A DNA stretch of 64,000 nt from Nitrospirota bacterium (lineage in GTDB: Bacteria; Nitrospirota; Nitrospiria; Nitrospirales; Nitrospiraceae), in assembly GCA_963775905.1 (NCBI GenBank), contig CAVZKI010000007.1:80491-144490 (forward strand), given 5' to 3'. Positions 1 through 64,000 of this stretch are shown piece after piece. The translations under genes were made by a program, and so were the position numbers. Each line of letters starts with the position of its first letter. The first letter of the stretch is position 1. Under the pieces are notes generated by a model that was not told where the DNA came from, searched no databases, and saw nothing but the letters and a program-made list of their open reading frames with translations.

Positions 1-543
1 TACACGGCGATCTCGGGCCAAGCCATTGTCACGCATCCCGGTGAGGATCGAGTTCTTCCGGTCAAGCTCCATGACGAGGTGTTCTTCAAGGATGTAATTC
101 AGACTCAAGACGAATCGCGCACAAAAGCGTTGTTTCAAGATGACAGCATGCTGACGGTGGGAGAAAACAGCCGGGTGGAGATCGACGAGTATATCTACAA
201 CCCGGAAAAGAATGTCCGGCAGACGATTGTGAAGCTCATGCAAGGCCAGGTGCGGGCCCTGGTGAGCAAAGTGTTCAAGGCGAATGGATCAAGATTCGAG
301 ATCCATACTCCCTCGGCTGTCGCGGCGGCACGGGGAACCTATTTCACCGTCTGGGTCGAGAATGGACAGTCGGGCATTATCAACATTGGTGAGAAGGGAC
401 GCGTTGATTTTACGTCGGGGGGAATGACGGTTGCCGTTGATCCCGGTTACTTCTCGATTGCCCATGAAGGTCAAGCTCCGTCAGCCCCCCTGCCGCATCA
501 GCTTGGCCTGAAAGGCAATGACCGAGCTCGGAAGCGACGGTGA
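1..543 (+). CDS. FecR-domain protein, C-terminal part (5' end upstream of window)
   Basis: Frame 1 is open from nt 1 to TGA 541-543. The GENSRVEIDEY...TPSAVAAARGTYFTVW pattern is FecR-like. It lies upstream of a CHASE2 cyclase, a recurrent pairing. Confidence 0.6.
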   Translation, partial: YTAISGQAIVTHPGEDRVLPVKLHDEVFFKDVIQTQDESRTKALFQDDSMLTVGENSRVEIDEYIYNPEKNVRQTIVKLMQGQVRALVSKVFKANGSRFEIHTPSAVAAARGTYFTVWVENGQSGIINIGEKGRVDFTSGGMTVAVDPGYFSIAHEGQAPSAPLPHQLGLKGNDRARKRR

Positions 544-1190
544 AAAGTACTGAGAAGACTGCCTCAACACACGTGACGATTCACGATCAAGGGCCGAATG
601 TTATTCGCCCGATCGAGAAGACCGAAGTGACTCCTGGCATCCTCTCCGGCTGGACTTACTCGGGCATTGGTGGCCGTTGAGCTTACGACACTGCGCGAAG
701 CGCCTCTCGTTGAATTGCCGGCCCAAGTGCTCCAGGCGCTGAACCTTGATGCGCGCTTGATGAAGGCGCTGACAACCTTGCCCAGTCTGTCCACCGAATC
801 TCTTGGTGGAAGCAGCGGAGGAACGACGGCTGTGACGACGGGAACACTCACGAACGGGTCGCTGACTGTCGGGTCTGTTTCGGTGGGAACGACGTCACCT
901 TCTGGAGGAACTGTTCCGAGGGTTCTGTTTCTGTTGGATCTACGATTGTGGCCCCCTTAGCCCCCGTGATCTCGGCTGTTGTGGCTCCGGTGACTCCGCT
1001 ATCTCAACGGTTGTGGCCCCTGTCGCCCCTCTGATCACAACTGTTACTCGCAACCCTCGTGCGGTGATCAACGGCACCTGGATGTGCTCCGGTAGCTTCG
1101 CATCATCACAACTGTTGTGGCCCGTCGGCTCAGTCACGCCCATTGTGGCCCCAGTCGCTATTACTCGATACTCGCACTCCTCTCCGTAAT
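544..1190 (+). other. Degenerate Thr/Gly/Ser/Val/Pro-rich coding-like region, reading frame broken several times
   Basis: Protein-like strings hop between all three + frames (KTASTHVTIHDQGPNVIRPIEK; LTTLREAPLVELPAQVLQAL...GGSSGGTTAVTTGTL; TIVAPLAPVISAVVAPV; TVVAPVAPLITTV). The motif RTTGTGGCYCC occurs 5 times (945, 978, 1010, 1114, 1142). The region is followed by a strong terminator. Confidence 0.3.
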
Positions 1191-1245
1191 CAGCGGCGTC
1201 TTGGGTTTACTACGCCATAGCGTTCTTTGACGACAGATACCGTTT

Positions 1246-1288
1246 CTGCGGCCCTTGGCTCAAGTCAGCCAAGGGCCGCAGTTATTTT
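1246..1288 (+). terminator. Rho-independent terminator
   Basis: Perfect 15-bp stem CTGCGGCCCTTGGCT / AGCCAAGGGCCGCAG, 6-nt loop, then TTATTTT. Confidence 0.8.
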
Positions 1289-1415
1289 GGTCGGTGACCG
1301 CTAGAGAGACGGTGCGTACTGTGCAAATTGTCTTGTCCCTCCAATACAACCAGGCACAATAGTATCCGATGAGCGGCGAGCCCGCTCACAAGCCTTGAAC
1401 GGTGAATAACGTCTC

Positions 1416-3536
1416 GTGAAATTCTCAGCAGACAACAACTCAGGATTCGGGTTTCCACTCGGCATCGGCTTGGGCGTGGCCGTCACGATCGGGTTGGCAT
1501 TTTTGACGTGGCTGGCTCCCAACGTCGTCGTGCGTCTGGACAATACCGCCTTGGATTTTCAGTTCCGGCTGCGGGGTGAACGAAGTCCGGGCCAGGAAGT
1601 CGTGCTCGTGTTGGTCGACGAGAAAAGCCTCAAAGAGATTGGACGATGGCCTTGGCCTCGCGACAAACAAGCGCTTCTCGTCGATCAGATTCACGCGGGC
1701 GAACCTGCTGTGCTCGGCCTCGATATCATCTACGCCGAACCGGAAGAATCCGACGCGATCCGTGAGATCAAGTCATGGTTGGCCGCAGCACAACAGAAGG
1801 AACCGTTATCCAACAAGGTGCTCGGACTGTTGGAAGCCCGCCTCCACGCCTTAGACACGGATCAGCAATTTGCCCAGAGCTTGGCGCGAGCAGGCGAGGT
1901 CGTGCTGGCCATGCCATTTTTCGTGCCGGAGAGTCAGGCGACCAACTCATTGACTGACACAACCCTTACGGTTCCCGAACTCCTCAGGCGAAGTGAGTTC
2001 ATGCTCGTCAAGCAGACGAAGTCTGCCCAAGAGTCTCACCCATACGAGGCGACGGCCTTGCTTCCTCCGCTCGACACATTTGCACAACAGGCAAAGGGCC
2101 TCGGACATGTCTATCGATTGCCCGATCACGATGGCGTCACCCGTCGTGAGGTGCTCGCCCTGCGCCACGGAGATGCCTACTATCCCTCTTTTGCCCTGGA
2201 AGTCGCGCGGCTCTATCTCGGCCGGACCAGAGAACATATGGCGCTCTTGCTTGGGGACGGAGTGCAGGTTGGCGCGACACTCGTACCGACGGATCAGAAG
2301 CTCCGAATGCTCATTAATTACGCGGGTCGGGAACTGCGGTTTCCCTGGGTGTCCGCGACCGATGTGATCCACCATCGAATCCCATCTGATCTCTTCCGGG
2401 GGAAGGCCGTCCTAGTCGGAACCGCTGCGTTGGGAACATACGATCAGCTCAGTACACCCTTTTCCGCCAATTTTTCTGGAGTCGAGAAGAATGCCACCGT
2501 GATCGAGAATATTCTCCACGAACGGTTTCTGACCGCCGGACTCTGGACCGGCCCCGTCGAATTCGGCCTGGTCCTTCTCTTCGGATTCATGTTGACCTAT
2601 ATCCTGCCACGAGTGCGTGCCGTACATGGAACATGTCTGGCAGCAGTGACTTGGATTGGGTACGCGGGCGCCGTGCAGGCGTTATTTGTTGTGAAGGGAA
2701 TCTGTCTGCCCGTCGTGATGCCGACCATGACCATCGGATCGGTCTTCGTCGTGACCACAGTCCTCAACTATGTGTTCAAGGAGCGCCAGGCTCGAGACAT
2801 TCATTCCATGTTTTCCAGTTACGTCAGCCCTCGAATCGTGCAGGAACTCATGAAATCTCCCTCGAAAGCGACGTTAGGAGGACAGCGTAAAGAACTGACC
2901 ATGCTGTTTGCCGATCTGGTCGGATTCACCACGTTCAGTGAACATCGTCCGGCAGAAGCAGTGGTCGATCAGCTCAATGAATATCTTAGCGCAATGACCG
3001 ACGTGATTTTCCGGTGGAACGGGACGTTGGACAAATTTGTCGGAGACGAGATTGTCGTCTTCTGGGGGGCGCCGCTGGATCAGCCGGACCATGCCGAACT
3101 AGCCGTACAATGCGCGTTGGAGATGCAGGCCCGGCTGATGGACTTGCAGGCCAGGTGGAAGACGCAAGGAAAGCCGATGCTCGAGAACGGGATCGGCATC
3201 AACACGGGTGTGGCCCTGGTGGGTAACATCGGCGCAGAGGGCAAAAAAATGGATTACACCATGATCGGCGATCAGGTGAACCTGGCCGCGCGCTTCCAGG
3301 GACTGACCAGAACACTGGGCCATCCGATTTTGCTGACCGAGTTCACGGCATCAAAGCTCGCATCAGGCCTGGATCGAGGAAAGCCGGACGCGCGACGGCT
3401 GTGGCTCGATCAGATCCAGCTCAGAAAGCTTCAAGTGGTCACCGTCAAAGGCCGGCAAGAGCCGGTGGGAGCCTATGCAGTGGAATTTCAGTCTGAGAGT
3501 ACGGGGCACGCGGAACGCGAGGCTCGCACAGGTTGA
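1416..3536 (+). CDS. CHASE2-domain class III adenylate/guanylate cyclase (membrane sensor)
   Basis: N-terminal TM segment plus extracytoplasmic CHASE2-like region, then several TM segments. C-terminal cyclase core: LTMLFADLVGFT, LDKFVGDEIVVFWGAP, MDYTMIGDQVNLAARFQ. Confidence 0.9.
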   Translation: MKFSADNNSGFGFPLGIGLGVAVTIGLAFLTWLAPNVVVRLDNTALDFQFRLRGERSPGQEVVLVLVDEKSLKEIGRWPWPRDKQALLVDQIHAGEPAVLGLDIIYAEPEESDAIREIKSWLAAAQQKEPLSNKVLGLLEARLHALDTDQQFAQSLARAGEVVLAMPFFVPESQATNSLTDTTLTVPELLRRSEFMLVKQTKSAQESHPYEATALLPPLDTFAQQAKGLGHVYRLPDHDGVTRREVLALRHGDAYYPSFALEVARLYLGRTREHMALLLGDGVQVGATLVPTDQKLRMLINYAGRELRFPWVSATDVIHHRIPSDLFRGKAVLVGTAALGTYDQLSTPFSANFSGVEKNATVIENILHERFLTAGLWTGPVEFGLVLLFGFMLTYILPRVRAVHGTCLAAVTWIGYAGAVQALFVVKGICLPVVMPTMTIGSVFVVTTVLNYVFKERQARDIHSMFSSYVSPRIVQELMKSPSKATLGGQRKELTMLFADLVGFTTFSEHRPAEAVVDQLNEYLSAMTDVIFRWNGTLDKFVGDEIVVFWGAPLDQPDHAELAVQCALEMQARLMDLQARWKTQGKPMLENGIGINTGVALVGNIGAEGKKMDYTMIGDQVNLAARFQGLTRTLGHPILLTEFTASKLASGLDRGKPDARRLWLDQIQLRKLQVVTVKGRQEPVGAYAVEFQSESTGHAEREARTG

Positions 3537-3551
3537 AGACAAAGACGCGGG

Positions 3552-5045
3552 TTAGGCGATCTTGCGGGTCGTCGAACGAGGCTGAGTGACTTGGTAGACT
3601 CTTTCTTTCCTAAAAACGTCCACGAGTTCCGAGTCTACTTTCCCCTCCTTGCTCTGGCTTTCGAGATACCTGAGCGCAGTGTCAGAGGAGATGGCCTCTT
3701 TGTATGGCCGGTCCGACGCTGTTAAGGCGTCGTAGATATCGCAAATTGTCATCATGCGAGCCTGTAGCGGAATCTGATTGTGTAGGAGCCCACGGGGATA
3801 GCCGCTGCCATCCAACTTTTCATGGTGGCTCCACGCGATCGACGGCACGTTTTTGAGCGATCTCGACCAGGGGATTTTTGACAGAAATTCAAACGTGTGA
3901 GCGACGTGCCCCTCGATCTCTTTTCGTTCGGACGGGGTGAGAGTGCCCTGGAGAACCGATAGCGCGCCGACTTCCTCCTCCGTCAGAAAAGGACGGGGCC
4001 CATCGTATGACCGGTATTCCAGATGCGCGATTTCCTTCAACTTCACGACTTGGGCAGGGGATTGGGAACCCGGCTGATTGCATTTCAGGATGAACGAAAA
4101 CATCTCGTCCACCTCTTTCATCCGCTCGCCCAGTTGTCGATCCAGTTGTGCCAACAAGGCCTGCTTTTTCCCACCCATTTTCGCTTCATGCACCTCCAGC
4201 TTTCGGTGTAATGCGTCGACCTCCAGAGTCCTCTTGATGAAGTCGAACCGTGCTTTGATGAGTTCCTGCTGGAGCTGATACAGCTTCCGTGCTTTGAGGA
4301 GGATGTGCTCACGAACGCCGACCTTGCCGAAGTCATGCAGCACGGCGGCATAGCGGAGTTCTTTGAGTTGTTCCGCGTTGAATCGAACGCCTGCATAGAG
4401 GCCCGAGTCGGCCTGGGTGACAGCTTCTGCCAGCCGACAAGTGAGGGTGGCCACGCGTTGGCTGTGCCCGCTGGTGGTGGGGTCCCGACTTTCAATGGCT
4501 TGCACACTGGCGGAGATAAACCCTTCGAACAAGAGATGAATTTCCTCGTAGAGATTGGCATTTTCGATGGCGATGCCGACTTGATGACCGAGCGCGACGA
4601 AATTCTGGAGATCGTCCTCGCCGAACAGATCCCCATTCTTGTGGTTGATGGCTTGGAGCACCCCCAGAAGGCGGCCATGCGCCGTGACGGGCACACAGAC
4701 CATATTGCGCGTGACGAATCCGCTGGCTTGATCCACATGGCGAAAGAAACGGACATCGTGCTGAACATCGTTGACGATAATAGGCTCTCCGGTTCGAGCG
4801 ACATGTCCCGCAATACCTTGCCCGTGCCGGAGACGAGCCTGGCGAACAGCCTCGCCCTTCTCGCCATGGGCCACATCGAAATACAATTCGCCGGTGGCTT
4901 CCTCCAACAAGAGGAGCGAGCCGGCTTCGGCATTCATCAAGAGAGTGGCCGCTTCAATGGCGCGCTTGCGGATAGTCGCGTGATCGAGACTCGAATTCAG
5001 CAGGGCGCTGATTTCCTGAAGTTGTCGCAGTGTGGGGTCTTTCAT
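3552..5045 (-). CDS. GAF-domain HD-GYP phosphodiesterase
   Basis: N-terminal GAF pattern (GIAGHVARTGEPIIVNDV...VCVPV). HD motif HDFGKVGV and HHEKLDGSGYPRGL (HD-GYP). Confidence 0.9.
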   Translation of the reverse strand: MKDPTLRQLQEISALLNSSLDHATIRKRAIEAATLLMNAEAGSLLLLEEATGELYFDVAHGEKGEAVRQARLRHGQGIAGHVARTGEPIIVNDVQHDVRFFRHVDQASGFVTRNMVCVPVTAHGRLLGVLQAINHKNGDLFGEDDLQNFVALGHQVGIAIENANLYEEIHLLFEGFISASVQAIESRDPTTSGHSQRVATLTCRLAEAVTQADSGLYAGVRFNAEQLKELRYAAVLHDFGKVGVREHILLKARKLYQLQQELIKARFDFIKRTLEVDALHRKLEVHEAKMGGKKQALLAQLDRQLGERMKEVDEMFSFILKCNQPGSQSPAQVVKLKEIAHLEYRSYDGPRPFLTEEEVGALSVLQGTLTPSERKEIEGHVAHTFEFLSKIPWSRSLKNVPSIAWSHHEKLDGSGYPRGLLHNQIPLQARMMTICDIYDALTASDRPYKEAISSDTALRYLESQSKEGKVDSELVDVFRKERVYQVTQPRSTTRKIA

Positions 5046-5199
5046 AACATGAAATCCTGCATGCGTCGGCGCACAGAGTGCTTCCGTGAAACTGTAACAC
5101 GGTAGATTCGTTTTGCACGGAAAAGCGCTGTTTAGAAATAGTCAGAAAAGCCTAGGCATAGCAGCCGCGCGCCGCGAAACGGGGGCTGACACTGCATGC

Positions 5200-5721
5200 C
5201 TACTTCCGGCCGGAGGCTGATCGACAGGCGCTTAGTTCCAGCGGTTCAATTTCACGGCCGGTGGATTGATTCGGAAGAGTCTCCCGAATTCCCACGTGAT
5301 ACATGTCGTCCCTGTAACGCACCGCGACCTCATAGTGATAATTCGGTCGTGCCTTCAGTAGCGTCTCATACGTGATGGTGCCGCTCCGGTTCGCAAAAAA
5401 GGAGGAGCTGCCAAAGACGAACACCAGATAACTCCATCGGTGAGGTGGGATTCCGATATCAATCTTGGCATCAGCCAGTTGGACCGTGCCTTCATAGTCG
5501 AGGGCACAATCCTCGCCCACGCGATGGATGTCAACGGCCGCACGGACGCGTGAGAACCACGACCCCGAATCAGTGACGGTATGCACGTGCAGGTTCTTGT
5601 CGAGCGTGTTCGGGTATGTCTTGCTTCCGAAACAGCCGGCAAGGAGGTTCACTGTAAGGATCAAGATCACGATGAAGGCGATCCTGCCGATGTTGAGAGG
5701 GTTCCCCATTGCTCGGTTCAT
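5200..5721 (-). CDS. Lipoprotein of unknown function
   Basis: Signal peptide with lipobox LLAGC. No recognisable domain. Confidence 0.6.
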   Translation of the reverse strand: MNRAMGNPLNIGRIAFIVILILTVNLLAGCFGSKTYPNTLDKNLHVHTVTDSGSWFSRVRAAVDIHRVGEDCALDYEGTVQLADAKIDIGIPPHRWSYLVFVFGSSSFFANRSGTITYETLLKARPNYHYEVAVRYRDDMYHVGIRETLPNQSTGREIEPLELSACRSASGRK

Positions 5722-5731
5722 GGCAAGCGCG

Positions 5732-6241
5732 TCACTTCGTGAGATCAGGACACCCGATATTCTCGCCGGTTGCCCAATTCTTCACCGCCTGGATCAGAAC
5801 GCCGTGGCCCATGGACGGGCGATAGAGATCGATGCGGGTTTTCGTTTGAGTAACGGGCTGGGCATCGGCGACCAGAAGATAATAGCCTCCCTCAGGCTCC
5901 TTGCTGACATTGAGCACACCCTGCTCATGGTGCATTTGCACGTGCAGCTCGGCTTTCTTCCCTGTCACCACCACCGTGGGTTTGTAGGTGGTCACGATGA
6001 CCTGGTAGCTCATGTTGGTTTGAGACGTCGTTTTGATCGTCTTCGCCAAACAGTTCGGCCCCATCTTTTGGAAGGTGCTGGCCACCTGACTAAAGGGACG
6101 ATTGACCTCGATCGTCTCGACTTTAGCCGAAAACGCCGCGGGAACGGCTTTGCGAAACTCCTCGGCGGTTTGCGGATGAGAGACACAGCCGGATAGAGCG
6201 AGGACACTCAGGAACATGATGAATACATGATAGCGGTTCAT
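5732..6241 (-). CDS. Lipoprotein of unknown function
   Basis: ATG at 6241 preceded by AGGAGGG. Signal peptide MNRYHVFIMFLSVLALSGC with lipobox. Confidence 0.65.
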   Translation of the reverse strand: MNRYHVFIMFLSVLALSGCVSHPQTAEEFRKAVPAAFSAKVETIEVNRPFSQVASTFQKMGPNCLAKTIKTTSQTNMSYQVIVTTYKPTVVVTGKKAELHVQMHHEQGVLNVSKEPEGGYYLLVADAQPVTQTKTRIDLYRPSMGHGVLIQAVKNWATGENIGCPDLTK

Positions 6242-6614
6242 GACACCCTCCTGCCTGCGCCTGTGTGAGAAAAGCAAACGATTGACCCCGATACTGGTAT
6301 TTGAAAACCAAACCGGAAATGAGTCAATGGAAATACCTTTTCTCTTCAGGGGAGAGCAGGCGCCGGGGCGAGAAGCAAAAGCTCGTCAGCGAGACTCAGT
6401 CGGCTGTGAGCAGGAAAATAGATGTGGATTCCTCAACGTAGTCTCAAGAAGTGAGACGTCGCGCGCCGCGAAATGGGGGCTAAGGCATTTCTTCGCCGCA
6501 TGATGTTGGATTCAAGACCTGACCTTCAATCTTTCCTGAAACGGTTTGTGAAACCCAGCGCACCAGGGCCTCTTTCACAAGAAGCCCTGGTGGCTTTGAA
6601 GATGGCTGGTCCTC

Positions 6615-6797
6615 GGAGTCTGTCCGAGTAATGCCATTCTACTGCAGCAAACGATCTGCAAGCATCTGCGTCGTTCTCGGCCCGAAAAAATCCTCAACGT
6701 ATTCCAGCGAATACGCCTCCGGCTTTTTCGAGCCTGCGGCCTCGCATCTACCAGCAGCTCCTTTGCTTCGCAACGAAGGATTACTCGGACAGACTCC
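6615..6797. repeat. Nested-hairpin repeat, family B copy 1 (183 bp)
   Basis: 18-nt terminal inverted arms GGAGTCTGTCCGAGTAAT / ATTACTCGGACAGACTCC. Inner GTATTC-cagc-GAATAC hairpin. Homologous to 36763-36945. Confidence 0.85.
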
Positions 6798-6801
6798 TGC
6801 C

Positions 6802-7167
6802 CTATTGCACGTCGACAGTGATGGTATCGGCGGCCGTGACAAGATCGTGGTCCTTCGTGGCACCTTTCACGGTGATCTTGTGCTTCCCCTTGCTCAGGCC
6901 CTTAATCTCCCCTTTAAAACCCTTCTGATACTGATCGTCCACATACGCATGGACATGCGCAGCTTGGGAGCCCTTGGTCAACTCGTACTTCAGCTCAAAG
7001 CTGTCGCTGACCTTGTCCCCGTCCTTGGGAGACGTAATCATAACCTTCGACCCATCCTCTATTGGTGGTTTATCTGGGTTATCCCCTGCGAAGACTGGTG
7101 CTCCACTGAGACAGCCCACTAACGCGATCCCTAATCCCATGAACCCGATACGTCCTATCACATGCAT
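6802..7167 (-). CDS. Secreted small protein of unknown function (possibly DUF4399-like)
   Basis: ATG 7167 preceded by AAGGAGG. Signal peptide MHVIGRIGFMGLGIALVGC. The DUF4399 resemblance is from memory only. Confidence 0.6.
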   Translation of the reverse strand: MHVIGRIGFMGLGIALVGCLSGAPVFAGDNPDKPPIEDGSKVMITSPKDGDKVSDSFELKYELTKGSQAAHVHAYVDDQYQKGFKGEIKGLSKGKHKITVKGATKDHDLVTAADTITVDVQ

Positions 7168-7254
7168 CGCAACCTCCTTGTTTGAACCAGCTGAATAGAC
7201 ACTGCAGCTTACCATCCCCTGCCGGATATCTTCTTGTCTGAAAACCAATCGTTC

Positions 7255-7600
7255 CCCGATAGAGAATATTTGAACATTCTACTTTTCAGGATTGTCCCAG
7301 TCAATCCACACATACGCGCATCGAGGGAGCACATTCTAATCGTGCGACCTCGGCGAGCAAGAAGAGCACCTGGCCGCTCTTTCCACGACCGAGCTTGCCC
7401 GTTCACTCTCCCGGGAACGGCACCCGTGTTGGTCCCACTGCGGCCGTCGAGCGAGGCCCTTCCACTTCCAAAACCTCTCTTAAGGAGAGTGGCCAAGGCT
7501 GTCCTTTACTGCGCGCATCGAGCGACCACTGTTTCATCGTGGGGGCTCTGCGAGCAAGAAGGGCACCTGGCCGCTCCCCTCCCCCCTGTTACTCCGTCAT
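7255..7600. repeat. Composite intergenic repeat, family D copy (two core modules)
   Basis: Core ...GCGCATCGAG.GA.CA....T..ATCGTG.G.CTC.GCGAGCAAGAAG.GCACCTGGCCGCTC occurs twice here. It recurs at 11265-11700, 15775-15890, 29030-29131 and 30286-30640. Confidence 0.8.
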
Positions 7601-7632
7601 ATGGTACGGTAGAGGGACGCAGGAGCCCGACG

Positions 7633-8577
7633 ATGACCATCCAGGCACAATTTCCAGACGAGCAGAGCGTCGAAGGCGCCTTCACCAGGCAACCGGATGC
7701 CTTTCGGGGCTGGGTGACCGCAAATGGTAATTCCGGTTACCCGGCGGCGAGCGGCCGCTACCATCTCTATGTCTCCTGGGCCTGCCCCTGGGCGCATCGG
7801 ACGATCATTGTGCGGAAACTCAAGAAGCTCGAAAACGTGATCGGCATGACAGTCGTGGACCCGATCCGCGACGAGCGGGGCTGGGCGTTCCGCGAAGGGC
7901 CGGGCCATTCGCTCGATCCCATCAATGGATTCCAGTTCCTCAGCCAGGCCTACAAGGCCACCGATCCGAACTATCGGGGACGGTTCACCGTCCCTGTGTT
8001 GTGGGATACGGTGACGGAACGCATAGTCACCAATTCCGACGACGACCTCATGCGCATGTTCAACGGCGAGTTCAATCGCTTCACCGAGAGCATGATCGAC
8101 CTGTATCAAGAAGGAATCAGGAATGAGATCGACGACCTCAATACCTTCATCTACGAGAACGTGAACGACGGGGTCTATCGCGCGGGATTCGCCACATCGC
8201 AGCAGGCCTATGAACGAGCCGTGCGGCGCCTCTTCGACGCCTTCGATCAACTCGAGGACCGGCTGGCGCGCCAACGCTACCTCTTCGGCTCACAATTCGT
8301 CGAAACCGATTGGCGCTTGTTCGTCACCCTCGTGCGCTTCGACGCCGTCTACCACGGCCATTTCAAGTGCAACCTCAGGCGAATCATCGACTACCCAAAC
8401 CTCTTCTGCTACCTCAAAGACCTCTATCAGACCGACGGCATCGCCGACACCGTGAACTTCGACCACATCAAGCGGCACTACTACATCACCCACGACGACA
8501 TCAATCCGACCCGTATCGTCCCCCTTGGGCCCGACCAAGATCTCACCACCCCCCATGGCCGCGAACATCTGCGATAA
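7633..8577 (+). CDS. yqjG: Glutathionyl-hydroquinone reductase (Xi-class GST, YqjG/ECM4 family)
   Basis: GRYHLYVSWACPWAHRTIIVRKL with the CPWA motif. Start taken at ATG 7633 (MTIQAQ) because the upstream in-frame part of the ORF is repeat-derived. Confidence 0.85.
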   Translation: MTIQAQFPDEQSVEGAFTRQPDAFRGWVTANGNSGYPAASGRYHLYVSWACPWAHRTIIVRKLKKLENVIGMTVVDPIRDERGWAFREGPGHSLDPINGFQFLSQAYKATDPNYRGRFTVPVLWDTVTERIVTNSDDDLMRMFNGEFNRFTESMIDLYQEGIRNEIDDLNTFIYENVNDGVYRAGFATSQQAYERAVRRLFDAFDQLEDRLARQRYLFGSQFVETDWRLFVTLVRFDAVYHGHFKCNLRRIIDYPNLFCYLKDLYQTDGIADTVNFDHIKRHYYITHDDINPTRIVPLGPDQDLTTPHGREHLR

Positions 8578-8580
8578 CGA

Positions 8581-8712
8581 GCAGACCGGTTCCTCTGGTT
8601 TATCTGGTTTGTTTAGTTCGTCTAGTTGGTCTTGTTTAACCAAACAAACGAGACAAACCAAATAACAGTCTTCTTCTGCTGGCGGCCTTTTCAGCATCCT
8701 GGTAGAGTACAA
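8581..8712 (-). repeat. Composite repeat: family A 5' stub plus GT-rich/AC-rich palindrome (family C)
   Basis: The reverse complement reads CCAGGATGCTGAAAAGGCCGCCAGCAGAAGAAGACTGTTATTTGGTTTGTCTCG...AACCAGA.... Same architecture as 45073-45190 and 53173-53262. Confidence 0.8.
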
Positions 8713-8737
8713 TTTTTTTCAGAAAGTCTGTCCCCCC

Positions 8738-9601
8738 ATGTCCATCCAGTGGTTTCCCGGTCACATGAATGCGGCGCGCAAAGAAGCGGCCAAGACGATG
8801 GAGGTGATCGATGTCATCGTCGAAGTGCTGGATGCGCGCATACCAGAAGCCAGCTGCAATCCGCTGATCGAAGAGCTGCGCCTGGTCCGCCAACGTCCTA
8901 GCCTGAAAGTGCTCAACAAGGCTGATCTCGCCGATCCCGCCATCACTCAGGCCTGGCTTCACCTGTATAACCAGCAACCGGGCGTCAGCGCCGTGGCTCT
9001 ATCTTGTAGTCATGCGGGCGATGCTGCCAAGGTGCCCCAGCTCTGTCAGCCGCTCGCCCCCCATCGCAATAGCAGCGCAAAGCCGCTGCGCATGCTGATC
9101 ATGGGGGTCCCCAACGTCGGCAAATCGACCCTGATAAATACGCTCCTCAAACGCCGCATCGCTCGCGTGGGCGACGAGCCAGCCGTGACCAAAGTTCAAC
9201 AGCGTCACAAACTGAACGACCACATGGCCATCACCGACTCACCCGGACTGTTATGGGGGACCATCAAAGACCCTTATGTGGGCCTTCTGCTCGCCACGAT
9301 CAACGCCGTGGGCCACAGGGTTGTCGATGACGAAGCTGTCGCCGAATTTCTCGCCACCATCCTGCTTGCGCGCTATCCTGCCCGACTCACGGCCCGCTAC
9401 GGTTTTGCGGTGGACGGGCTTACGAGCGCGGGCGTGATCGACGCCATCGCCAGAAAGCGCGGCTGCCTGCTGACCAGAAGCGGCGGCGGGTTAGACCGAG
9501 ACAAAGCGGCGAGGGTCCTCTTGTCGGACTACCGCAACGGCACACTCGGCCGCACCAGTTTGGAGACACCGGATAGGCGGCCAGAAGAAAAGCGCTCATA
9601 G
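8738..9601 (+). CDS. rbgA: Ribosome biogenesis GTPase A (YlqF/RbgA)
   Basis: MSIQWFPGHM start, circularly permuted GTPase motifs LNKADL ... GVPNVGKSTLIN. Confidence 0.9.
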   Translation: MSIQWFPGHMNAARKEAAKTMEVIDVIVEVLDARIPEASCNPLIEELRLVRQRPSLKVLNKADLADPAITQAWLHLYNQQPGVSAVALSCSHAGDAAKVPQLCQPLAPHRNSSAKPLRMLIMGVPNVGKSTLINTLLKRRIARVGDEPAVTKVQQRHKLNDHMAITDSPGLLWGTIKDPYVGLLLATINAVGHRVVDDEAVAEFLATILLARYPARLTARYGFAVDGLTSAGVIDAIARKRGCLLTRSGGGLDRDKAARVLLSDYRNGTLGRTSLETPDRRPEEKRS

Positions 9602-9614
9602 CAAAAGTGTGAAG

Positions 9615-9720
9615 CGGGAAGACCGGCTGGTTGCTCTGGTTTGTTTGGTTTGTCTCGTGTATTTGGTTCAACCAGACTAACCAGAGAAACCAGATCAACC
9701 AGAGAAACCAGAGAACGGCG
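9615..9720. repeat. Family C palindromic repeat (GGTTTG arm / AACCAGA arm)
   Basis: GAAGACCGGCTGGTT prefix, then CTGGTTTGTTTGGTTTGTCTCG opposed to AACCAGACTAACCAGAGAAACCAGATCAACCAGAG. Confidence 0.8.
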
Positions 9721-9726
9721 ACTCCC

Positions 9727-11191
9727 TCACAATCCGACTCTGACGAAGTCGATGTACCCTCGTTCGACGTCCGTGCTCACGAGTTCCACTCGCACGCTGT
9801 CTCCGACGTCGAGGCCACGCTCGCCCGTCACCATTTTCCCTTCGACCGGCGGCTCAAGGAGCCGGACCCACGTGCCTCTGTCTGACGCGCCCGTCACGAT
9901 GGCATCGAAGCGCTGCCCAGTCCTCGATTCGAGCAACAGGGCGGCGGCGGATTTGCGGAGCTGCCGCTCGACTTTTTCCGCATCGTCTTCTTTCTCGGTA
10001 CAGTGGCCGGCCAGATACTTCAGTTCTTCCGAATGGTACGGAGTTGGCGCGTCGGCCAAGGCCGCTTTGATCAGCCGCTGGGTGATCAGATCGGGAAAGC
10101 GCCTGTTGGGGGCCGTGGAATGGGTGTACCCCTTCACCGCGAGCCCGAAATGTTCGGGAGACCCATCCTTCGACTGGTCAAACACATATTCGCCTCTTCC
10201 AATGAGCTTCACGATGGCCAGTGACAGATCCGGAAATCTGAGGGGGTCGGCCTGCCGGCGCGTGACGAGAAACGATTCGAGCGCATTCGCGTCCGGCTCC
10301 GGGGGTAAGTGCTCGCCCCAGCGTGCGGCCACCTCGATAATCCGCTGCCAGCGTTCGGGAGAGCGCAGGATGCGGCGGAAGGAGGGCACGCCCTTTCCTT
10401 TCAGATAGGACACCGTCGCCCGATTCGCTGCGATCATAAAATCTTCGATCAGTTCCTTGGCGCGATTCTTCTGCTCAACCCTGAGATCGGTCAGTACCTC
10501 ACCCTCAAACACGGCTCGTGGCTCAATCGTTTCAAGACTCAGGGCTCCCTGCTGGTGTCGTCGTGCCTTGAGCCGCTGCGCGACCTGGTCTTGGAGGCGG
10601 AGTTGCGCATCGAGACCGGAGACGGTATTGACCCGCTCAGGTGCGGGCATCACCCCCGCGAGCCACGTGGCGACGCTGTTGTACGCGAGCTTCGCGTGGT
10701 TGCGGACCAGGGCCCGAAAGAGGGTCGAACTGAAGACCGCCCCATCCTCCGCAATCACCATCTCTACGACGATCGCGAGGCGGTCTTGCCCTTCGCCGAG
10801 AGATGTGCAGATCGGTCGACAGCTTTTCCGGCAGCATGGGGAATATGTCGCCGGCCGTATAGACCGACGTCGTATTGTGCTGAGCATGAGCATCCAGAGC
10901 GGATTCCCTCGTGACCAGTGCGTCCACGTCGGCAATCGCGACCAGGATTGTTACAGACCGATCAGGATGTGGTTCAGCCACGGTGAGTTGGTCGAGGTCT
11001 CGGGAGTCGTCGTTGTCGATCGACGCCCAGAGCAGACCCGTTAGGTCGCGCATGTCCGAGTGCCCGTTAGTAGCAGCCGTCTGTACACGGGCAAGCTCGG
11101 CCATCGCCGCGGCAGAAAAATCTGGCAATAGGCCGCGTTCGATCATGGCGCGACGAGCGATATTCTTGAGATCTGCGCGATGAGTGTTCAT
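9727..11191 (-). pseudogene. RNB-domain exoribonuclease (RNase II/R family) with one frame break
   Basis: N-terminal piece 10637..11191 (DNDDSRDLDQLTVAE ... IFPMLPEKLSTDL) and C-terminal piece 9727..10935 (CTSLGEGQDRLAIVVEM ... S1-like tail) join at about 10803-10815 in different frames. ATG 11191 is preceded by GAAGGGGA. Confidence 0.8.
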
Positions 11192-11264
11192 ATCCCCTTC
11201 AATCTGGAATGAGACCTGTGTCCATCTTCCCGGGCTCTCGGAACAGCCGTTCCCCCATAATAGA

Positions 11265-11700
11265 TCGTCCAAGCTCGCTCGTTTCCCTTTCCCATTGTGA
11301 CCTGGATTGTTCCCCCAATGCATGCAACTTTCTCACCCGCCCACCCTCTGGCACGCCGAGACGTGCCATTAACCCAGGCGAGGGTCTTCCGATTTGTTAC
11401 ACCTCTCTTAAAGGGAGTGGCCGAGGCTGCCTTTTACTGCGCGCATCGAGCGACCCTCATCCTTCCAAATGATCCTTCAAACTCGCTTGCTTCTCTCTCG
11501 TGGAATGGCACCCGTGTTGGTCCCACTGCGGCCGTCGAGCGAGCACATTCTGATCGTGCGCGCTCCGGGAGCAAGGGATCAGCACGGGTGTCATTCCGCC
11601 TCTTGCATCGTAGGGGCTCTGCGAGCAAAAAGGGCACCTGGCCGCTCCCCGCCCCTTCCAAGCTTGCTCGTTTCTCTTTCAGAGAGTTCATCCCCGCGCT
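11265..11700. repeat. Composite intergenic repeat, family D (longest copy)
   Basis: Contains CCAAGCT.GCTCGTTTC, CTCTCTTAAAGGGAGTGGCCGAGGCTGCC, TACTGCGCGCATCGAGCGACC, GGCACCCGTGTTGGTCCCACTGCGGCCGTCGAGCGAG and GGGCTCTGCGAGCAAAAAGGGCACCTGGCCGCTCC modules. Confidence 0.8.
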
Positions 11701-11940
11701 CTTGGGAAACACGGGAATATGTGGGGGCAAGACCTGAACTAGTTTGGTTGATCTCGTTTGGTTCGTGGGAGTTCCAGCCCCCAGCGTGGTGAATCGTACG
11801 AGGTGCATAGTTCTGATTGCGTTCCGGGTTTGCACCAGCTATATGATAGGGACCTTGGCGATCTCAAGCTAGAGTCCCCTCCGTGAGGAGAACCGATGAG
11901 TAATTCTGATGTCCACTTCAACTTATCCGTAACAACCTAG

Positions 11941-12396
11941 ATGGTAACTAATATAATTCGATGGATCATCGCGGTTCCGGCAGGGCTCGTGGCTTGGTTC
12001 GGAGCTAACTATTCTATTGGAACGACATTCGGCTTTGCCCACGGATTTGAAGTGGTTGATGAGTTTTGGGACGCGCCGGATATGAATGGGATGCCGATTA
12101 GTGGCACATACATTATTCTTGTAACTAGGATTGTTGCAGCTGGTGCCCTTGTGGGTGTGATGGTCTACGTTGTACCGCACTATCACAAACGGGTGGCGAT
12201 CGTTGTGGCCTCTCTTGTATCCGCTGTAGCCATAGGCTTCTTGGGTTTCGTATTGTTTCAAGCTGGGAGTGCTGATCTAAACATAGGTCTTGATGGCTGG
12301 TACAGACAGATTCTGGACATGCTGAGCATTATCTTGGGCGCCATATTCGGTGCATGGATGGCATACGGAAATCAGAAACGCCTAGCTCGGGCGTAA
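11941..12396 (+). CDS. Small integral membrane protein (about 4 TM), unknown function
   Basis: Four hydrophobic segments. Lies in a visibly lower-GC patch (about 11.8-12.4 kb) flanked by repeats. Confidence 0.55.
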   Translation: MVTNIIRWIIAVPAGLVAWFGANYSIGTTFGFAHGFEVVDEFWDAPDMNGMPISGTYIILVTRIVAAGALVGVMVYVVPHYHKRVAIVVASLVSAVAIGFLGFVLFQAGSADLNIGLDGWYRQILDMLSIILGAIFGAWMAYGNQKRLARA

Positions 12397-12594
12397 CCTG
12401 CAATATTCATGGCGGTCCGTCGCTAAATGGCAGAGTGGCGCGCGACAAGCGCGAGGAGCGAGACTCGCGTGACGTGTGAGCCCCATCCCTGCCAGTCGAC
12501 GCTTTTCCCGCCAGTCTCGCGTGTTTGCGTAGCGGCAATCTTGCAGGCTGTTCCCGTTGGCGAAGGAGACGCTCCTGTCATTCGGGACGAACTT

Positions 12595-13176
12595 TCATTC
12601 TTTCACAATCACGCCGCACGCGATGCGGGGCCCACCAGGCGCATCCTTTGTCGGCGGGTCCGGCAGATACTTATCGTCCAACTCATGGATGATGAAGGCG
12701 CTCCCATCCATATCGAGGATGGTGTTCAGCCCCTCGGACAGGGTCACTCGGCTCGTGACCGTATACAGCGACCCTTTCCGGTCGTCGTTTACGGAGAGGT
12801 TCTGAAGATCACCGAGATGATAGGGGTGGTTTCCTAAGCCTGGCGAGACGTTCGCCTCCGGATTTGCCCCGTACTCATTCCCGTCAAAGTGCCCCTTGGC
12901 CGCCGCGAAGGGCTCGCAGTTGCCGGTCTCGTGAATGTGGATCGCATGGAGTCCCGGTTTCAACTTGCTTTCCGGTGTGCCGTCGAGCTTCACCTTGATC
13001 CTGACGCGCCCCTCATACTCCTCGTAGAGATACGCCTCTCCCGTAATGCCTGGACCGGCGATGACCGCCTTCGCATGCAAGGTCTTCTCGAGCTTGCCTG
13101 TATGATAGGACGAGCAGCCGACAAGCGATACGAATGCTGCCACCACGAGCGCAGTTCCCACAAATATCCGGTTCAT
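12595..13176 (-). CDS. sodC: Cu/Zn superoxide dismutase, lipoprotein form
   Basis: HAIHIHETGNC and GGPRIACGVI motifs. ATG 13176 preceded by AAGGAGG. Lipobox LVGC. Confidence 0.9.
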   Translation of the reverse strand: MNRIFVGTALVVAAFVSLVGCSSYHTGKLEKTLHAKAVIAGPGITGEAYLYEEYEGRVRIKVKLDGTPESKLKPGLHAIHIHETGNCEPFAAAKGHFDGNEYGANPEANVSPGLGNHPYHLGDLQNLSVNDDRKGSLYTVTSRVTLSEGLNTILDMDGSAFIIHELDDKYLPDPPTKDAPGGPRIACGVIVKE

Positions 13177-13219
13177 ATATCCTCCTTGGTTATCCGATTC
13201 TCCGACCAGATGGCCGCCA

Positions 13220-13504
13220 TTATTGAGAGCAGCGCGCGAAGATCTTCTTGCAATGGTTCTCGGCCCCCAACCATTCGGGCACCGACGCGAATCGTACATC
13301 TGTCATTTGACCGTCCTTGAGGATGACGGTCGCTCGACAACTATGCGGCACGCTCCGCACACCGCTCGACTTCGCGCCAGGGATGGAAAGTTCGACGAGA
13401 TCGGCTTTCTCCTGATAAACCATCGCTGTTAGACCCTGTGACGTGCTCGCTTTTCGCGGCACACCGACGGAGATGAGGATATCCTCCTTCGTCTTGCCAT
13501 TCAA
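13220..13504 (-). CDS. Hypothetical protein (possible BamE/SmpA-like fragment without signal peptide)
   Basis: TTG-start ORF, NGKTKEDILISVGVP pattern. Abuts a family A repeat, so it may be truncated. Confidence 0.3.
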   Translation of the reverse strand: MNGKTKEDILISVGVPRKASTSQGLTAMVYQEKADLVELSIPGAKSSGVRSVPHSCRATVILKDGQMTDVRFASVPEWLGAENHCKKIFARCSQ

Positions 13505-13526
13505 TACACCACGCCATGGACCTCCT

Positions 13527-13756
13527 TCAGCAGGATGCTCAAAAAGTCCGCCAGCCTCTCAAGCACGCGACGGGTACGCCTAGCGCGACAGTTGCGATCC
13601 ACGTTCGGAGTTCGAAGTTCAGGAAATCTCGAACTTCGGACCTCGAACCCTCATCCGTCTTGCCCGTCCCGCCAGTCTCGCTCAGCTATTCTGCGGGAGT
13701 GTTATTCTGTTGTGTCACCCACGAACCCTCCCGAGTTTGCGGACGGCAGCTTGCGG
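13527..13756 (+). repeat. Family A nested-hairpin repeat (divergent copy)
   Basis: Starts CAGCAGGATGCTCAAAAAGTCCGCCAGC and carries the ...CTGCGGGAGTGTTATTCTGTTGT... 3' module. Confidence 0.7.
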
Positions 13757-13800
13757 ATCTTATCTTCAATTGATCACAATGGCCAGCGGCTCACCTTGCA

Positions 13801-14166
13801 GTGCTTCAGCCATCGGAAGGACCTCGCCTGATGACACCAGCAGCGCTGATTGAACAGGAACTCGCGGCAGCCGAGGCTGCGCGGCAGAACAGCAACGAGG
13901 GGAAGGCGCGAGTCTGTGCTCGACGCGCCGTGGCCCTCGCCACTGAGGCGTGGCTGACTCGGCTTCCTCTTCCACGATGGCGCGGGGATGCGATGGAACA
14001 TCTCCGGCAGATTCAGCAGAACGCGTCCTTCCCGCTTCTCATCCGCCAGGCGGCCGAGCGATTGAGCACCTCGGTGACCCGTCAGCACACAGCCCCCATC
14101 ACGACAGACCCCGTCGCCGACGCGAGACTCATCATCGCCCACCTCACCACCGACGGTGGCGCGTGA
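13801..14166 (+). CDS. Hypothetical helical protein
   Basis: Ala/Arg-rich helical ORF; start may be ATG 13831. Followed directly by a family C repeat, as other + strand genes are. Confidence 0.4.
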   Translation: MLQPSEGPRLMTPAALIEQELAAAEAARQNSNEGKARVCARRAVALATEAWLTRLPLPRWRGDAMEHLRQIQQNASFPLLIRQAAERLSTSVTRQHTAPITTDPVADARLIIAHLTTDGGA

Positions 14167-14262
14167 AACGCGAGGACCGGCTGGTCTCTCTTGTTTATTT
14201 GGTCTGTTTTGTTTGTTTGGTTGCACGAGACTAACCAGATGAACCAGATCAACCTGCCCCGC
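14165..14262. repeat. Family C palindromic repeat
   Basis: GAGGACCGGCTGGTC prefix, GTTTATTTGGTCTGTTTTGTTTGTTTGGTT arm opposed to AACCAGATGAACCAGATCAACC. Confidence 0.75.
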
Positions 14263-14334
14263 CTGCATTGTGTGCTACAACAGTTTTTCTTCAGCTTGCT
14301 AAATTCTCTTAACGGGAATGGCCGAGGCTACCCT

Positions 14335-14679
14335 TCACCATTTTTCTCGACCGCTAGAGACTTCTAAGATCACTTCTGTAGGAACGTCCACCTCACCTGC
14401 TTCAAAAACCTCTCCCTGAAATCGTACGGAATGGGGTCGATTTCCCGAATGATTTGAACTATCCTTGGGCCGGTTCAAAAACAAATGAATGTGGTCGCCC
14501 GGGGTGACCGCGTCTTTGCGCGCTCGATGATCCCAATGCAGCCCCATTTCTTGCCCATTGGAGACTTTAATAATGTTGCGGTCTCCCTCTGATCGAATGA
14601 ATCGGCCTGTCATTCCATCTAGACCGCAACCGAGCGAGGAAATACTAAATAGAGCAACGATGACGGCTCTGCTTTGCAT
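14335..14679 (-). CDS. Lipoprotein of unknown function
   Basis: Signal peptide MQSRAVIVALFSISSLGC with lipobox. Confidence 0.55.
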   Translation of the reverse strand: MQSRAVIVALFSISSLGCGLDGMTGRFIRSEGDRNIIKVSNGQEMGLHWDHRARKDAVTPGDHIHLFLNRPKDSSNHSGNRPHSVRFQGEVFEAGEVDVPTEVILEVSSGREKW

Positions 14680-14706
14680 GGCCTTTCTTTTCGAAATTCA
14701 GTGTGA

Positions 14707-15570
14707 TTATCTGAAGACGTCGAACAACACGCGTAGGCCTACCTGAATCGTATAGTTCCAGCCAGGAGCAAACTCCGCACCCGTCGGGGCTTGTGTTTCC
14801 AGCGAACCGTTCCGTAGGCCCCGAAAGACCAGGTCTATCTGGACCATGGGACTCTTGTACCAGCGAAAGCCGGTTTGAAAAGCGGGAAACTTTTCTTCAA
14901 AAGAAAACGGGTCGCCGTTGAAAATTTCTCCCAAGAACCGGACCTCCCGTGTCACCGGCGTGATCACTTCGAAACCCGCAGCCCAATAGAGTTTACTCTG
15001 GAACGTCGTCGGGCCGGCATCATACCGTGATTTCGCGCCGAGATTGAGATGAATGGCCAGATTATTGTCATAGGGGTCAGTGTCGGCATCCGGTGTAAAC
15101 AGAAACCAGCTGACATGAGCCATGGCGTAACCATCCCAATGCTGGCGATTGCCGCTGAGGGGAAATAACGTGGCAGCTGCCACGGAGATGGAAGGAATCG
15201 CGCCGAGGGAACTGTGCAAGACATACTTCGGCTGAATCAGCAGGTCGAGCGGACGGGCTTGATAGTCCTGATAGGTGAAACCGAATCCGCCTGCAGTTAG
15301 TTCGAAGCGGTCGGTGATACCGAGGCCTTCGAATGTGCGCGCCTCGAAAGCTGGCTTGTCTCCCTGTACCATCGTTATGCCACCGTACGTTTCAGTCACA
15401 ACTTGTCCCTTATAGACAATCCGGGCATCATCCGTGACGAAGGGGCGAACGGCGAGCGCGTCTTCCGGAGAGAAATGGACAGCGCAGAAGGCGAGAAAGA
15501 TCAGCGCACAGCGTACGGGTATAATCCTGTTTGGGCGCGCCTGCATCACGAGTCTCCCGAGCCTTCTCAC
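14707..15570 (-). CDS. Outer-membrane beta-barrel protein (MetA-pathway/transporter-like family)
   Basis: Signal peptide, RPFVTDDARIV start of the mature part, alternating beta-strand pattern, aromatic-rich C terminus. Start may be the internal ATG 15546. Confidence 0.6.
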   Translation of the reverse strand: MRRLGRLVMQARPNRIIPVRCALIFLAFCAVHFSPEDALAVRPFVTDDARIVYKGQVVTETYGGITMVQGDKPAFEARTFEGLGITDRFELTAGGFGFTYQDYQARPLDLLIQPKYVLHSSLGAIPSISVAAATLFPLSGNRQHWDGYAMAHVSWFLFTPDADTDPYDNNLAIHLNLGAKSRYDAGPTTFQSKLYWAAGFEVITPVTREVRFLGEIFNGDPFSFEEKFPAFQTGFRWYKSPMVQIDLVFRGLRNGSLETQAPTGAEFAPGWNYTIQVGLRVLFDVFR

Positions 15571-15774
15571 TCTGCAGGGAGGCCGCTATGACGCTCCCGT
15601 CGTGAAAGTATGAACTCCTACCTGCTTTAAACATCAGCGGAATTAAAATAGGCCGTAAATTTTCAATTAAATTCCTTTCTGATTGTCCCATCGACAGCAG
15701 GGGTTTAGTCTTGGCTCCAACATCTTGCAGTCCGCGTGTTCCGGAGTGAAGAGAAGGACTCACGATCGATTTCC

Positions 15775-15890
15775 ACTACCTTAAGGGTTGGATGACTTGC
15801 CCTCTACTGCGCGCATCGAACGAGCACATTCTTCATCGTGCGCGCTCTGCGAGCAAGAAGGGCACCTGGCCGCTCCCTCCTCTTACCAGC
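15775..15890. repeat. Family D core module
   Basis: CTACTGCGCGCATCGAACGAGCACATTCTTCATCGTGCGCGCTCTGCGAGCAAGAAGGGCACCTGGCCGCTCC; includes a GCGCGCA...TGCGCGC stem. Confidence 0.8.
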
Positions 15891-17346
15891 CCAACACCCA
15901 CCGATGCCCATTCTTTTCCAGCAGCGCATCCGCTTCGCTTGGCCCCCAGCTTCCAGCGGTGTAGGAGTAAACGGATTTCTCGCCGGTCAACAGAGGGTCA
16001 TAGAGGCGCCAAGCCGTTTCGGTGAAATCCGCGCTGACGAAGAGAGTCTGATCGCCGATCATCACGTCGCGGAGCAGAGTCTCATAGGCTTCGGGGAGCT
16101 GGCCAAAGGCTTGTTCATAATCGAACTGCAGCGCGCGGTCGCTCAATTGGAACGGCCTCCCCGGACTCTTCACAGAAAAACAGAGCGAGAACCCTTCACT
16201 GGGCTGGAGCGTGATCAGCAGCTTGTTGGACGGAATGCTGCCAGGCTTGAGGGACCGAAAGACTTGGGTGGGGGCCTCACGAAAGGTCACCGCTATCTGG
16301 GTCAGTTTACGCGGGAAGCGTTTGCCCGTCCTGAGATAGAAGGGCACACCCTTCCACCGCCAATTGTGAATCTCCGCTTTCAGAGCGACATACGTCTCCG
16401 TGGTCGAATCCTTCGGGACCCCATGTTCCTCGCAATAGCCATGAATCGTCTGGCCGGCGATCTGCCAGGACGTGTACTGGCCAAAGACAATATCCTGAAG
16501 CGTGATCGGCGCAATGGAATGGAGCACTTTGAGTTTTTCATTCTGGATCGCACCGGCATCGAAGGACGCCGGCACTTCCATCGCAACGACCGTCATGAGT
16601 TGGGTCAGATGGTTCTGGACCATATCGCGGAGCGCCCCAGCCTGCTGGTAGTAGGCCCCGCGATGCTCGACGCCGAGATCTTCGGCAACGGTAATCTGAA
16701 TGTTCTCGATGGTGTCGCGATTCCAAAGCGATTCAAAAATCGGGTTCGCGAAGCGGAACGCCAGGAGATTCTGCACCGTCTCTTTGCCGAGGTAATGATC
16801 GATGCGGTAGATCTGGGATTCCTCGATATAGCGATGCAGGGTCGTGTTCAGTTGCCGGGCCGAGTGAAAATCGCGGCCAAAGGGCTTTTCGAACACGACG
16901 CGGACCCACCCGTGGCTCTTAAGCAGTCCCGCCTGGTGCAGCCGTTCCATCGCGATAGGCACGGTGGCCGGTGGCAAGGCGAGGTAGAACACCCGATTCT
17001 CCGGCATGTTGTGCGTGCGCTCCAACCGTCGGATGTACCCGGCCAACGCCTCATAATCTTGTACTCCCCCTTCATGCAGGGTCTGGTAGTGAAGACACTC
17101 ATCGCACCAAACGCGCAACTCTGTTTCATTGCGCCAGCCCGCTTGCTGTAGACCTTCGAAGGCCCAGAGCCGAAACCCCTCTTCGCCCATCTCGGGCAAG
17201 GAAGCGCCGACGATCAGCGTGTTGCGAGTTTCCAGAATTCCCTGGTCCCGCAAATGATAGAGTGCGGGCAGGAGCTTCCGACGCGTTAGATCGCCGGTCG
17301 CACCGATGATGACAAAAACGTGGGGCTCAACCTGATGTTCCGACAT
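15883..17346 (-). CDS. zwf: Glucose-6-phosphate 1-dehydrogenase
   Basis: VIIGATGDLTRRKLLPAL and RIDHYLGKE motifs. Start taken at ATG 17346 (MSEHQ). Confidence 0.93.
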   Translation of the reverse strand: MSEHQVEPHVFVIIGATGDLTRRKLLPALYHLRDQGILETRNTLIVGASLPEMGEEGFRLWAFEGLQQAGWRNETELRVWCDECLHYQTLHEGGVQDYEALAGYIRRLERTHNMPENRVFYLALPPATVPIAMERLHQAGLLKSHGWVRVVFEKPFGRDFHSARQLNTTLHRYIEESQIYRIDHYLGKETVQNLLAFRFANPIFESLWNRDTIENIQITVAEDLGVEHRGAYYQQAGALRDMVQNHLTQLMTVVAMEVPASFDAGAIQNEKLKVLHSIAPITLQDIVFGQYTSWQIAGQTIHGYCEEHGVPKDSTTETYVALKAEIHNWRWKGVPFYLRTGKRFPRKLTQIAVTFREAPTQVFRSLKPGSIPSNKLLITLQPSEGFSLCFSVKSPGRPFQLSDRALQFDYEQAFGQLPEAYETLLRDVMIGDQTLFVSADFTETAWRLYDPLLTGEKSVYSYTAGSWGPSEADALLEKNGHRWVLGW

Positions 17347-17383
17347 CCGCAGGTTCCTACAGTGTGAACGGGTCAACCGTCTC

Positions 17384-17595
17384 TTAGCAGGATGCTGAAA
17401 CAGTCCGCCAGCGGCGTTCTCGCATCGTTCAGACCCTCAACGTACCCCAGAGGGTACGCCTCGGCCCTTCACTCGCTGCGGCCTTGCTGGGCGGCCTGTT
17501 TGAGCATCCTGCGGGAGTGTTCTCCTGTTGTACCAGACGTGCCGGCCATCGAAGTTCCGCTGTGCCGAAATGGTTTTTCCGGCAGTCTGCTAGCA
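17384..17595 (+). repeat. Family A nested-hairpin repeat (basic about 212-bp form)
   Basis: TTAGCAGGATGCTGAAACAG ... GTACCC-caga-GGGTAC ... CTGTTTGAGCATCCTGC ... CTGCTAGCA. Confidence 0.85.
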
Positions 17596-17652
17596 GCGTC
17601 ATCGGCTTCGCCTCTCAGGCGACCGACCGGCCCTGCGCTTCCATGTCGTGTT

Positions 17653-20600
17653 TCATACGCGCGATGACGGGACTGTTCGCGCCGTTCCGTCACGTTGATC
17701 AATCACCGTCTGTGACGCTTTGTGAAGGGCCCGGGACGTCGCTCGCTCTTCGATCCACTGGTAGAGCACCGGCAGTACAACAAGCGTCAGAAACGTCGAA
17801 CTGACGAGTCCGCCGATCACAACGACGGCCAGAGGCCGTTGAACTTCCGATCCAATCCCATGGGCAAAGGCGAGCGGAACCAATCCCAGTAGCGCGACCA
17901 GCGCCGTCATCAAGACGGGCCGGAGACGCATCATGCAGCCAATCAGCACCGCCTGCTGAACGTCCTTCCCCTCCTGCTGGCGAAGCGCATTCATATAGGA
18001 CACCAACACGATGCCGTTCAACACGGCCACGCCGAAGAGATTGATGAATCCGACTGAGGCCGGCACGCTCAGGTATTCCCCCGTCACCCATAAGGCGACA
18101 ATTCCGCCGATGAGGGCAAACGGAAGATTGAGAATGATCAGTGCAGCCTGCTTGAGCGAGGAGAACGACGAGAACAGGAGCAAGAAGATCGCGCCAATGG
18201 TGATCGGAACAATGATCTTGATGCGGGCCATCGCCCGCTGCATATTCTCGAACGATCCGCCCCAGACGATCGTGTACCCGTCCGGGAGCCGGACCTCCCG
18301 GGCGATCCGCTGCTGCGCCTCAGCCACAATACTTCCGATGTCCCGTCCGTGGGTATTGAAGCTGACTGGCAGATACCGCTGAAGGTGATCGCGGTTGATA
18401 CGCCCCGGTCCCTCGTGCATCCGGATGGTGCCGAGATCGCTGAGTGGAATGAATGCCCCACTGCCGGCCGTCAGTCGAATGTTTCCGATGGTCTCGATGC
18501 TGTTCCGATCCTGTTCCGGAAACCGCACTGTCAAATTGAACCGTCGATTCTCTTCGTACACCCGGGTCGCGGCTTCTCCTCCGATCGCGATTGCGATGAC
18601 CTCGCGCACGTCCGAGACGTTGATGCCGTGTCGGGCGATCTTGCTCCGATCGATATCGATCGTGATGTATGGCTGGCCGAAGAGTTGCTCTACTTTTAAA
18701 TCTTTGACGCCCCGAATCGTGCCGAGGACGCTGGCGATCTCATCCGCCGTGTGACGCAACGCCTCCAGGTCTGGCCCGAAGAGCTTGACGGTCGCCTCCG
18801 TGCGCACCCCCGAAATCAATTCGTCCACCCGTTGCTGGATCGGCTGGCTGATCAGAAAATTGGCGCCCGGCACCTGTGCCAGCCGCTCGCGGACTCGCTC
18901 TTTCAACTCCGCCATGGTGGAGGCCGTCGTCCACGTCTGAATCGGATGCAAAGCCGCGACGGAATCGCTTTCGTTCGGCTCTTGCGGGTCGGTCGCCAAT
19001 TCCGAGCGTCCGATCTTGGACACCATCATCTGCACTTCTGGAAACTCCAGCACCGCCCGCTGCACCTCTCGTTCGATCTTGATCGATTGCTCCAAAGAAA
19101 TGCTCGGCAAGCGGATCGTGAGGGGGGCCATCGTGCCTTCATTCAGAATGGGGACAAACTCCGACCCCAAAAATGGAACGAGCGCAATACTTCCTGCCAG
19201 CATGAGCCCTGTGGCTGTCAGTACCGCGCTCCGATGTCCTAACGCCCAGCGCAGCAAGGGAAGATAGGCGCGCTTGGCCCATCGGAGCGCCAAGGGATCG
19301 GGGTCGTTGTGCCCTGCCCGCAGAGTCAGATTACACAAGACAGGCGACAGCGTGACCGACAGAATGAGCGACACCATCAGGGCAATCATGATGGTATAGG
19401 CCATCGGCTTGAACATTTTGCCTTCCATGCCTTGGAAAGAGAGGATGGGCATAAAGACGATGATGATGATCAGAATGCCGAAGACCACGGGGCGGGCGAC
19501 CTCCCGAGCGGCATTGAGGATGAGGGCCTGTCGAGGCAGGCCCTGGTGACGGGGATCGGACAGATGCCGGTGGATGTTTTCCACCACCACCACAGACGCG
19601 TCGACCATCATGCCGATGGCGATGGCCAGGCCGCCCAAGGACATCAGATTGGCAGTGAGATCGAACCGATCCATCACGAAGAACGTCACGAGCGGCGTCG
19701 CGATGAGCGTCGCCGCCACGATCAAGGCGCTCCTGGTATCGCCCAGGAACACGAACAGCACGATCACCACCAGGAGAATACCCTCGCCCAGCGCCTTATA
19801 GACGGTTGCCAATGCGGCGGAGATCAATTCGATACGATCATAAAAGGGAACGATCCGCCATCCTGCCGGCAGCAGCCCCTTGTCCTGTATCTCGGCGATC
19901 TTGCCTTTGAGGCCTTCCACGACGTCGCGGGCGTTTCCGCCGCGCAGCATGAGCACGATCCCTGCCACCACCTCGCGCTCACCGTTCAGGACGGCAGCTC
20001 CATGGCGAATGGCATGGCCGATCTGTACTTGGGCGACGTCATGGATGTGCACGGGAGTGCCGCCCGCTTCCTTGACGACGATGTCCTCGATGTCGCTCAG
20101 TTTCCGGATCATCCCCACGCCGCGGACGATGTACTTTTCGGCATGTTTCTCCAGCACGTTGCCTGCGGCATTCGCGTTGTTGTTCGCCACGGAGGCAAAC
20201 ACCTCGTCCAGCGAGAGAGCGTATTTGCGCAACAGTTCCGGCTCGACGAGCACCTGGTACTGTTTGACATACCCGCCTTGCGAGTTGACGTCGATCACTC
20301 CAGGGACGCCCTTGAGCAACGGCCGGATGACCCAGTCCTGCACTGTTCGCTGTTCGATCAATTCGCGTTCCACCGCGGCGGCGTCCAGACCGGCATGCGG
20401 AGGGCCTTCCAGATAGTACTGATACACCTCTCCCAGTCCGGTGCTGTTCGGCGTCATCATCGGTTCAGACCCGGGCGGTAAGTGCTCCCGCACTTCGATC
20501 AACCGTTCGAGCACGAGTTGGCGGGCAAGGTTGATGTCCATCTGATCGTCGAACACCACCGTAATCAACGACAATCCTACTTTGGTGAGCGAGCGTAGAT

Positions 20601-20841
20601 CCGTCAGATGCGGAACCCCGGTGACTTGTTGCTCGATGGGAAACGTCACCAGCCGTTCGACTTCTTCGGGGGACAAGCCGGGCGCTTTCGTGACGATTTG
20701 CACGAGCACACTCGTCACATCGGGAAACGCGTCGATCGGAATCGTGCGGAAGGAATAGAGCCCCACAAGGGCAAGAAGGCCGGCGAACGTGAGGATCAGT
20801 AAGGGGCGACGCAGAGAAAACTCAAGGAGTGTGTCGACCAT
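17653..20841 (-). CDS. cusA: Heavy-metal efflux RND transporter, CusA/CzcA family
   Basis: 1062 aa, 12-TM RND layout. The TM4 motif AIAIGMMVDASVVVVEN resembles CusA (AIAVGAMVDAAIVMIEN) rather than the DFG..DGA..VEN type. Confidence 0.93.
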   Translation of the reverse strand: MVDTLLEFSLRRPLLILTFAGLLALVGLYSFRTIPIDAFPDVTSVLVQIVTKAPGLSPEEVERLVTFPIEQQVTGVPHLTDLRSLTKVGLSLITVVFDDQMDINLARQLVLERLIEVREHLPPGSEPMMTPNSTGLGEVYQYYLEGPPHAGLDAAAVERELIEQRTVQDWVIRPLLKGVPGVIDVNSQGGYVKQYQVLVEPELLRKYALSLDEVFASVANNNANAAGNVLEKHAEKYIVRGVGMIRKLSDIEDIVVKEAGGTPVHIHDVAQVQIGHAIRHGAAVLNGEREVVAGIVLMLRGGNARDVVEGLKGKIAEIQDKGLLPAGWRIVPFYDRIELISAALATVYKALGEGILLVVIVLFVFLGDTRSALIVAATLIATPLVTFFVMDRFDLTANLMSLGGLAIAIGMMVDASVVVVENIHRHLSDPRHQGLPRQALILNAAREVARPVVFGILIIIIVFMPILSFQGMEGKMFKPMAYTIMIALMVSLILSVTLSPVLCNLTLRAGHNDPDPLALRWAKRAYLPLLRWALGHRSAVLTATGLMLAGSIALVPFLGSEFVPILNEGTMAPLTIRLPSISLEQSIKIEREVQRAVLEFPEVQMMVSKIGRSELATDPQEPNESDSVAALHPIQTWTTASTMAELKERVRERLAQVPGANFLISQPIQQRVDELISGVRTEATVKLFGPDLEALRHTADEIASVLGTIRGVKDLKVEQLFGQPYITIDIDRSKIARHGINVSDVREVIAIAIGGEAATRVYEENRRFNLTVRFPEQDRNSIETIGNIRLTAGSGAFIPLSDLGTIRMHEGPGRINRDHLQRYLPVSFNTHGRDIGSIVAEAQQRIAREVRLPDGYTIVWGGSFENMQRAMARIKIIVPITIGAIFLLLFSSFSSLKQAALIILNLPFALIGGIVALWVTGEYLSVPASVGFINLFGVAVLNGIVLVSYMNALRQQEGKDVQQAVLIGCMMRLRPVLMTALVALLGLVPLAFAHGIGSEVQRPLAVVVIGGLVSSTFLTLVVLPVLYQWIEERATSRALHKASQTVIDQRDGTARTVPSSRV

Positions 20842-20843
20842 GC

Positions 20844-22092
20844 TTAGTCTTTGGGCTTCAACAGCTCGGATTTCAAGATAAAGGCGCCTTCCCTGACGAC
20901 CGCTTCCCCTTCCCTCACCCCGTCGAGGACCTCGGCGAAGGTCCCGTTCCTGTCGCCCAATCTGATCGTCCGCGCTTCAAACACGCCGGTTTCCTGCTGC
21001 ACAAACACGAAGCTGCGATTCCGATCATGCTGAACGGCTGCTTCGGGAATGACCAGGACATCCGGGGCAGGTTCGGACGAGACGCGGATCGTTGCGAACA
21101 TTTCCGGCTTTAGACGACCGGTGGGATTCGCCAAGATGAGGCGCACCTGCATGGTCCGCGTAGCGGTGTCTAGGACGTCGCCGACATACGAGACGATCCC
21201 CTGAAACACTTCGTCAGGATACGCAGCCACATGGACCTCGACCGGCTGATTCGGAATGGCGGTCGCGCGGTTTACATAGGAGATATCTTTTTCCGATACA
21301 TTGCCCACCACCCAGACCGTCGAGAGATCGGCAACCACAAACATTTTTCGGGCGGTTTCGACCACCTCGCCTTTGGTGAGATTCCTCGCGATCACCCGGC
21401 CGGCAAAGGGCGCCACAATGGGAACGTGCGAGCGGATCGTTTGAGTCCGCTCCAGAGTTCTGATTTCCTTGTCGTCCATGCCTAACAACCGGAGTCCTTC
21501 GCGCGCCTCCTGAGCCTCGGCACGGATACTGATCATCTCTCCTTCGCGGCGCTGCGCCTCCGCCTGGCCGATGACTTTCTCTTTGAAAAGAAACTCCGCC
21601 CGCTGATAGGCCTGCTCCGCCACGTGCCGTCGCGCGCGGGCCTTCAGGTAAGCAGACTGGGCTAGTCCGAGATCACTGCTATGGAGCACCGCCAACAGCT
21701 TATTGGGCGTGACCGCCTGTCCCAATTCGGCATGCACCTCGGCCACCCGCCCACGCACGAGGGTCGTAATATTCGCCAACGCGTGTTCGTTCGGCCGTAC
21801 GACGCCGGGAAAGGTACGGTAGGTACGAAATGCCGTTCGTCCGACCGGTCTCCACCGTCACACCGGATCGGGTGACTTCTTCTGGCGGGAGCCGAACAAG
21901 ACGTGCCTCGTCCGACGAACGTTTCACTCCGCTCTCCTCCGCCGGGGCCGGCGCACGGTCACAGCCCGTGGAGGACGCCAACAGAAGCATGCCGAAGAAG
22001 ACCCTGCACGTCACACTCAGACGGCTTCGCGGACGCGCATGACGCTCGCATCGATTTGTACATCGGCCAGGAGAAATGACCATGCCTCTCAT
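20844..22092 (-). pseudogene. cusB: RND membrane-fusion (periplasmic adaptor) protein with one frame break
   Basis: Lipoprotein signal (LLLASSTGC) and VRLPPEEVTRSGVTVETG lie in ORF 21700..22107. The rest (FRTYRTFPGVVRPNEHALANITTLVRGRVAEVHA...) lies in frame 20844..21779. The junction is at about 21841-21860. Confidence 0.8.
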
Positions 22093-22107
22093 CTGTTCTT
22101 TTCGCAA

Positions 22108-23373
22108 TTAGAGTGGACCGCCCACGGCGCGCTCATACCGCGTGAGCGCCAGGGAGAGTTCGAAGCGCGCCAGATTGTAATCCACGGTGATCTGGCGTTG
22201 GACCCGTTGGGCATCGAGGACATCCAGGAGGCTGGAGGCACCCTGTCGGAAGCTCAATTGGGCGATACGAAGCGCTTCCTGCGCTTGCTTTAAGAGCCCT
22301 TCCTCGTACACGAGGATCTGTTCTTGAGCCGTTTCCGCCTCTCGAGCATGTTGGTTGATGGCGCGGCCGAGGTCGTTCCTGGCACGAATCAGCTCTGCCT
22401 CTTCTTTTCGTTGAGTGCCGAGCGCCGTCGCAATGTGCCCTTGCTGCAGATACCATAGGGGCGTCGGCACACTCACGCCCGCCACCACCCCCTCACGTCC
22501 TGCTTCTCTGGCATACCCGCCAAACAGGGTCACGTTCGGCACACGGCCCTGCCGCTCCTTGGTGACGGTAGATTCAGCCTGCTCCACCAGTTTTCCCTGG
22601 CGTTTGAGGATAGGATGTTGCGACAGGTCCCTCATCGCCATCTGCTCCGGATCCAGACGATCCCGGAGTAACCGGAAATCTCCTTGCACCTTGTACCGAG
22701 GCCCCAAGGCCCCCGCCGTCAAGGTGTCCAATCCGACGAGTTTCACGCGCACGGCATTCTTGGCTTTCGTCAACTCTTGCTTGGCTTTGAGCACCTCCAC
22801 CTCCGCCTTCACCGCTTCGAATTGAGGGCCTTCGCCGGATCGGACGCGGGCTCTTACAATGCGCGCCACTTCCTGAACAATCTCCAAGTTCTGCTGAAGA
22901 AGGTCTACCGTCCGTTCCGCCAGAAGCAGTTCGTAGAATGCCTGCTTCACCTCCGCAATGAGATTGAGCTTGGCTTCTTCGAGGCCGACCGTCGCGCTGG
23001 CCAGACCGGCGTCTGCCGCGTCCTTACGGGCCGCCCGCATGCCCGGCCATTCCACAGTCTGATGCAGCGTCATGCCATACTCGTTCACACGTGGCCCGGT
23101 GCTGGGGTCTCGAAGCGCGCCACTCCCCGTATTGCCGCCGATCGTGGGGTTGGGATAGGCGCCGGCTTGGGTCCGCCTGCCCTCATTCTGTTCGATCACG
23201 CTTTGGGCACCCAGGATCGCCGGGTTCCGTTCCAGCGCCAAGTCGATGATGCGGTCGAGGTCGAACGTGGGCATCTGTTCTTTCGCCTGGGCGAAGGACG
23301 GCGTCAGCGTCCCACTCGTCCCCGCCACCATCACGGTCATCAATACGACACAATTCCAAAGCCGAGCCGGCAT
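22108..23373 (-). CDS. cusC: Outer-membrane efflux protein (TolC/CusC family)
   Basis: Signal peptide, two OEP repeats. Directly upstream of the adaptor and RND pump genes. Confidence 0.9.
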   Translation of the reverse strand: MPARLWNCVVLMTVMVAGTSGTLTPSFAQAKEQMPTFDLDRIIDLALERNPAILGAQSVIEQNEGRRTQAGAYPNPTIGGNTGSGALRDPSTGPRVNEYGMTLHQTVEWPGMRAARKDAADAGLASATVGLEEAKLNLIAEVKQAFYELLLAERTVDLLQQNLEIVQEVARIVRARVRSGEGPQFEAVKAEVEVLKAKQELTKAKNAVRVKLVGLDTLTAGALGPRYKVQGDFRLLRDRLDPEQMAMRDLSQHPILKRQGKLVEQAESTVTKERQGRVPNVTLFGGYAREAGREGVVAGVSVPTPLWYLQQGHIATALGTQRKEEAELIRARNDLGRAINQHAREAETAQEQILVYEEGLLKQAQEALRIAQLSFRQGASSLLDVLDAQRVQRQITVDYNLARFELSLALTRYERAVGGPL

Positions 23374-23446
23374 ATGCTGCCTCCTTCGGAGTCACGATTA
23401 GGTTGTTCGATCGAGATCGAAGACGAAACAGACCGTCGACGCTGCA

Positions 23447-23815
23447 CTAACTCTGTGCGGTCGGAGGATGCAATAGTCGGGAGACCAGAAGGGTGGACGG
23501 AGGAATTTCGTTCATCGAGGCATGCGAGCGGCTTGATTCGCAATCTGACACACTCACTCGAGAAGCAACGCAGTCCCCCGGCATCTCTTGCGGCGAATCG
23601 TCCTCGGAATCGGTTGCCGCCCCGGCGTCACTGAAATCGCAGGCTTGCTCACTCCCAGTATTGCCGGTCGAACCGCACATGCTATTGAAAGGCCACCCGA
23701 TCTGCGCGGCCGGGAATACGGTGCAGAGAAGCAGCGCGAAGACGAGAATGGAGGAAAATGAACGGATCGTTGCCACAGCACCTTTAAGTAAATACGAGGA
23801 TGACGAGGTTGTCAA
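23447..23815 (-). CDS. Small Cys-containing secreted/anchored protein upstream of the cus operon
   Basis: One N-terminal hydrophobic segment, 4 Cys, acidic Ser/Asp-rich tail. No recognised family. Confidence 0.4.
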   Translation of the reverse strand: MTTSSSSYLLKGAVATIRSFSSILVFALLLCTVFPAAQIGWPFNSMCGSTGNTGSEQACDFSDAGAATDSEDDSPQEMPGDCVASRVSVSDCESSRSHASMNEIPPSTLLVSRLLHPPTAQS

Positions 23816-23945
23816 TACGTTCTTGAAATGTGTAAGCGGCCCCCTAGCGGTTGTGCGCAGCTAAGACACTTGACGCTATAATACCCTGCTCTCAGCCTCG
23901 GTTACAAGAACAACCGTCCGGAACCCCCCCGGTGGTTCTGCTCTG

Positions 23946-24810
23946 TCATCGAACGACGAGCACGGAACAGTTCGCGTGCTGCACCACCCGCGTCGAAACG
24001 CTCCCGAGGAGAAACCGGGCGATGGCGCCCAGCCCTTTGGCCCCCATCACGATCAGATCGGCATGCTGTTTGGAGGCCACCTTCATGATCTCTTCAGCAG
24101 GCTTCCCAAGCTGGCACACAGGCTCGGCCGTAAATCCCGCCTTGATCAGCTTCCGCACGCTCTGTTCGACCAACTTGCGGCCTGCCTCCTTCAACTCCGG
24201 GTACTTGATGAACGGCATCACATGGATCACGCTCACATGAATCGGCACCCGCCCGCCCTTGCCGCTCGAACGATCCGGCTGAAACTTGGTCAGCACAAAC
24301 GCCAGTGCTTTGGCCGATGCGTCCGATCCATCGGTCGCCAAGGTGATCCGCCGCAACGGCGCCGCCTCGTCCTTGACGACAAGCACAGGACAGGTCGCAT
24401 GATGGATGAGATTCGTCGATACGCTGCCGAGCATGAAGCGGTCGAGGGCGTCGAGGCCCTGACTGCCCACCACCAGGAGCCCATCCCGTTTCGGCGCGCG
24501 TTTCAAGATCACCGGTGCAACCGCCCCTTGCTCCTTGCGGACCGTGCCCTTGAGCTTCAGCGCCGCCAACTGCTGTGTTGGCCTCCTTGAGGGTTTTTGC
24601 CGAGCGCGCTTCCATGCGCTGAATTTCTTCCTGGATGTACCGCTCGTTGCCGGCCATCACCGGCTGCGCCAGAAACGGAGCGCGGAGCGCGCTGACATCC
24701 AGCACATGCAGCGCTGTTACCCGTGGCGGCTCGACGAACGGCAGCTTGGCCACCCAGTTCAGCCCCCATCGCCCATACTTCGATCCATCCGTCGCCACGA
24801 GCACATTCAT
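23946..24810 (-). pseudogene. Tandem universal stress protein (two UspA domains) with one frame break
   Basis: Domain 1 starts MNVLVATDGS (ORF 24094..24810) and continues in ORF 23946..24569 (AALKLKGTV...GSVSTNLIHHATCPVLVV). Domain 2 ends GSVSTRVVQHANCSVLVV. The frames meet at about 24565-24580. Confidence 0.8.
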
Positions 24811-26093
24811 GGTGCGCCTCCTTTCGTTTGAGTTCCCACCATGTTCGAATCGACAGGCTGAAACCGGCTGCGAAATGCCTCCGGCGACAGCCCCGCGAGG
24901 GCCGCGCAGCGGCCCAGTGCCACCGGATCCTTGAAGTCCTCCTCAGACAGCCGAATCATATACTGGCGCGCAATCTGGTACGACTGCGCCGTGATATCCA
25001 CCATCCGCACTTTCGCCCGGCCGCTGACGGGATCCACCATCTGCTTGAAAGGAATCGGCGTAAACCGTCCATTTTGGATCGACACCATGGCCGCCGTGCC
25101 TCCATCGAGAAGGAACTGCGCCGCACAATAGCCGAGATCGCGGGTGTATTCCATATCGAACGGAATCGGGTCCGCACAGCGTAATTCATACCCCACATTC
25201 TTGGCGACGATCGACGTGGCAAGTCCCAAGGCTTTCAGGCCCTTCGTCACTTCACGCCGGAGCACATCGCCGATATCCACGTCTGCTAATCGCAGGTGGC
25301 CATGTTCATCCCGCTCGACATGGTCCAATCCACCCAGGTCTTGCGGGTCAAGAATCTCGATCAGTCCTTCCGCCAACACGACCACCCCGTCGGAGCGCCC
25401 TCCGCTAAGCCGCTTGATCATCGTCCCGATCACGAGATCCACCAGGCGCTGGAGTCTCACGGGCCGCTCCCCAAATTCCTCGGGAATGACGGTGAGCGTG
25501 GCGCCGGCGGCCTTGCCGATTCCGAGCGCCAAGTGGCCGGCTTTGCGGCCCATCGTCACGACAAAGTACCAGCGCGACATGGTGTGGGCGTCCACCATGA
25601 GATTCTTAACGATCTCGACGGCGACATGCCGGGCCGTTTGAAAGCCGAACGTCGGAATGCCAGAGGGGAGATCGAGGTCATTGTCGATGGTCTTCGGCAC
25701 ATGCACGATGTGAACGCGTCCGGCCGCCTGTTCTTCCAGTTTGAGCGCCGAGAAGGCCGTATCGTCTCCCCCGATGGTCACCAGGCGCGTGATGCCCAAC
25801 CTCGTCAAGGAGGACAGGACGTGAGCGAGAGACTCGGCTTTCTTTGTCGGATTCGCCCGCGAGGTGCCCAGAGACGACCCGCCTCGGAAGTGCATGCGAT
25901 TCACCTCGTCGATCGCAAGAGGCCTGACCTGGCTCAGGCTGCCTTCCATGAGCCATTTGAATCCGTCCAGGATGCCGACCACGTCGCAACCGCCGAGAAT
26001 ACTGCGGATCGTGACCGCGCTAATCACGCTGTTGATGCCGGGAGCCGGTCCGCCCCCGACTAAGATACCGACGATCGTGCGAGGAGAATTCAT
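24807..26093 (-). CDS. pfp: 6-phosphofructokinase, PfkA family, probably PPi-dependent
   Basis: GGGPAPGIN, TIGGDDT (Asp where ATP-PFKs have Gly) and PKTIDND (Lys where ATP-PFKs have Gly). Confidence 0.85.
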   Translation of the reverse strand: MNSPRTIVGILVGGGPAPGINSVISAVTIRSILGGCDVVGILDGFKWLMEGSLSQVRPLAIDEVNRMHFRGGSSLGTSRANPTKKAESLAHVLSSLTRLGITRLVTIGGDDTAFSALKLEEQAAGRVHIVHVPKTIDNDLDLPSGIPTFGFQTARHVAVEIVKNLMVDAHTMSRWYFVVTMGRKAGHLALGIGKAAGATLTVIPEEFGERPVRLQRLVDLVIGTMIKRLSGGRSDGVVVLAEGLIEILDPQDLGGLDHVERDEHGHLRLADVDIGDVLRREVTKGLKALGLATSIVAKNVGYELRCADPIPFDMEYTRDLGYCAAQFLLDGGTAAMVSIQNGRFTPIPFKQMVDPVSGRAKVRMVDITAQSYQIARQYMIRLSEEDFKDPVALGRCAALAGLSPEAFRSRFQPVDSNMVGTQTKGGAP

Positions 26094-26114
26094 GATGTGA
26101 GGACTCCTGTGACG

Positions 26115-26440
26115 CTAATCCGAATTTCTCAAATACACCGACCAATAGACCAACGCGACGAGGACGGACCCGCCGAGGACGTTGCCGATCGTCACCAGCG
26201 CGAGATTGCTGACCGCATCAGTGACTGAGAGTGGTGCCGAGGTCCCCGCAGCGAGCGCCACGCCGATCGGAAGAAGGTACATGTTGGCGACGGAATATTC
26301 AAACCCGCAGACGCCGAACGCGGTGATTGGAAAGACGGTGGCGAGAATCTTATCGGTCACGCTCTGCGCGCCCATGCATAACCAGACTGCCAGACAGATC
26401 AGCACGTTGCAGAGAATGCCTGCACATCCGAGATCCCTAA
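26115..26440 (-). pseudogene. 3' fragment of a formate/nitrite transporter (FNT) gene
   Basis: Only the last 100 or so residues are present: GILCNVLICLAVW ... GFEYSVANMY ... VYWSVYLRNSD. The 5' side is replaced by a duplicated VOC-gene 5' region. Confidence 0.7.
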
Positions 26441-26528
26441 TGCGATAGGAAATCTCTTCATGGCTCCCCCTCTCAAGATCGCGCGTGGAGAGGGCGGTCA
26501 GAAAAGTAGCATGTCCCCAGGTTTTTTG
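26423..26528. repeat. About 105-bp direct repeat, copy 1 (5' region of a VOC-type gene)
   Basis: Roughly 85% identical by eye to 27406-27509 (…TGCGATAGGAAATCTCTTCATGGCTC…GGCGGTCAGAAAAGTAGCATGTCCC…). Confidence 0.8.
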
Positions 26529-26618
26529 TCTCTACCTCTGAGCCGTCAAGAGCCGTACCATCTGCTAAGCTTGTCTTAGCATAGGCACTGAGACCTCGGC
26601 GCAAAAAGGGGCATTGCG

Positions 26619-27005
26619 ATGTGGCTTCGTCGTGGATCCTGGCTCTTGATGACGGGGATGCTATGGGGATGTGCGATGGTGAATGGAACCGCGCCGCCTG
26701 GTTCTGCGCCATTATTTCACGCCGATGCGACCGATACAGTAATCTTGCAAACCGTACATCGAGAACAAGAAACGCTGTTGAGCACCTGCACACAGCACCA
26801 GTCCTGTGATCAGGTGCATTTCACACGTGCGATGATCGCGTTATTCCAGAATGGAGAGGCGGCAGCGGCCTCCTTTCAGCAGGCGATTGCCGTCGCGCCG
26901 AATGGTCCATTCGCGGATTCAAGCGCACTCTGGATTCGGTTTCTTGCCAACCAGACTTCCCACCCCGCTTCCGCCGACAAGCCCAATGGGGCGTTACTGG
27001 GGTGA
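26619..27005 (+). CDS. Lipoprotein of unknown function
   Basis: Signal peptide with lipobox MLWGC. May form one gene with the overlapping ORF 27002..27214. Confidence 0.5.
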   Translation: MWLRRGSWLLMTGMLWGCAMVNGTAPPGSAPLFHADATDTVILQTVHREQETLLSTCTQHQSCDQVHFTRAMIALFQNGEAAAASFQQAIAVAPNGPFADSSALWIRFLANQTSHPASADKPNGALLG

Positions 27006-27214
27006 TGAAAGGGCTGGTGCGCACATGGTTGGGACAACAGCGTGCGGAAACTGCCAAAAGCCCGGACCTGGCAGTACACACTCTTCGGCGGCGGATTCGT
27101 AGTCGCGATAAGCGGATCGCGGAATTGACGGATCAGCTCAGTGCCCTGAAACAGATCGATTCGGATGCGCATAGGAACAGCAAGTTGAGTCTGCCGAGAA
27201 CTCCTTCCAAGTAA
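27002..27214 (+). CDS. Small coiled-coil protein, or C-terminal part of the preceding lipoprotein
   Basis: Overlaps the stop of 26619..27005 (GTGATGA). Contains RIAELTDQLSALKQID heptad-like helix. Confidence 0.35.
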   Translation: MMKGLVRTWLGQQRAETAKSPDLAVHTLRRRIRSRDKRIAELTDQLSALKQIDSDAHRNSKLSLPRTPSK

Positions 27215-27470
27215 TCACTGCTGGATAGCATCGCCACGCCCGACAACATCGCCCAACCCATGCCCCCGGTGAGCCCCACCCTCTTCGTGGGCCACTTTCC
27301 GAATCGACAGGTTGACCGCATCCATGCGCCCAACGCATCCTTTCCAGGAATGAGCAGGTCCGGCCGGCAGCCGAGACGTTGCGAGTAGTCGTCAGCGGAC
27401 GCCTCCACATCCGAGACGCCCAAGTGCGATATGAAATCTCTTCAAGGCTCTCCTCTCAAGGCCGCGCGCG
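27133..27470 (-). pseudogene. VOC (glyoxalase/bleomycin-resistance fold) family gene, frameshifted
   Basis: (L)KRFHIALG then, after a 1-nt shift, VSDVEASADDYSQRLGCRP. The remainder is spread over two frames (…NLSIRKVAHEEGG…). Confidence 0.45.
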
Positions 27471-27509
27471 AACGAGGCGGTCAGAAAAGTAGCATGTCCC
27501 TGTTTTTGG
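27406..27509. repeat. About 105-bp direct repeat, copy 2
   Basis: See 26423-26528. Confidence 0.8.
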
Positions 27510-27841
27510 GCCCCAAATCGTCTGGGTTTCGGATCAACCCATCAGAGGTTGAAGAAACTCTATATTTAGTGGGAAACTGCAAGGAGCTGCAGTCGTGGGC
27601 TTACCGGATGAGACGCTGGGACAAATAATTAAAAGCCTTTGTGGTTTGCCGAGTTGGGACAACGGCGAGCTCCGAGGAGCTGATTTCCCATTGTAGCGAA
27701 AAGCTCCCGCGTTATATGCTGCCAAAGTTTGTTGAAGTATTGTCAGAATTGCCTAAACCCACCAGTGATAAAGTAGTTGATCCAGTTTACGTCGGTGTGA
27801 AAAGCTATGAGCCCCCACCCCTCCATGGAAGCGGTCTCTAA
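27505..27841 (+). pseudogene. 3' fragment of an AMP-dependent synthetase/ligase gene with two frame breaks
   Basis: SGFRINPSEVEETLYLVGNCKE / AAVVGLPDETLGQIIK / AFVVCRVGTTASSEELISHCSEKLPRYMLPKFVEVLSELPKPTS lie in three frames. One break is at an A4 run (about 27627). Confidence 0.7.
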
Positions 27842-28886
27842 CGTACCCAAGCTACGTCTCTTGGTCCTTTCGGAGATTGACGACTGGGATTTTGGCCGGC
27901 AATTGAAAGCTTGCGGGCATGATATTGTAGCCTGGGCTCGCCCTAGGTGGAAGCGAGACCCAAAGTGTGGCGGCCTTTGTCATGCGGTCAGGACCATCAT
28001 TAAAGCTATTTTGTGCCAACCCAAACCGATACGGACAATTAAACCTAGATTCAGTGCCTGGAGATGGCTTAATAAGGAAAAGATCCTGCGCATCACCTCC
28101 CCCAACGTTAACTCTCCCACGTTTGTTGAATATGTGAAGCGCTTGAACGTTGATCTTATCGTGGTCTATTTCTTCCCTCAGATATTAAAGACGGCAATTC
28201 TCCAAACTCCTCGGTTGGGAATCTTAAACTGTCACCCCTCGCTGCTCCCTCGTTATGGAGGACCACATCCGGCATTTTGGATGCTCAAGAATGGGGAATC
28301 GGTTGCAGGGGTTACCGTTCATGTGATGACGGAAAAAATTGATGCAGGGGATATTGTCGCCCAACAAGAACTGATTATCGGAGAGAACGAGAATGCCGGG
28401 CAATTGACGCAGCGACAACACCATGCAGCTGCTGCGCTCCTGACAGAAGCCGTCAATGCCATGGCACGAGGAACAATCGACCCCAAGCCACAAAATATCG
28501 CGGAACGTAGCTATTTTGGAAAGAAGAACGCAGCCGACACCACCCTTGATTGGAATGGGTCTGCGAGACAGATTGTAAATCTGTGGCGCGCGTTACAACC
28601 ATATGAACCTCTCGCAGCAGGGTTAAATGGTACAACCATCAGGATTTACGATGCGCGACCTCAAGAGGGGCCTCCGTCAGGGAGAGCTCCTGGGGAAATC
28701 ATGGCAAAGCAATCGGGGAGACTCCTCGTACAGACCGGCAACGGGTATCTCGAGATACGGTCCTATGAAATCGTACCGTTTCACGGTTGGGTCAATCGTA
28801 TTCTACAAGAGTTCCTGCTGCCCGTTGGCAGCCGTTTTGACCTTGCTCCGTCAGCAATGGGGCTAGCATCTAAAGCCGTCTCATGA
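27807..28886 (+). CDS. Formyltransferase family protein (Fmt/ArnA N-terminal-domain-like)
   Basis: LNCHPSLLPRYGGPHPAFWMLKNGESVAGVTVHVMTEKIDAGDIV. Lies in a lower-GC patch. Confidence 0.8.
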   Translation: MSPHPSMEAVSNVPKLRLLVLSEIDDWDFGRQLKACGHDIVAWARPRWKRDPKCGGLCHAVRTIIKAILCQPKPIRTIKPRFSAWRWLNKEKILRITSPNVNSPTFVEYVKRLNVDLIVVYFFPQILKTAILQTPRLGILNCHPSLLPRYGGPHPAFWMLKNGESVAGVTVHVMTEKIDAGDIVAQQELIIGENENAGQLTQRQHHAAAALLTEAVNAMARGTIDPKPQNIAERSYFGKKNAADTTLDWNGSARQIVNLWRALQPYEPLAAGLNGTTIRIYDARPQEGPPSGRAPGEIMAKQSGRLLVQTGNGYLEIRSYEIVPFHGWVNRILQEFLLPVGSRFDLAPSAMGLASKAVS

Positions 28887-29029
28887 GCACGGTATGCAAA
28901 CCCAAATGAGTAACTTAATGAAATTTTACATGGCTTTCCCCCAAGGCCGCGCGTGGACAGACTCCGCAATGTTGAATTGCAAGACCTTGTACTGGGCTCT
29001 GCATTCGGTCGAGCTCGCCCGCTTCGTCC

Positions 29030-29131
29030 ACCGGGCGGCCTGGTCTATCCTCGAATGCGCGCGTCGAACGAGCACCTTCCCAGCGTACGCGTTCCGCGAG
29101 CAGGAGGACGACCAGGCTACCCCGTCTCCCC
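29030..29131. repeat. Family D core module (diverged)
   Basis: GAATGCGCGCGTCGAACGAGCACCTTCCCAGCGTACGCGTTCCGCGAGCAGGAGGACGACCAGGCTACCCC. Confidence 0.6.
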
Positions 29132-29767
29132 CTATTCGAACAACTTCCTAAACCCCGCCTTAATCTGGTCCAGCCCCCCGCGCAAGTCGGTCTCAAGTAC
29201 ATCGGCCTTGGCCTGCACCACCACGCGCTTGGCCTTGAGCTGGTCCTTGAACACCATCAGCTTGGTGAGTAGCTCCTGCTTCGTTGACTCCAGCGTGACT
29301 TGCTGCTTGGCTTTCTCACTCTCAAAGCGGCCTTTGAGTGCATCAAACTCGGCTTCGAGCGTGCTCGTCCGGCCCACGAGATCCTCCCAGACCCTGCCCG
29401 ATTCGAACGCGGCCCCTTTCAGTTTCTGTTCCGCAACGGATTCGAACTCGTTCAGGGCCTTGAGGATCTTCGTCCTCTGCTCCTCGAACGTATCGCGAGC
29501 GTCCATTTTGCCGAGGGCCAATTGCACTTGAAGATGTTCGAGCTTGGCCTGTACGTCACTCTTTGCCTGCTCTCCCATCTCCTTCGACTTCTGTACGTCG
29601 GCCTGGACCTGCTTGAGCAGATCCCGCAGCTGTTGCTTGCGTTGCTCCAGCCGCTGCAGCGCCTGATCTTTCGTCTGGGTCAGTTGCGCCTCCAGCGCCA
29701 GCGCCTGGTGCTCCAACGCATCCAACTGCTTGTCGAACGACGCTCTGATTTCTTTGATTCGAGACAT
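29132..29767 (-). CDS. Coiled-coil protein of unknown function (apolipoprotein-like helical repeats)
   Basis: ATG 29767 preceded by GAGGAGGG. Gln/Glu/Lys/Leu-rich helices throughout. Confidence 0.6.
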   Translation of the reverse strand: MSRIKEIRASFDKQLDALEHQALALEAQLTQTKDQALQRLEQRKQQLRDLLKQVQADVQKSKEMGEQAKSDVQAKLEHLQVQLALGKMDARDTFEEQRTKILKALNEFESVAEQKLKGAAFESGRVWEDLVGRTSTLEAEFDALKGRFESEKAKQQVTLESTKQELLTKLMVFKDQLKAKRVVVQAKADVLETDLRGGLDQIKAGFRKLFE

Positions 29768-29943
29768 GGGGCCCTCCTCTGTGTGAAATGGAAAATACAA
29801 ACCGGCTACGTTCTGCCGAGCGTGGCACTACATCGCAACTCCCTTCTCTATTCATAACAGTCCGTGCTGTTCGCGCCCGATGCACCAGTCGACCAAGCGG
29901 TTATCCTATATACAGTAATCCCTCCAAGCTTGCTCGTTTCTCC

Positions 29944-30285
29944 TTAACAGGATGCTGAAAAAGCCCGCCAGCAGCGTTCTCACATCGTTCAGACCCTCAA
30001 CGTACCAAATGAGATTCTCGGAGATCGGAAGCGCTGGAGGGGCTTTTCCGTTCGCCAAGATCCATTCTAGGGGCGAACGGCCCACACGAAGTGCGGTTTG
30101 TACCTCCTCGGCCCTTCACTCGCTGCGGCCTTGCTCGGGACAAGGCGCGTCTCGGCGCGCCGGGGTTGGGCGGGTGAGAAGTCTGGCCCTTTTGAGCATC
30201 CTGCGAGGGTGTTCTGCTCTTGTCCCAGACGTGCAGGCTATCGAAGTTCTGCTGTGCCGAAATGGTTTTCCCGCAGCCTGTTAAG
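29944..30285 (+). repeat. Family A nested-hairpin repeat, long form (342 bp)
   Basis: TTAACAGGATGCTGAAAAAG ... CTTTTGAGCATCCTGC ... CCTGTTAA. Carries two extra internal modules (87 nt and 45 nt) relative to 17384-17595. The first 280 nt or so are roughly 95% identical by eye to the inverted copy at 55011-55350. Confidence 0.9.
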
Positions 30286-30640
30286 AGGGAGTCGCCGGAC
30301 TGTCCTTCACTGCGCACATCGACCGACCGTCATCCTTCTCAATGATCCTTCCAAGCTTGCTTGGTTTTCCTAGCTTGGAAGGGCACGCATGTTGGTCTAC
30401 CTGCGGCCGTCGAACGAGGCCCTTCTCAGGGCGCGCGTTACGGGAGCACAGGACCAACGTGGGTGTCCTTCCAATCCTTTTTATCGTGGGGGCTCTGCGA
30501 GCACAGAGACCATGCCAGCCGCTCGCTCGTATTCTTACTTTAAAATGGGTGTGCCATACGATTTCCGCAATCTGGCTCCTTTCGCCCATCGAGGGAGGGT
30601 TGACCGAGCATCCCTATCGGCGTAGCATATTCTCCTGACG
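30286..30640. repeat. Composite family D repeat
   Basis: TCACTGCGCACATCGACCGACC, CCTTCCAAGCTTGCTTGG, GGCACGCATGTTGGTCTACCTGCGGCCGTCGAACGAG and GGGCTCTGCGAGCACAGAGACCATGCCAGCCGCTC modules. Confidence 0.75.
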
Positions 30641-30789
30641 TTCCAGTGACGGTGGCTGATGTCTCGTCCGCACGCTCCTGCCCGTCATCCTGCGCGCCGG
30701 ATCTCGCACAGTCTCCTTCACTCCTACGCCAGATTCTTTGTCGTAGAGCATCCACGCCCGGATGCGGATCCTTTGGAACGAGGGTCCTC

Positions 30790-31296
30790 ATGGTGACTGT
30801 CGGCCGCCGAGTCCTCCTTCCCTCCTTGGCACCGATCCTTGTGCCAGCTGTCTTCTCCGTGCTCGCACCGAATCCCATTCAGGCCGGTGAGACTCCGTCC
30901 TTTCTGCTGGCTACCGCTGCGCCTACCGAACGTGTCTCTCCGTCGATCGCCTGGCTGGACGAGCTTGAGCACAGGCTGACGACGTACTTCACGAAGAAAT
31001 ATCCCGCGTACGATTTCTCACCGTACGCGCAGGAACTGGACCGAATCCATGGTGCGATCAGCCTGGGGGATCGGTGGGGCGCAAAGCGGGAGATGGGAGT
31101 GTTTCTCAAAATGCTGGCAATTCATGCCTATGGGCTGGGGGACGATGCGGCCGAGGAATTGGCCGTGCTTTCGCGACGAATCATGCCGGACGAGGAGTTC
31201 GGCATTGTCTATCCCGGATCGGAAACCGAGCCGCCAACGGAAGGAGATCATGCCGGAGATTGCAGTGAACGTCCGAACAGCAGGGGGAGGATCTGA
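30790..31296 (+). CDS. Secreted protein of unknown function
   Basis: ATG 30790, signal peptide MVTVGRRVLLPSLAPILVPAVFSVLAPNPIQA. Confidence 0.55.
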   Translation: MVTVGRRVLLPSLAPILVPAVFSVLAPNPIQAGETPSFLLATAAPTERVSPSIAWLDELEHRLTTYFTKKYPAYDFSPYAQELDRIHGAISLGDRWGAKREMGVFLKMLAIHAYGLGDDAAEELAVLSRRIMPDEEFGIVYPGSETEPPTEGDHAGDCSERPNSRGRI

Positions 31297-31298
31297 TC

Positions 31299-31556
31299 AT
31301 GGCTTCGCATACACCTGTCACTGATCGCATTCTCGGCACAGTCCAACGCACGCATGGGTGCGATCTGGATACGTTGACGAAGAGTCTCTCCGACCTGTCC
31401 TGGAGCCAGGTTTTTCTTGAAGTCGATCGGCTGAGCCGGGATGGACAGGTGCTGGTGACATTCGATACCAGAGGTCCCTACATGATCTGGCTGCCGGAGC
31501 ATAAGGAGGGACTCCACGACCCACCACGTCCGGCCATGATCAACGAAGGGGGTTGA
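31299..31556 (+). CDS. Small protein, possible FeoC-like winged helix
   Basis: Starts 2 nt after the preceding stop. The L..v......D..tL...L......V...vdrLsrdG.v pattern is only a weak resemblance. Confidence 0.4.
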   Translation: MASHTPVTDRILGTVQRTHGCDLDTLTKSLSDLSWSQVFLEVDRLSRDGQVLVTFDTRGPYMIWLPEHKEGLHDPPRPAMINEGG

Positions 31557-31774
31557 GCACAGGGCCATGAAGAGTCGGACAACCTGATCCGTGCGCGCTG
31601 GCTGCCGTGGCTACTTATGATTCCCCCTCTAAGCTTGCACGCTTCTCATATTAAGGTTACCCCGATTAGTCTCCCACTGCGCTCGTCCGACGATATGAAT
31701 GATCCTGCCAGTCTCGCTCGCCTATCCTGCGTGAGTGTTTTCCCGCAGCCTGCTAGATCCAAGGAGGCAGACGC

Positions 31775-32482
31775 GTGATGTTCCGCAATCGCGAAGAAGC
31801 AGGCCGGATGCTGGCCGATGAGCTGAGTCACTACCGCAACGATCCAACGGCGTTGATTCTGGCTCTTCCGCGCGGCGGTGTGGCTGTGGGTTATCAACTC
31901 AGCCTCGCCCTCCACGTCCCGCTCGATGTGTTTATGACGCGCAAGATCGGGGCGCCGGGCAATCCTGAGTATGCACTTGGGGCAGTGGCCGAGACGGGAT
32001 CGCGCTATTTGAATCAAGAGGCGGTCAGCTCGTTTGGCTTATCCCAGGATGAGCTGGACCGGTTGATTCAGGTACAAGAGCAAGAGATTGCCAGGCGCAC
32101 GGACCTGTACCGGCAGGGACGGCTGCTCCCGCCACTCACGGGCCGCACCGTGCTTTTGGTGGACGACGGCATCGCCACCGGTTCGACGTTCCTGGCCTCG
32201 GCACTCGCGATCCGAGGCTTGCAGCCTCACCGCCTGGTGGGAGTGATTCCGGTCGGACCCCCGTCAACGATCCGTGAAGTCCGCGCCCGTGTGGACGAGT
32301 TGGTGGTGCTCATGACCCCGGAGCCGTTCGCGGCCGTTGGGAATTTCTTCATGGACTTCACACAAGTCGAGGATCGCGACGTCGTGGAATACCTCAATCT
32401 GGCCGAGGAGGCACTGCTCGAACGCGCGCCCTCGGCACCAGCCTCATCAGACGTCCGGTCAGCCAAGGAAGGAACGCCATAA
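31775..32482 (+). CDS. Phosphoribosyltransferase family protein
   Basis: FRNREEAG start typical of this family. PRPP-binding loop TVLLVDDGIATGST. Confidence 0.8.
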   Translation: MMFRNREEAGRMLADELSHYRNDPTALILALPRGGVAVGYQLSLALHVPLDVFMTRKIGAPGNPEYALGAVAETGSRYLNQEAVSSFGLSQDELDRLIQVQEQEIARRTDLYRQGRLLPPLTGRTVLLVDDGIATGSTFLASALAIRGLQPHRLVGVIPVGPPSTIREVRARVDELVVLMTPEPFAAVGNFFMDFTQVEDRDVVEYLNLAEEALLERAPSAPASSDVRSAKEGTP

Positions 32483-32483
32483 C

Positions 32484-32600
32484 ATGTCCATCCATGCCAA
32501 GATCCCGTCAGGGTTGGGAGCGCGCAGAGACCAAACATATCACGAGGACGAACACGACACCTATAAACTGCAGGGGAAGCTCAAGGAGCCCACGGGAGCA
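32484..32600 (+). pseudogene. 5' fragment of a BCAM0308/NMD3-like gene
   Basis: MSIHAKIPSGLGARRDQTYHEDEHDTYKLQGKLKEPT fits the N terminus of that family as I remember it. The expected Cys-rich continuation is absent and similarity ends at a 36-nt repeat. Confidence 0.35.
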
Positions 32601-32765
32601 ATCGCCGCAGATTGGCAGGGGCCAGGATCGAAGGAGTGCCGGCAGAGAAGGGGTCACCTCAACCTGACCCCGTTTGCATGACCAGGGCAGGCGCGTCTTG
32701 GGAAAACGATTGCGAAGCGATCGAAGGTCGGGCGGGAAAGAATGGGCACGTTCTTCACCAGACGG

Positions 32766-33959
32766 CTAGCGATAGCCGTTTTGGAACACGTACATCGGGT
32801 TAATCACGGTCACGACGATCTTCTCCGCGGTGGTGAATCCGTCCTTCCTCATTTCCTGGGTGGCAAGAAATATTCCTTCTCCAAGAATTGAGCCCACGAC
32901 CGGCGTGACGATGAGATCGTTGATGCTGGGTTGTTCCGACCAGCTTTCGATGAAATATTCGAATGCCGTCGACATGAAAGTGGAGAAGAGGAAAGAGTAC
33001 AGGGGACTCTCTCCGTAGTTGCGCTGAGAGAGATAGAATTGCGCGCCGAAATAGGGATGCCCCAGGTAATTGACAGCCGGGTTATCCGTGTCGAAGACAG
33101 GTGGCTTGGTCCATGCGTCTTTGAAACTGTTCCAGGATTCCTCATATTGATGTCCATCTTTGGTTGTTCCAGTGAACGAACTGGGGGCCAAGGCATAGAC
33201 ACCGATGCCGACGAGACTCGCCACCGTGAAAACCGCGAAGGTTTTCACGGTGTGGTGGGGCGGGGGCGGACCGATCTCCGGAAGCTTGGATCTCTCGGCG
33301 GGCAGGCTCGCGGGTTCGGGATGCAGGAGAGGCTGGTCGCGAAATCCGGCGGATGTGTTGCGGAACGGTCCTGACGAGACCCGCTCACCGAGCGCCAGGA
33401 ACGCGCTGTCAGGCAACCGCAGTTCCATCTCGTACCCTGCGGAAGGAACCGTGCGATGGTAGAGCCACGACTGCCGAAGCGGAGGTCGGAGAGGTGCCAG
33501 GTCATCTCCGAGAGCCTTCACAACGGGAGGTCGGAGGCTCCAGATTTCGGGAGCCCTGATCGAGACTTCGTCAGACATGGGTATGATGGAACCGACGCGC
33601 AACCTTGCCAGGGTTCGGACGATCAGGCCTGAAGACTTCCCTGCGAAGTCGGACTCAGGAACAAAGCTCGCAGAGAGATCGTTGCCATCCGAAGTTGACT
33701 GAGCGGGACCGGACATCGGCAATGAGGCAGAGTGATTGGGGATCGAGAGGTCTGGGTCGAGCTCGCGAGGCAGCGATCCCCTGTCAATGCTCTCTCCCAT
33801 CTTTGGAGTGCGGAGCGCCGCGTCCTCTCCAGTGGCACAACCCGACACGCCCGCCAGCATGATCACCAACAGGATGAGAAGGGCGGGTCTGCCTCCGGCG
33901 CTGCGTGCGTCACTGGTATGAGGAAGCCACCGGTATCGTGAAGGAACTTTGTTACGCAT
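32766..33959 (-). CDS. Lipoprotein with C-terminal DUF3943-like domain
   Basis: ATG 33959, lipobox LAGVSGC. C-terminal FDTDNPAVNYLGHPYFGAQFY ... WSEQPSINDLIVTPVVGSILGE. Confidence 0.65.
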   Translation of the reverse strand: MRNKVPSRYRWLPHTSDARSAGGRPALLILLVIMLAGVSGCATGEDAALRTPKMGESIDRGSLPRELDPDLSIPNHSASLPMSGPAQSTSDGNDLSASFVPESDFAGKSSGLIVRTLARLRVGSIIPMSDEVSIRAPEIWSLRPPVVKALGDDLAPLRPPLRQSWLYHRTVPSAGYEMELRLPDSAFLALGERVSSGPFRNTSAGFRDQPLLHPEPASLPAERSKLPEIGPPPPHHTVKTFAVFTVASLVGIGVYALAPSSFTGTTKDGHQYEESWNSFKDAWTKPPVFDTDNPAVNYLGHPYFGAQFYLSQRNYGESPLYSFLFSTFMSTAFEYFIESWSEQPSINDLIVTPVVGSILGEGIFLATQEMRKDGFTTAEKIVVTVINPMYVFQNGYR

Positions 33960-34162
33960 GAGGGAGAAAGGAGGCACAGATTGGCCGCTCAAGACGTTCA
34001 CGACGATCCTTGAAGGGTGGACGTTCTCTTTCAAGACGACAACGTTGCTCATGCTAAGCCAGTGTCAACCAACCACTGCGGCCGGACCAATAAGAGAGGT
34101 GGGTGGCAGCGACTGACCATTGGAAGAATGATGATCGAGGCGGGCAACCGTCTCTCACCCAG

Positions 34163-34483
34163 TCATTTAGATGGTCGCTGAGGAGGTGATGTTTCGCGAA
34201 ATGCTTGCAGATAGAGCGAGCACTGTTCTTTGGCGTCAGTGGGAGAAGTTTCGTGCTTCTTCAGACATTCACGGTAACCCGCGAGCTGCCGTGTCAATTC
34301 CTCTCGATAGGCTGTTTCTGCCTGCAACCGACGATATTCCTGGCATTGCAGCGCGACATTCCCTGACCAGAACGTGTCACTCGGGAGTGATCCGCAGTCA
34401 CTGGTGGTGGTGTACTGCACGCTTGTGCATCCCAGTACACCAAGGAACAGGAGTGGAAGATAGCGAAACACGTGTAGGTCCAT
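34163..34483 (-). CDS. Small lipoprotein of unknown function
   Basis: ATG 34483, signal peptide MDLHVFRYLPLLFLGVLGC. Confidence 0.5.
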   Translation of the reverse strand: MDLHVFRYLPLLFLGVLGCTSVQYTTTSDCGSLPSDTFWSGNVALQCQEYRRLQAETAYREELTRQLAGYRECLKKHETSPTDAKEQCSLYLQAFRETSPPQRPSK

Positions 34484-34576
34484 ATATGTCCTCCATTCGA
34501 TCGAGCGTGGTAGTGGCCGGCGCAATCTTCTATCAAAGAACCAACCGGCATGCAAGAGAATTGGGCCTAGCGCTAT

Positions 34577-34650
34577 CCCGCATTATTCATGACGGTTCGT
34601 CGCGAAATCGCTGAGCCGTATCGCGAAACCAGCGCGACTGCGCTCTCACC
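34577..34650 (-). mobile_element. Partial copy of the 190-bp MITE-like element found at 57927-58116
   Basis: CCCGCATTATTCATGACGGTTCGTCGCGAAATCGCTGAGCCG matches the reverse complement of 58073-58115. No second terminal repeat was seen. Confidence 0.7.
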
Positions 34651-35055
34651 CATGAAGGCCAGGGCTTGAAGTACGTGCCGGATCCGGCCCTCGAACAGTT
34701 GATTGAATTGGGCCATGGAGCTCGATCTTGTGAGAGCCGCCGGGGTTGCTCTGGGCCAGTTCGACGTGACCATGTCGAAAATCTCTCAGACTTCCGCACG
34801 GAGCCGCTGAACAAAAACGCGCCGCCCCTGCTGCTTCAGCCGGCTCACAGTCCTGTGCAAAAGTAGAGCCCACGCTGTGTCCACCGCCGTAAGACCGGCA
34901 CCGTCGCAGGTGAGTTGTCGCCCGGCAGGCCAGACCACCCTATCCACTATCCGTTCGACCTCCGCCACGTGGGGCAACGTCCAGACCCACTGACAGAGAT
35001 AGGTCTGGTCTTCGCCGATCCTGATGGTAGGCTCCCTCGCTTTCCTTCTGCTCAA
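34620..35055 (-). pseudogene. Truncated STAS-domain / MlaE-type ABC permease gene
   Basis: STAS-like ORF 34786..35055 (…LTCDGAGLTAVDTAWALLL…) then, in another frame, a MlaE-like N terminus (…RIRHVLQALAFMGESAVAL). This ends in the partial MITE. Confidence 0.45.
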
Positions 35056-35082
35056 TTCGCTTCATGTGCTGGTTGCCATGTC

Positions 35083-36078
35083 CTAAAAGAGCAAGTACAA
35101 GCCGATCCCGACGCTCTGGATCTTTTGGGCGTAAAACTGGCCATACGGATTGTAGCCCCAATAGTAGTTGACAAGCAGACGCAGGCGCCTGGTTTTGCCC
35201 GGCCGGAACAATTCAAGGCCTCCTTCGACATTCGAATTAATGAGCCAGTTAAGCTCCTCAAACGCTTTAAAATCTGCCCCGAATACCGGGGTCGCGATCA
35301 ACCCGCCTGTGAGCGTCTGCTCTAACAGGGGCGAACGAATCTCAGGCCCGCGCAGCTCGACACCCCACTGCGCTTTGAGCCGATCAATGCTCTCCGGTTT
35401 CCGATGAATAAGATACCCGCCCCCCCCATAGATTCGGCCCCATCCGCCTGGCGTGTTGAACGACAGGATCCCATCGATTTCTTCGAAGCTCAACTCTATC
35501 GCGTTGTACCCCGGTCTGTTCAAGAGGAACTGGTCTCCCAGGTGGCTGCTCTGGTGGTAGATGCGCGCCCGTGCGGAGACGAATTCATTCCGCCATGACA
35601 CCGGCACCCCGAAGAGAAAATCCGTATTGATGAGCTCGGTCGGTCCGCCCAGATTGAACTGCGAGAACGCGCCCATCAACAGACCGACCTGCGTTCCATC
35701 ACACGATCCTTCTTTGCGACGGCTCCAGAGGCCGAAGTTTTCTCCCAATGCGACCGAGCCCATAGTGTGCGAGGTATTCGATTCCAGTACCTGAGTCTGC
35801 TGTATGGTCGCGAAGGTTTGCGGTTGCTTCGGATCGGCCAACAAGGGGCGAAAGACATCGCCGTCTGGCAAGAACACGTTTTCCCACACGGTCTTCTCCT
35901 GTTCAGGGTGACTCACCGAGGTCGGATTGAAGCGGCAATCCACGTCCAGCCGATCCTTTCCCCCCGTTACAGGATCCGCTCCTGCGACGGACGCCAGGAA
36001 AAACCACGCCGTGCACGCCCACAACCACGCAACCGCCCGGCTAGTGCGCCGCCATGATGTCCTTGAGGTCCGCTCCAC
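35083..36078 (-). CDS. DUF1207-family outer-membrane protein
   Basis: Signal peptide, FRPLLADPKQPQ and HQSSHLGDQF motifs, C-terminal ...GIGLYLLF. Confidence 0.75.
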   Translation of the reverse strand: MERTSRTSWRRTSRAVAWLWACTAWFFLASVAGADPVTGGKDRLDVDCRFNPTSVSHPEQEKTVWENVFLPDGDVFRPLLADPKQPQTFATIQQTQVLESNTSHTMGSVALGENFGLWSRRKEGSCDGTQVGLLMGAFSQFNLGGPTELINTDFLFGVPVSWRNEFVSARARIYHQSSHLGDQFLLNRPGYNAIELSFEEIDGILSFNTPGGWGRIYGGGGYLIHRKPESIDRLKAQWGVELRGPEIRSPLLEQTLTGGLIATPVFGADFKAFEELNWLINSNVEGGLELFRPGKTRRLRLLVNYYWGYNPYGQFYAQKIQSVGIGLYLLF

Positions 36079-36326
36079 CCATCACCTCTTTCTCAAGCAG
36101 AAGCTTGGTGCCTCGGACAAGGGCACTGTGGTTCTCTGCCAGCAGCCGCTGAAAAAAAGTACCCGCGCCGTTGCAGCAAGGACACCGCCACCATCGGCAC
36201 TTCGAGATCCGCAGCCGAGCGAATTGTGTCGCCGGCGAGCACACCAAGCCCTCCCGAATCGGTCGGCATCCCAGATTCAAGACCGATCTCCATGGAAAAG
36301 TACGCGACGAACGGTGGTTGCACCAT
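36041..36326 (-). pseudogene. Chimeric remnant: 5' end of alpha-glucan phosphorylase fused to an FtsH-like 3' end
   Basis: [52 protein letters not shown] (GlgP N terminus). After a T7 run (A7 on the + strand, 36152-36158) comes [36 protein letters not shown], which resembles an FtsH C terminus. Confidence 0.55.
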
Positions 36327-36512
36327 GAACTAACTCAACGTCCAATGAATCCGGTCGCCCACGTAGTGCGTGATCGCAATCACGCTGACGCCAATGACTC
36401 AATGCTACGCGATGACTTTCCAGGCCGGGATCTGCTGGGCCCGCGCCAAGTGAGGGCTCGGCACTGCGAGCAGCGTGAGGCCCCACACAATGCTCACAGT
36501 CATGGCCTCTTC

Positions 36513-36763
36513 TAGCAGGATGCTGAAAAAGTGGCTCTTCTCACCTGCCCGACCCCGGCGCGTCGAGACGCGCCCTTTCCCATGCGGCGTTCTCGCTTTG
36601 CTCAGAAGCTCAACGTACCGAAGCGTACGCCTTCGCCTCTTCGCTCGCTGCGGCCTTGCTGGACAAACTATTTGAGCATCCTGCGCGGTGTTTTCCTGTT
36701 GTCCTAGATGTGCAGACCATTGAATTTCCACCGTGCCACAATAGTTTTTCCGCAGCCTGCGAG
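36513..36763 (+). repeat. Family A nested-hairpin repeat
   Basis: TAGCAGGATGCTGAAAAAG ... CGTAC-cgaagc-GTACG ... TATTTGAGCATCCTGC ... CCTGCGAG. The GGCGCG..CGCGCC module is inserted in the 5' arm. Confidence 0.85.
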
Positions 36764-36945
36764 GAGCCTGTCCGACATTGACCGTTCTACTGCGGCGAAC
36801 GATCTGCGACCATCTGCATCGTGCTCGGCCCGAAACAATCCTCAATGTATTCGAGCGAATACACCTCCAGTTTTCCGGGCCTGCGGCCTCGCATCTGGCC
36901 GCACCTCCTGCGCCTCGTCACTAGCGGCAATGTCGGACAGGCTCC
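36763..36945. repeat. Family B nested-hairpin repeat, copy 2 (183 bp)
   Basis: Arms GGAGCCTGTCCGACATTG / CAATGTCGGACAGGCTCC. Inner GTATTC-gagc-GAATAC. Confidence 0.85.
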
Positions 36946-37092
36946 TCGCGGCAACAGCAGCACCGGCACGACAGTCAGAAATCTGCAAAAGCGGAACTAG
37001 GTATCTGACGGGGAACAGCCACGGGCGACTGTTCACAAGATAACAAGAATCGTTGCCGCAGATTGGCAGGAGCCAGGATCGAAGGACCATGC

Positions 37093-37764
37093 CTACTTCA
37101 CCTTGGAGAAATCAGCAACGATTCTCGCCTCAGTTCCGTCCTGAAGATTCACGACGAAAACGGACGTCGCAGTGGGATCAAATTTTTCATAGGCAAACAA
37201 TGCGGTAAAGCGTGACCGGTAGATCGGCCCGCTTCCCTCATTCTTTCGGCCACGTTCGGCTTTTCCGATGTCGATGGGCTTGATCTTCCTAGAGCCCTGT
37301 TGCAACTCGATCAAGGCACCCTCTGCAAAGTATTCGTCATCGCCACACAGCTGAACTTCAATCTCCATATTGGGCATGTCCACGACTTTTTTGATGAACT
37401 CCTCGGGCATGCGCACATCCGTCTTCCGCTTCTTGGACTCTGCCGCTTCCTGCCGGCCAAAGGCTTCAAGGCGATAGCGCTTGGTCCGGAGGATGGCACT
37501 GGCTCCGCAGGGATCTTTCTCTGGATCAGCTCCCACGCGCGTGACCATAGAGGCTTGCTGAAGGACCTTCTTAACGTCTTCCGGGGTGTTGGCCTTCTCC
37601 ATCGGCGCCCGCCCTGCTTCCAAGATCTTCTGCGCCTCTTCTACGGATAGATTCACATCGATCGCCAAGACCGGCTGGAGACAGACGACCGTCAACAGGC
37701 CCACGACCGCACAGGTGGCGACACCACCAGCTCGCACCACTGATGTCAGGCATCGCACGCTCAT
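37093..37764 (-). CDS. Secreted protein of unknown function
   Basis: Signal peptide ...VVGLLTVVCLQPVLA. No recognised domain. Confidence 0.55.
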   Translation of the reverse strand: MSVRCLTSVVRAGGVATCAVVGLLTVVCLQPVLAIDVNLSVEEAQKILEAGRAPMEKANTPEDVKKVLQQASMVTRVGADPEKDPCGASAILRTKRYRLEAFGRQEAAESKKRKTDVRMPEEFIKKVVDMPNMEIEVQLCGDDEYFAEGALIELQQGSRKIKPIDIGKAERGRKNEGSGPIYRSRFTALFAYEKFDPTATSVFVVNLQDGTEARIVADFSKVK

Positions 37765-37776
37765 TACTTCCTCCCT

Positions 37777-37980
37777 AACAGGCTGCGGAATAACTAAGTA
37801 GACATGTTAGAACGTAGATGGTCCGCACGTGTGACTCAACGGAAGCATACTTCCGCAGGATGCTCAACAAGGCCGTTCAGCAAGGCCGCAGCAAGCGAAA
37901 AGGCGCGGCGTATGCTTCGGGACGTTGAGTCTCTGAGCGATGCGAGAACGCCGCTGGCGGACTTTTTCAGCATCCTGCGA
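37777..37980 (-). repeat. Family A nested-hairpin repeat (inverted orientation)
   Basis: + strand reads TAACAGGCTGCGG ... CCGCAGGATGCTCAACAAGG ... GGCGGACTTTTTCAGCATCCTGCG. Confidence 0.85.
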
Positions 37981-38036
37981 AACAAGACGACGAATGATGG
38001 GGCCGCATTGTAAAGAAACCCCTTACCCCTTTGCAA

Positions 38037-38669
38037 TCAGCCTGGAAAGCGGGCCCAGTTGGCATAGGGCTTGATGACATAGAGTTCGTCGAGATCGACC
38101 TGCACTCTCACCCCGGCTTGCGCAAGCAGCTGAGAGACCAGGCGGAGCGGCAGGCCGACCACGGTCGGAAAATCTCCGCCAATGGAATCGATCAGGTCAC
38201 CACCCTCTCCTTGGATCGAGTACGCACCGGCCTTGCCTAGACTATCTCCCGTCGCGAGGTAATGTTCGTGCACGTGTTCATCGAACGGCTTCATCCGAAC
38301 GACGGCCGTGGACAGGGCGACGACGTTTATCGCGCAAGCTGAACAGACGAGCGAGACCGCCGTGCGTACGTGATGATCACGGCCGGCCAGGCGCCGAAGC
38401 ATCGCGCGGGCCTCCGCCAGATCGGCCGGTTTCCCGAGTACGTCATGATCCAACTCAATCACCGTATCGCTCCCCAGCACGATCGCCTCCGGCTCTTGCC
38501 TCGCGACCGACTGGGCCTTGCCCTGCGCGAAGGACTGCACCTGCTCGATCGCCGGCCGGTCCGCCACCATCCGCTCCTCGAAGGATGGGTGTTTGACGTC
38601 GAATGGGATACCCAGTAGGGCGAGCAACTCGCGACGGCGCGGAGAGGTTGAAGCCAGAATGAGTGGCAT
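38037..38669 (-). CDS. maf: Maf-family nucleoside triphosphate pyrophosphatase
   Basis: MPLILASTSPRRRELL start, GKAGAYSIQG motif. Confidence 0.9.
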   Translation of the reverse strand: MPLILASTSPRRRELLALLGIPFDVKHPSFEERMVADRPAIEQVQSFAQGKAQSVARQEPEAIVLGSDTVIELDHDVLGKPADLAEARAMLRRLAGRDHHVRTAVSLVCSACAINVVALSTAVVRMKPFDEHVHEHYLATGDSLGKAGAYSIQGEGGDLIDSIGGDFPTVVGLPLRLVSQLLAQAGVRVQVDLDELYVIKPYANWARFPG

Positions 38670-48416: not shown

Positions 48417-48991
48417 GACCGACGACTCGGACGGCCGGGACCTTTCGTTCCGGTCACCAGACCCTTCGCTTCAGGAGACTGGAGCACGCTGTCCGTCTGT
48501 GTCCGACGGAACAATTTCACGCGAGCGGCAATCGCTGGATACCGGCCCGCCAGGATTTGCGCCGCAAGCAAACCGGCATTCTCCGCCCCTCCGATAGCCA
48601 CCGTGGCGACGGGAATCCCTCTTGGCATTTGCACGATGGAGAGGAGCGAATCAAGTCCGCGAAGATTCTCCGTCGGGATCGGGACCCCAATGACTGGCAG
48701 ATGCGTCTTCGCAGCCAGCATCCCGGGAAGATGGGCTGCCCCGCCGGCACCGGCAATAATGACTTCGATCCCCCGTCCTGAAGCCTGTTCTGCATAGGCG
48801 AACAAGCGATCCGGAGTCCGGTGCGCGGAAACGACTATCAATTCGTGTGGAATCCCGAGATCCGTCAGAATCGCAACGGCCTTTTCTAAGATCGGGAAAT
48901 CGGATTTGCTTCCACCCAACACCCCGACCAAGGGATGCGGACGATCCGTTCCTCGCCGCCGTGATTGTGGTCCTCTGCTGAGACGAGGCAT
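48413..48991 (-). CDS. purE: N5-carboxyaminoimidazole ribonucleotide mutase
   Basis: [17 protein letters not shown]...[11 protein letters not shown]...[13 protein letters not shown]. Confidence 0.92.
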
Positions 48992-49096
48992 ATTCGCGCG
49001 GGCCCTTCTCCCACGGCTCTCTGGCTCATGGCTCTTACCCGCACCTTAGCGATTCTATGACTGATGGTCAAGCTCGCCCCTCTCCACCAGCAATCC

Positions 49097-49124
49097 GTGA
49101 GACGTGAAACGTGAAGTGTGAGCG
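49097..49124 (+). repeat. Tandem heptamer array (GTGARNN x4)
   Basis: GTGAGAC GTGAAAC GTGAAGT GTGAGCG. Related arrays in the opposite orientation lie at 49995-50015 and 50890-50930. Confidence 0.6.
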
Positions 49125-49209
49125 AGATGGGCGAGACGTGCGCAACAGGCGCGACTCGCGAAGATGAAGCTTCCGACCCGTCCCGCGTGTCTCGCACGCC
49201 GCGGGCGAG

Positions 49210-49581
49210 CTAGTCCTGCAGTTCGGCTTGGACCGTGTCGAGGAGGGCCTTCATCTCAAAGGGCTTCTGAAGCGTGCTGTGGGCGCCCAACATTTTGGCG
49301 ACGTCGAGAAAGTTGAGAATGCCAATCATGTCACTGCCGCCGGTGATCGCGATGACTTTCACGTTCGGGAATTCTCGTCGCAACGTGGCGGTGCTCTCCA
49401 GACCATCCTGATCGGGCATGAGAATGTCCATAATAACCATGTCGGCCGGGGCCAGCCGATACTGCTGGAGGGCCTCCTTCCCATCACACGCTTCCGTGAC
49501 GTGATAGCCGGCCTGCTCCAATGTTTGGCGAATCAATTGGCGGATTTGGTCTTCATCATCGACGACAAGAATAGATGGCAT
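49210..49581 (-). CDS. Single-domain response regulator (CheY-like receiver)
   Basis: ATG 49581. ILVVDDE, MDILMPDQDG, AITGG and LQKPF are all canonical. Confidence 0.88.
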   Translation of the reverse strand: MPSILVVDDEDQIRQLIRQTLEQAGYHVTEACDGKEALQQYRLAPADMVIMDILMPDQDGLESTATLRREFPNVKVIAITGGSDMIGILNFLDVAKMLGAHSTLQKPFEMKALLDTVQAELQD

Positions 49582-49738
49582 CGTGTCCCTCGGCTTCGGT
49601 GAATGACTCCGGACCTCGGTTTCCCGCGCACTGTGCCTTCTAGCAGGCTGCAGACGGTTCAATGAAGGGTGGCAAGTATCAGGGATACAGAGGCGTGCGG
49701 GCTTGTTCAACAGGGAACGGGAACAAGGATATTTAATT

Positions 49739-49824
49739 TGGTGCCGAAGGCGGGACTTGAACCCGCACGGCTTGCGCCACACGCCCCTCAAACGTGCGTG
49801 TCTGCCATTTCACCACTTCGGCAC
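49739..49824 (-). tRNA. tRNA-Leu (anticodon GAG), class II with long variable arm, CCA encoded
   Basis: Reverse complement GTGCCGAAGTGGTGAAATGGCAGACACGCACGTTTGAGGGGCGTGTGGCGCAAGCCGTGCGGGTTCAAGTCCCGCCTTCGGCACCA. Acceptor GTGCCGA/TCGGCAC, anticodon loop TTGAGGG. Confidence 0.9.
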
Positions 49825-49825
49825 T

Positions 49826-49950
49826 TGGCAGGAGCTTGAAAAACCCCCGCAGCTGCGTTCTCGCGTCGCTCAAACCCTCAACGTACTCAGCAGTACGCCT
49901 TGGGCTTTCGCTTGCTGCGGCCTTGTTGCAGGGATTTTTGAAGCTCCTGC
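49826..49950 (+). repeat. Family A nested-hairpin repeat (short variant) abutting the tRNA-Leu 5' end
   Basis: GGCAGGAGCTTGAAAAAC ... GTACT-cagc-AGTAC ... GATTTTTGAAGCTCCTGC. Both arm sequences changed in a compensating way. Confidence 0.8.
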
Positions 49951-49994
49951 AACTCGAGATACTGGAGCAAACTGTCACGTTGTTTCGTGCCTGC

Positions 49995-50015
49995 GTTTCA
50001 CGTCTCACGCTTCAC
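49995..50015 (-). repeat. Tandem heptamer array
   Basis: Reverse complement GTGAAGC GTGAGAC GTGAAAC. Confidence 0.55.
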
Positions 50016-50062
50016 GAACGACGTTCCTGAGGGAGCCGCATTATAGAAGTGGCCCAAAATCC

Positions 50063-50091
50063 TTGTCAATCAATGGAGGCTCCGGTAGAAT
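50063..50091 (+). promoter_or_regulatory. Sigma70-type promoter candidate, 10 nt upstream of the HAD-hydrolase ATG
   Basis: TTGTCA, 17-nt spacer, TAGAAT, then CGGGCGGCTC ATG. Confidence 0.5.
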
Positions 50092-50101
50092 CGGGCGGCT
50101 C

Positions 50102-50836
50102 ATGCTCACCGGGTCCTCCAACGTTGTGCAAACTCACCACAGCCTCACTTCCACGCTCGATGATGTCGGTGAACGACGGGCGCAGGGGTCCGTCGCTGCG
50201 TTGTTCGACGTCGACAATACGCTCCTACCGGGAGAGGCCAGCGAGGTACTGTTCTTCGGGTTTCTGTGGCGACGTGGTCAGGTGGGATGGGGCGAGTTGA
50301 GGCGGAGCGCGACCTGGCTGGCGGGACACGTTCCCCCCTTCTCGCTGCACTCGCTCCGAGAACGAAAAGTGTATCTGACGGGCAAGCGCCCCGAGGACAT
50401 TGAATCGTATGCGCGGGAATTCTGTCAGGCCAAGATGATCGGCAGGCTATCCGTGCAGGGTCGCGCAAAGTTGGACGCGCATCGACAAGCCGGTCACCAG
50501 CTGATTCTTGTGACTGGCGCGCCTGATTTTTTGATCGCGCCCCTTGCGGAGTTTTTAGGCGTGCCAACGGTCTTCGCGGCGAAGCCGGAGCAACGGGATT
50601 CCGTCTATACTGGTGCGTTGATTCCCCCGTTGCCCTATGGCCGTGGCAAGCGTGAGCTGATCCTCGCCCACGCTCAGGGAATGGGCCTCGATCTGGCCGG
50701 CTCCTACGCCTATGGCGACAGCCCCGGCGATCGCGACATTCTTGAACTGGTCGGGCACCCCCTGGTGGTCAACCCGATCCGGGGCATGGCTCGCATGGCA
50801 CGCCGCCTCGGCTGGCCTGTCACAACGTGGAAGTAA
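50102..50836 (+). CDS. HAD-IB family hydrolase (SerB-like phosphatase family)
   Basis: ALFDVDNTLL motif I, LVTGAP, YGDSPGDRDIL. Start taken at ATG 50102. Confidence 0.8.
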   Translation: MLTGSSNVVQTHHSLTSTLDDVGERRAQGSVAALFDVDNTLLPGEASEVLFFGFLWRRGQVGWGELRRSATWLAGHVPPFSLHSLRERKVYLTGKRPEDIESYAREFCQAKMIGRLSVQGRAKLDAHRQAGHQLILVTGAPDFLIAPLAEFLGVPTVFAAKPEQRDSVYTGALIPPLPYGRGKRELILAHAQGMGLDLAGSYAYGDSPGDRDILELVGHPLVVNPIRGMARMARRLGWPVTTWK

Positions 50837-50889
50837 CGCCGTGAACCGTTCAACGTTAACCGATTCTGCGGTCATACAGTTTTCGCAAC

Positions 50890-50930
50890 GTTTGCGGCTC
50901 GCGTTTTACGATTAACGTTTCACGGTTCAC
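50890..50930 (-). repeat. Degenerate tandem heptamer array
   Basis: Reverse complement GTGAACC GTGAAAC GTTAATC GTAAAAC GCGAGCC GCAAAC. Confidence 0.45.
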
Positions 50931-50940
50931 GCCTTGAGTC

Positions 50941-51576
50941 ATGCGCATCACCGAGATCTTCCATAGCATTCAAGGGGAGTCGAGCTACGCTGGACAGCCC
51001 TGTGTGTTTGTACGACTGACCGGATGCCCGCTCCGCTGCACCTGGTGCGATACCGACTATGCCTTTTATGGGGGACACGAGTGCTCGATCGACGAGGCTC
51101 TGGCGAAGGTGCACACCTATGGGTGTCGCCTCGTGGAGGTCACCGGAGGGGAACCGCTTGTCCAGACTGAGAGTCTCCCGTTCATGACCAGACTGTGCGA
51201 TGCCGGGTATACGGTCCTCCTTGAGACCAGCGGCGCTGTCGATATTGCGCCGGTCGATCCACGTGCGCATGTCATCATGGATGTGAAATGTCCGGGTAGC
51301 GGCATGACGGATCGGATGCACTGGCCGAATCTTTCTGAGCTGGCAGCCAAAGACGAGGCGAAGTTTGTGTTGGCCGACCGAGCCGACTACGACTGGGCTC
51401 GTGAGATTCTTGCCCAGTATGACGTAGCAAGCCGCTGCACGGTGCTCTTCAGTCCGGTCTTCGGCTCGCTCGATGTGCGTGAGCTGGCCGAATGGATCCT
51501 GGCCGATAAGCTTCCGGTGCGGTTCCAGATGCAGCTGCATAAATATATTTGGGCGCCCGACATGCGAGGGGTATGA
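50941..51576 (+). CDS. queE: 7-carboxy-7-deazaguanine synthase (radical SAM)
   Basis: EIFHSIQGES...VFVRLTGCPLRCTWCDT. Confidence 0.92.
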   Translation: MRITEIFHSIQGESSYAGQPCVFVRLTGCPLRCTWCDTDYAFYGGHECSIDEALAKVHTYGCRLVEVTGGEPLVQTESLPFMTRLCDAGYTVLLETSGAVDIAPVDPRAHVIMDVKCPGSGMTDRMHWPNLSELAAKDEAKFVLADRADYDWAREILAQYDVASRCTVLFSPVFGSLDVRELAEWILADKLPVRFQMQLHKYIWAPDMRGV

Positions 51577-51663
51577 GAGATGTCATTGGTCAGGGGTCAT
51601 TGGTGGGGAAGCCTCTGTACCCATTGACCAGTGACGATTGACCAACGACAAGGAGTTTGGGAA

Positions 51664-53175
51664 ATGAAGATCATGCAGGTTACGGTACAGGTTGGGCGAG
51701 TGGAGACCATAGCGGCAGAGGTGTTGGTACTCACGCACTGTGAAGGAGAGCCATTGGCCAAACAGGATGCGGCCCTGCTCGATCGGGCCCTCGGGGGTTC
51801 GTTGAGCAAGCTGGTGCAATCCAAGGAATTCGAAGGCAAGGCCAACGAAGTATTGCTGTATCACACGCAAGGTACGGTACCGGCGAAGCGGCTGGTGCTG
51901 GTCGGTTTGGGCAAGAAGAACGAGGTGACGCTTGAGACGATCCGGCAAGCGATGGGCTCAGCGGCGAAGCGCGTCCGTCAGGCGAAGGTCGAGTCCTTTT
52001 CGGTGGCGCTGCCAACCGTGACACCTGCCGGGATGTCATGGGTCGAGATGGCGCAAGCGATGGTTGAAGGGGCGATCCTGGGCAGTTATCAGTTCACGGT
52101 TTATCGGAGCGAGGCTGCCTCAGGGCACGAAGTCGCGGGGATGAACATTCTCATTCCGAGGAAGGGTCAGCTGCGGCAGGTCACTGAAGGGGTCCGGCGC
52201 GGCGTCGCCACGGCAGAGGCCACCGTCTTTGTCCGCGACCTCTGTAATCATCCCTCCAACGTCCTGACGCCCACCAGGGTCGCCAACGAAGCGAAGACCA
52301 TCGCCAAGGCTGAAGGGATCACGATCAAGATTCTCGAGCAGAAGGAGATGGAGCGTTTGGGGATGGGCGCGCTGCTCGGCGTGGCACGCGGGAGCCAGGA
52401 GCCGCCCAAGTTCATCATCCTTGAATACAATGGGGCCAAGAACAAAGATGTGCGTCCGGTCGTGCTGGTCGGGAAAACGATCACCTTCGATACGGGAGGG
52501 ATCTCGCTGAAGCCTGCCGAAAATATGGAGCACATGAAGGCCGATATGACGGGGGGAGCCGAAGTCCTGGCTTCGATCAGAGCGGCGGCCAGACTCAAGC
52601 TCCCGCTGCGTCTTATCAGTATACTGCCCGTGGCGGAAAACATGCCGGGTGGCCGGGCGATGAAGCCGGGCGATATCGTGACGACGCTGTCGGGGAAGAC
52701 CGTCGAAGTGCAGAACACGGATGCGGAAGGCCGGCTCATCCTGGCCGACGGCCTCGCCTATGCGATGCGCTATAAGCCGGCGGCCTTGATCGACATTGCG
52801 ACGCTCACGGGGGCTTGCGTCGTGGCGCTCGGCCAATTTGCGATCGGGATGTTCGGGAGCGATCAGCCACTCAAAGAACAGGTCCGGAAGTCGGGACAGA
52901 AGGCCGGCGAGCGTGTGTGGGAGATGCCCTTGTGGGAGGAATATTTCGAACAGCTCAAGAGCGATGTCGCCGATATGCGCAACATCGGTGGCCGTGGCGG
53001 CGGCATGATTACCGCGGCGCTCTTTCTGAGCAAGTTCGTGGGGGACTGCCCGTGGGTGCATCTCGATATTGCCAGTACGGATTGGAGCGAGCGTGAACGG
53101 GCCTACATTCCGAAGGGTCCCACCGCGATTGGGACCAGGTTACTGGTGCAATACCTGATCGATCGGAGTCTCTAG
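51664..53175 (+). CDS. pepA: Leucyl aminopeptidase (M17)
   Basis: NTDAEGRLILADGL and VGKTITFDTGGISLKP. ATG 51664 preceded by AAGGAG. Confidence 0.92.
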   Translation: MKIMQVTVQVGRVETIAAEVLVLTHCEGEPLAKQDAALLDRALGGSLSKLVQSKEFEGKANEVLLYHTQGTVPAKRLVLVGLGKKNEVTLETIRQAMGSAAKRVRQAKVESFSVALPTVTPAGMSWVEMAQAMVEGAILGSYQFTVYRSEAASGHEVAGMNILIPRKGQLRQVTEGVRRGVATAEATVFVRDLCNHPSNVLTPTRVANEAKTIAKAEGITIKILEQKEMERLGMGALLGVARGSQEPPKFIILEYNGAKNKDVRPVVLVGKTITFDTGGISLKPAENMEHMKADMTGGAEVLASIRAAARLKLPLRLISILPVAENMPGGRAMKPGDIVTTLSGKTVEVQNTDAEGRLILADGLAYAMRYKPAALIDIATLTGACVVALGQFAIGMFGSDQPLKEQVRKSGQKAGERVWEMPLWEEYFEQLKSDVADMRNIGGRGGGMITAALFLSKFVGDCPWVHLDIASTDWSERERAYIPKGPTAIGTRLLVQYLIDRSL

Positions 53176-53262
53176 CAGGATGCTGAAAAAGTCCGCCAGC
53201 ACAAGAAGACCGTTGTTTGGTTTGTCTGGTTTATTGGTTAAACGAAACTAACGCAGATGAAC
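53173..53262 (+). repeat. Composite repeat: family A 5' stub plus family C palindrome
   Basis: TAGCAGGATGCTGAAAAAGTCCGCCAGCACAAGAAGACCGTTGTTTGGTTTGTCTGGTTTATTGGTTAAACGAAACTAACGCAGATGAAC. Its first 3 nt are the pepA stop codon. Confidence 0.85.
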
Positions 53263-53317
53263 TGTCCCTGCGTCTCGCCTGTCTCGCCAGTCTCTCGGCT
53301 TTTTGGAACGACATCGC

Positions 53318-54421
53318 ATGACCTCGCGCGAAAAGATCGGGCAGCTCTTCATGGTCGGGTTTCTGGGCACGTCGGTGACGCCCGATCTGGCCTCGTTCAT
53401 CAAAGAGTACAAGCCGGGCGGTGTTATTCTCTTCTCGCGAAATCTAGAATCCGTCGAGCAGATGGTCGACCTGACCAACGGCCTGCAAGCCTGCAGCCCC
53501 CATTCGCCGCTGTTGATCTCGATCGATCAAGAAGGTGGTCGGGTCTCCCGTCTTCCGAAGGGCTTTACGATTTTCCCCCCCTGCGACCTGTTGGGCCGCT
53601 GCAACTCAACCGAATTGGCCTACGCGGCTGCGGCCACCATTGCCAGAGAGCTGAGGGCGGTGGGCGTGAACATGAATATGGCGCCGGTGCTCGACGTGAA
53701 CAGCAATCCGGACAATCCGGTCATCGGCGACCGCGCGTTCGGTACGACGCCGGATGTGGTCTGTGAACTGGGGTTGGCGACGGCGGCGGGGCTGCAAGAC
53801 AACAAGGTCGTGGCCTGCGGGAAACACTTTCCCGGTCACGGCGATACGAATGCCGACTCCCACAAAGAACTTCCGGTGGTCGAGGCATCGCGTGAGCGAT
53901 TGGAGGCCATCGAGTTGCCCCCGTTCCGCCGTGCTGTTAAACAGGGTGTCGCATCGATGATGACCGCGCACGTGCTCTACCGGGCCCTCGATCACGAATT
54001 GCCGGCCACGCTCTCGCCGACCATCATCAACAATTTCTTGCGCCAGGAGCTGCGATACGACGGAGTGGTGTTGACGGATGACTTAGAAATGCACGCGATC
54101 ATCGACCATTATGGCATGGAAGACGCTGCGGTTCGTGCGGTGCTGGCGGGATGCGATGTCTTGTTGATTTGTAAAGATCGGGATAGGGAAGTCGCCGCCT
54201 TCGGAGCCGTGGAGCAGGCGGTGGCGGCAGGCACGATTTCCGTCGAGCGGTTAGACATTTCGGCGGCTCGAATCGCCCGCCTGAAAGACCGGTTTGTGTC
54301 GCCCTATAAGCCGGTGACGGTCTCCGATGCGAAGCTCATTGCGGGATGCCGAACTCATCAGTCGTTGTTGCACACGATCGAACAGGTTCAGGCGCGGTTA
54401 TCTAATCCGAAGTATTCTTGA
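53318..54421 (+). CDS. nagZ: Beta-N-acetylhexosaminidase (GH3)
   Basis: REKIGQLFMVGF, ISIDQEGGRVSRL and KHFPGHGDT. The start could also be 53303. Confidence 0.9.
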   Translation: MTSREKIGQLFMVGFLGTSVTPDLASFIKEYKPGGVILFSRNLESVEQMVDLTNGLQACSPHSPLLISIDQEGGRVSRLPKGFTIFPPCDLLGRCNSTELAYAAAATIARELRAVGVNMNMAPVLDVNSNPDNPVIGDRAFGTTPDVVCELGLATAAGLQDNKVVACGKHFPGHGDTNADSHKELPVVEASRERLEAIELPPFRRAVKQGVASMMTAHVLYRALDHELPATLSPTIINNFLRQELRYDGVVLTDDLEMHAIIDHYGMEDAAVRAVLAGCDVLLICKDRDREVAAFGAVEQAVAAGTISVERLDISAARIARLKDRFVSPYKPVTVSDAKLIAGCRTHQSLLHTIEQVQARLSNPKYS

Positions 54422-54473
54422 GCGCTTCCTTCCCCCTTGCAGGTTGTCGGCCGATTCCCCTACAGTGCGCTGC

Positions 54474-55013
54474 ATGATCCGCACATTTCAAGGTATCAAA
54501 CCCACCATTCCCACGTCCTGTTTTATCGAAGAGACCGGCGTCGTCATTGGCGATGTCGTGCTAGGCGAGCACTGCAGCGTCTGGTTCCATGCTGTCATTC
54601 GCGGGGACGTGCACTATATCAGGATCGGTGACCGGACTAACGTGCAGGATCTCTGTATGCTCCATGTCACCCACGATACCCATCCGCTGATCATCGGCAA
54701 CGAGGTGACCATCGGCCACGGGGTGATACTCCACGGCTGCACGATTAAGGATCGTGTGCTGATCGGCATGGGCGCCATCATGATGGATGGAGCCGTGATC
54801 GGGGAGGACTCGGTCGTGGGAGCCGGGGCCCTGATCACGGAGCAGACAATCGTCCCACCCAACAGCGTGATCCTTGGCTCACCCGCGAAGGTGAAACGAT
54901 CGGTCACGGCTGAAGAACTCGCGTGGATTAAGGAATCGGCGGAGAACTACGTGAGGTACGCAGACCAGTACCTGGCCGGCCCATCAAAAACCAAACCCGG
55001 CTTCCAAATCTAA
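54474..55013 (+). CDS. Gamma-carbonic-anhydrase-like hexapeptide-repeat protein (YrdA/PaaY family)
   Basis: ATG 54474. Left-handed beta-helix repeats, VIRGDV..IRIG..TNVQD...H. Confidence 0.88.
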   Translation: MIRTFQGIKPTIPTSCFIEETGVVIGDVVLGEHCSVWFHAVIRGDVHYIRIGDRTNVQDLCMLHVTHDTHPLIIGNEVTIGHGVILHGCTIKDRVLIGMGAIMMDGAVIGEDSVVGAGALITEQTIVPPNSVILGSPAKVKRSVTAEELAWIKESAENYVRYADQYLAGPSKTKPGFQI

Positions 55014-55350
55014 CAGGCTGCAGAAAAACTATGTTAGCACACCATAGCATCGATGCTCCGCACGTGTGAGATCACAGGAAAACACTCCCGCAGGATGCTC
55101 AAAAAGGCCAGACTTCTCACCCGCCCAACCCCGGCGCGCCGAGACGCGCCTTGTCCCGAGCAAGGCCGCAGCGAGTGAAGGCCCGAGGAGGTACAAACCG
55201 CACTTCGTGTGGGCCGTTCGCCTCTAGAATGGATCTTGGCGAACGGAAAAGCCCCTCCAGCGCTTCCGATCTCCGAGAATCTCTTTGGTACGTTAAGGGT
55301 CTGAACGATGCGAGAACGATGCTGGCGGACTTTTTTCAGCATCCTGCTAA
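55011..55350 (-). repeat. Family A nested-hairpin repeat, long form (340 bp), inverted twin of 29944-30285
   Basis: Occupies the entire gap between convergent genes. Its ends contain the TAA stop of 54474..55013 and the TGA stop of 55336..56053. Confidence 0.9.
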
Positions 55351-56053
55351 TATCTTGCCGATTTGAATAAAACAAATCGGATCTCCCACCAGTGCCGTCG
55401 GATAGTAGCGTTTCCCAACCCGGTAGGGCACTCGATGCCGGTGGCACCATTCTGCAATCCATATGACTTCTTCTGTGGTGGTCGTGACGAATCCAGGCCT
55501 CGCGAGCTTTCCCATGCAACGTGCAACCAATGCACGCACGATGCGGCGCTCTGTATCAAACTTCAGAGGGTCAAGTGTGAGAGGATTGCCTCGTCCATAA
55601 GACAGAGGCGACAGATGCGGGAACCGCTCAGGATCATTCAACACGCTGACCATCCAAAGATGGTCGAATCGGCCCTTTGCGCTGGCCGCATCACTCGCAT
55701 GGAACGTGAGGGGAATCGAGTGGCAGGCACGGTTGAGGGCTGCGACTTCGGCTCTCCGAAGATTATAGGGTTCCACCATCCGACCCAGCTCCACCGTTTC
55801 CAAAATCAAAGCGGGAAGTTCCGCCACTCCAGCGCCGACGTAAAGACTGCGGCCGCCCCGTCCTAGTTTCTGCCTCAACACCACGGCGACCCGACTCCCG
55901 AGACCGGTCACAGAGCCCTCGCTTCGCCCGCCAGAACTCATCGCCGCCTTCAAAACAGTAGACCGGTCCCAGTGCGTCATAGTCGAGACGGCCATAGACT
56001 TCGGTCAAGAGACGACGGGTTGCAGGGGCCAGCTTCGTGCGACTCGTCTTCAT
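55336..56053 (-). pseudogene. Hypothetical protein (possible Rossmann/SAM-methyltransferase-like) with one frame break
   Basis: ATG 56053 overlaps the M28 peptidase stop (ATGA), giving MKTSRTKLAPATRRLLTEVYGRLDYDALGPVYCFEGGDE. The protein-like sequence continues in ORF 55336..55995 (…SLYVGAGVAELPALILE…). The junction is at about 55925-55945. Confidence 0.5.
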
Positions 56054-56925
56054 GGTCGTACACCAGCGATCTGAATCGCGGTCGCGGTCACCGTCGCTGC
56101 CACGTTGGAGAGAAATTCGAGATTCAGTGTATCCACGGTATCAGTCTCACGATGGTAGTGCGGATTCCGGAAGTTCGCCGTATCGGTCAACATCACGGCT
56201 GGATAGCCTGCATCCCAGAACGAGGCATGGTCGCTGCGACGGGTATGAGGCATGGCCTCCCCTCGGCCTGGCACCACCAATGAAAGAGGCTTGAGCTGGG
56301 CCGCATGCCGCTGGGCCTCCTGTTCAAGCCGGAGCACCAAAGACCGGGAAGCCTCGTTGCCCACAATGGCGAGAAAGTCTCCCTGGGTCGGTACCGCAAT
56401 GGGTATATCGGGTGGAGCCTGCTGCGTGCCGGCCTCGCTCCTGGCGAACCCGACACATTCCAAAATAATTGCACCGGCCAACTCACGGCGTTCGGCTTTC
56501 AAGCGGGAGGCGAACGCCTGACTCCCTAGCCGATCCTGCTCCTCAAGACAGAATGCCACGAGCCAGATTGGGCGCGCGAGAGGTCGCGCGCTGAGGCGAG
56601 AAGCCACTTCGAGGAGGACCACGAGCCCACTTGCGTTATCATCCGCGCCCGGTGACCCGGACACGGTGTCGTAGTGGGCCCCGATCAGGAGGGGGGGCAA
56701 CTCCTCTCCTTGTCGGGGCCGGTCCGGGCTCCTGATCGCCACCACATTGCGATAGACCTTGTCCCACGCACTCACGAGCTGGCCGCCGGTGGCCCACCCA
56801 GACTTGGCAAACTGCGTCGCCAGATAGTGCGCCGCCCTCCGAAACGCGCGAGGACTCGTCTCAGGATGACGCTCGCCGACGAGGGCCTCAAGATGGCGGT
56901 TGATTCGAAGGCGCTGGGTCACCAC
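56050..56925 (-). CDS. M28 family metallopeptidase
   Basis: LLIGAHYDTVSGSPGADDNASGLVVLLE. Confidence 0.85.
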   Translation of the reverse strand: MVTQRLRINRHLEALVGERHPETSPRAFRRAAHYLATQFAKSGWATGGQLVSAWDKVYRNVVAIRSPDRPRQGEELPPLLIGAHYDTVSGSPGADDNASGLVVLLEVASRLSARPLARPIWLVAFCLEEQDRLGSQAFASRLKAERRELAGAIILECVGFARSEAGTQQAPPDIPIAVPTQGDFLAIVGNEASRSLVLRLEQEAQRHAAQLKPLSLVVPGRGEAMPHTRRSDHASFWDAGYPAVMLTDTANFRNPHYHRETDTVDTLNLEFLSNVAATVTATAIQIAGVRP

Positions 56926-56951
56926 GAAAAGAGACTGATCGGATTAACCGA

Positions 56952-57848
56952 TTAGGATGCGATCTCCGTCCCGATACCTTTATGCGTGAACACTTCGAGA
57001 AGAATGGCATGCGGAATTCGACCGTCGATGATATGGGCTTTGCCGACACCGCCACCGAGCGCATCCAAGCAGGCATGTACCTTGGGCAACATCCCTTCGC
57101 TGATCGTGCCCTTCTTCACCATCCGTTGCACGTCTTTGCGTGAGACCGTCGAGAGATGGCGCCCATTCGCATCACGAATGCCTTTCACATCGGTCATCAC
57201 CAGCAGCTTTTCCGCACCCAGCGCGGCGGCCATCGCCCCGGCCACCAAATCGGCGTTGATATTGTATGTATTCCCTTCCCGGTTGGTGCCGATCGGTGCG
57301 ATGACGGGAATGTAATTATCCTGCTGAAGTTTCCGCACCAACGTAGGATCGATAGACTGGACCTCTCCAACCAAGCCAAAATCCTCGTCCCCCTCGCCGT
57401 CATCGAGATCCTTTTCCAGACTTGCCGCCCAGGCTTTGGCCGTGAGCGGTCGAGAGAGCATGAGCCCGCCGTCCTTTCCACTCAAGCCGACCGCAAGGCC
57501 GCCATGGCGATTCAAGAGATCGACGATTTCCATGTTGATCTTGCCGGCCAATACCATCTCCACGATTTCCATCGTGGCCTCATCTGTGACCCGCACCCCA
57601 TGACGAAACTTAGCTTCGATACCCACGCGCTGGAGCATCTTATCGATCTGGGGTCCCCCACCGTGCACAATGACCGGGTTGAGACCCACGTATTTCAGGA
57701 GCACGACATCCTGAGCGAACCGCTCTTTCAACGGCGTATCGGTCATCGCATGACCGCCATATTTGATGACAATAGTCTTGCCCTTGAACGTGCGAATGTA
57801 GGGCAAGGCTTCGATCAGAACGTTTGCTTTCTTAATTAGTCTGTTCAT
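56952..57848 (-). CDS. argB: Acetylglutamate kinase
   Basis: GKTIVIKYGGHAM, VHGGGPQI, NINAD. Confidence 0.93.
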   Translation of the reverse strand: MNRLIKKANVLIEALPYIRTFKGKTIVIKYGGHAMTDTPLKERFAQDVVLLKYVGLNPVIVHGGGPQIDKMLQRVGIEAKFRHGVRVTDEATMEIVEMVLAGKINMEIVDLLNRHGGLAVGLSGKDGGLMLSRPLTAKAWAASLEKDLDDGEGDEDFGLVGEVQSIDPTLVRKLQQDNYIPVIAPIGTNREGNTYNINADLVAGAMAAALGAEKLLVMTDVKGIRDANGRHLSTVSRKDVQRMVKKGTISEGMLPKVHACLDALGGGVGKAHIIDGRIPHAILLEVFTHKGIGTEIAS

Positions 57849-57926
57849 ATCCAGGCTCCCATGGCGAATAAAGCGCGAAAGGCGGGAAACACGGGACGGG
57901 CAAGTTCGCTTCTCGCACGCCTCTTA

Positions 57927-58116
57927 ACCCGCATTATTCATGATCACTTCTGCTGCAATCACCGATCCGCTGCTACGACGAGCCTTCGGCCGGCGGGCTC
58001 GCCCCTCGGACCCTCACCGTACTGCACGAGTACGCATCGGGTCCTCACGGCTCCGCGCGCCGGTCTCGCGACGCGGCTCAGCGATTTCGCGACGAACCGT
58101 CATGAACAATGCGGGT
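57927..58116. mobile_element. 190-bp MITE-like element with 17-bp terminal inverted repeats
   Basis: ACCCGCATTATTCATGA (57927-57943) versus TCATGAACAATGCGGGT (58100-58116), 16/17 complementary. Internal GTACTGCACGAGTAC hairpin. A partial second copy lies at 34577-34650. Confidence 0.7.
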
Positions 58117-58159
58117 AACTCTCGCCTGACACAGAGGAACGTCGGCAACCGTATAATAA

Positions 58160-59116
58160 TCATGGCTTCTCGTCCTTCACGACACAGACCCTGGTCGAGC
58201 GGCCGGCTCGCGGATGCGTCTTATCATAGACGGCCAGGAGCTGGTCCGTGGCCAGGTGCGTATACTTTTGCGTCGTGCTCAATGAGACATGCCCAAGCAT
58301 CTCTTGAATCGACCGCAGATCGGCTCCTTCATCGAGGAGATGGGTGGCAAAGGAGTGACGCAACGTATGGGGACTCACGGAGCCACCGGCAAGCCGGTTC
58401 GAATAGCGGGCCACGATGCGAGCGACGCTCCGAGTCGTCAAACGCCCCCCTCGGCTGTTTCGAAAGACCGGTGACGAGACGCGCTTCATCTTCGTCGTCA
58501 GATCTCGAGAGTCCACCAGGCGCCGCTGATCCAGATACGCCTGAATGGCCCGTAGGGCCACATCTCCGATCGGCACGATGCGCTCCTTCCGACCTTTTCC
58601 TCGCAGATGGACCAGCCCCTCGGACGCACGGAGATCATCGAGATTGATCCCCACGAGTTCACTCACGCGAGCCCCGGTCGAATAGAGCGTCTCCAGCAAG
58701 GCGCGGTCGCGGTGCGACCCTCCTGCCTGATCGGCAGGAAACTCCATCAGCGCTGCCGCGTCGTCCTTGGTCAAGACACGCGGAAGATGTTTCGGCTGTT
58801 TCGGCGTCCTGATGGCCTCGGCAGGATTGAGGCCCACCATGCCCTTTCGTTGCAGATAGCGATAGAAACTGCGGAGGGAGGCGAGCTTCCGGGCCATCGA
58901 GGTACTTTTCTCACGCTTGCGGTCCAACCAGTGAAGGTAGGCCCGAATGGACTCCGTCTTCACCGTAACAGGATCGAGCGTGGGCACGCCGGGGTGCTCC
59001 GCCCTCATGAAGGCCTGGAACTGTCGGAGATCCGAAACATAGTTGCGCACTGTTTCATGCGACGCATGACGTTCCAGATCAAGGAACGTCATGAAAGCTC
59101 GAATTGCGTCATCCAT
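58160..59116 (-). CDS. xerC: Tyrosine recombinase XerC
   Basis: LRHSFATHLLDEGADLRSIQEMLGHVSLSTTQKYTHL. Conserved trmFO-xerC neighbourhood. Confidence 0.9.
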   Translation of the reverse strand: MDDAIRAFMTFLDLERHASHETVRNYVSDLRQFQAFMRAEHPGVPTLDPVTVKTESIRAYLHWLDRKREKSTSMARKLASLRSFYRYLQRKGMVGLNPAEAIRTPKQPKHLPRVLTKDDAAALMEFPADQAGGSHRDRALLETLYSTGARVSELVGINLDDLRASEGLVHLRGKGRKERIVPIGDVALRAIQAYLDQRRLVDSRDLTTKMKRVSSPVFRNSRGGRLTTRSVARIVARYSNRLAGGSVSPHTLRHSFATHLLDEGADLRSIQEMLGHVSLSTTQKYTHLATDQLLAVYDKTHPRAGRSTRVCVVKDEKP

Positions 59117-60405
59117 GCCGTCAGGTCCTCAAGCGCCCGTTGTCCCGTGAGCCGTCGTTTGCGCTCCTTGTCTCTCGTCGGTGTGGCAAGGGGAGGGAAG
59201 AGCCCGAAATTCGTATTCATCGGCTGAAAGTGACGAGGGTCAGTGGTCGTAATGTACGACACAAGACAGCCATGCGCCGTGGTGGGCGGCGGCGTAACCA
59301 ACGGCAACCCTGCCAGACCACGGGCAGCATTGATTCCTGCCAACCCTCCCATCGCGGCGGAATCCGTATAGCCCTCGACGCCGACCAACTGTCCTGCAAA
59401 GAAGAGGGTGCCACGCGCCTTAAACTGAAGGGTATCGCGCAGCAGTTGGGGAGAATTGATAAAGGTGTTGCGATGCAGGCTGCCGTAGCGCAGAAACTCC
59501 GCCTGCTCAAGACCGGGAATCATACGAAACACCCGCTTCTGCTCCCCGTAGGTCAATTTAGTCTGGAATCCCACGAGGTTGTAACAGGAGCGATGGACGT
59601 TTTCCGTCCGGAGCTGTACCACAGCATAGGCTCGCGCACCAGTCTTCGGATTCTCAAGGCCCACCGGCTTCAACGGACCGAACTGCATGGTCTGGCGGCC
59701 CCGTTCGGCCATCACTTCGATGGGGATACAACCTTCGAAGTAGGACGTCTTTTCAAATTCTTTAGGTTGGACTTTCTCCGCCGCGAGCAACGCGTCATAG
59801 AAGGCGTTGTAGACCGGCTCGTCCATCGGACAGTTGAGGTAGTCATCCCCACCCTTGTCGTATCGGGACGCGAGAAATACGACCTCCATATTGATGGAAT
59901 CGGCATCCACGATCGGAGAAATTGCATCGTAAAAATACAAATGTTTCGTGTGGGTCAATTGCGCAATCGCCTGAGACAGTTTGTCGGATGTCAGCGGGCC
60001 GGTCGCCAGAATGCAGAGACAGTCCGTTGGAATCTCGGTGATCTCCTCATGCAGAATGCGAATGTTCGGATGCCCTTCCAGCGCCTGGGTAATCTTGAGT
60101 GAAAACTGCTCGCGATCGACGGCCAGGGCCGATCCTGCCGGTACCCGTACCTCATCCGCCACTTGAATAATGAGCGAGTTGAGACGGCGCATTTCCTCTT
60201 TCAAGATGCCTGGGGCATTCAGCAGATCCGCGGAGCCGAGCGAATTCGAACAGACCAGCTCTGCCAAACCACCGGTCTTGTGCGCTTGCGTCATCTCTTT
60301 TGGACGCATTTCATAGAGCGTCACTTTCGCTCCACGATTGGCCGCCTGCCACGCCGCTTCAGACCCGGCCAGACCACCCCCGATAATGACAATGTCGTCG
60401 CGCAT
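59089..60405 (-). CDS. trmFO: Methylenetetrahydrofolate--tRNA-(uracil-5-)-methyltransferase
   Basis: ATG 60405 (MRDDIVIIGGGLAGSEAAWQAA). Gid/TrmFO pattern throughout. Confidence 0.92.
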   Translation of the reverse strand: MRDDIVIIGGGLAGSEAAWQAANRGAKVTLYEMRPKEMTQAHKTGGLAELVCSNSLGSADLLNAPGILKEEMRRLNSLIIQVADEVRVPAGSALAVDREQFSLKITQALEGHPNIRILHEEITEIPTDCLCILATGPLTSDKLSQAIAQLTHTKHLYFYDAISPIVDADSINMEVVFLASRYDKGGDDYLNCPMDEPVYNAFYDALLAAEKVQPKEFEKTSYFEGCIPIEVMAERGRQTMQFGPLKPVGLENPKTGARAYAVVQLRTENVHRSCYNLVGFQTKLTYGEQKRVFRMIPGLEQAEFLRYGSLHRNTFINSPQLLRDTLQFKARGTLFFAGQLVGVEGYTDSAAMGGLAGINAARGLAGLPLVTPPPTTAHGCLVSYITTTDPRHFQPMNTNFGLFPPLATPTRDKERKRRLTGQRALEDLTAWMTQFELS

Positions 60406-60550
60406 GCGAGTGAAACTCCGCGAAGAAATAGTGAGAGAGGTGGCATTGTAGGAACCGCGTTTTGGGGATGTCAAGGCGACTTCGCTACGCATGACGCATG
60501 GCGTCACGGTTGATCCGATTTATGACCCCATGCTAGACTTCGCCTCGTGT

Positions 60551-60625
60551 AGGCGATTAGCTCAGGGGTAGAGCGCTTCCTTCACACGGAAGAGGCCACT
60601 GGTTCGATACCAGTATCGCCTACCA
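60551..60625 (+). tRNA. tRNA-Val (anticodon CAC), CCA encoded
   Basis: AGGCGAT TA GCTC AGGGGTA GAGC G CTTCC TTCACAC GGAAG AGGCC ACTGG TTCGATA CCAGT ATCGCCT A CCA. Confidence 0.92.
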
Positions 60626-60792
60626 TCTTCTCCACCTCCCCCTTTTCGATCCCTACCCCCTGGCCTAAACTGGCGGTTTTCATGCTATTGCCTGAACTGC
60701 TCCAATTCTGGACAGAATCCTGCCGGTCGGCTACACTTCAGTCTATCGAGAGACCGACGACCCTGAACCGTACAAGACAAGTGAGGTCATCT

Positions 60793-61134
60793 ATGCGGAC
60801 TACAGCTCTTGCCGTGGGAATTCTCCTCCTGGCCACCGCAGTCGGTTGTGCCGGAAACCACCAGCAGCAGGCATCAGCCGATGCAGATGGAGGCTATACT
60901 GCCCCAGCCAGCATTTACAGTGTGATGGACCCCACATCCTTGGTCTACACCGATGTGGCGGCCGGAGCAGCCCCTAACGATAACCCCTGGCGCTGGACCG
61001 GTTTTCTCTTGCACCCTGTCGGGGTCGCGTTAGATTACGGCCTGAACCGACCGATTTACATGCTCACCAGCCAGATGCCGTACCTTTTCGGGTACACGTC
61101 TGAGGATTCGATGCTGGATAGCCAACGGCGATAA
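60793..61134 (+). CDS. Small lipoprotein of unknown function
   Basis: ATG 60793, signal peptide MRTTALAVGILLLATAVGC. Confidence 0.6.
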   Translation: MRTTALAVGILLLATAVGCAGNHQQQASADADGGYTAPASIYSVMDPTSLVYTDVAAGAAPNDNPWRWTGFLLHPVGVALDYGLNRPIYMLTSQMPYLFGYTSEDSMLDSQRR

Positions 61135-61161
61135 TTCTTCGTGCACATCGTTCTCAGATTC

Positions 61162-61192
61162 AACGCCCGCTTTCCTCACGAGAGCGGGCGTT
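61162..61192 (+). terminator. Hairpin, possible terminator (no U tract)
   Basis: AACGCCCGCT / AGCGGGCGTT 10-bp stem with 11-nt loop, followed by GCCTTGTC. Confidence 0.35.
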
Positions 61193-61328
61193 GCCTTGTC
61201 ACCCCGTTGGCAAACCCTTTCACGTTTCGTGTATGCTCCCTTCGTGAGTCGGAATCCACGTGACACGCAAGCGCCTCGTGTTGTGCCCTTTCGACTGTGG
61301 GTGGTCTGCGGGCTAGGACTCGAGCCTC

Positions 61329-62420
61329 TTGCTGAACGCCTGCGGAACTCCGGCTCCAAAACCGATCCTCCCGCCGTCTGAAAGCGATCTGGTCCTCCTG
61401 AAGTCCACGACCCTCTGCACTTCGAAGTCCGACTTCCTCAAGACACATCCTGCCTCTACCCTCAAACCACAAGACTGGGGCACCGGACAAGAGTTGGTTC
61501 TCCCTGCCGACCGAAGCCCATCACATGGCGACGAATCCTACTTTTTCGATGAAGATGGTCTGCTGGTCGGAACCGTTTTTACCTTTCCCTCAGGGCTTGA
61601 CTTGAAGCCCTACTCAGTCCTCCGCCACACCTTAACGTTGCTGAAGCCAACATTGGAGTTCTATCTCAACGTGGCGAATCTGGCCTCAAAGACGAGCATG
61701 GATTCCAGCGCCCTGTACGAAACCGGCGACGAGAAAACGACGACACAGTACTTGGTCCTTGGCGCGCGCGAGCAGCCGGTGTTGCTCCAGGCTTCTGTGA
61801 CGATCGACCCCTATGTACGGCTGTTCTCACCCTATCGACGCGAGTTCTTGGAACGGTTGCGCAATCCAAGAGGACAGAAGCCCGGGCGACAGCTCGACAG
61901 TCAAGGCGCAGAGGACAAGGAACCCTTCCTCTCGCTCCAGCAATTCGCGCGCGGCCAAACCGCGCAGCTCTCCTACTGCGGGACCCAGAACTACGATACC
62001 GCAGCCACTGCCTACCAGAAAGCGATCGCAAGCGGCTTTACAAATAAAGTGTGGTTGGCAGAAGCTCACCACAAGCTGGGTCTGGCATGGGTAGGGAAAG
62101 GACAGTACGAACAGGCCAAGACGGAGATGCTTCAGTCGTTGGCCATCAGGCCCAACACTCCGGAAGTTCTGAACAACCTCGGCACGGTGTACCGCAAGCT
62201 GGGCGACAAAGCGAATGCGCTCGCCTCATTCGAAAAAGCCGTCACTCTCCGCCCCAACTATGCCATTGCCCGCTACAACTTGGCTGAGGCCTACGAGCCC
62301 ACGAATCCTAAACGGGCCCTCTCGGAGTACGAGACCTATCTCGCTCTGGTCGAAGGTATCCCCGATGAAGCCAGTCGCATCGCTCTCGTCCAACAACGCG
62401 TCAAGGCGTTGAAACACTAG
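61329..62420 (+). CDS. TPR-repeat protein, probable lipoprotein; N terminus uncertain
   Basis: Three or more C-terminal TPR units (…LGLAWVGKGQYEQA…, …LGTVYRKLGDKANA…, …YNLAEAYEP…). The TTG start gives MLNACG (lipobox-like) with no upstream hydrophobic region in frame. Confidence 0.7.
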   Translation: MLNACGTPAPKPILPPSESDLVLLKSTTLCTSKSDFLKTHPASTLKPQDWGTGQELVLPADRSPSHGDESYFFDEDGLLVGTVFTFPSGLDLKPYSVLRHTLTLLKPTLEFYLNVANLASKTSMDSSALYETGDEKTTTQYLVLGAREQPVLLQASVTIDPYVRLFSPYRREFLERLRNPRGQKPGRQLDSQGAEDKEPFLSLQQFARGQTAQLSYCGTQNYDTAATAYQKAIASGFTNKVWLAEAHHKLGLAWVGKGQYEQAKTEMLQSLAIRPNTPEVLNNLGTVYRKLGDKANALASFEKAVTLRPNYAIARYNLAEAYEPTNPKRALSEYETYLALVEGIPDEASRIALVQQRVKALKH

Positions 62421-62459
62421 CAGGAAGTTACACGAAAGCTCTTTGCCCTTCGGAGCATA

Positions 62460-62903
62460 CTACCGGCGGACTTTCTCTTCCTGTTCTTGGAGCGTCTTGC
62501 AGTTGATGCAGAGGGTGGTGACTGGGCGGGCTTTCAGTCGCGGATAGGGAATCTCTTCTTCGCAACGCTCACAGATGCCATAGGTGTTCTGGTCCATTCG
62601 CTCAAGCGCCTCGTCGATCTTCTTGATCAACCGTTGCTCGCGCTCACGGATACGCATCGAAAAATTCTGCTCGGCCTCCGCAGACGCCTGATCGCTGACA
62701 TCCGGGAACGCCTCCTGACCGTTTGGATTGGCAAGCCCCTCGACCACCTCATCCAACATGGCCTTGCGCTGCCGCTCAAGGTCACGACGAATAGCCGCAT
62801 ACTTTTTCCCCTGGGACGATGTCTTGGCTCTGCGCTTGGCCGTGACAGATCGCGCCGCTGATGGAGTGGGCGAAATGCGCTTGGCGGAAGGGCCTGCTTT
62901 CAT
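62460..62903 (-). CDS. dksA: DksA/TraR family C4 zinc-finger transcription factor
   Basis: CERCEEEIPYPRLKARPVTTLCINC. Start taken at ATG 62903. Confidence 0.85.
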   Translation of the reverse strand: MKAGPSAKRISPTPSAARSVTAKRRAKTSSQGKKYAAIRRDLERQRKAMLDEVVEGLANPNGQEAFPDVSDQASAEAEQNFSMRIREREQRLIKKIDEALERMDQNTYGICERCEEEIPYPRLKARPVTTLCINCKTLQEQEEKVRR

Positions 62904-63018
62904 ACAGAAACCTGTCTGGGGAGTAAAGCCGTCTAAAACGAGCGAAACTATAACAGGGGCCTGGGAGGGGGTCAATGGGCAGCGTGGGCCCGTTAATCTT
63001 GCGCCAGCTCGGCTTTCG

Positions 63019-63615
63019 CTAGAGATCCCGACGGCCTTCGATCGACTTGAGCAACGTCACTTCGTCGGCATACTCGATATCCATCCCGACCGGAATGCCA
63101 TAGGCGATACGCGAGACCCGGGCCCCGAGAGGTTTCAGTTGGTTCGTTAAATAGATGGCGGTTGCCTCGCCCTCGATCGTCGGACTCGTCGCGAGGATCA
63201 CTTCCTCAATTCCCCCGAGCTTCACCCGATCGACCAACTCCTCGGCCCTGATATCGGACGGTCCGACGCCGTCCAACGGAGACAAGGCACCGAGTAACAC
63301 ATGATACAAGCCGCGGTAGGCTCCCGCTCGCTCGATGGCATAGGTCGTGCTCGGTTCTTCCACCACTAGGATTCTCGTCTGGTCCCGTTTCGGATCGAGA
63401 CAAAATTCGCAGAGTTCTCCCTCGGCGATGTTCCGGCATTGTCGGCAAAATGAGAGCCCGTCTTTGACGGCACGAATCGCCTCGGCCAGACGAAGCGCAT
63501 CTTCGCGCTCGGCTTTCAAGACATGGAACGCCAATCGCTGCGCCGTTTTTTGGCCGATGCCTGGAAGACGGACTAACTCGCGCACCAACCGTGCGCAGTA
63601 ATCCTTGTTGATCAA
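63019..63615 (-). CDS. recR: Recombination protein RecR
   Basis: LPGIGQKTAQRLAFHVL, C4 zinc finger CRQCRNIAEGELCEFC, Toprim domain. Confidence 0.93.
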   Translation of the reverse strand: MINKDYCARLVRELVRLPGIGQKTAQRLAFHVLKAEREDALRLAEAIRAVKDGLSFCRQCRNIAEGELCEFCLDPKRDQTRILVVEEPSTTYAIERAGAYRGLYHVLLGALSPLDGVGPSDIRAEELVDRVKLGGIEEVILATSPTIEGEATAIYLTNQLKPLGARVSRIAYGIPVGMDIEYADEVTLLKSIEGRRDL

Positions 63616-63638
63616 CCGCCATGACAGTGATAGCCTCG

Positions 63639-63968
63639 CTAGACGTCAGTCCGAGGGAACGTTGCAGTCCCACCGGTGACCGATTTCATCTCATCCGCCA
63701 TCATCTCACGAGCCTTCCTGAGGGCATCGTTCGACGCGGCCATGACCAAATCTTGCACCATCTCCACGTCGCCACCTTTCACCACTTCGGGATCGATGAC
63801 GATGCCGACAAGCTGCATAGCCCCATTGGCGGTGACCGTCACACTGCCACCGCCGGCCGTCCCGGTCACGGTCTTCGACGCGGCCTGTTCCTGTACCTTC
63901 GCCATTTGCGCCTGCATCGCCTGCGCTTGCTTCAGAATATTTCCCATATTGCCGAACGGGTTCTTCAT
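63639..63968 (-). CDS. ybaB: Nucleoid-associated protein YbaB/EbfC
   Basis: GNMGNILKQAQAMQAQMAKVQEQ...VTGTAGGGSVTVTANG. Conserved ybaB-recR pair. Confidence 0.92.
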   Translation of the reverse strand: MKNPFGNMGNILKQAQAMQAQMAKVQEQAASKTVTGTAGGGSVTVTANGAMQLVGIVIDPEVVKGGDVEMVQDLVMAASNDALRKAREMMADEMKSVTGGTATFPRTDV

Positions 63969-64000
63969 TCCTCGACCTCCTTCTGTCTCAACACCGGTCT

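Follow-up and report, generated by a model that had tools for sequence, protein, structure and literature searches.

MITEs are short, non-coding DNA transposons for which the transposase is supplied from another locus. The Correia elements (NEMIS) of Neisseria are palindromic MITEs of 100-155 bp with inverted ends of ~26 bp, and the ERIC (IRU) sequences of enterobacteria are imperfect palindromes of ~127 bp for which no mobilising enzyme has been identified. The ends of insertion sequences of the IS5 group start with GA or GG. Target duplications of the sequence YTAR are produced by IS5 (PMC5009759), and exact 4-bp duplications are also produced by IS701 (PMC2266710).

We analysed nested-hairpin repeats in a window of 64,000 nt from contig CAVZKI010000007.1 of a Nitrospirota bacterium (coordinates are window positions), where they lie in intergenic DNA within a housekeeping chromosome. 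We consider it likely, with a probability of about 0.75, that these repeats are MITEs that have spread across Nitrospira by inserting at YTAR sites. The units are 121-341 nt long and without coding capacity, have terminal inverted repeats in family A/composite units as well as in family B, and occur in many copies, the presence or absence of which varies among related genomes. As MITEs, they are an undescribed family of a well-known kind.

Family A is an imperfect palindrome of ~125 nt that consists of an arm beginning with CAGGATGCTGAAAAAG, a conserved core of ~80 nt and the inverted arm. The usual mobile unit is ~200-215 bp long, is bounded by CAGG...CCTG and combines the family A palindrome with a second module of ~80 nt (module 2), the end of which (...GTTTTTCCGCAGCCTG) repeats the arm motif a third time, in inverted form; the terminal inverted repeats are CAGGATGCTGAAAAAG versus CAGGCTGCGGAAAAAC or CAGGATGCTCAAAAAG. 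Family B (~181 bp) has inverted ends starting with GAGCCTGTCCGAC that are unrelated to those of family A, while the core is common to both. The core is the best-conserved part, with GAGAAC invariant and ACGTTGAG and GCAAGGCCGCAG nearly invariant. The 28-nt arm is common to different families whose interiors differ. In the window and 118 loci, we found 339 arm-like 16-mers, and the spacing of inverted arm pairs had peaks at 100-140 nt (113 pairs) and at 180-230 nt (39 pairs).

Like ERIC, family A is ~125 nt long and imperfectly palindromic from end to end, lies in transcribed intergenic DNA in either orientation, includes variants with extra internal insertions and is strongly conserved in sequence across species at differing sites. 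However, ERIC belongs to another phylum, and the likeness shown is one of features and not of sequence; moreover, the Nitrospira elements differ in their 4-bp YTAR duplication, their bipartite unit and the presence of one core in two families with unrelated ends. Similarly, the elements resemble Correia elements, as compared by description, in the TA-containing target, the frequent co-transcription with neighbours, the long RNA hairpins and the lack of an identified transposase; by contrast, TA alone is duplicated in Correia elements versus 4 bp here, and neither an IHF site nor end promoters were detected in the Nitrospira elements. With MITEs of the IS5 group, the elements share the 4-bp YTAR direct repeats documented for IS5, terminal inverted repeats, small size, lack of coding capacity, high copy number and insertion polymorphism between relatives, and family B ends begin with GAG. 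They differ in that family A ends start with CAGG, which counts against this assignment, that the window and ~0.9 Mb of related loci yielded no parent insertion sequence, and that the interior is a conserved covarying hairpin and not leftover insertion-sequence DNA.

Integron attC sites were rejected because the ends (CAGG.../GAGCC...) lack, by eye, the R''/R' boxes (RYYYAAC...GTTRRRY), the copies are scattered among housekeeping genes and none of 40 ORFs in the window encodes an integrase domain. Elements derived from IS200/IS605 and associated with palindromes, which have sub-terminal hairpins but neither inverted ends nor a target duplication, were ruled out by the inverted ends and the duplication. 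At the gathering threshold, Rfam 15 recovered only two tRNAs in the window, and with E-values up to 10 the best match over an element reached 21 bits versus a threshold of 140 bits. There was no Rfam match and no matching publication in the searchable literature, in line with the first-pass annotation, in which the element was not recognised as one of a described family.

Scanning the window with a covariance model built from 103 copies, we detected three intact family A copies, three family A copies interrupted by nested insertions, two family B copies and one fragment. Thus, the core is present in eight copies, of which six belong to family A palindromes and two to family B; the window also has several other repeat families. 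The core motif CCTCAACGTA occurred 11 times with at most one mismatch versus 2.3 times expected, and none of 100 shuffles reached 11. The first-pass annotation had assigned the core to at least nine family A and two family B copies; the two family B copies and six of family A hold, while those at 13527, 45073 and 53173 have only the 28-nt arm CTAGCAGGATGCTGAAAAAGTCCGCCAG.

A complete bipartite element occupies 17384-17593 on the plus strand (TTAG, 17384-17387; A palindrome, 17388-17511; module 2, 17512-17589; CTAG, 17590-17593) between the minus-strand genes acrB (stop at 17653) and zwf (start at 17376); it matched the model at 17381-17518 as an intact family A copy with 156 bits. In the opposite orientation, the element at 37775-37981 on the minus strand (CTAA, 37775-37778; module 2, 37779-37855; A, 37856-37977; CGAA, 37978-37981) also contains an intact family A copy (match 37849-37984, 130 bits), and its CTGTTAG end adjoins a minus-strand gene at its ribosome-binding site and ATG (37764). 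The third intact copy, at 49829-49949 on the plus strand, is a solo family A variant with the arms GAGCTTGAAAAAC/GATTTTTGAAGCTC (match 49822-49956), which lies directly upstream of a tRNA-Leu gene (49739-49822) and follows a promoter with a perfect sigma-70 consensus (50069-50040), both of them on the minus strand. This variant is retained at the same site in the related genomes L021 and L056.

The three interrupted copies are also bipartite. The element at 29944-30284 on the plus strand (A, 29948-30203; module 2, 30204-30280) is flanked by TTAA at 29944-29947 and 30281-30284 and is interrupted by two nested insertions, of which one is apical (about 30009-30105) and the other is a hairpin module of 45 nt (30140-30184); its match to the model spans 29975-30130. 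The element at 36512-36763 on the plus strand (CTAG, 36512-36515; A, 36516-36683; module 2, 36684-36759; CGAG, 36760-36763) has the 45-nt module in its left arm (about 36533-36583) and a core match at 36576-36666 of 68 bits. The element at 55010-55350 on the minus strand contains nested insertions, among them the 45-nt module (55113-55157), and has a core match at 55164-55320 and CTAA on both flanks (55010-55013 and 55347-55350), the left of which contains the TAA stop codon of a hexapeptide-transferase gene.

The first family B copy is a 181-nt palindrome at 6616-6796 on the plus strand with the ends GAGTCTGTCCGAGTAAT/ATTACTCGGACAGACTC and the core CCTCAACGTATTCCAGCGAATACGCCTC (match 6638-6775, 49 bits); the second, at 36764-36944 on the plus strand with the ends GAGCCTGTCCGACATTG/CAATGTCGGACAGGCTC (match 36786-36922, 32.5 bits), directly adjoins the element ending at 36763. 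The left arm of family A occurs alone on the plus strand at 13531-13558 (CAGGATGCTCAAAAAGTCCGCCAG), where it is followed by an unrelated repeat without the core, and at 45072-45099 and 53172-53203, where it is followed by a GGTTTGTCT-type repeat. At 45072-45075, CTAG contains the stop codon of a rhomboid gene (45073-45075), and at 53172 CTAG contains that of pepA (53173-53175). Finally, an isolated left-arm fragment lies at 8678-8704 on the minus strand (89% identity over 28 nt), and a weak core fragment from the apical hairpin region at 58005-58047 on the minus strand (20 bits, E = 0.011).

The 4-nt flanks were identical on the left and the right, as exact direct repeats, in 14 of 35 bipartite copies (shuffle mean 5.2, p<1e-4). 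Seven of these matches are non-palindromic direct repeats (CTAA five times, CTAC and TTAG), and none was a reverse-complement match. The left flanks were mostly CTAG (10), CTAA (9), TTAG (3) and TTAA (3), the right flanks CTAG (11), CTAA (5), TTAG (4) and TTAA (3), and in family B CTAG was present on both flanks in 4 of 7 copies. The outer helix TAACAGG/CCTGTTA proposed previously is better understood as the 4-bp YTAR target duplication together with the CAGG/CCTG ends of the ~200-215-bp unit. For family A palindromes without a recognisable module 2, the flank match was weak (3 of 68 versus 0.85 expected, p = 0.045), which counts against the MITE reading. In 40 of 103 copies, the TAG or TAA at the family A end was the stop codon of an upstream ORF with 80 codons or more, versus 8 and 10 in the two control frames, and three genes in the window terminate at an element-flanking stop codon.

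The element was present in at least 83 assemblies, all from Nitrospira/Nitrospiraceae, with 105 distinct full copies and a mean identity of 74%. The close relative L046, the flanks of which are 96-97% identical to the window, lacks the 55010-55350 element at the corresponding site. The occupant also differs at the pepA stop codon, where the window has an arm-only chimera, L056 a full family A copy and L046 an inverted, full bipartite element; further sites are occupied in one species and empty in another. Comparisons of filled and empty sites between diverged species were not clean at the base level, which counts against the MITE reading. In 7 of 8 species pairs, same-site copies had diverged less than the third codon positions of the genes flanking them. 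Such conservation is unusual for passive MITE filler, as are an interior core as the best-conserved part and a core common to two families with unrelated ends.

The middle helices GAAAAAG/CTTTT.., GAAACAG/CTGTTT and GAGCTTGAAAAAC/GATTTTTGAAGCTC with their constant G-G mismatch, and the inner hairpins GTACCC/GGGTAC, GTACT/AGTAC, CGTAC/GTACG and GTATTC/GAATAC, are present as described in the first-pass annotation. Moreover, the compensated differences between copies are real: 30 of 47 helix pairs had changed on both sides versus 17.7 +/- 1.9 in shuffles, none of 500 shuffles reached 30, and sliding the pair partners as a second control gave 13-19 such pairs. In total, 90.8% of cells were paired, and 228 cells were doubly changed versus 78 in shuffles. 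Single copies folded with z-scores of -2.9 to -6.1 relative to shuffles, and one strand was the better folder in 98 of 105 copies. By contrast, same-site copies across species showed 0-3 compensatory versus 0-13 pair-breaking changes per species pair. Because same-site changes mostly break pairs, we assign the covariation to differences between sub-families, i.e. source lineages, and not to changes within resident copies; the resident copies mostly decay, and the source lineages each retain the hairpin. Selection on the fold of each copy, as originally argued, does not follow from the covariation in MITE-like mobile DNA with variable site occupancy.

It is possible, although we regard it as unlikely, that the compensated differences result from mutation and not from selection, i.e. 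from template switching in replication or conversion between the palindrome arms. Template-switch mutation at quasi-palindromes is well established in bacteria, a DNA palindrome offers both arms in cis, and covariation between sub-families while resident copies decay fits arm-to-arm mutation. Moreover, at the same site in related species, copies can have apical domains of different sub-types or be inverted as a whole; thus, DNA-level rearrangement between arms or copies occurs. However, arm-to-arm correction, if unchecked, would erase imperfections such as the C-C (G-G) mismatch, two G-U pairs and asymmetric internal loops, all of which persist across about 100 copies. Also against this explanation, families A and B have the loops in common but differ in entire helices.

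More doubtful is that the ~80-nt core is a functional structured RNA, e.g. a cis-acting stem-loop for transcript processing, stability or protein binding, which the MITE framework merely spreads or of which the host has adopted individual copies; this explanation is compatible with the DNA being MITEs. The blocks GAGAAC, ACGUUGAG and GCAAGGCCGCAG are conserved, and the intervening helices are wholly different in families A and B yet paired. On the better-folding strand, G-U pairs outnumber A-C mismatches 355 to 109, or 182 to 109 without two consensus G-U pairs, and the covariance model gives 120-156 bits on one strand versus 20-33 bits on the opposite strand. This strand asymmetry, however, is largely inherited from the family consensus and thus amounts to roughly one observation. 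Similarly, the same-site conservation favours a functional core, but conservation in place could be mimicked by gene conversion between the hundreds of copies or by recurrent insertion at hot spots, and at these sites pairs are mostly lost and not compensated. The copies abutting stop codons must be co-transcribed with the gene, and one variant is retained in three species inside the tRNA-Leu leader, after the perfect promoter and in the better-folding orientation. By contrast, the elements showed no preferred orientation relative to transcription (between co-directional genes, the sense strand was the weaker-folding one in 35 cases and the stronger in 24), no promoter or terminator of their own was found inside them, and Rfam offered no match. 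We therefore only tentatively entertain a genus-wide functional module of RNA or single-stranded DNA, with conserved loops and covarying helices, carried on two MITE families; if true, transposons would have spread this module, perhaps a signal for processing or stability or a hairpin that binds protein, through the genome, including many 3' untranslated regions and one tRNA leader.

It is very improbable that the elements are REP/BIME-like or IS200/IS605-type hairpins mobilised in single-stranded form by a Y1 (HUH) transposase, e.g. a RAYT, an enzyme for which the first-pass annotation proposed a search: the elements are intergenic, multi-copy and in both orientations, fold strongly on one strand in particular and adjoin a conserved tetranucleotide, but this tetranucleotide is directly duplicated on both sides whereas Y1 transposition is not known to leave a target duplication, the units are 125-215 nt long with inverted ends of 16-28 nt, unlike REP palindromes, which are 20-40 nt long with a 5' GTAG-type tetranucleotide, no Y1_Tnp domain or RAYT was found in the 40 ORFs of the window, and no multi-copy ORF lies beside the elements in 118 loci.

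If the elements are MITEs, they would be inserted by a DDE transposase with YTAR as its target and with cuts staggered by 4 bp, for which IS5 is the precedent. Since IS701-type enzymes also make exact 4-bp duplications, the IS5 group is only a candidate source of this transposase, and neither an autonomous element with matching ends nor a transposase gene was found in the window (40 ORFs) or in ~0.9 Mb of related loci. Surviving insertions would often lie exactly on stop codons because YTAR contains TAA or TAG and is scarce in this genome of 58% G+C, and because the duplication regenerates the stop codon, the gene would be unharmed. Existing elements and regenerated YTAR sites would draw further insertions, giving rise to the nested and abutting mosaics of the window. 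The arms are probably the ends bound by the transposase, which may be why the source lineages retain the hairpin, and the compactness of a hairpin may mean that co-transcription of the insert does no harm, or is of use by adding a stem-loop to a 3' end or leader.

In soils, waters and treatment plants, Nitrospira are the principal oxidisers of nitrite and the principal organisms that oxidise ammonia completely; their genomes are mostly metagenome assemblies. A dense, genus-wide MITE superfamily, with eight core copies in a 64-kb window, would account for much of their repeat-laden intergenic DNA; such repeats could hamper assembly, and the elements could serve as strain-level insertion markers. 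If the core acts as RNA, a regulatory or processing hairpin would have been spread by transposition in an environmentally important genus, providing a tractable parallel to ERIC. Finally, YTAR insertion that regenerates stop codons suggests a way for a transposon to fill a compact genome to saturation and yet leave its genes intact.

Using BLAST with the copy at 17383-17512 as query, together with direct reading of the sequence, we inventoried the copies of the repeat in the window. Family A, an imperfect palindrome of ~125 nt in which a conserved core of ~80 nt lies between an arm and its inverted counterpart, is represented by three intact palindromes of ~125-130 nt (the query copy on the plus strand, 37981-37855 on the minus strand and 49824-49950 on the plus strand) as well as by three copies that foreign insertions interrupt (29943..30204, 36513..36684 and 55350..55090). 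These six are what stands of the nine family A copies listed in the first-pass annotation; its entries at 13527, 45073 and 53173, and also a site at 8704, contain only the 28-nt arm CTAGCAGGATGCTGAAAAAGTCCGCCAG followed by other repeats. Both family B copies that it listed (~6616-6796 and ~36764-36944) were found to have their inner ~80 nt in common with family A, and all helix variants that it quoted were read in the copies as written. The covariance model of the copies that it had proposed as a check was built and recovered the same set in the window as BLAST and reading, plus a weak core fragment at 58005-58047. Moreover, CCTCAACGTA with at most one mismatch occurs 11 times in the window compared with 2.3 expected, a count reached in 0 of 100 shuffles, and single copies fold far better than shuffled sequence (z-scores of -2.9 to -6.1).

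The genes in the window are ordinary housekeeping genes, e.g. zwf, acrB, pfk, pepA, nagZ and purK. One ORF at 39842-41332 (-), which adjoins dus and maf, encodes a domain of the MbnB/TglH/ChrH type, i.e. a RiPP precursor-modifying enzyme, and may mark a peptide natural-product locus. The window also contains a second group of palindromic intergenic repeats with the common motif CTGCGCGCATCGAGCGAGC (repeat families D2, D3, D5, D6 and D8; 7290-7590, 11400-11660, 15800-15885, 29020-29125 and 30274-30535), an example being the hairpin GGAATGGCACCCGTGTTGGTCC...GGATCAGCACGGGTGTCATTCC at 11501-11597. Inverted arrays, in which blocks of the short repeat GGTTTGT(C/T)T are followed by their complements AACCAGA (D1 and D15), lie at 8577-8668, 9609-9709, 14163-14254, 45101-45190 and 53203-53260; two of them are fused to a family A left arm, and the arrays look like iterated, putative binding sites. 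Finally, two direct repeats of ~80 nt (D16 and D20; 26435-26517 and 27419-27500), 86% identical and 984 nt apart, are unrelated to the elements.

A scan of one representative genome per species with a degenerate 28-nt core pattern gave at least 118 stretches from at least 83 different assemblies; among the matches listed, all are from Nitrospira, Nitrospiraceae or Nitrospirota with the exception of one "uncultured bacterium" assembly with two stretches. By this distribution, the window is part of a Nitrospira chromosome. The core and arm patterns had no hits in the viral collection, and in the plasmid collection they gave only chance matches of 23-44 nt. In the window and the at least 118 loci, nhmmer detected 202 hits, 105 of them full length. 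Because all 105 differ, with a mean pairwise identity of 74% (range 49-96%), the copies are not recent identical duplicates, one of the possibilities raised by the first-pass annotation against its own reading. For another, a match to a described REP, BIME or MITE family, we found nothing: Rfam returned only two tRNAs for the whole window at the gathering threshold and chance-level hits in a permissive scan over one element, and the searchable literature (Nitrospira combined with REP or MITE terms, and raw sequence motifs) contained no description of the elements. We conclude that the repeat superfamily is real, widespread and apparently undescribed.

In a strict search for end motifs, 35 of 103 family A palindromes were followed by a second module of ~80 nt (module 2). 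Module 2 has two sequence variants and ends in ...GTTTTTCCGCAGCCTG, where the arm motif CAGG(A/C)TGCNNAAAAA occurs for the third time, inverted; the spacing of inverted arm-motif pairs in the window and the related loci has two peaks, one at 100-140 nt with 113 pairs and one at 180-230 nt with 39. The resulting bipartite unit has CAGG...CCTG boundaries with YTAR (CTAG, CTAA, TTAA or TTAG) on either side. The left and right flanking tetranucleotides are identical in 14 of the 35 bipartite units compared with 5.2 expected by shuffling (p<1e-4), and seven of these 14 are non-palindromic direct repeats (CTAA in five cases, CTAC and TTAG). No match was of the reverse-complement kind that an extension of the inverted repeat would give. 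In the window, examples of the duplication are TTAA at 29944-29947 and 30281-30284 and CTAA at 55010-55013 and 55347-55350. Family B copies have perfect inverted ends of 17-18 nt (GAGTCTGTCCGAGTAAT in copy 1 and GAGCCTGTCCGACATTG in copy 2, the differences being compensated), four of seven copies have CTAG on both sides, and one adjoins a bipartite element, the two sharing a degenerate CTAG (36760-36763).

A 4-bp YTAR duplication is the signature of IS5 insertion (PMC5009759), and IS701-family elements also generate exact 4-bp duplications (PMC2266710). Insertion of the IS630 type, i.e. a TA duplication within CTAG, was rejected because the first and fourth flanking bases also match, including in the non-palindromic pairs CTAA/CTAA and CTAC/CTAC; integron attC sites and group II intron domain V were ruled out by inspection. 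The best-supported reading is that the elements are MITEs with YTAR as insertion target, of which 4 bp are duplicated, and that IS5-dependent MITEs are their closest match; their shape and genomic behaviour resemble those of ERIC and Correia elements. An autonomous parent would have CAGGATGCTGAAAAAG...CTTTTTCCGCAGCCTG or GAGCCTGTCCGAC...GTCGGACAGGCTC ends with YTAR repeats outside. No transposase or Y1 domain was detected in the 40 ORFs of the window, the ends of family A, module 2 or family B formed no IS-sized inverted pairs in the window and the at least 118 loci, two candidate intervals for an autonomous insertion sequence contained no transposase-sized ORF, and clustering of 564 ORFs from these loci gave no multi-copy transposase-like protein.

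Elements are also nested in one another, with a 45-nt hairpin module and an apical insertion of ~95 nt inside family A copies. Three family A copies carry the module, TTCTCACCYGCCCRACCCCGGCGCGYCGAGACGCGCC, within their arms at mirror-image positions, and it is also free-standing with a compensated stem (GGCACGCCGAGACGTGCC); its copies are at 30140-30184 (-), 36537-36581 (+), 55113-55157 (+) and 11325-11375 (+), and at ~2330-2375 in the related locus L064. No YTAR duplication is visible around it, and there are two readings of it, as a small insertion element in its own right or as a marker of a sub-family. The ~95-nt insertion, lying between GTACC repeats, takes the place of the apical loop of the family A core in two window copies (~30009-30105 and 55190-55285) and in one related locus (L044, ~1945-2070).

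Comparisons between species bear on mobility. L046, a close relative's locus with flanks 96-97% identical to those of the window, lacks the element of 341 nt at 55010-55350. In other locus pairs, one species has an element at a site that is empty in its counterpart; at the base level these comparisons fit insertion, although the species are too diverged, and the junctions too blurred, for exact junctions to be read. At the pepA stop codon, the occupant in L046 is a full bipartite element, inverted and with CTAG/CTAG flanks, that in the window is an arm-only chimera, and that in L056 is a full family A copy in an orientation other than that of L046. More generally, the elements of related species at the same intergenic site can be oppositely oriented or differ in apical sub-type (L046 2524-2661 versus L056 2307-2444 and window 53172-53320; L086 1423-1559 versus L040 4580-4715), which points to one YTAR being used for insertion repeatedly, to inversion between the arms or to conversion among copies. 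In 40 of 103 copies (control frames, 8 and 10), an ORF of 80 codons or more is closed by the TAG or TAA of the A-end YTAR. In the window, this tetranucleotide holds the stop codons of a rhomboid gene (45073-45075), pepA (53173-53175) and a hexapeptide transferase gene (55011-13). YTAR would be a scarce target in a genome of 58% G+C, in which pyrimidine-preceded stop codons would provide it; insertions there would be tolerated because duplication of the tetranucleotide would restore the stop codon.

For covariation, 103 full copies were aligned with MAFFT without fitting to any structure. RNAalifold on a first, gappy MAFFT alignment gave a meaningless consensus; the consensus structure was instead obtained by transferring the folds of individual sequences to the alignment and voting among them. 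Standard pairs accounted for 90.8% of cells compared with 85.4% in shuffles and 32-39% when partners were slid by 1-3 columns; 30 of 47 pairs were changed on both sides (17.7 +/- 1.9 in shuffles and 13-19 with slid partners), and 228 cells were doubly changed (78 and 32-114, respectively). On none of the three measures did any of 500 shuffles reach the observed value, and the covariation tool describes two measures, those based on counts of pairs or pair types, as robust to relatedness. The differences between copies are therefore compensated, as the first-pass annotation stated; its further step, that this argues for selection on the fold, does not follow, as covariation by itself does not show that resident copies are selected for their fold as RNA or single-stranded DNA. 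Template switching between the palindrome arms can generate compensated changes without selection; against this being the whole story, specific mismatches and G-U pairs have persisted.

A genuine RNA role of the conserved core is, in our assessment, unlikely. The strand GCAGGATGCTCAAAAAGG...GGCGTAC..GTACGTTGAG...GCGAGAACG folds better in 98 of 105 copies (means of -64.7 versus -56.5 kcal/mol), has 355 G-U pairs versus 109 A-C mismatches (182 versus 109 without two consensus G-U pairs) and scores 120-156 bits with the covariance model versus 20-33 bits for the other strand, an asymmetry that is mostly a property of the family consensus and counts as roughly one observation. Relative to flanking genes, there is no bias to the better-folding strand (co-directional neighbours, 35 versus 24; the remaining contexts are 13 convergent and 6 divergent), and by inspection the elements contain no promoter or terminator consensus. 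As hints of a role, the best-conserved positions are internal (GAGAAC is invariant, ACGTTGAG and GCAAGGCCGCAG nearly so), and one core, with loops kept and helices replaced, occurs in two families with unrelated ends. Moreover, a sigma-70 promoter at 50040-50069 (-) with 12/12 consensus matches (TTGACA, 18 nt, TATAAT) lies upstream of both the element at 49829-49949 and tRNA-Leu(GAG) at 49739-49822 (-); this element is therefore part of the pre-tRNA leader and must be transcribed, in the better-folding orientation. This arrangement, with a locus-specific variant between the perfect promoter and tRNA-Leu, is retained in three species, L021 and L056 being the loci outside the window. In 7 of 8 species pairs, copies at one site resemble each other more closely than do the third codon positions of the adjacent genes (e.g. 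0.92 versus 0.74-0.77). Against selection on the fold of each resident copy, where paired positions differ between same-site copies of different species, the pairing is mostly lost, with 0-3 compensatory versus 0-13 pair-breaking changes per species pair. We rate the RNA role low because gene conversion among copies and reinsertion at hot spots can mimic in-place conservation, and replacement at a site does occur. The core common to both families is the one feature worth experimental follow-up.
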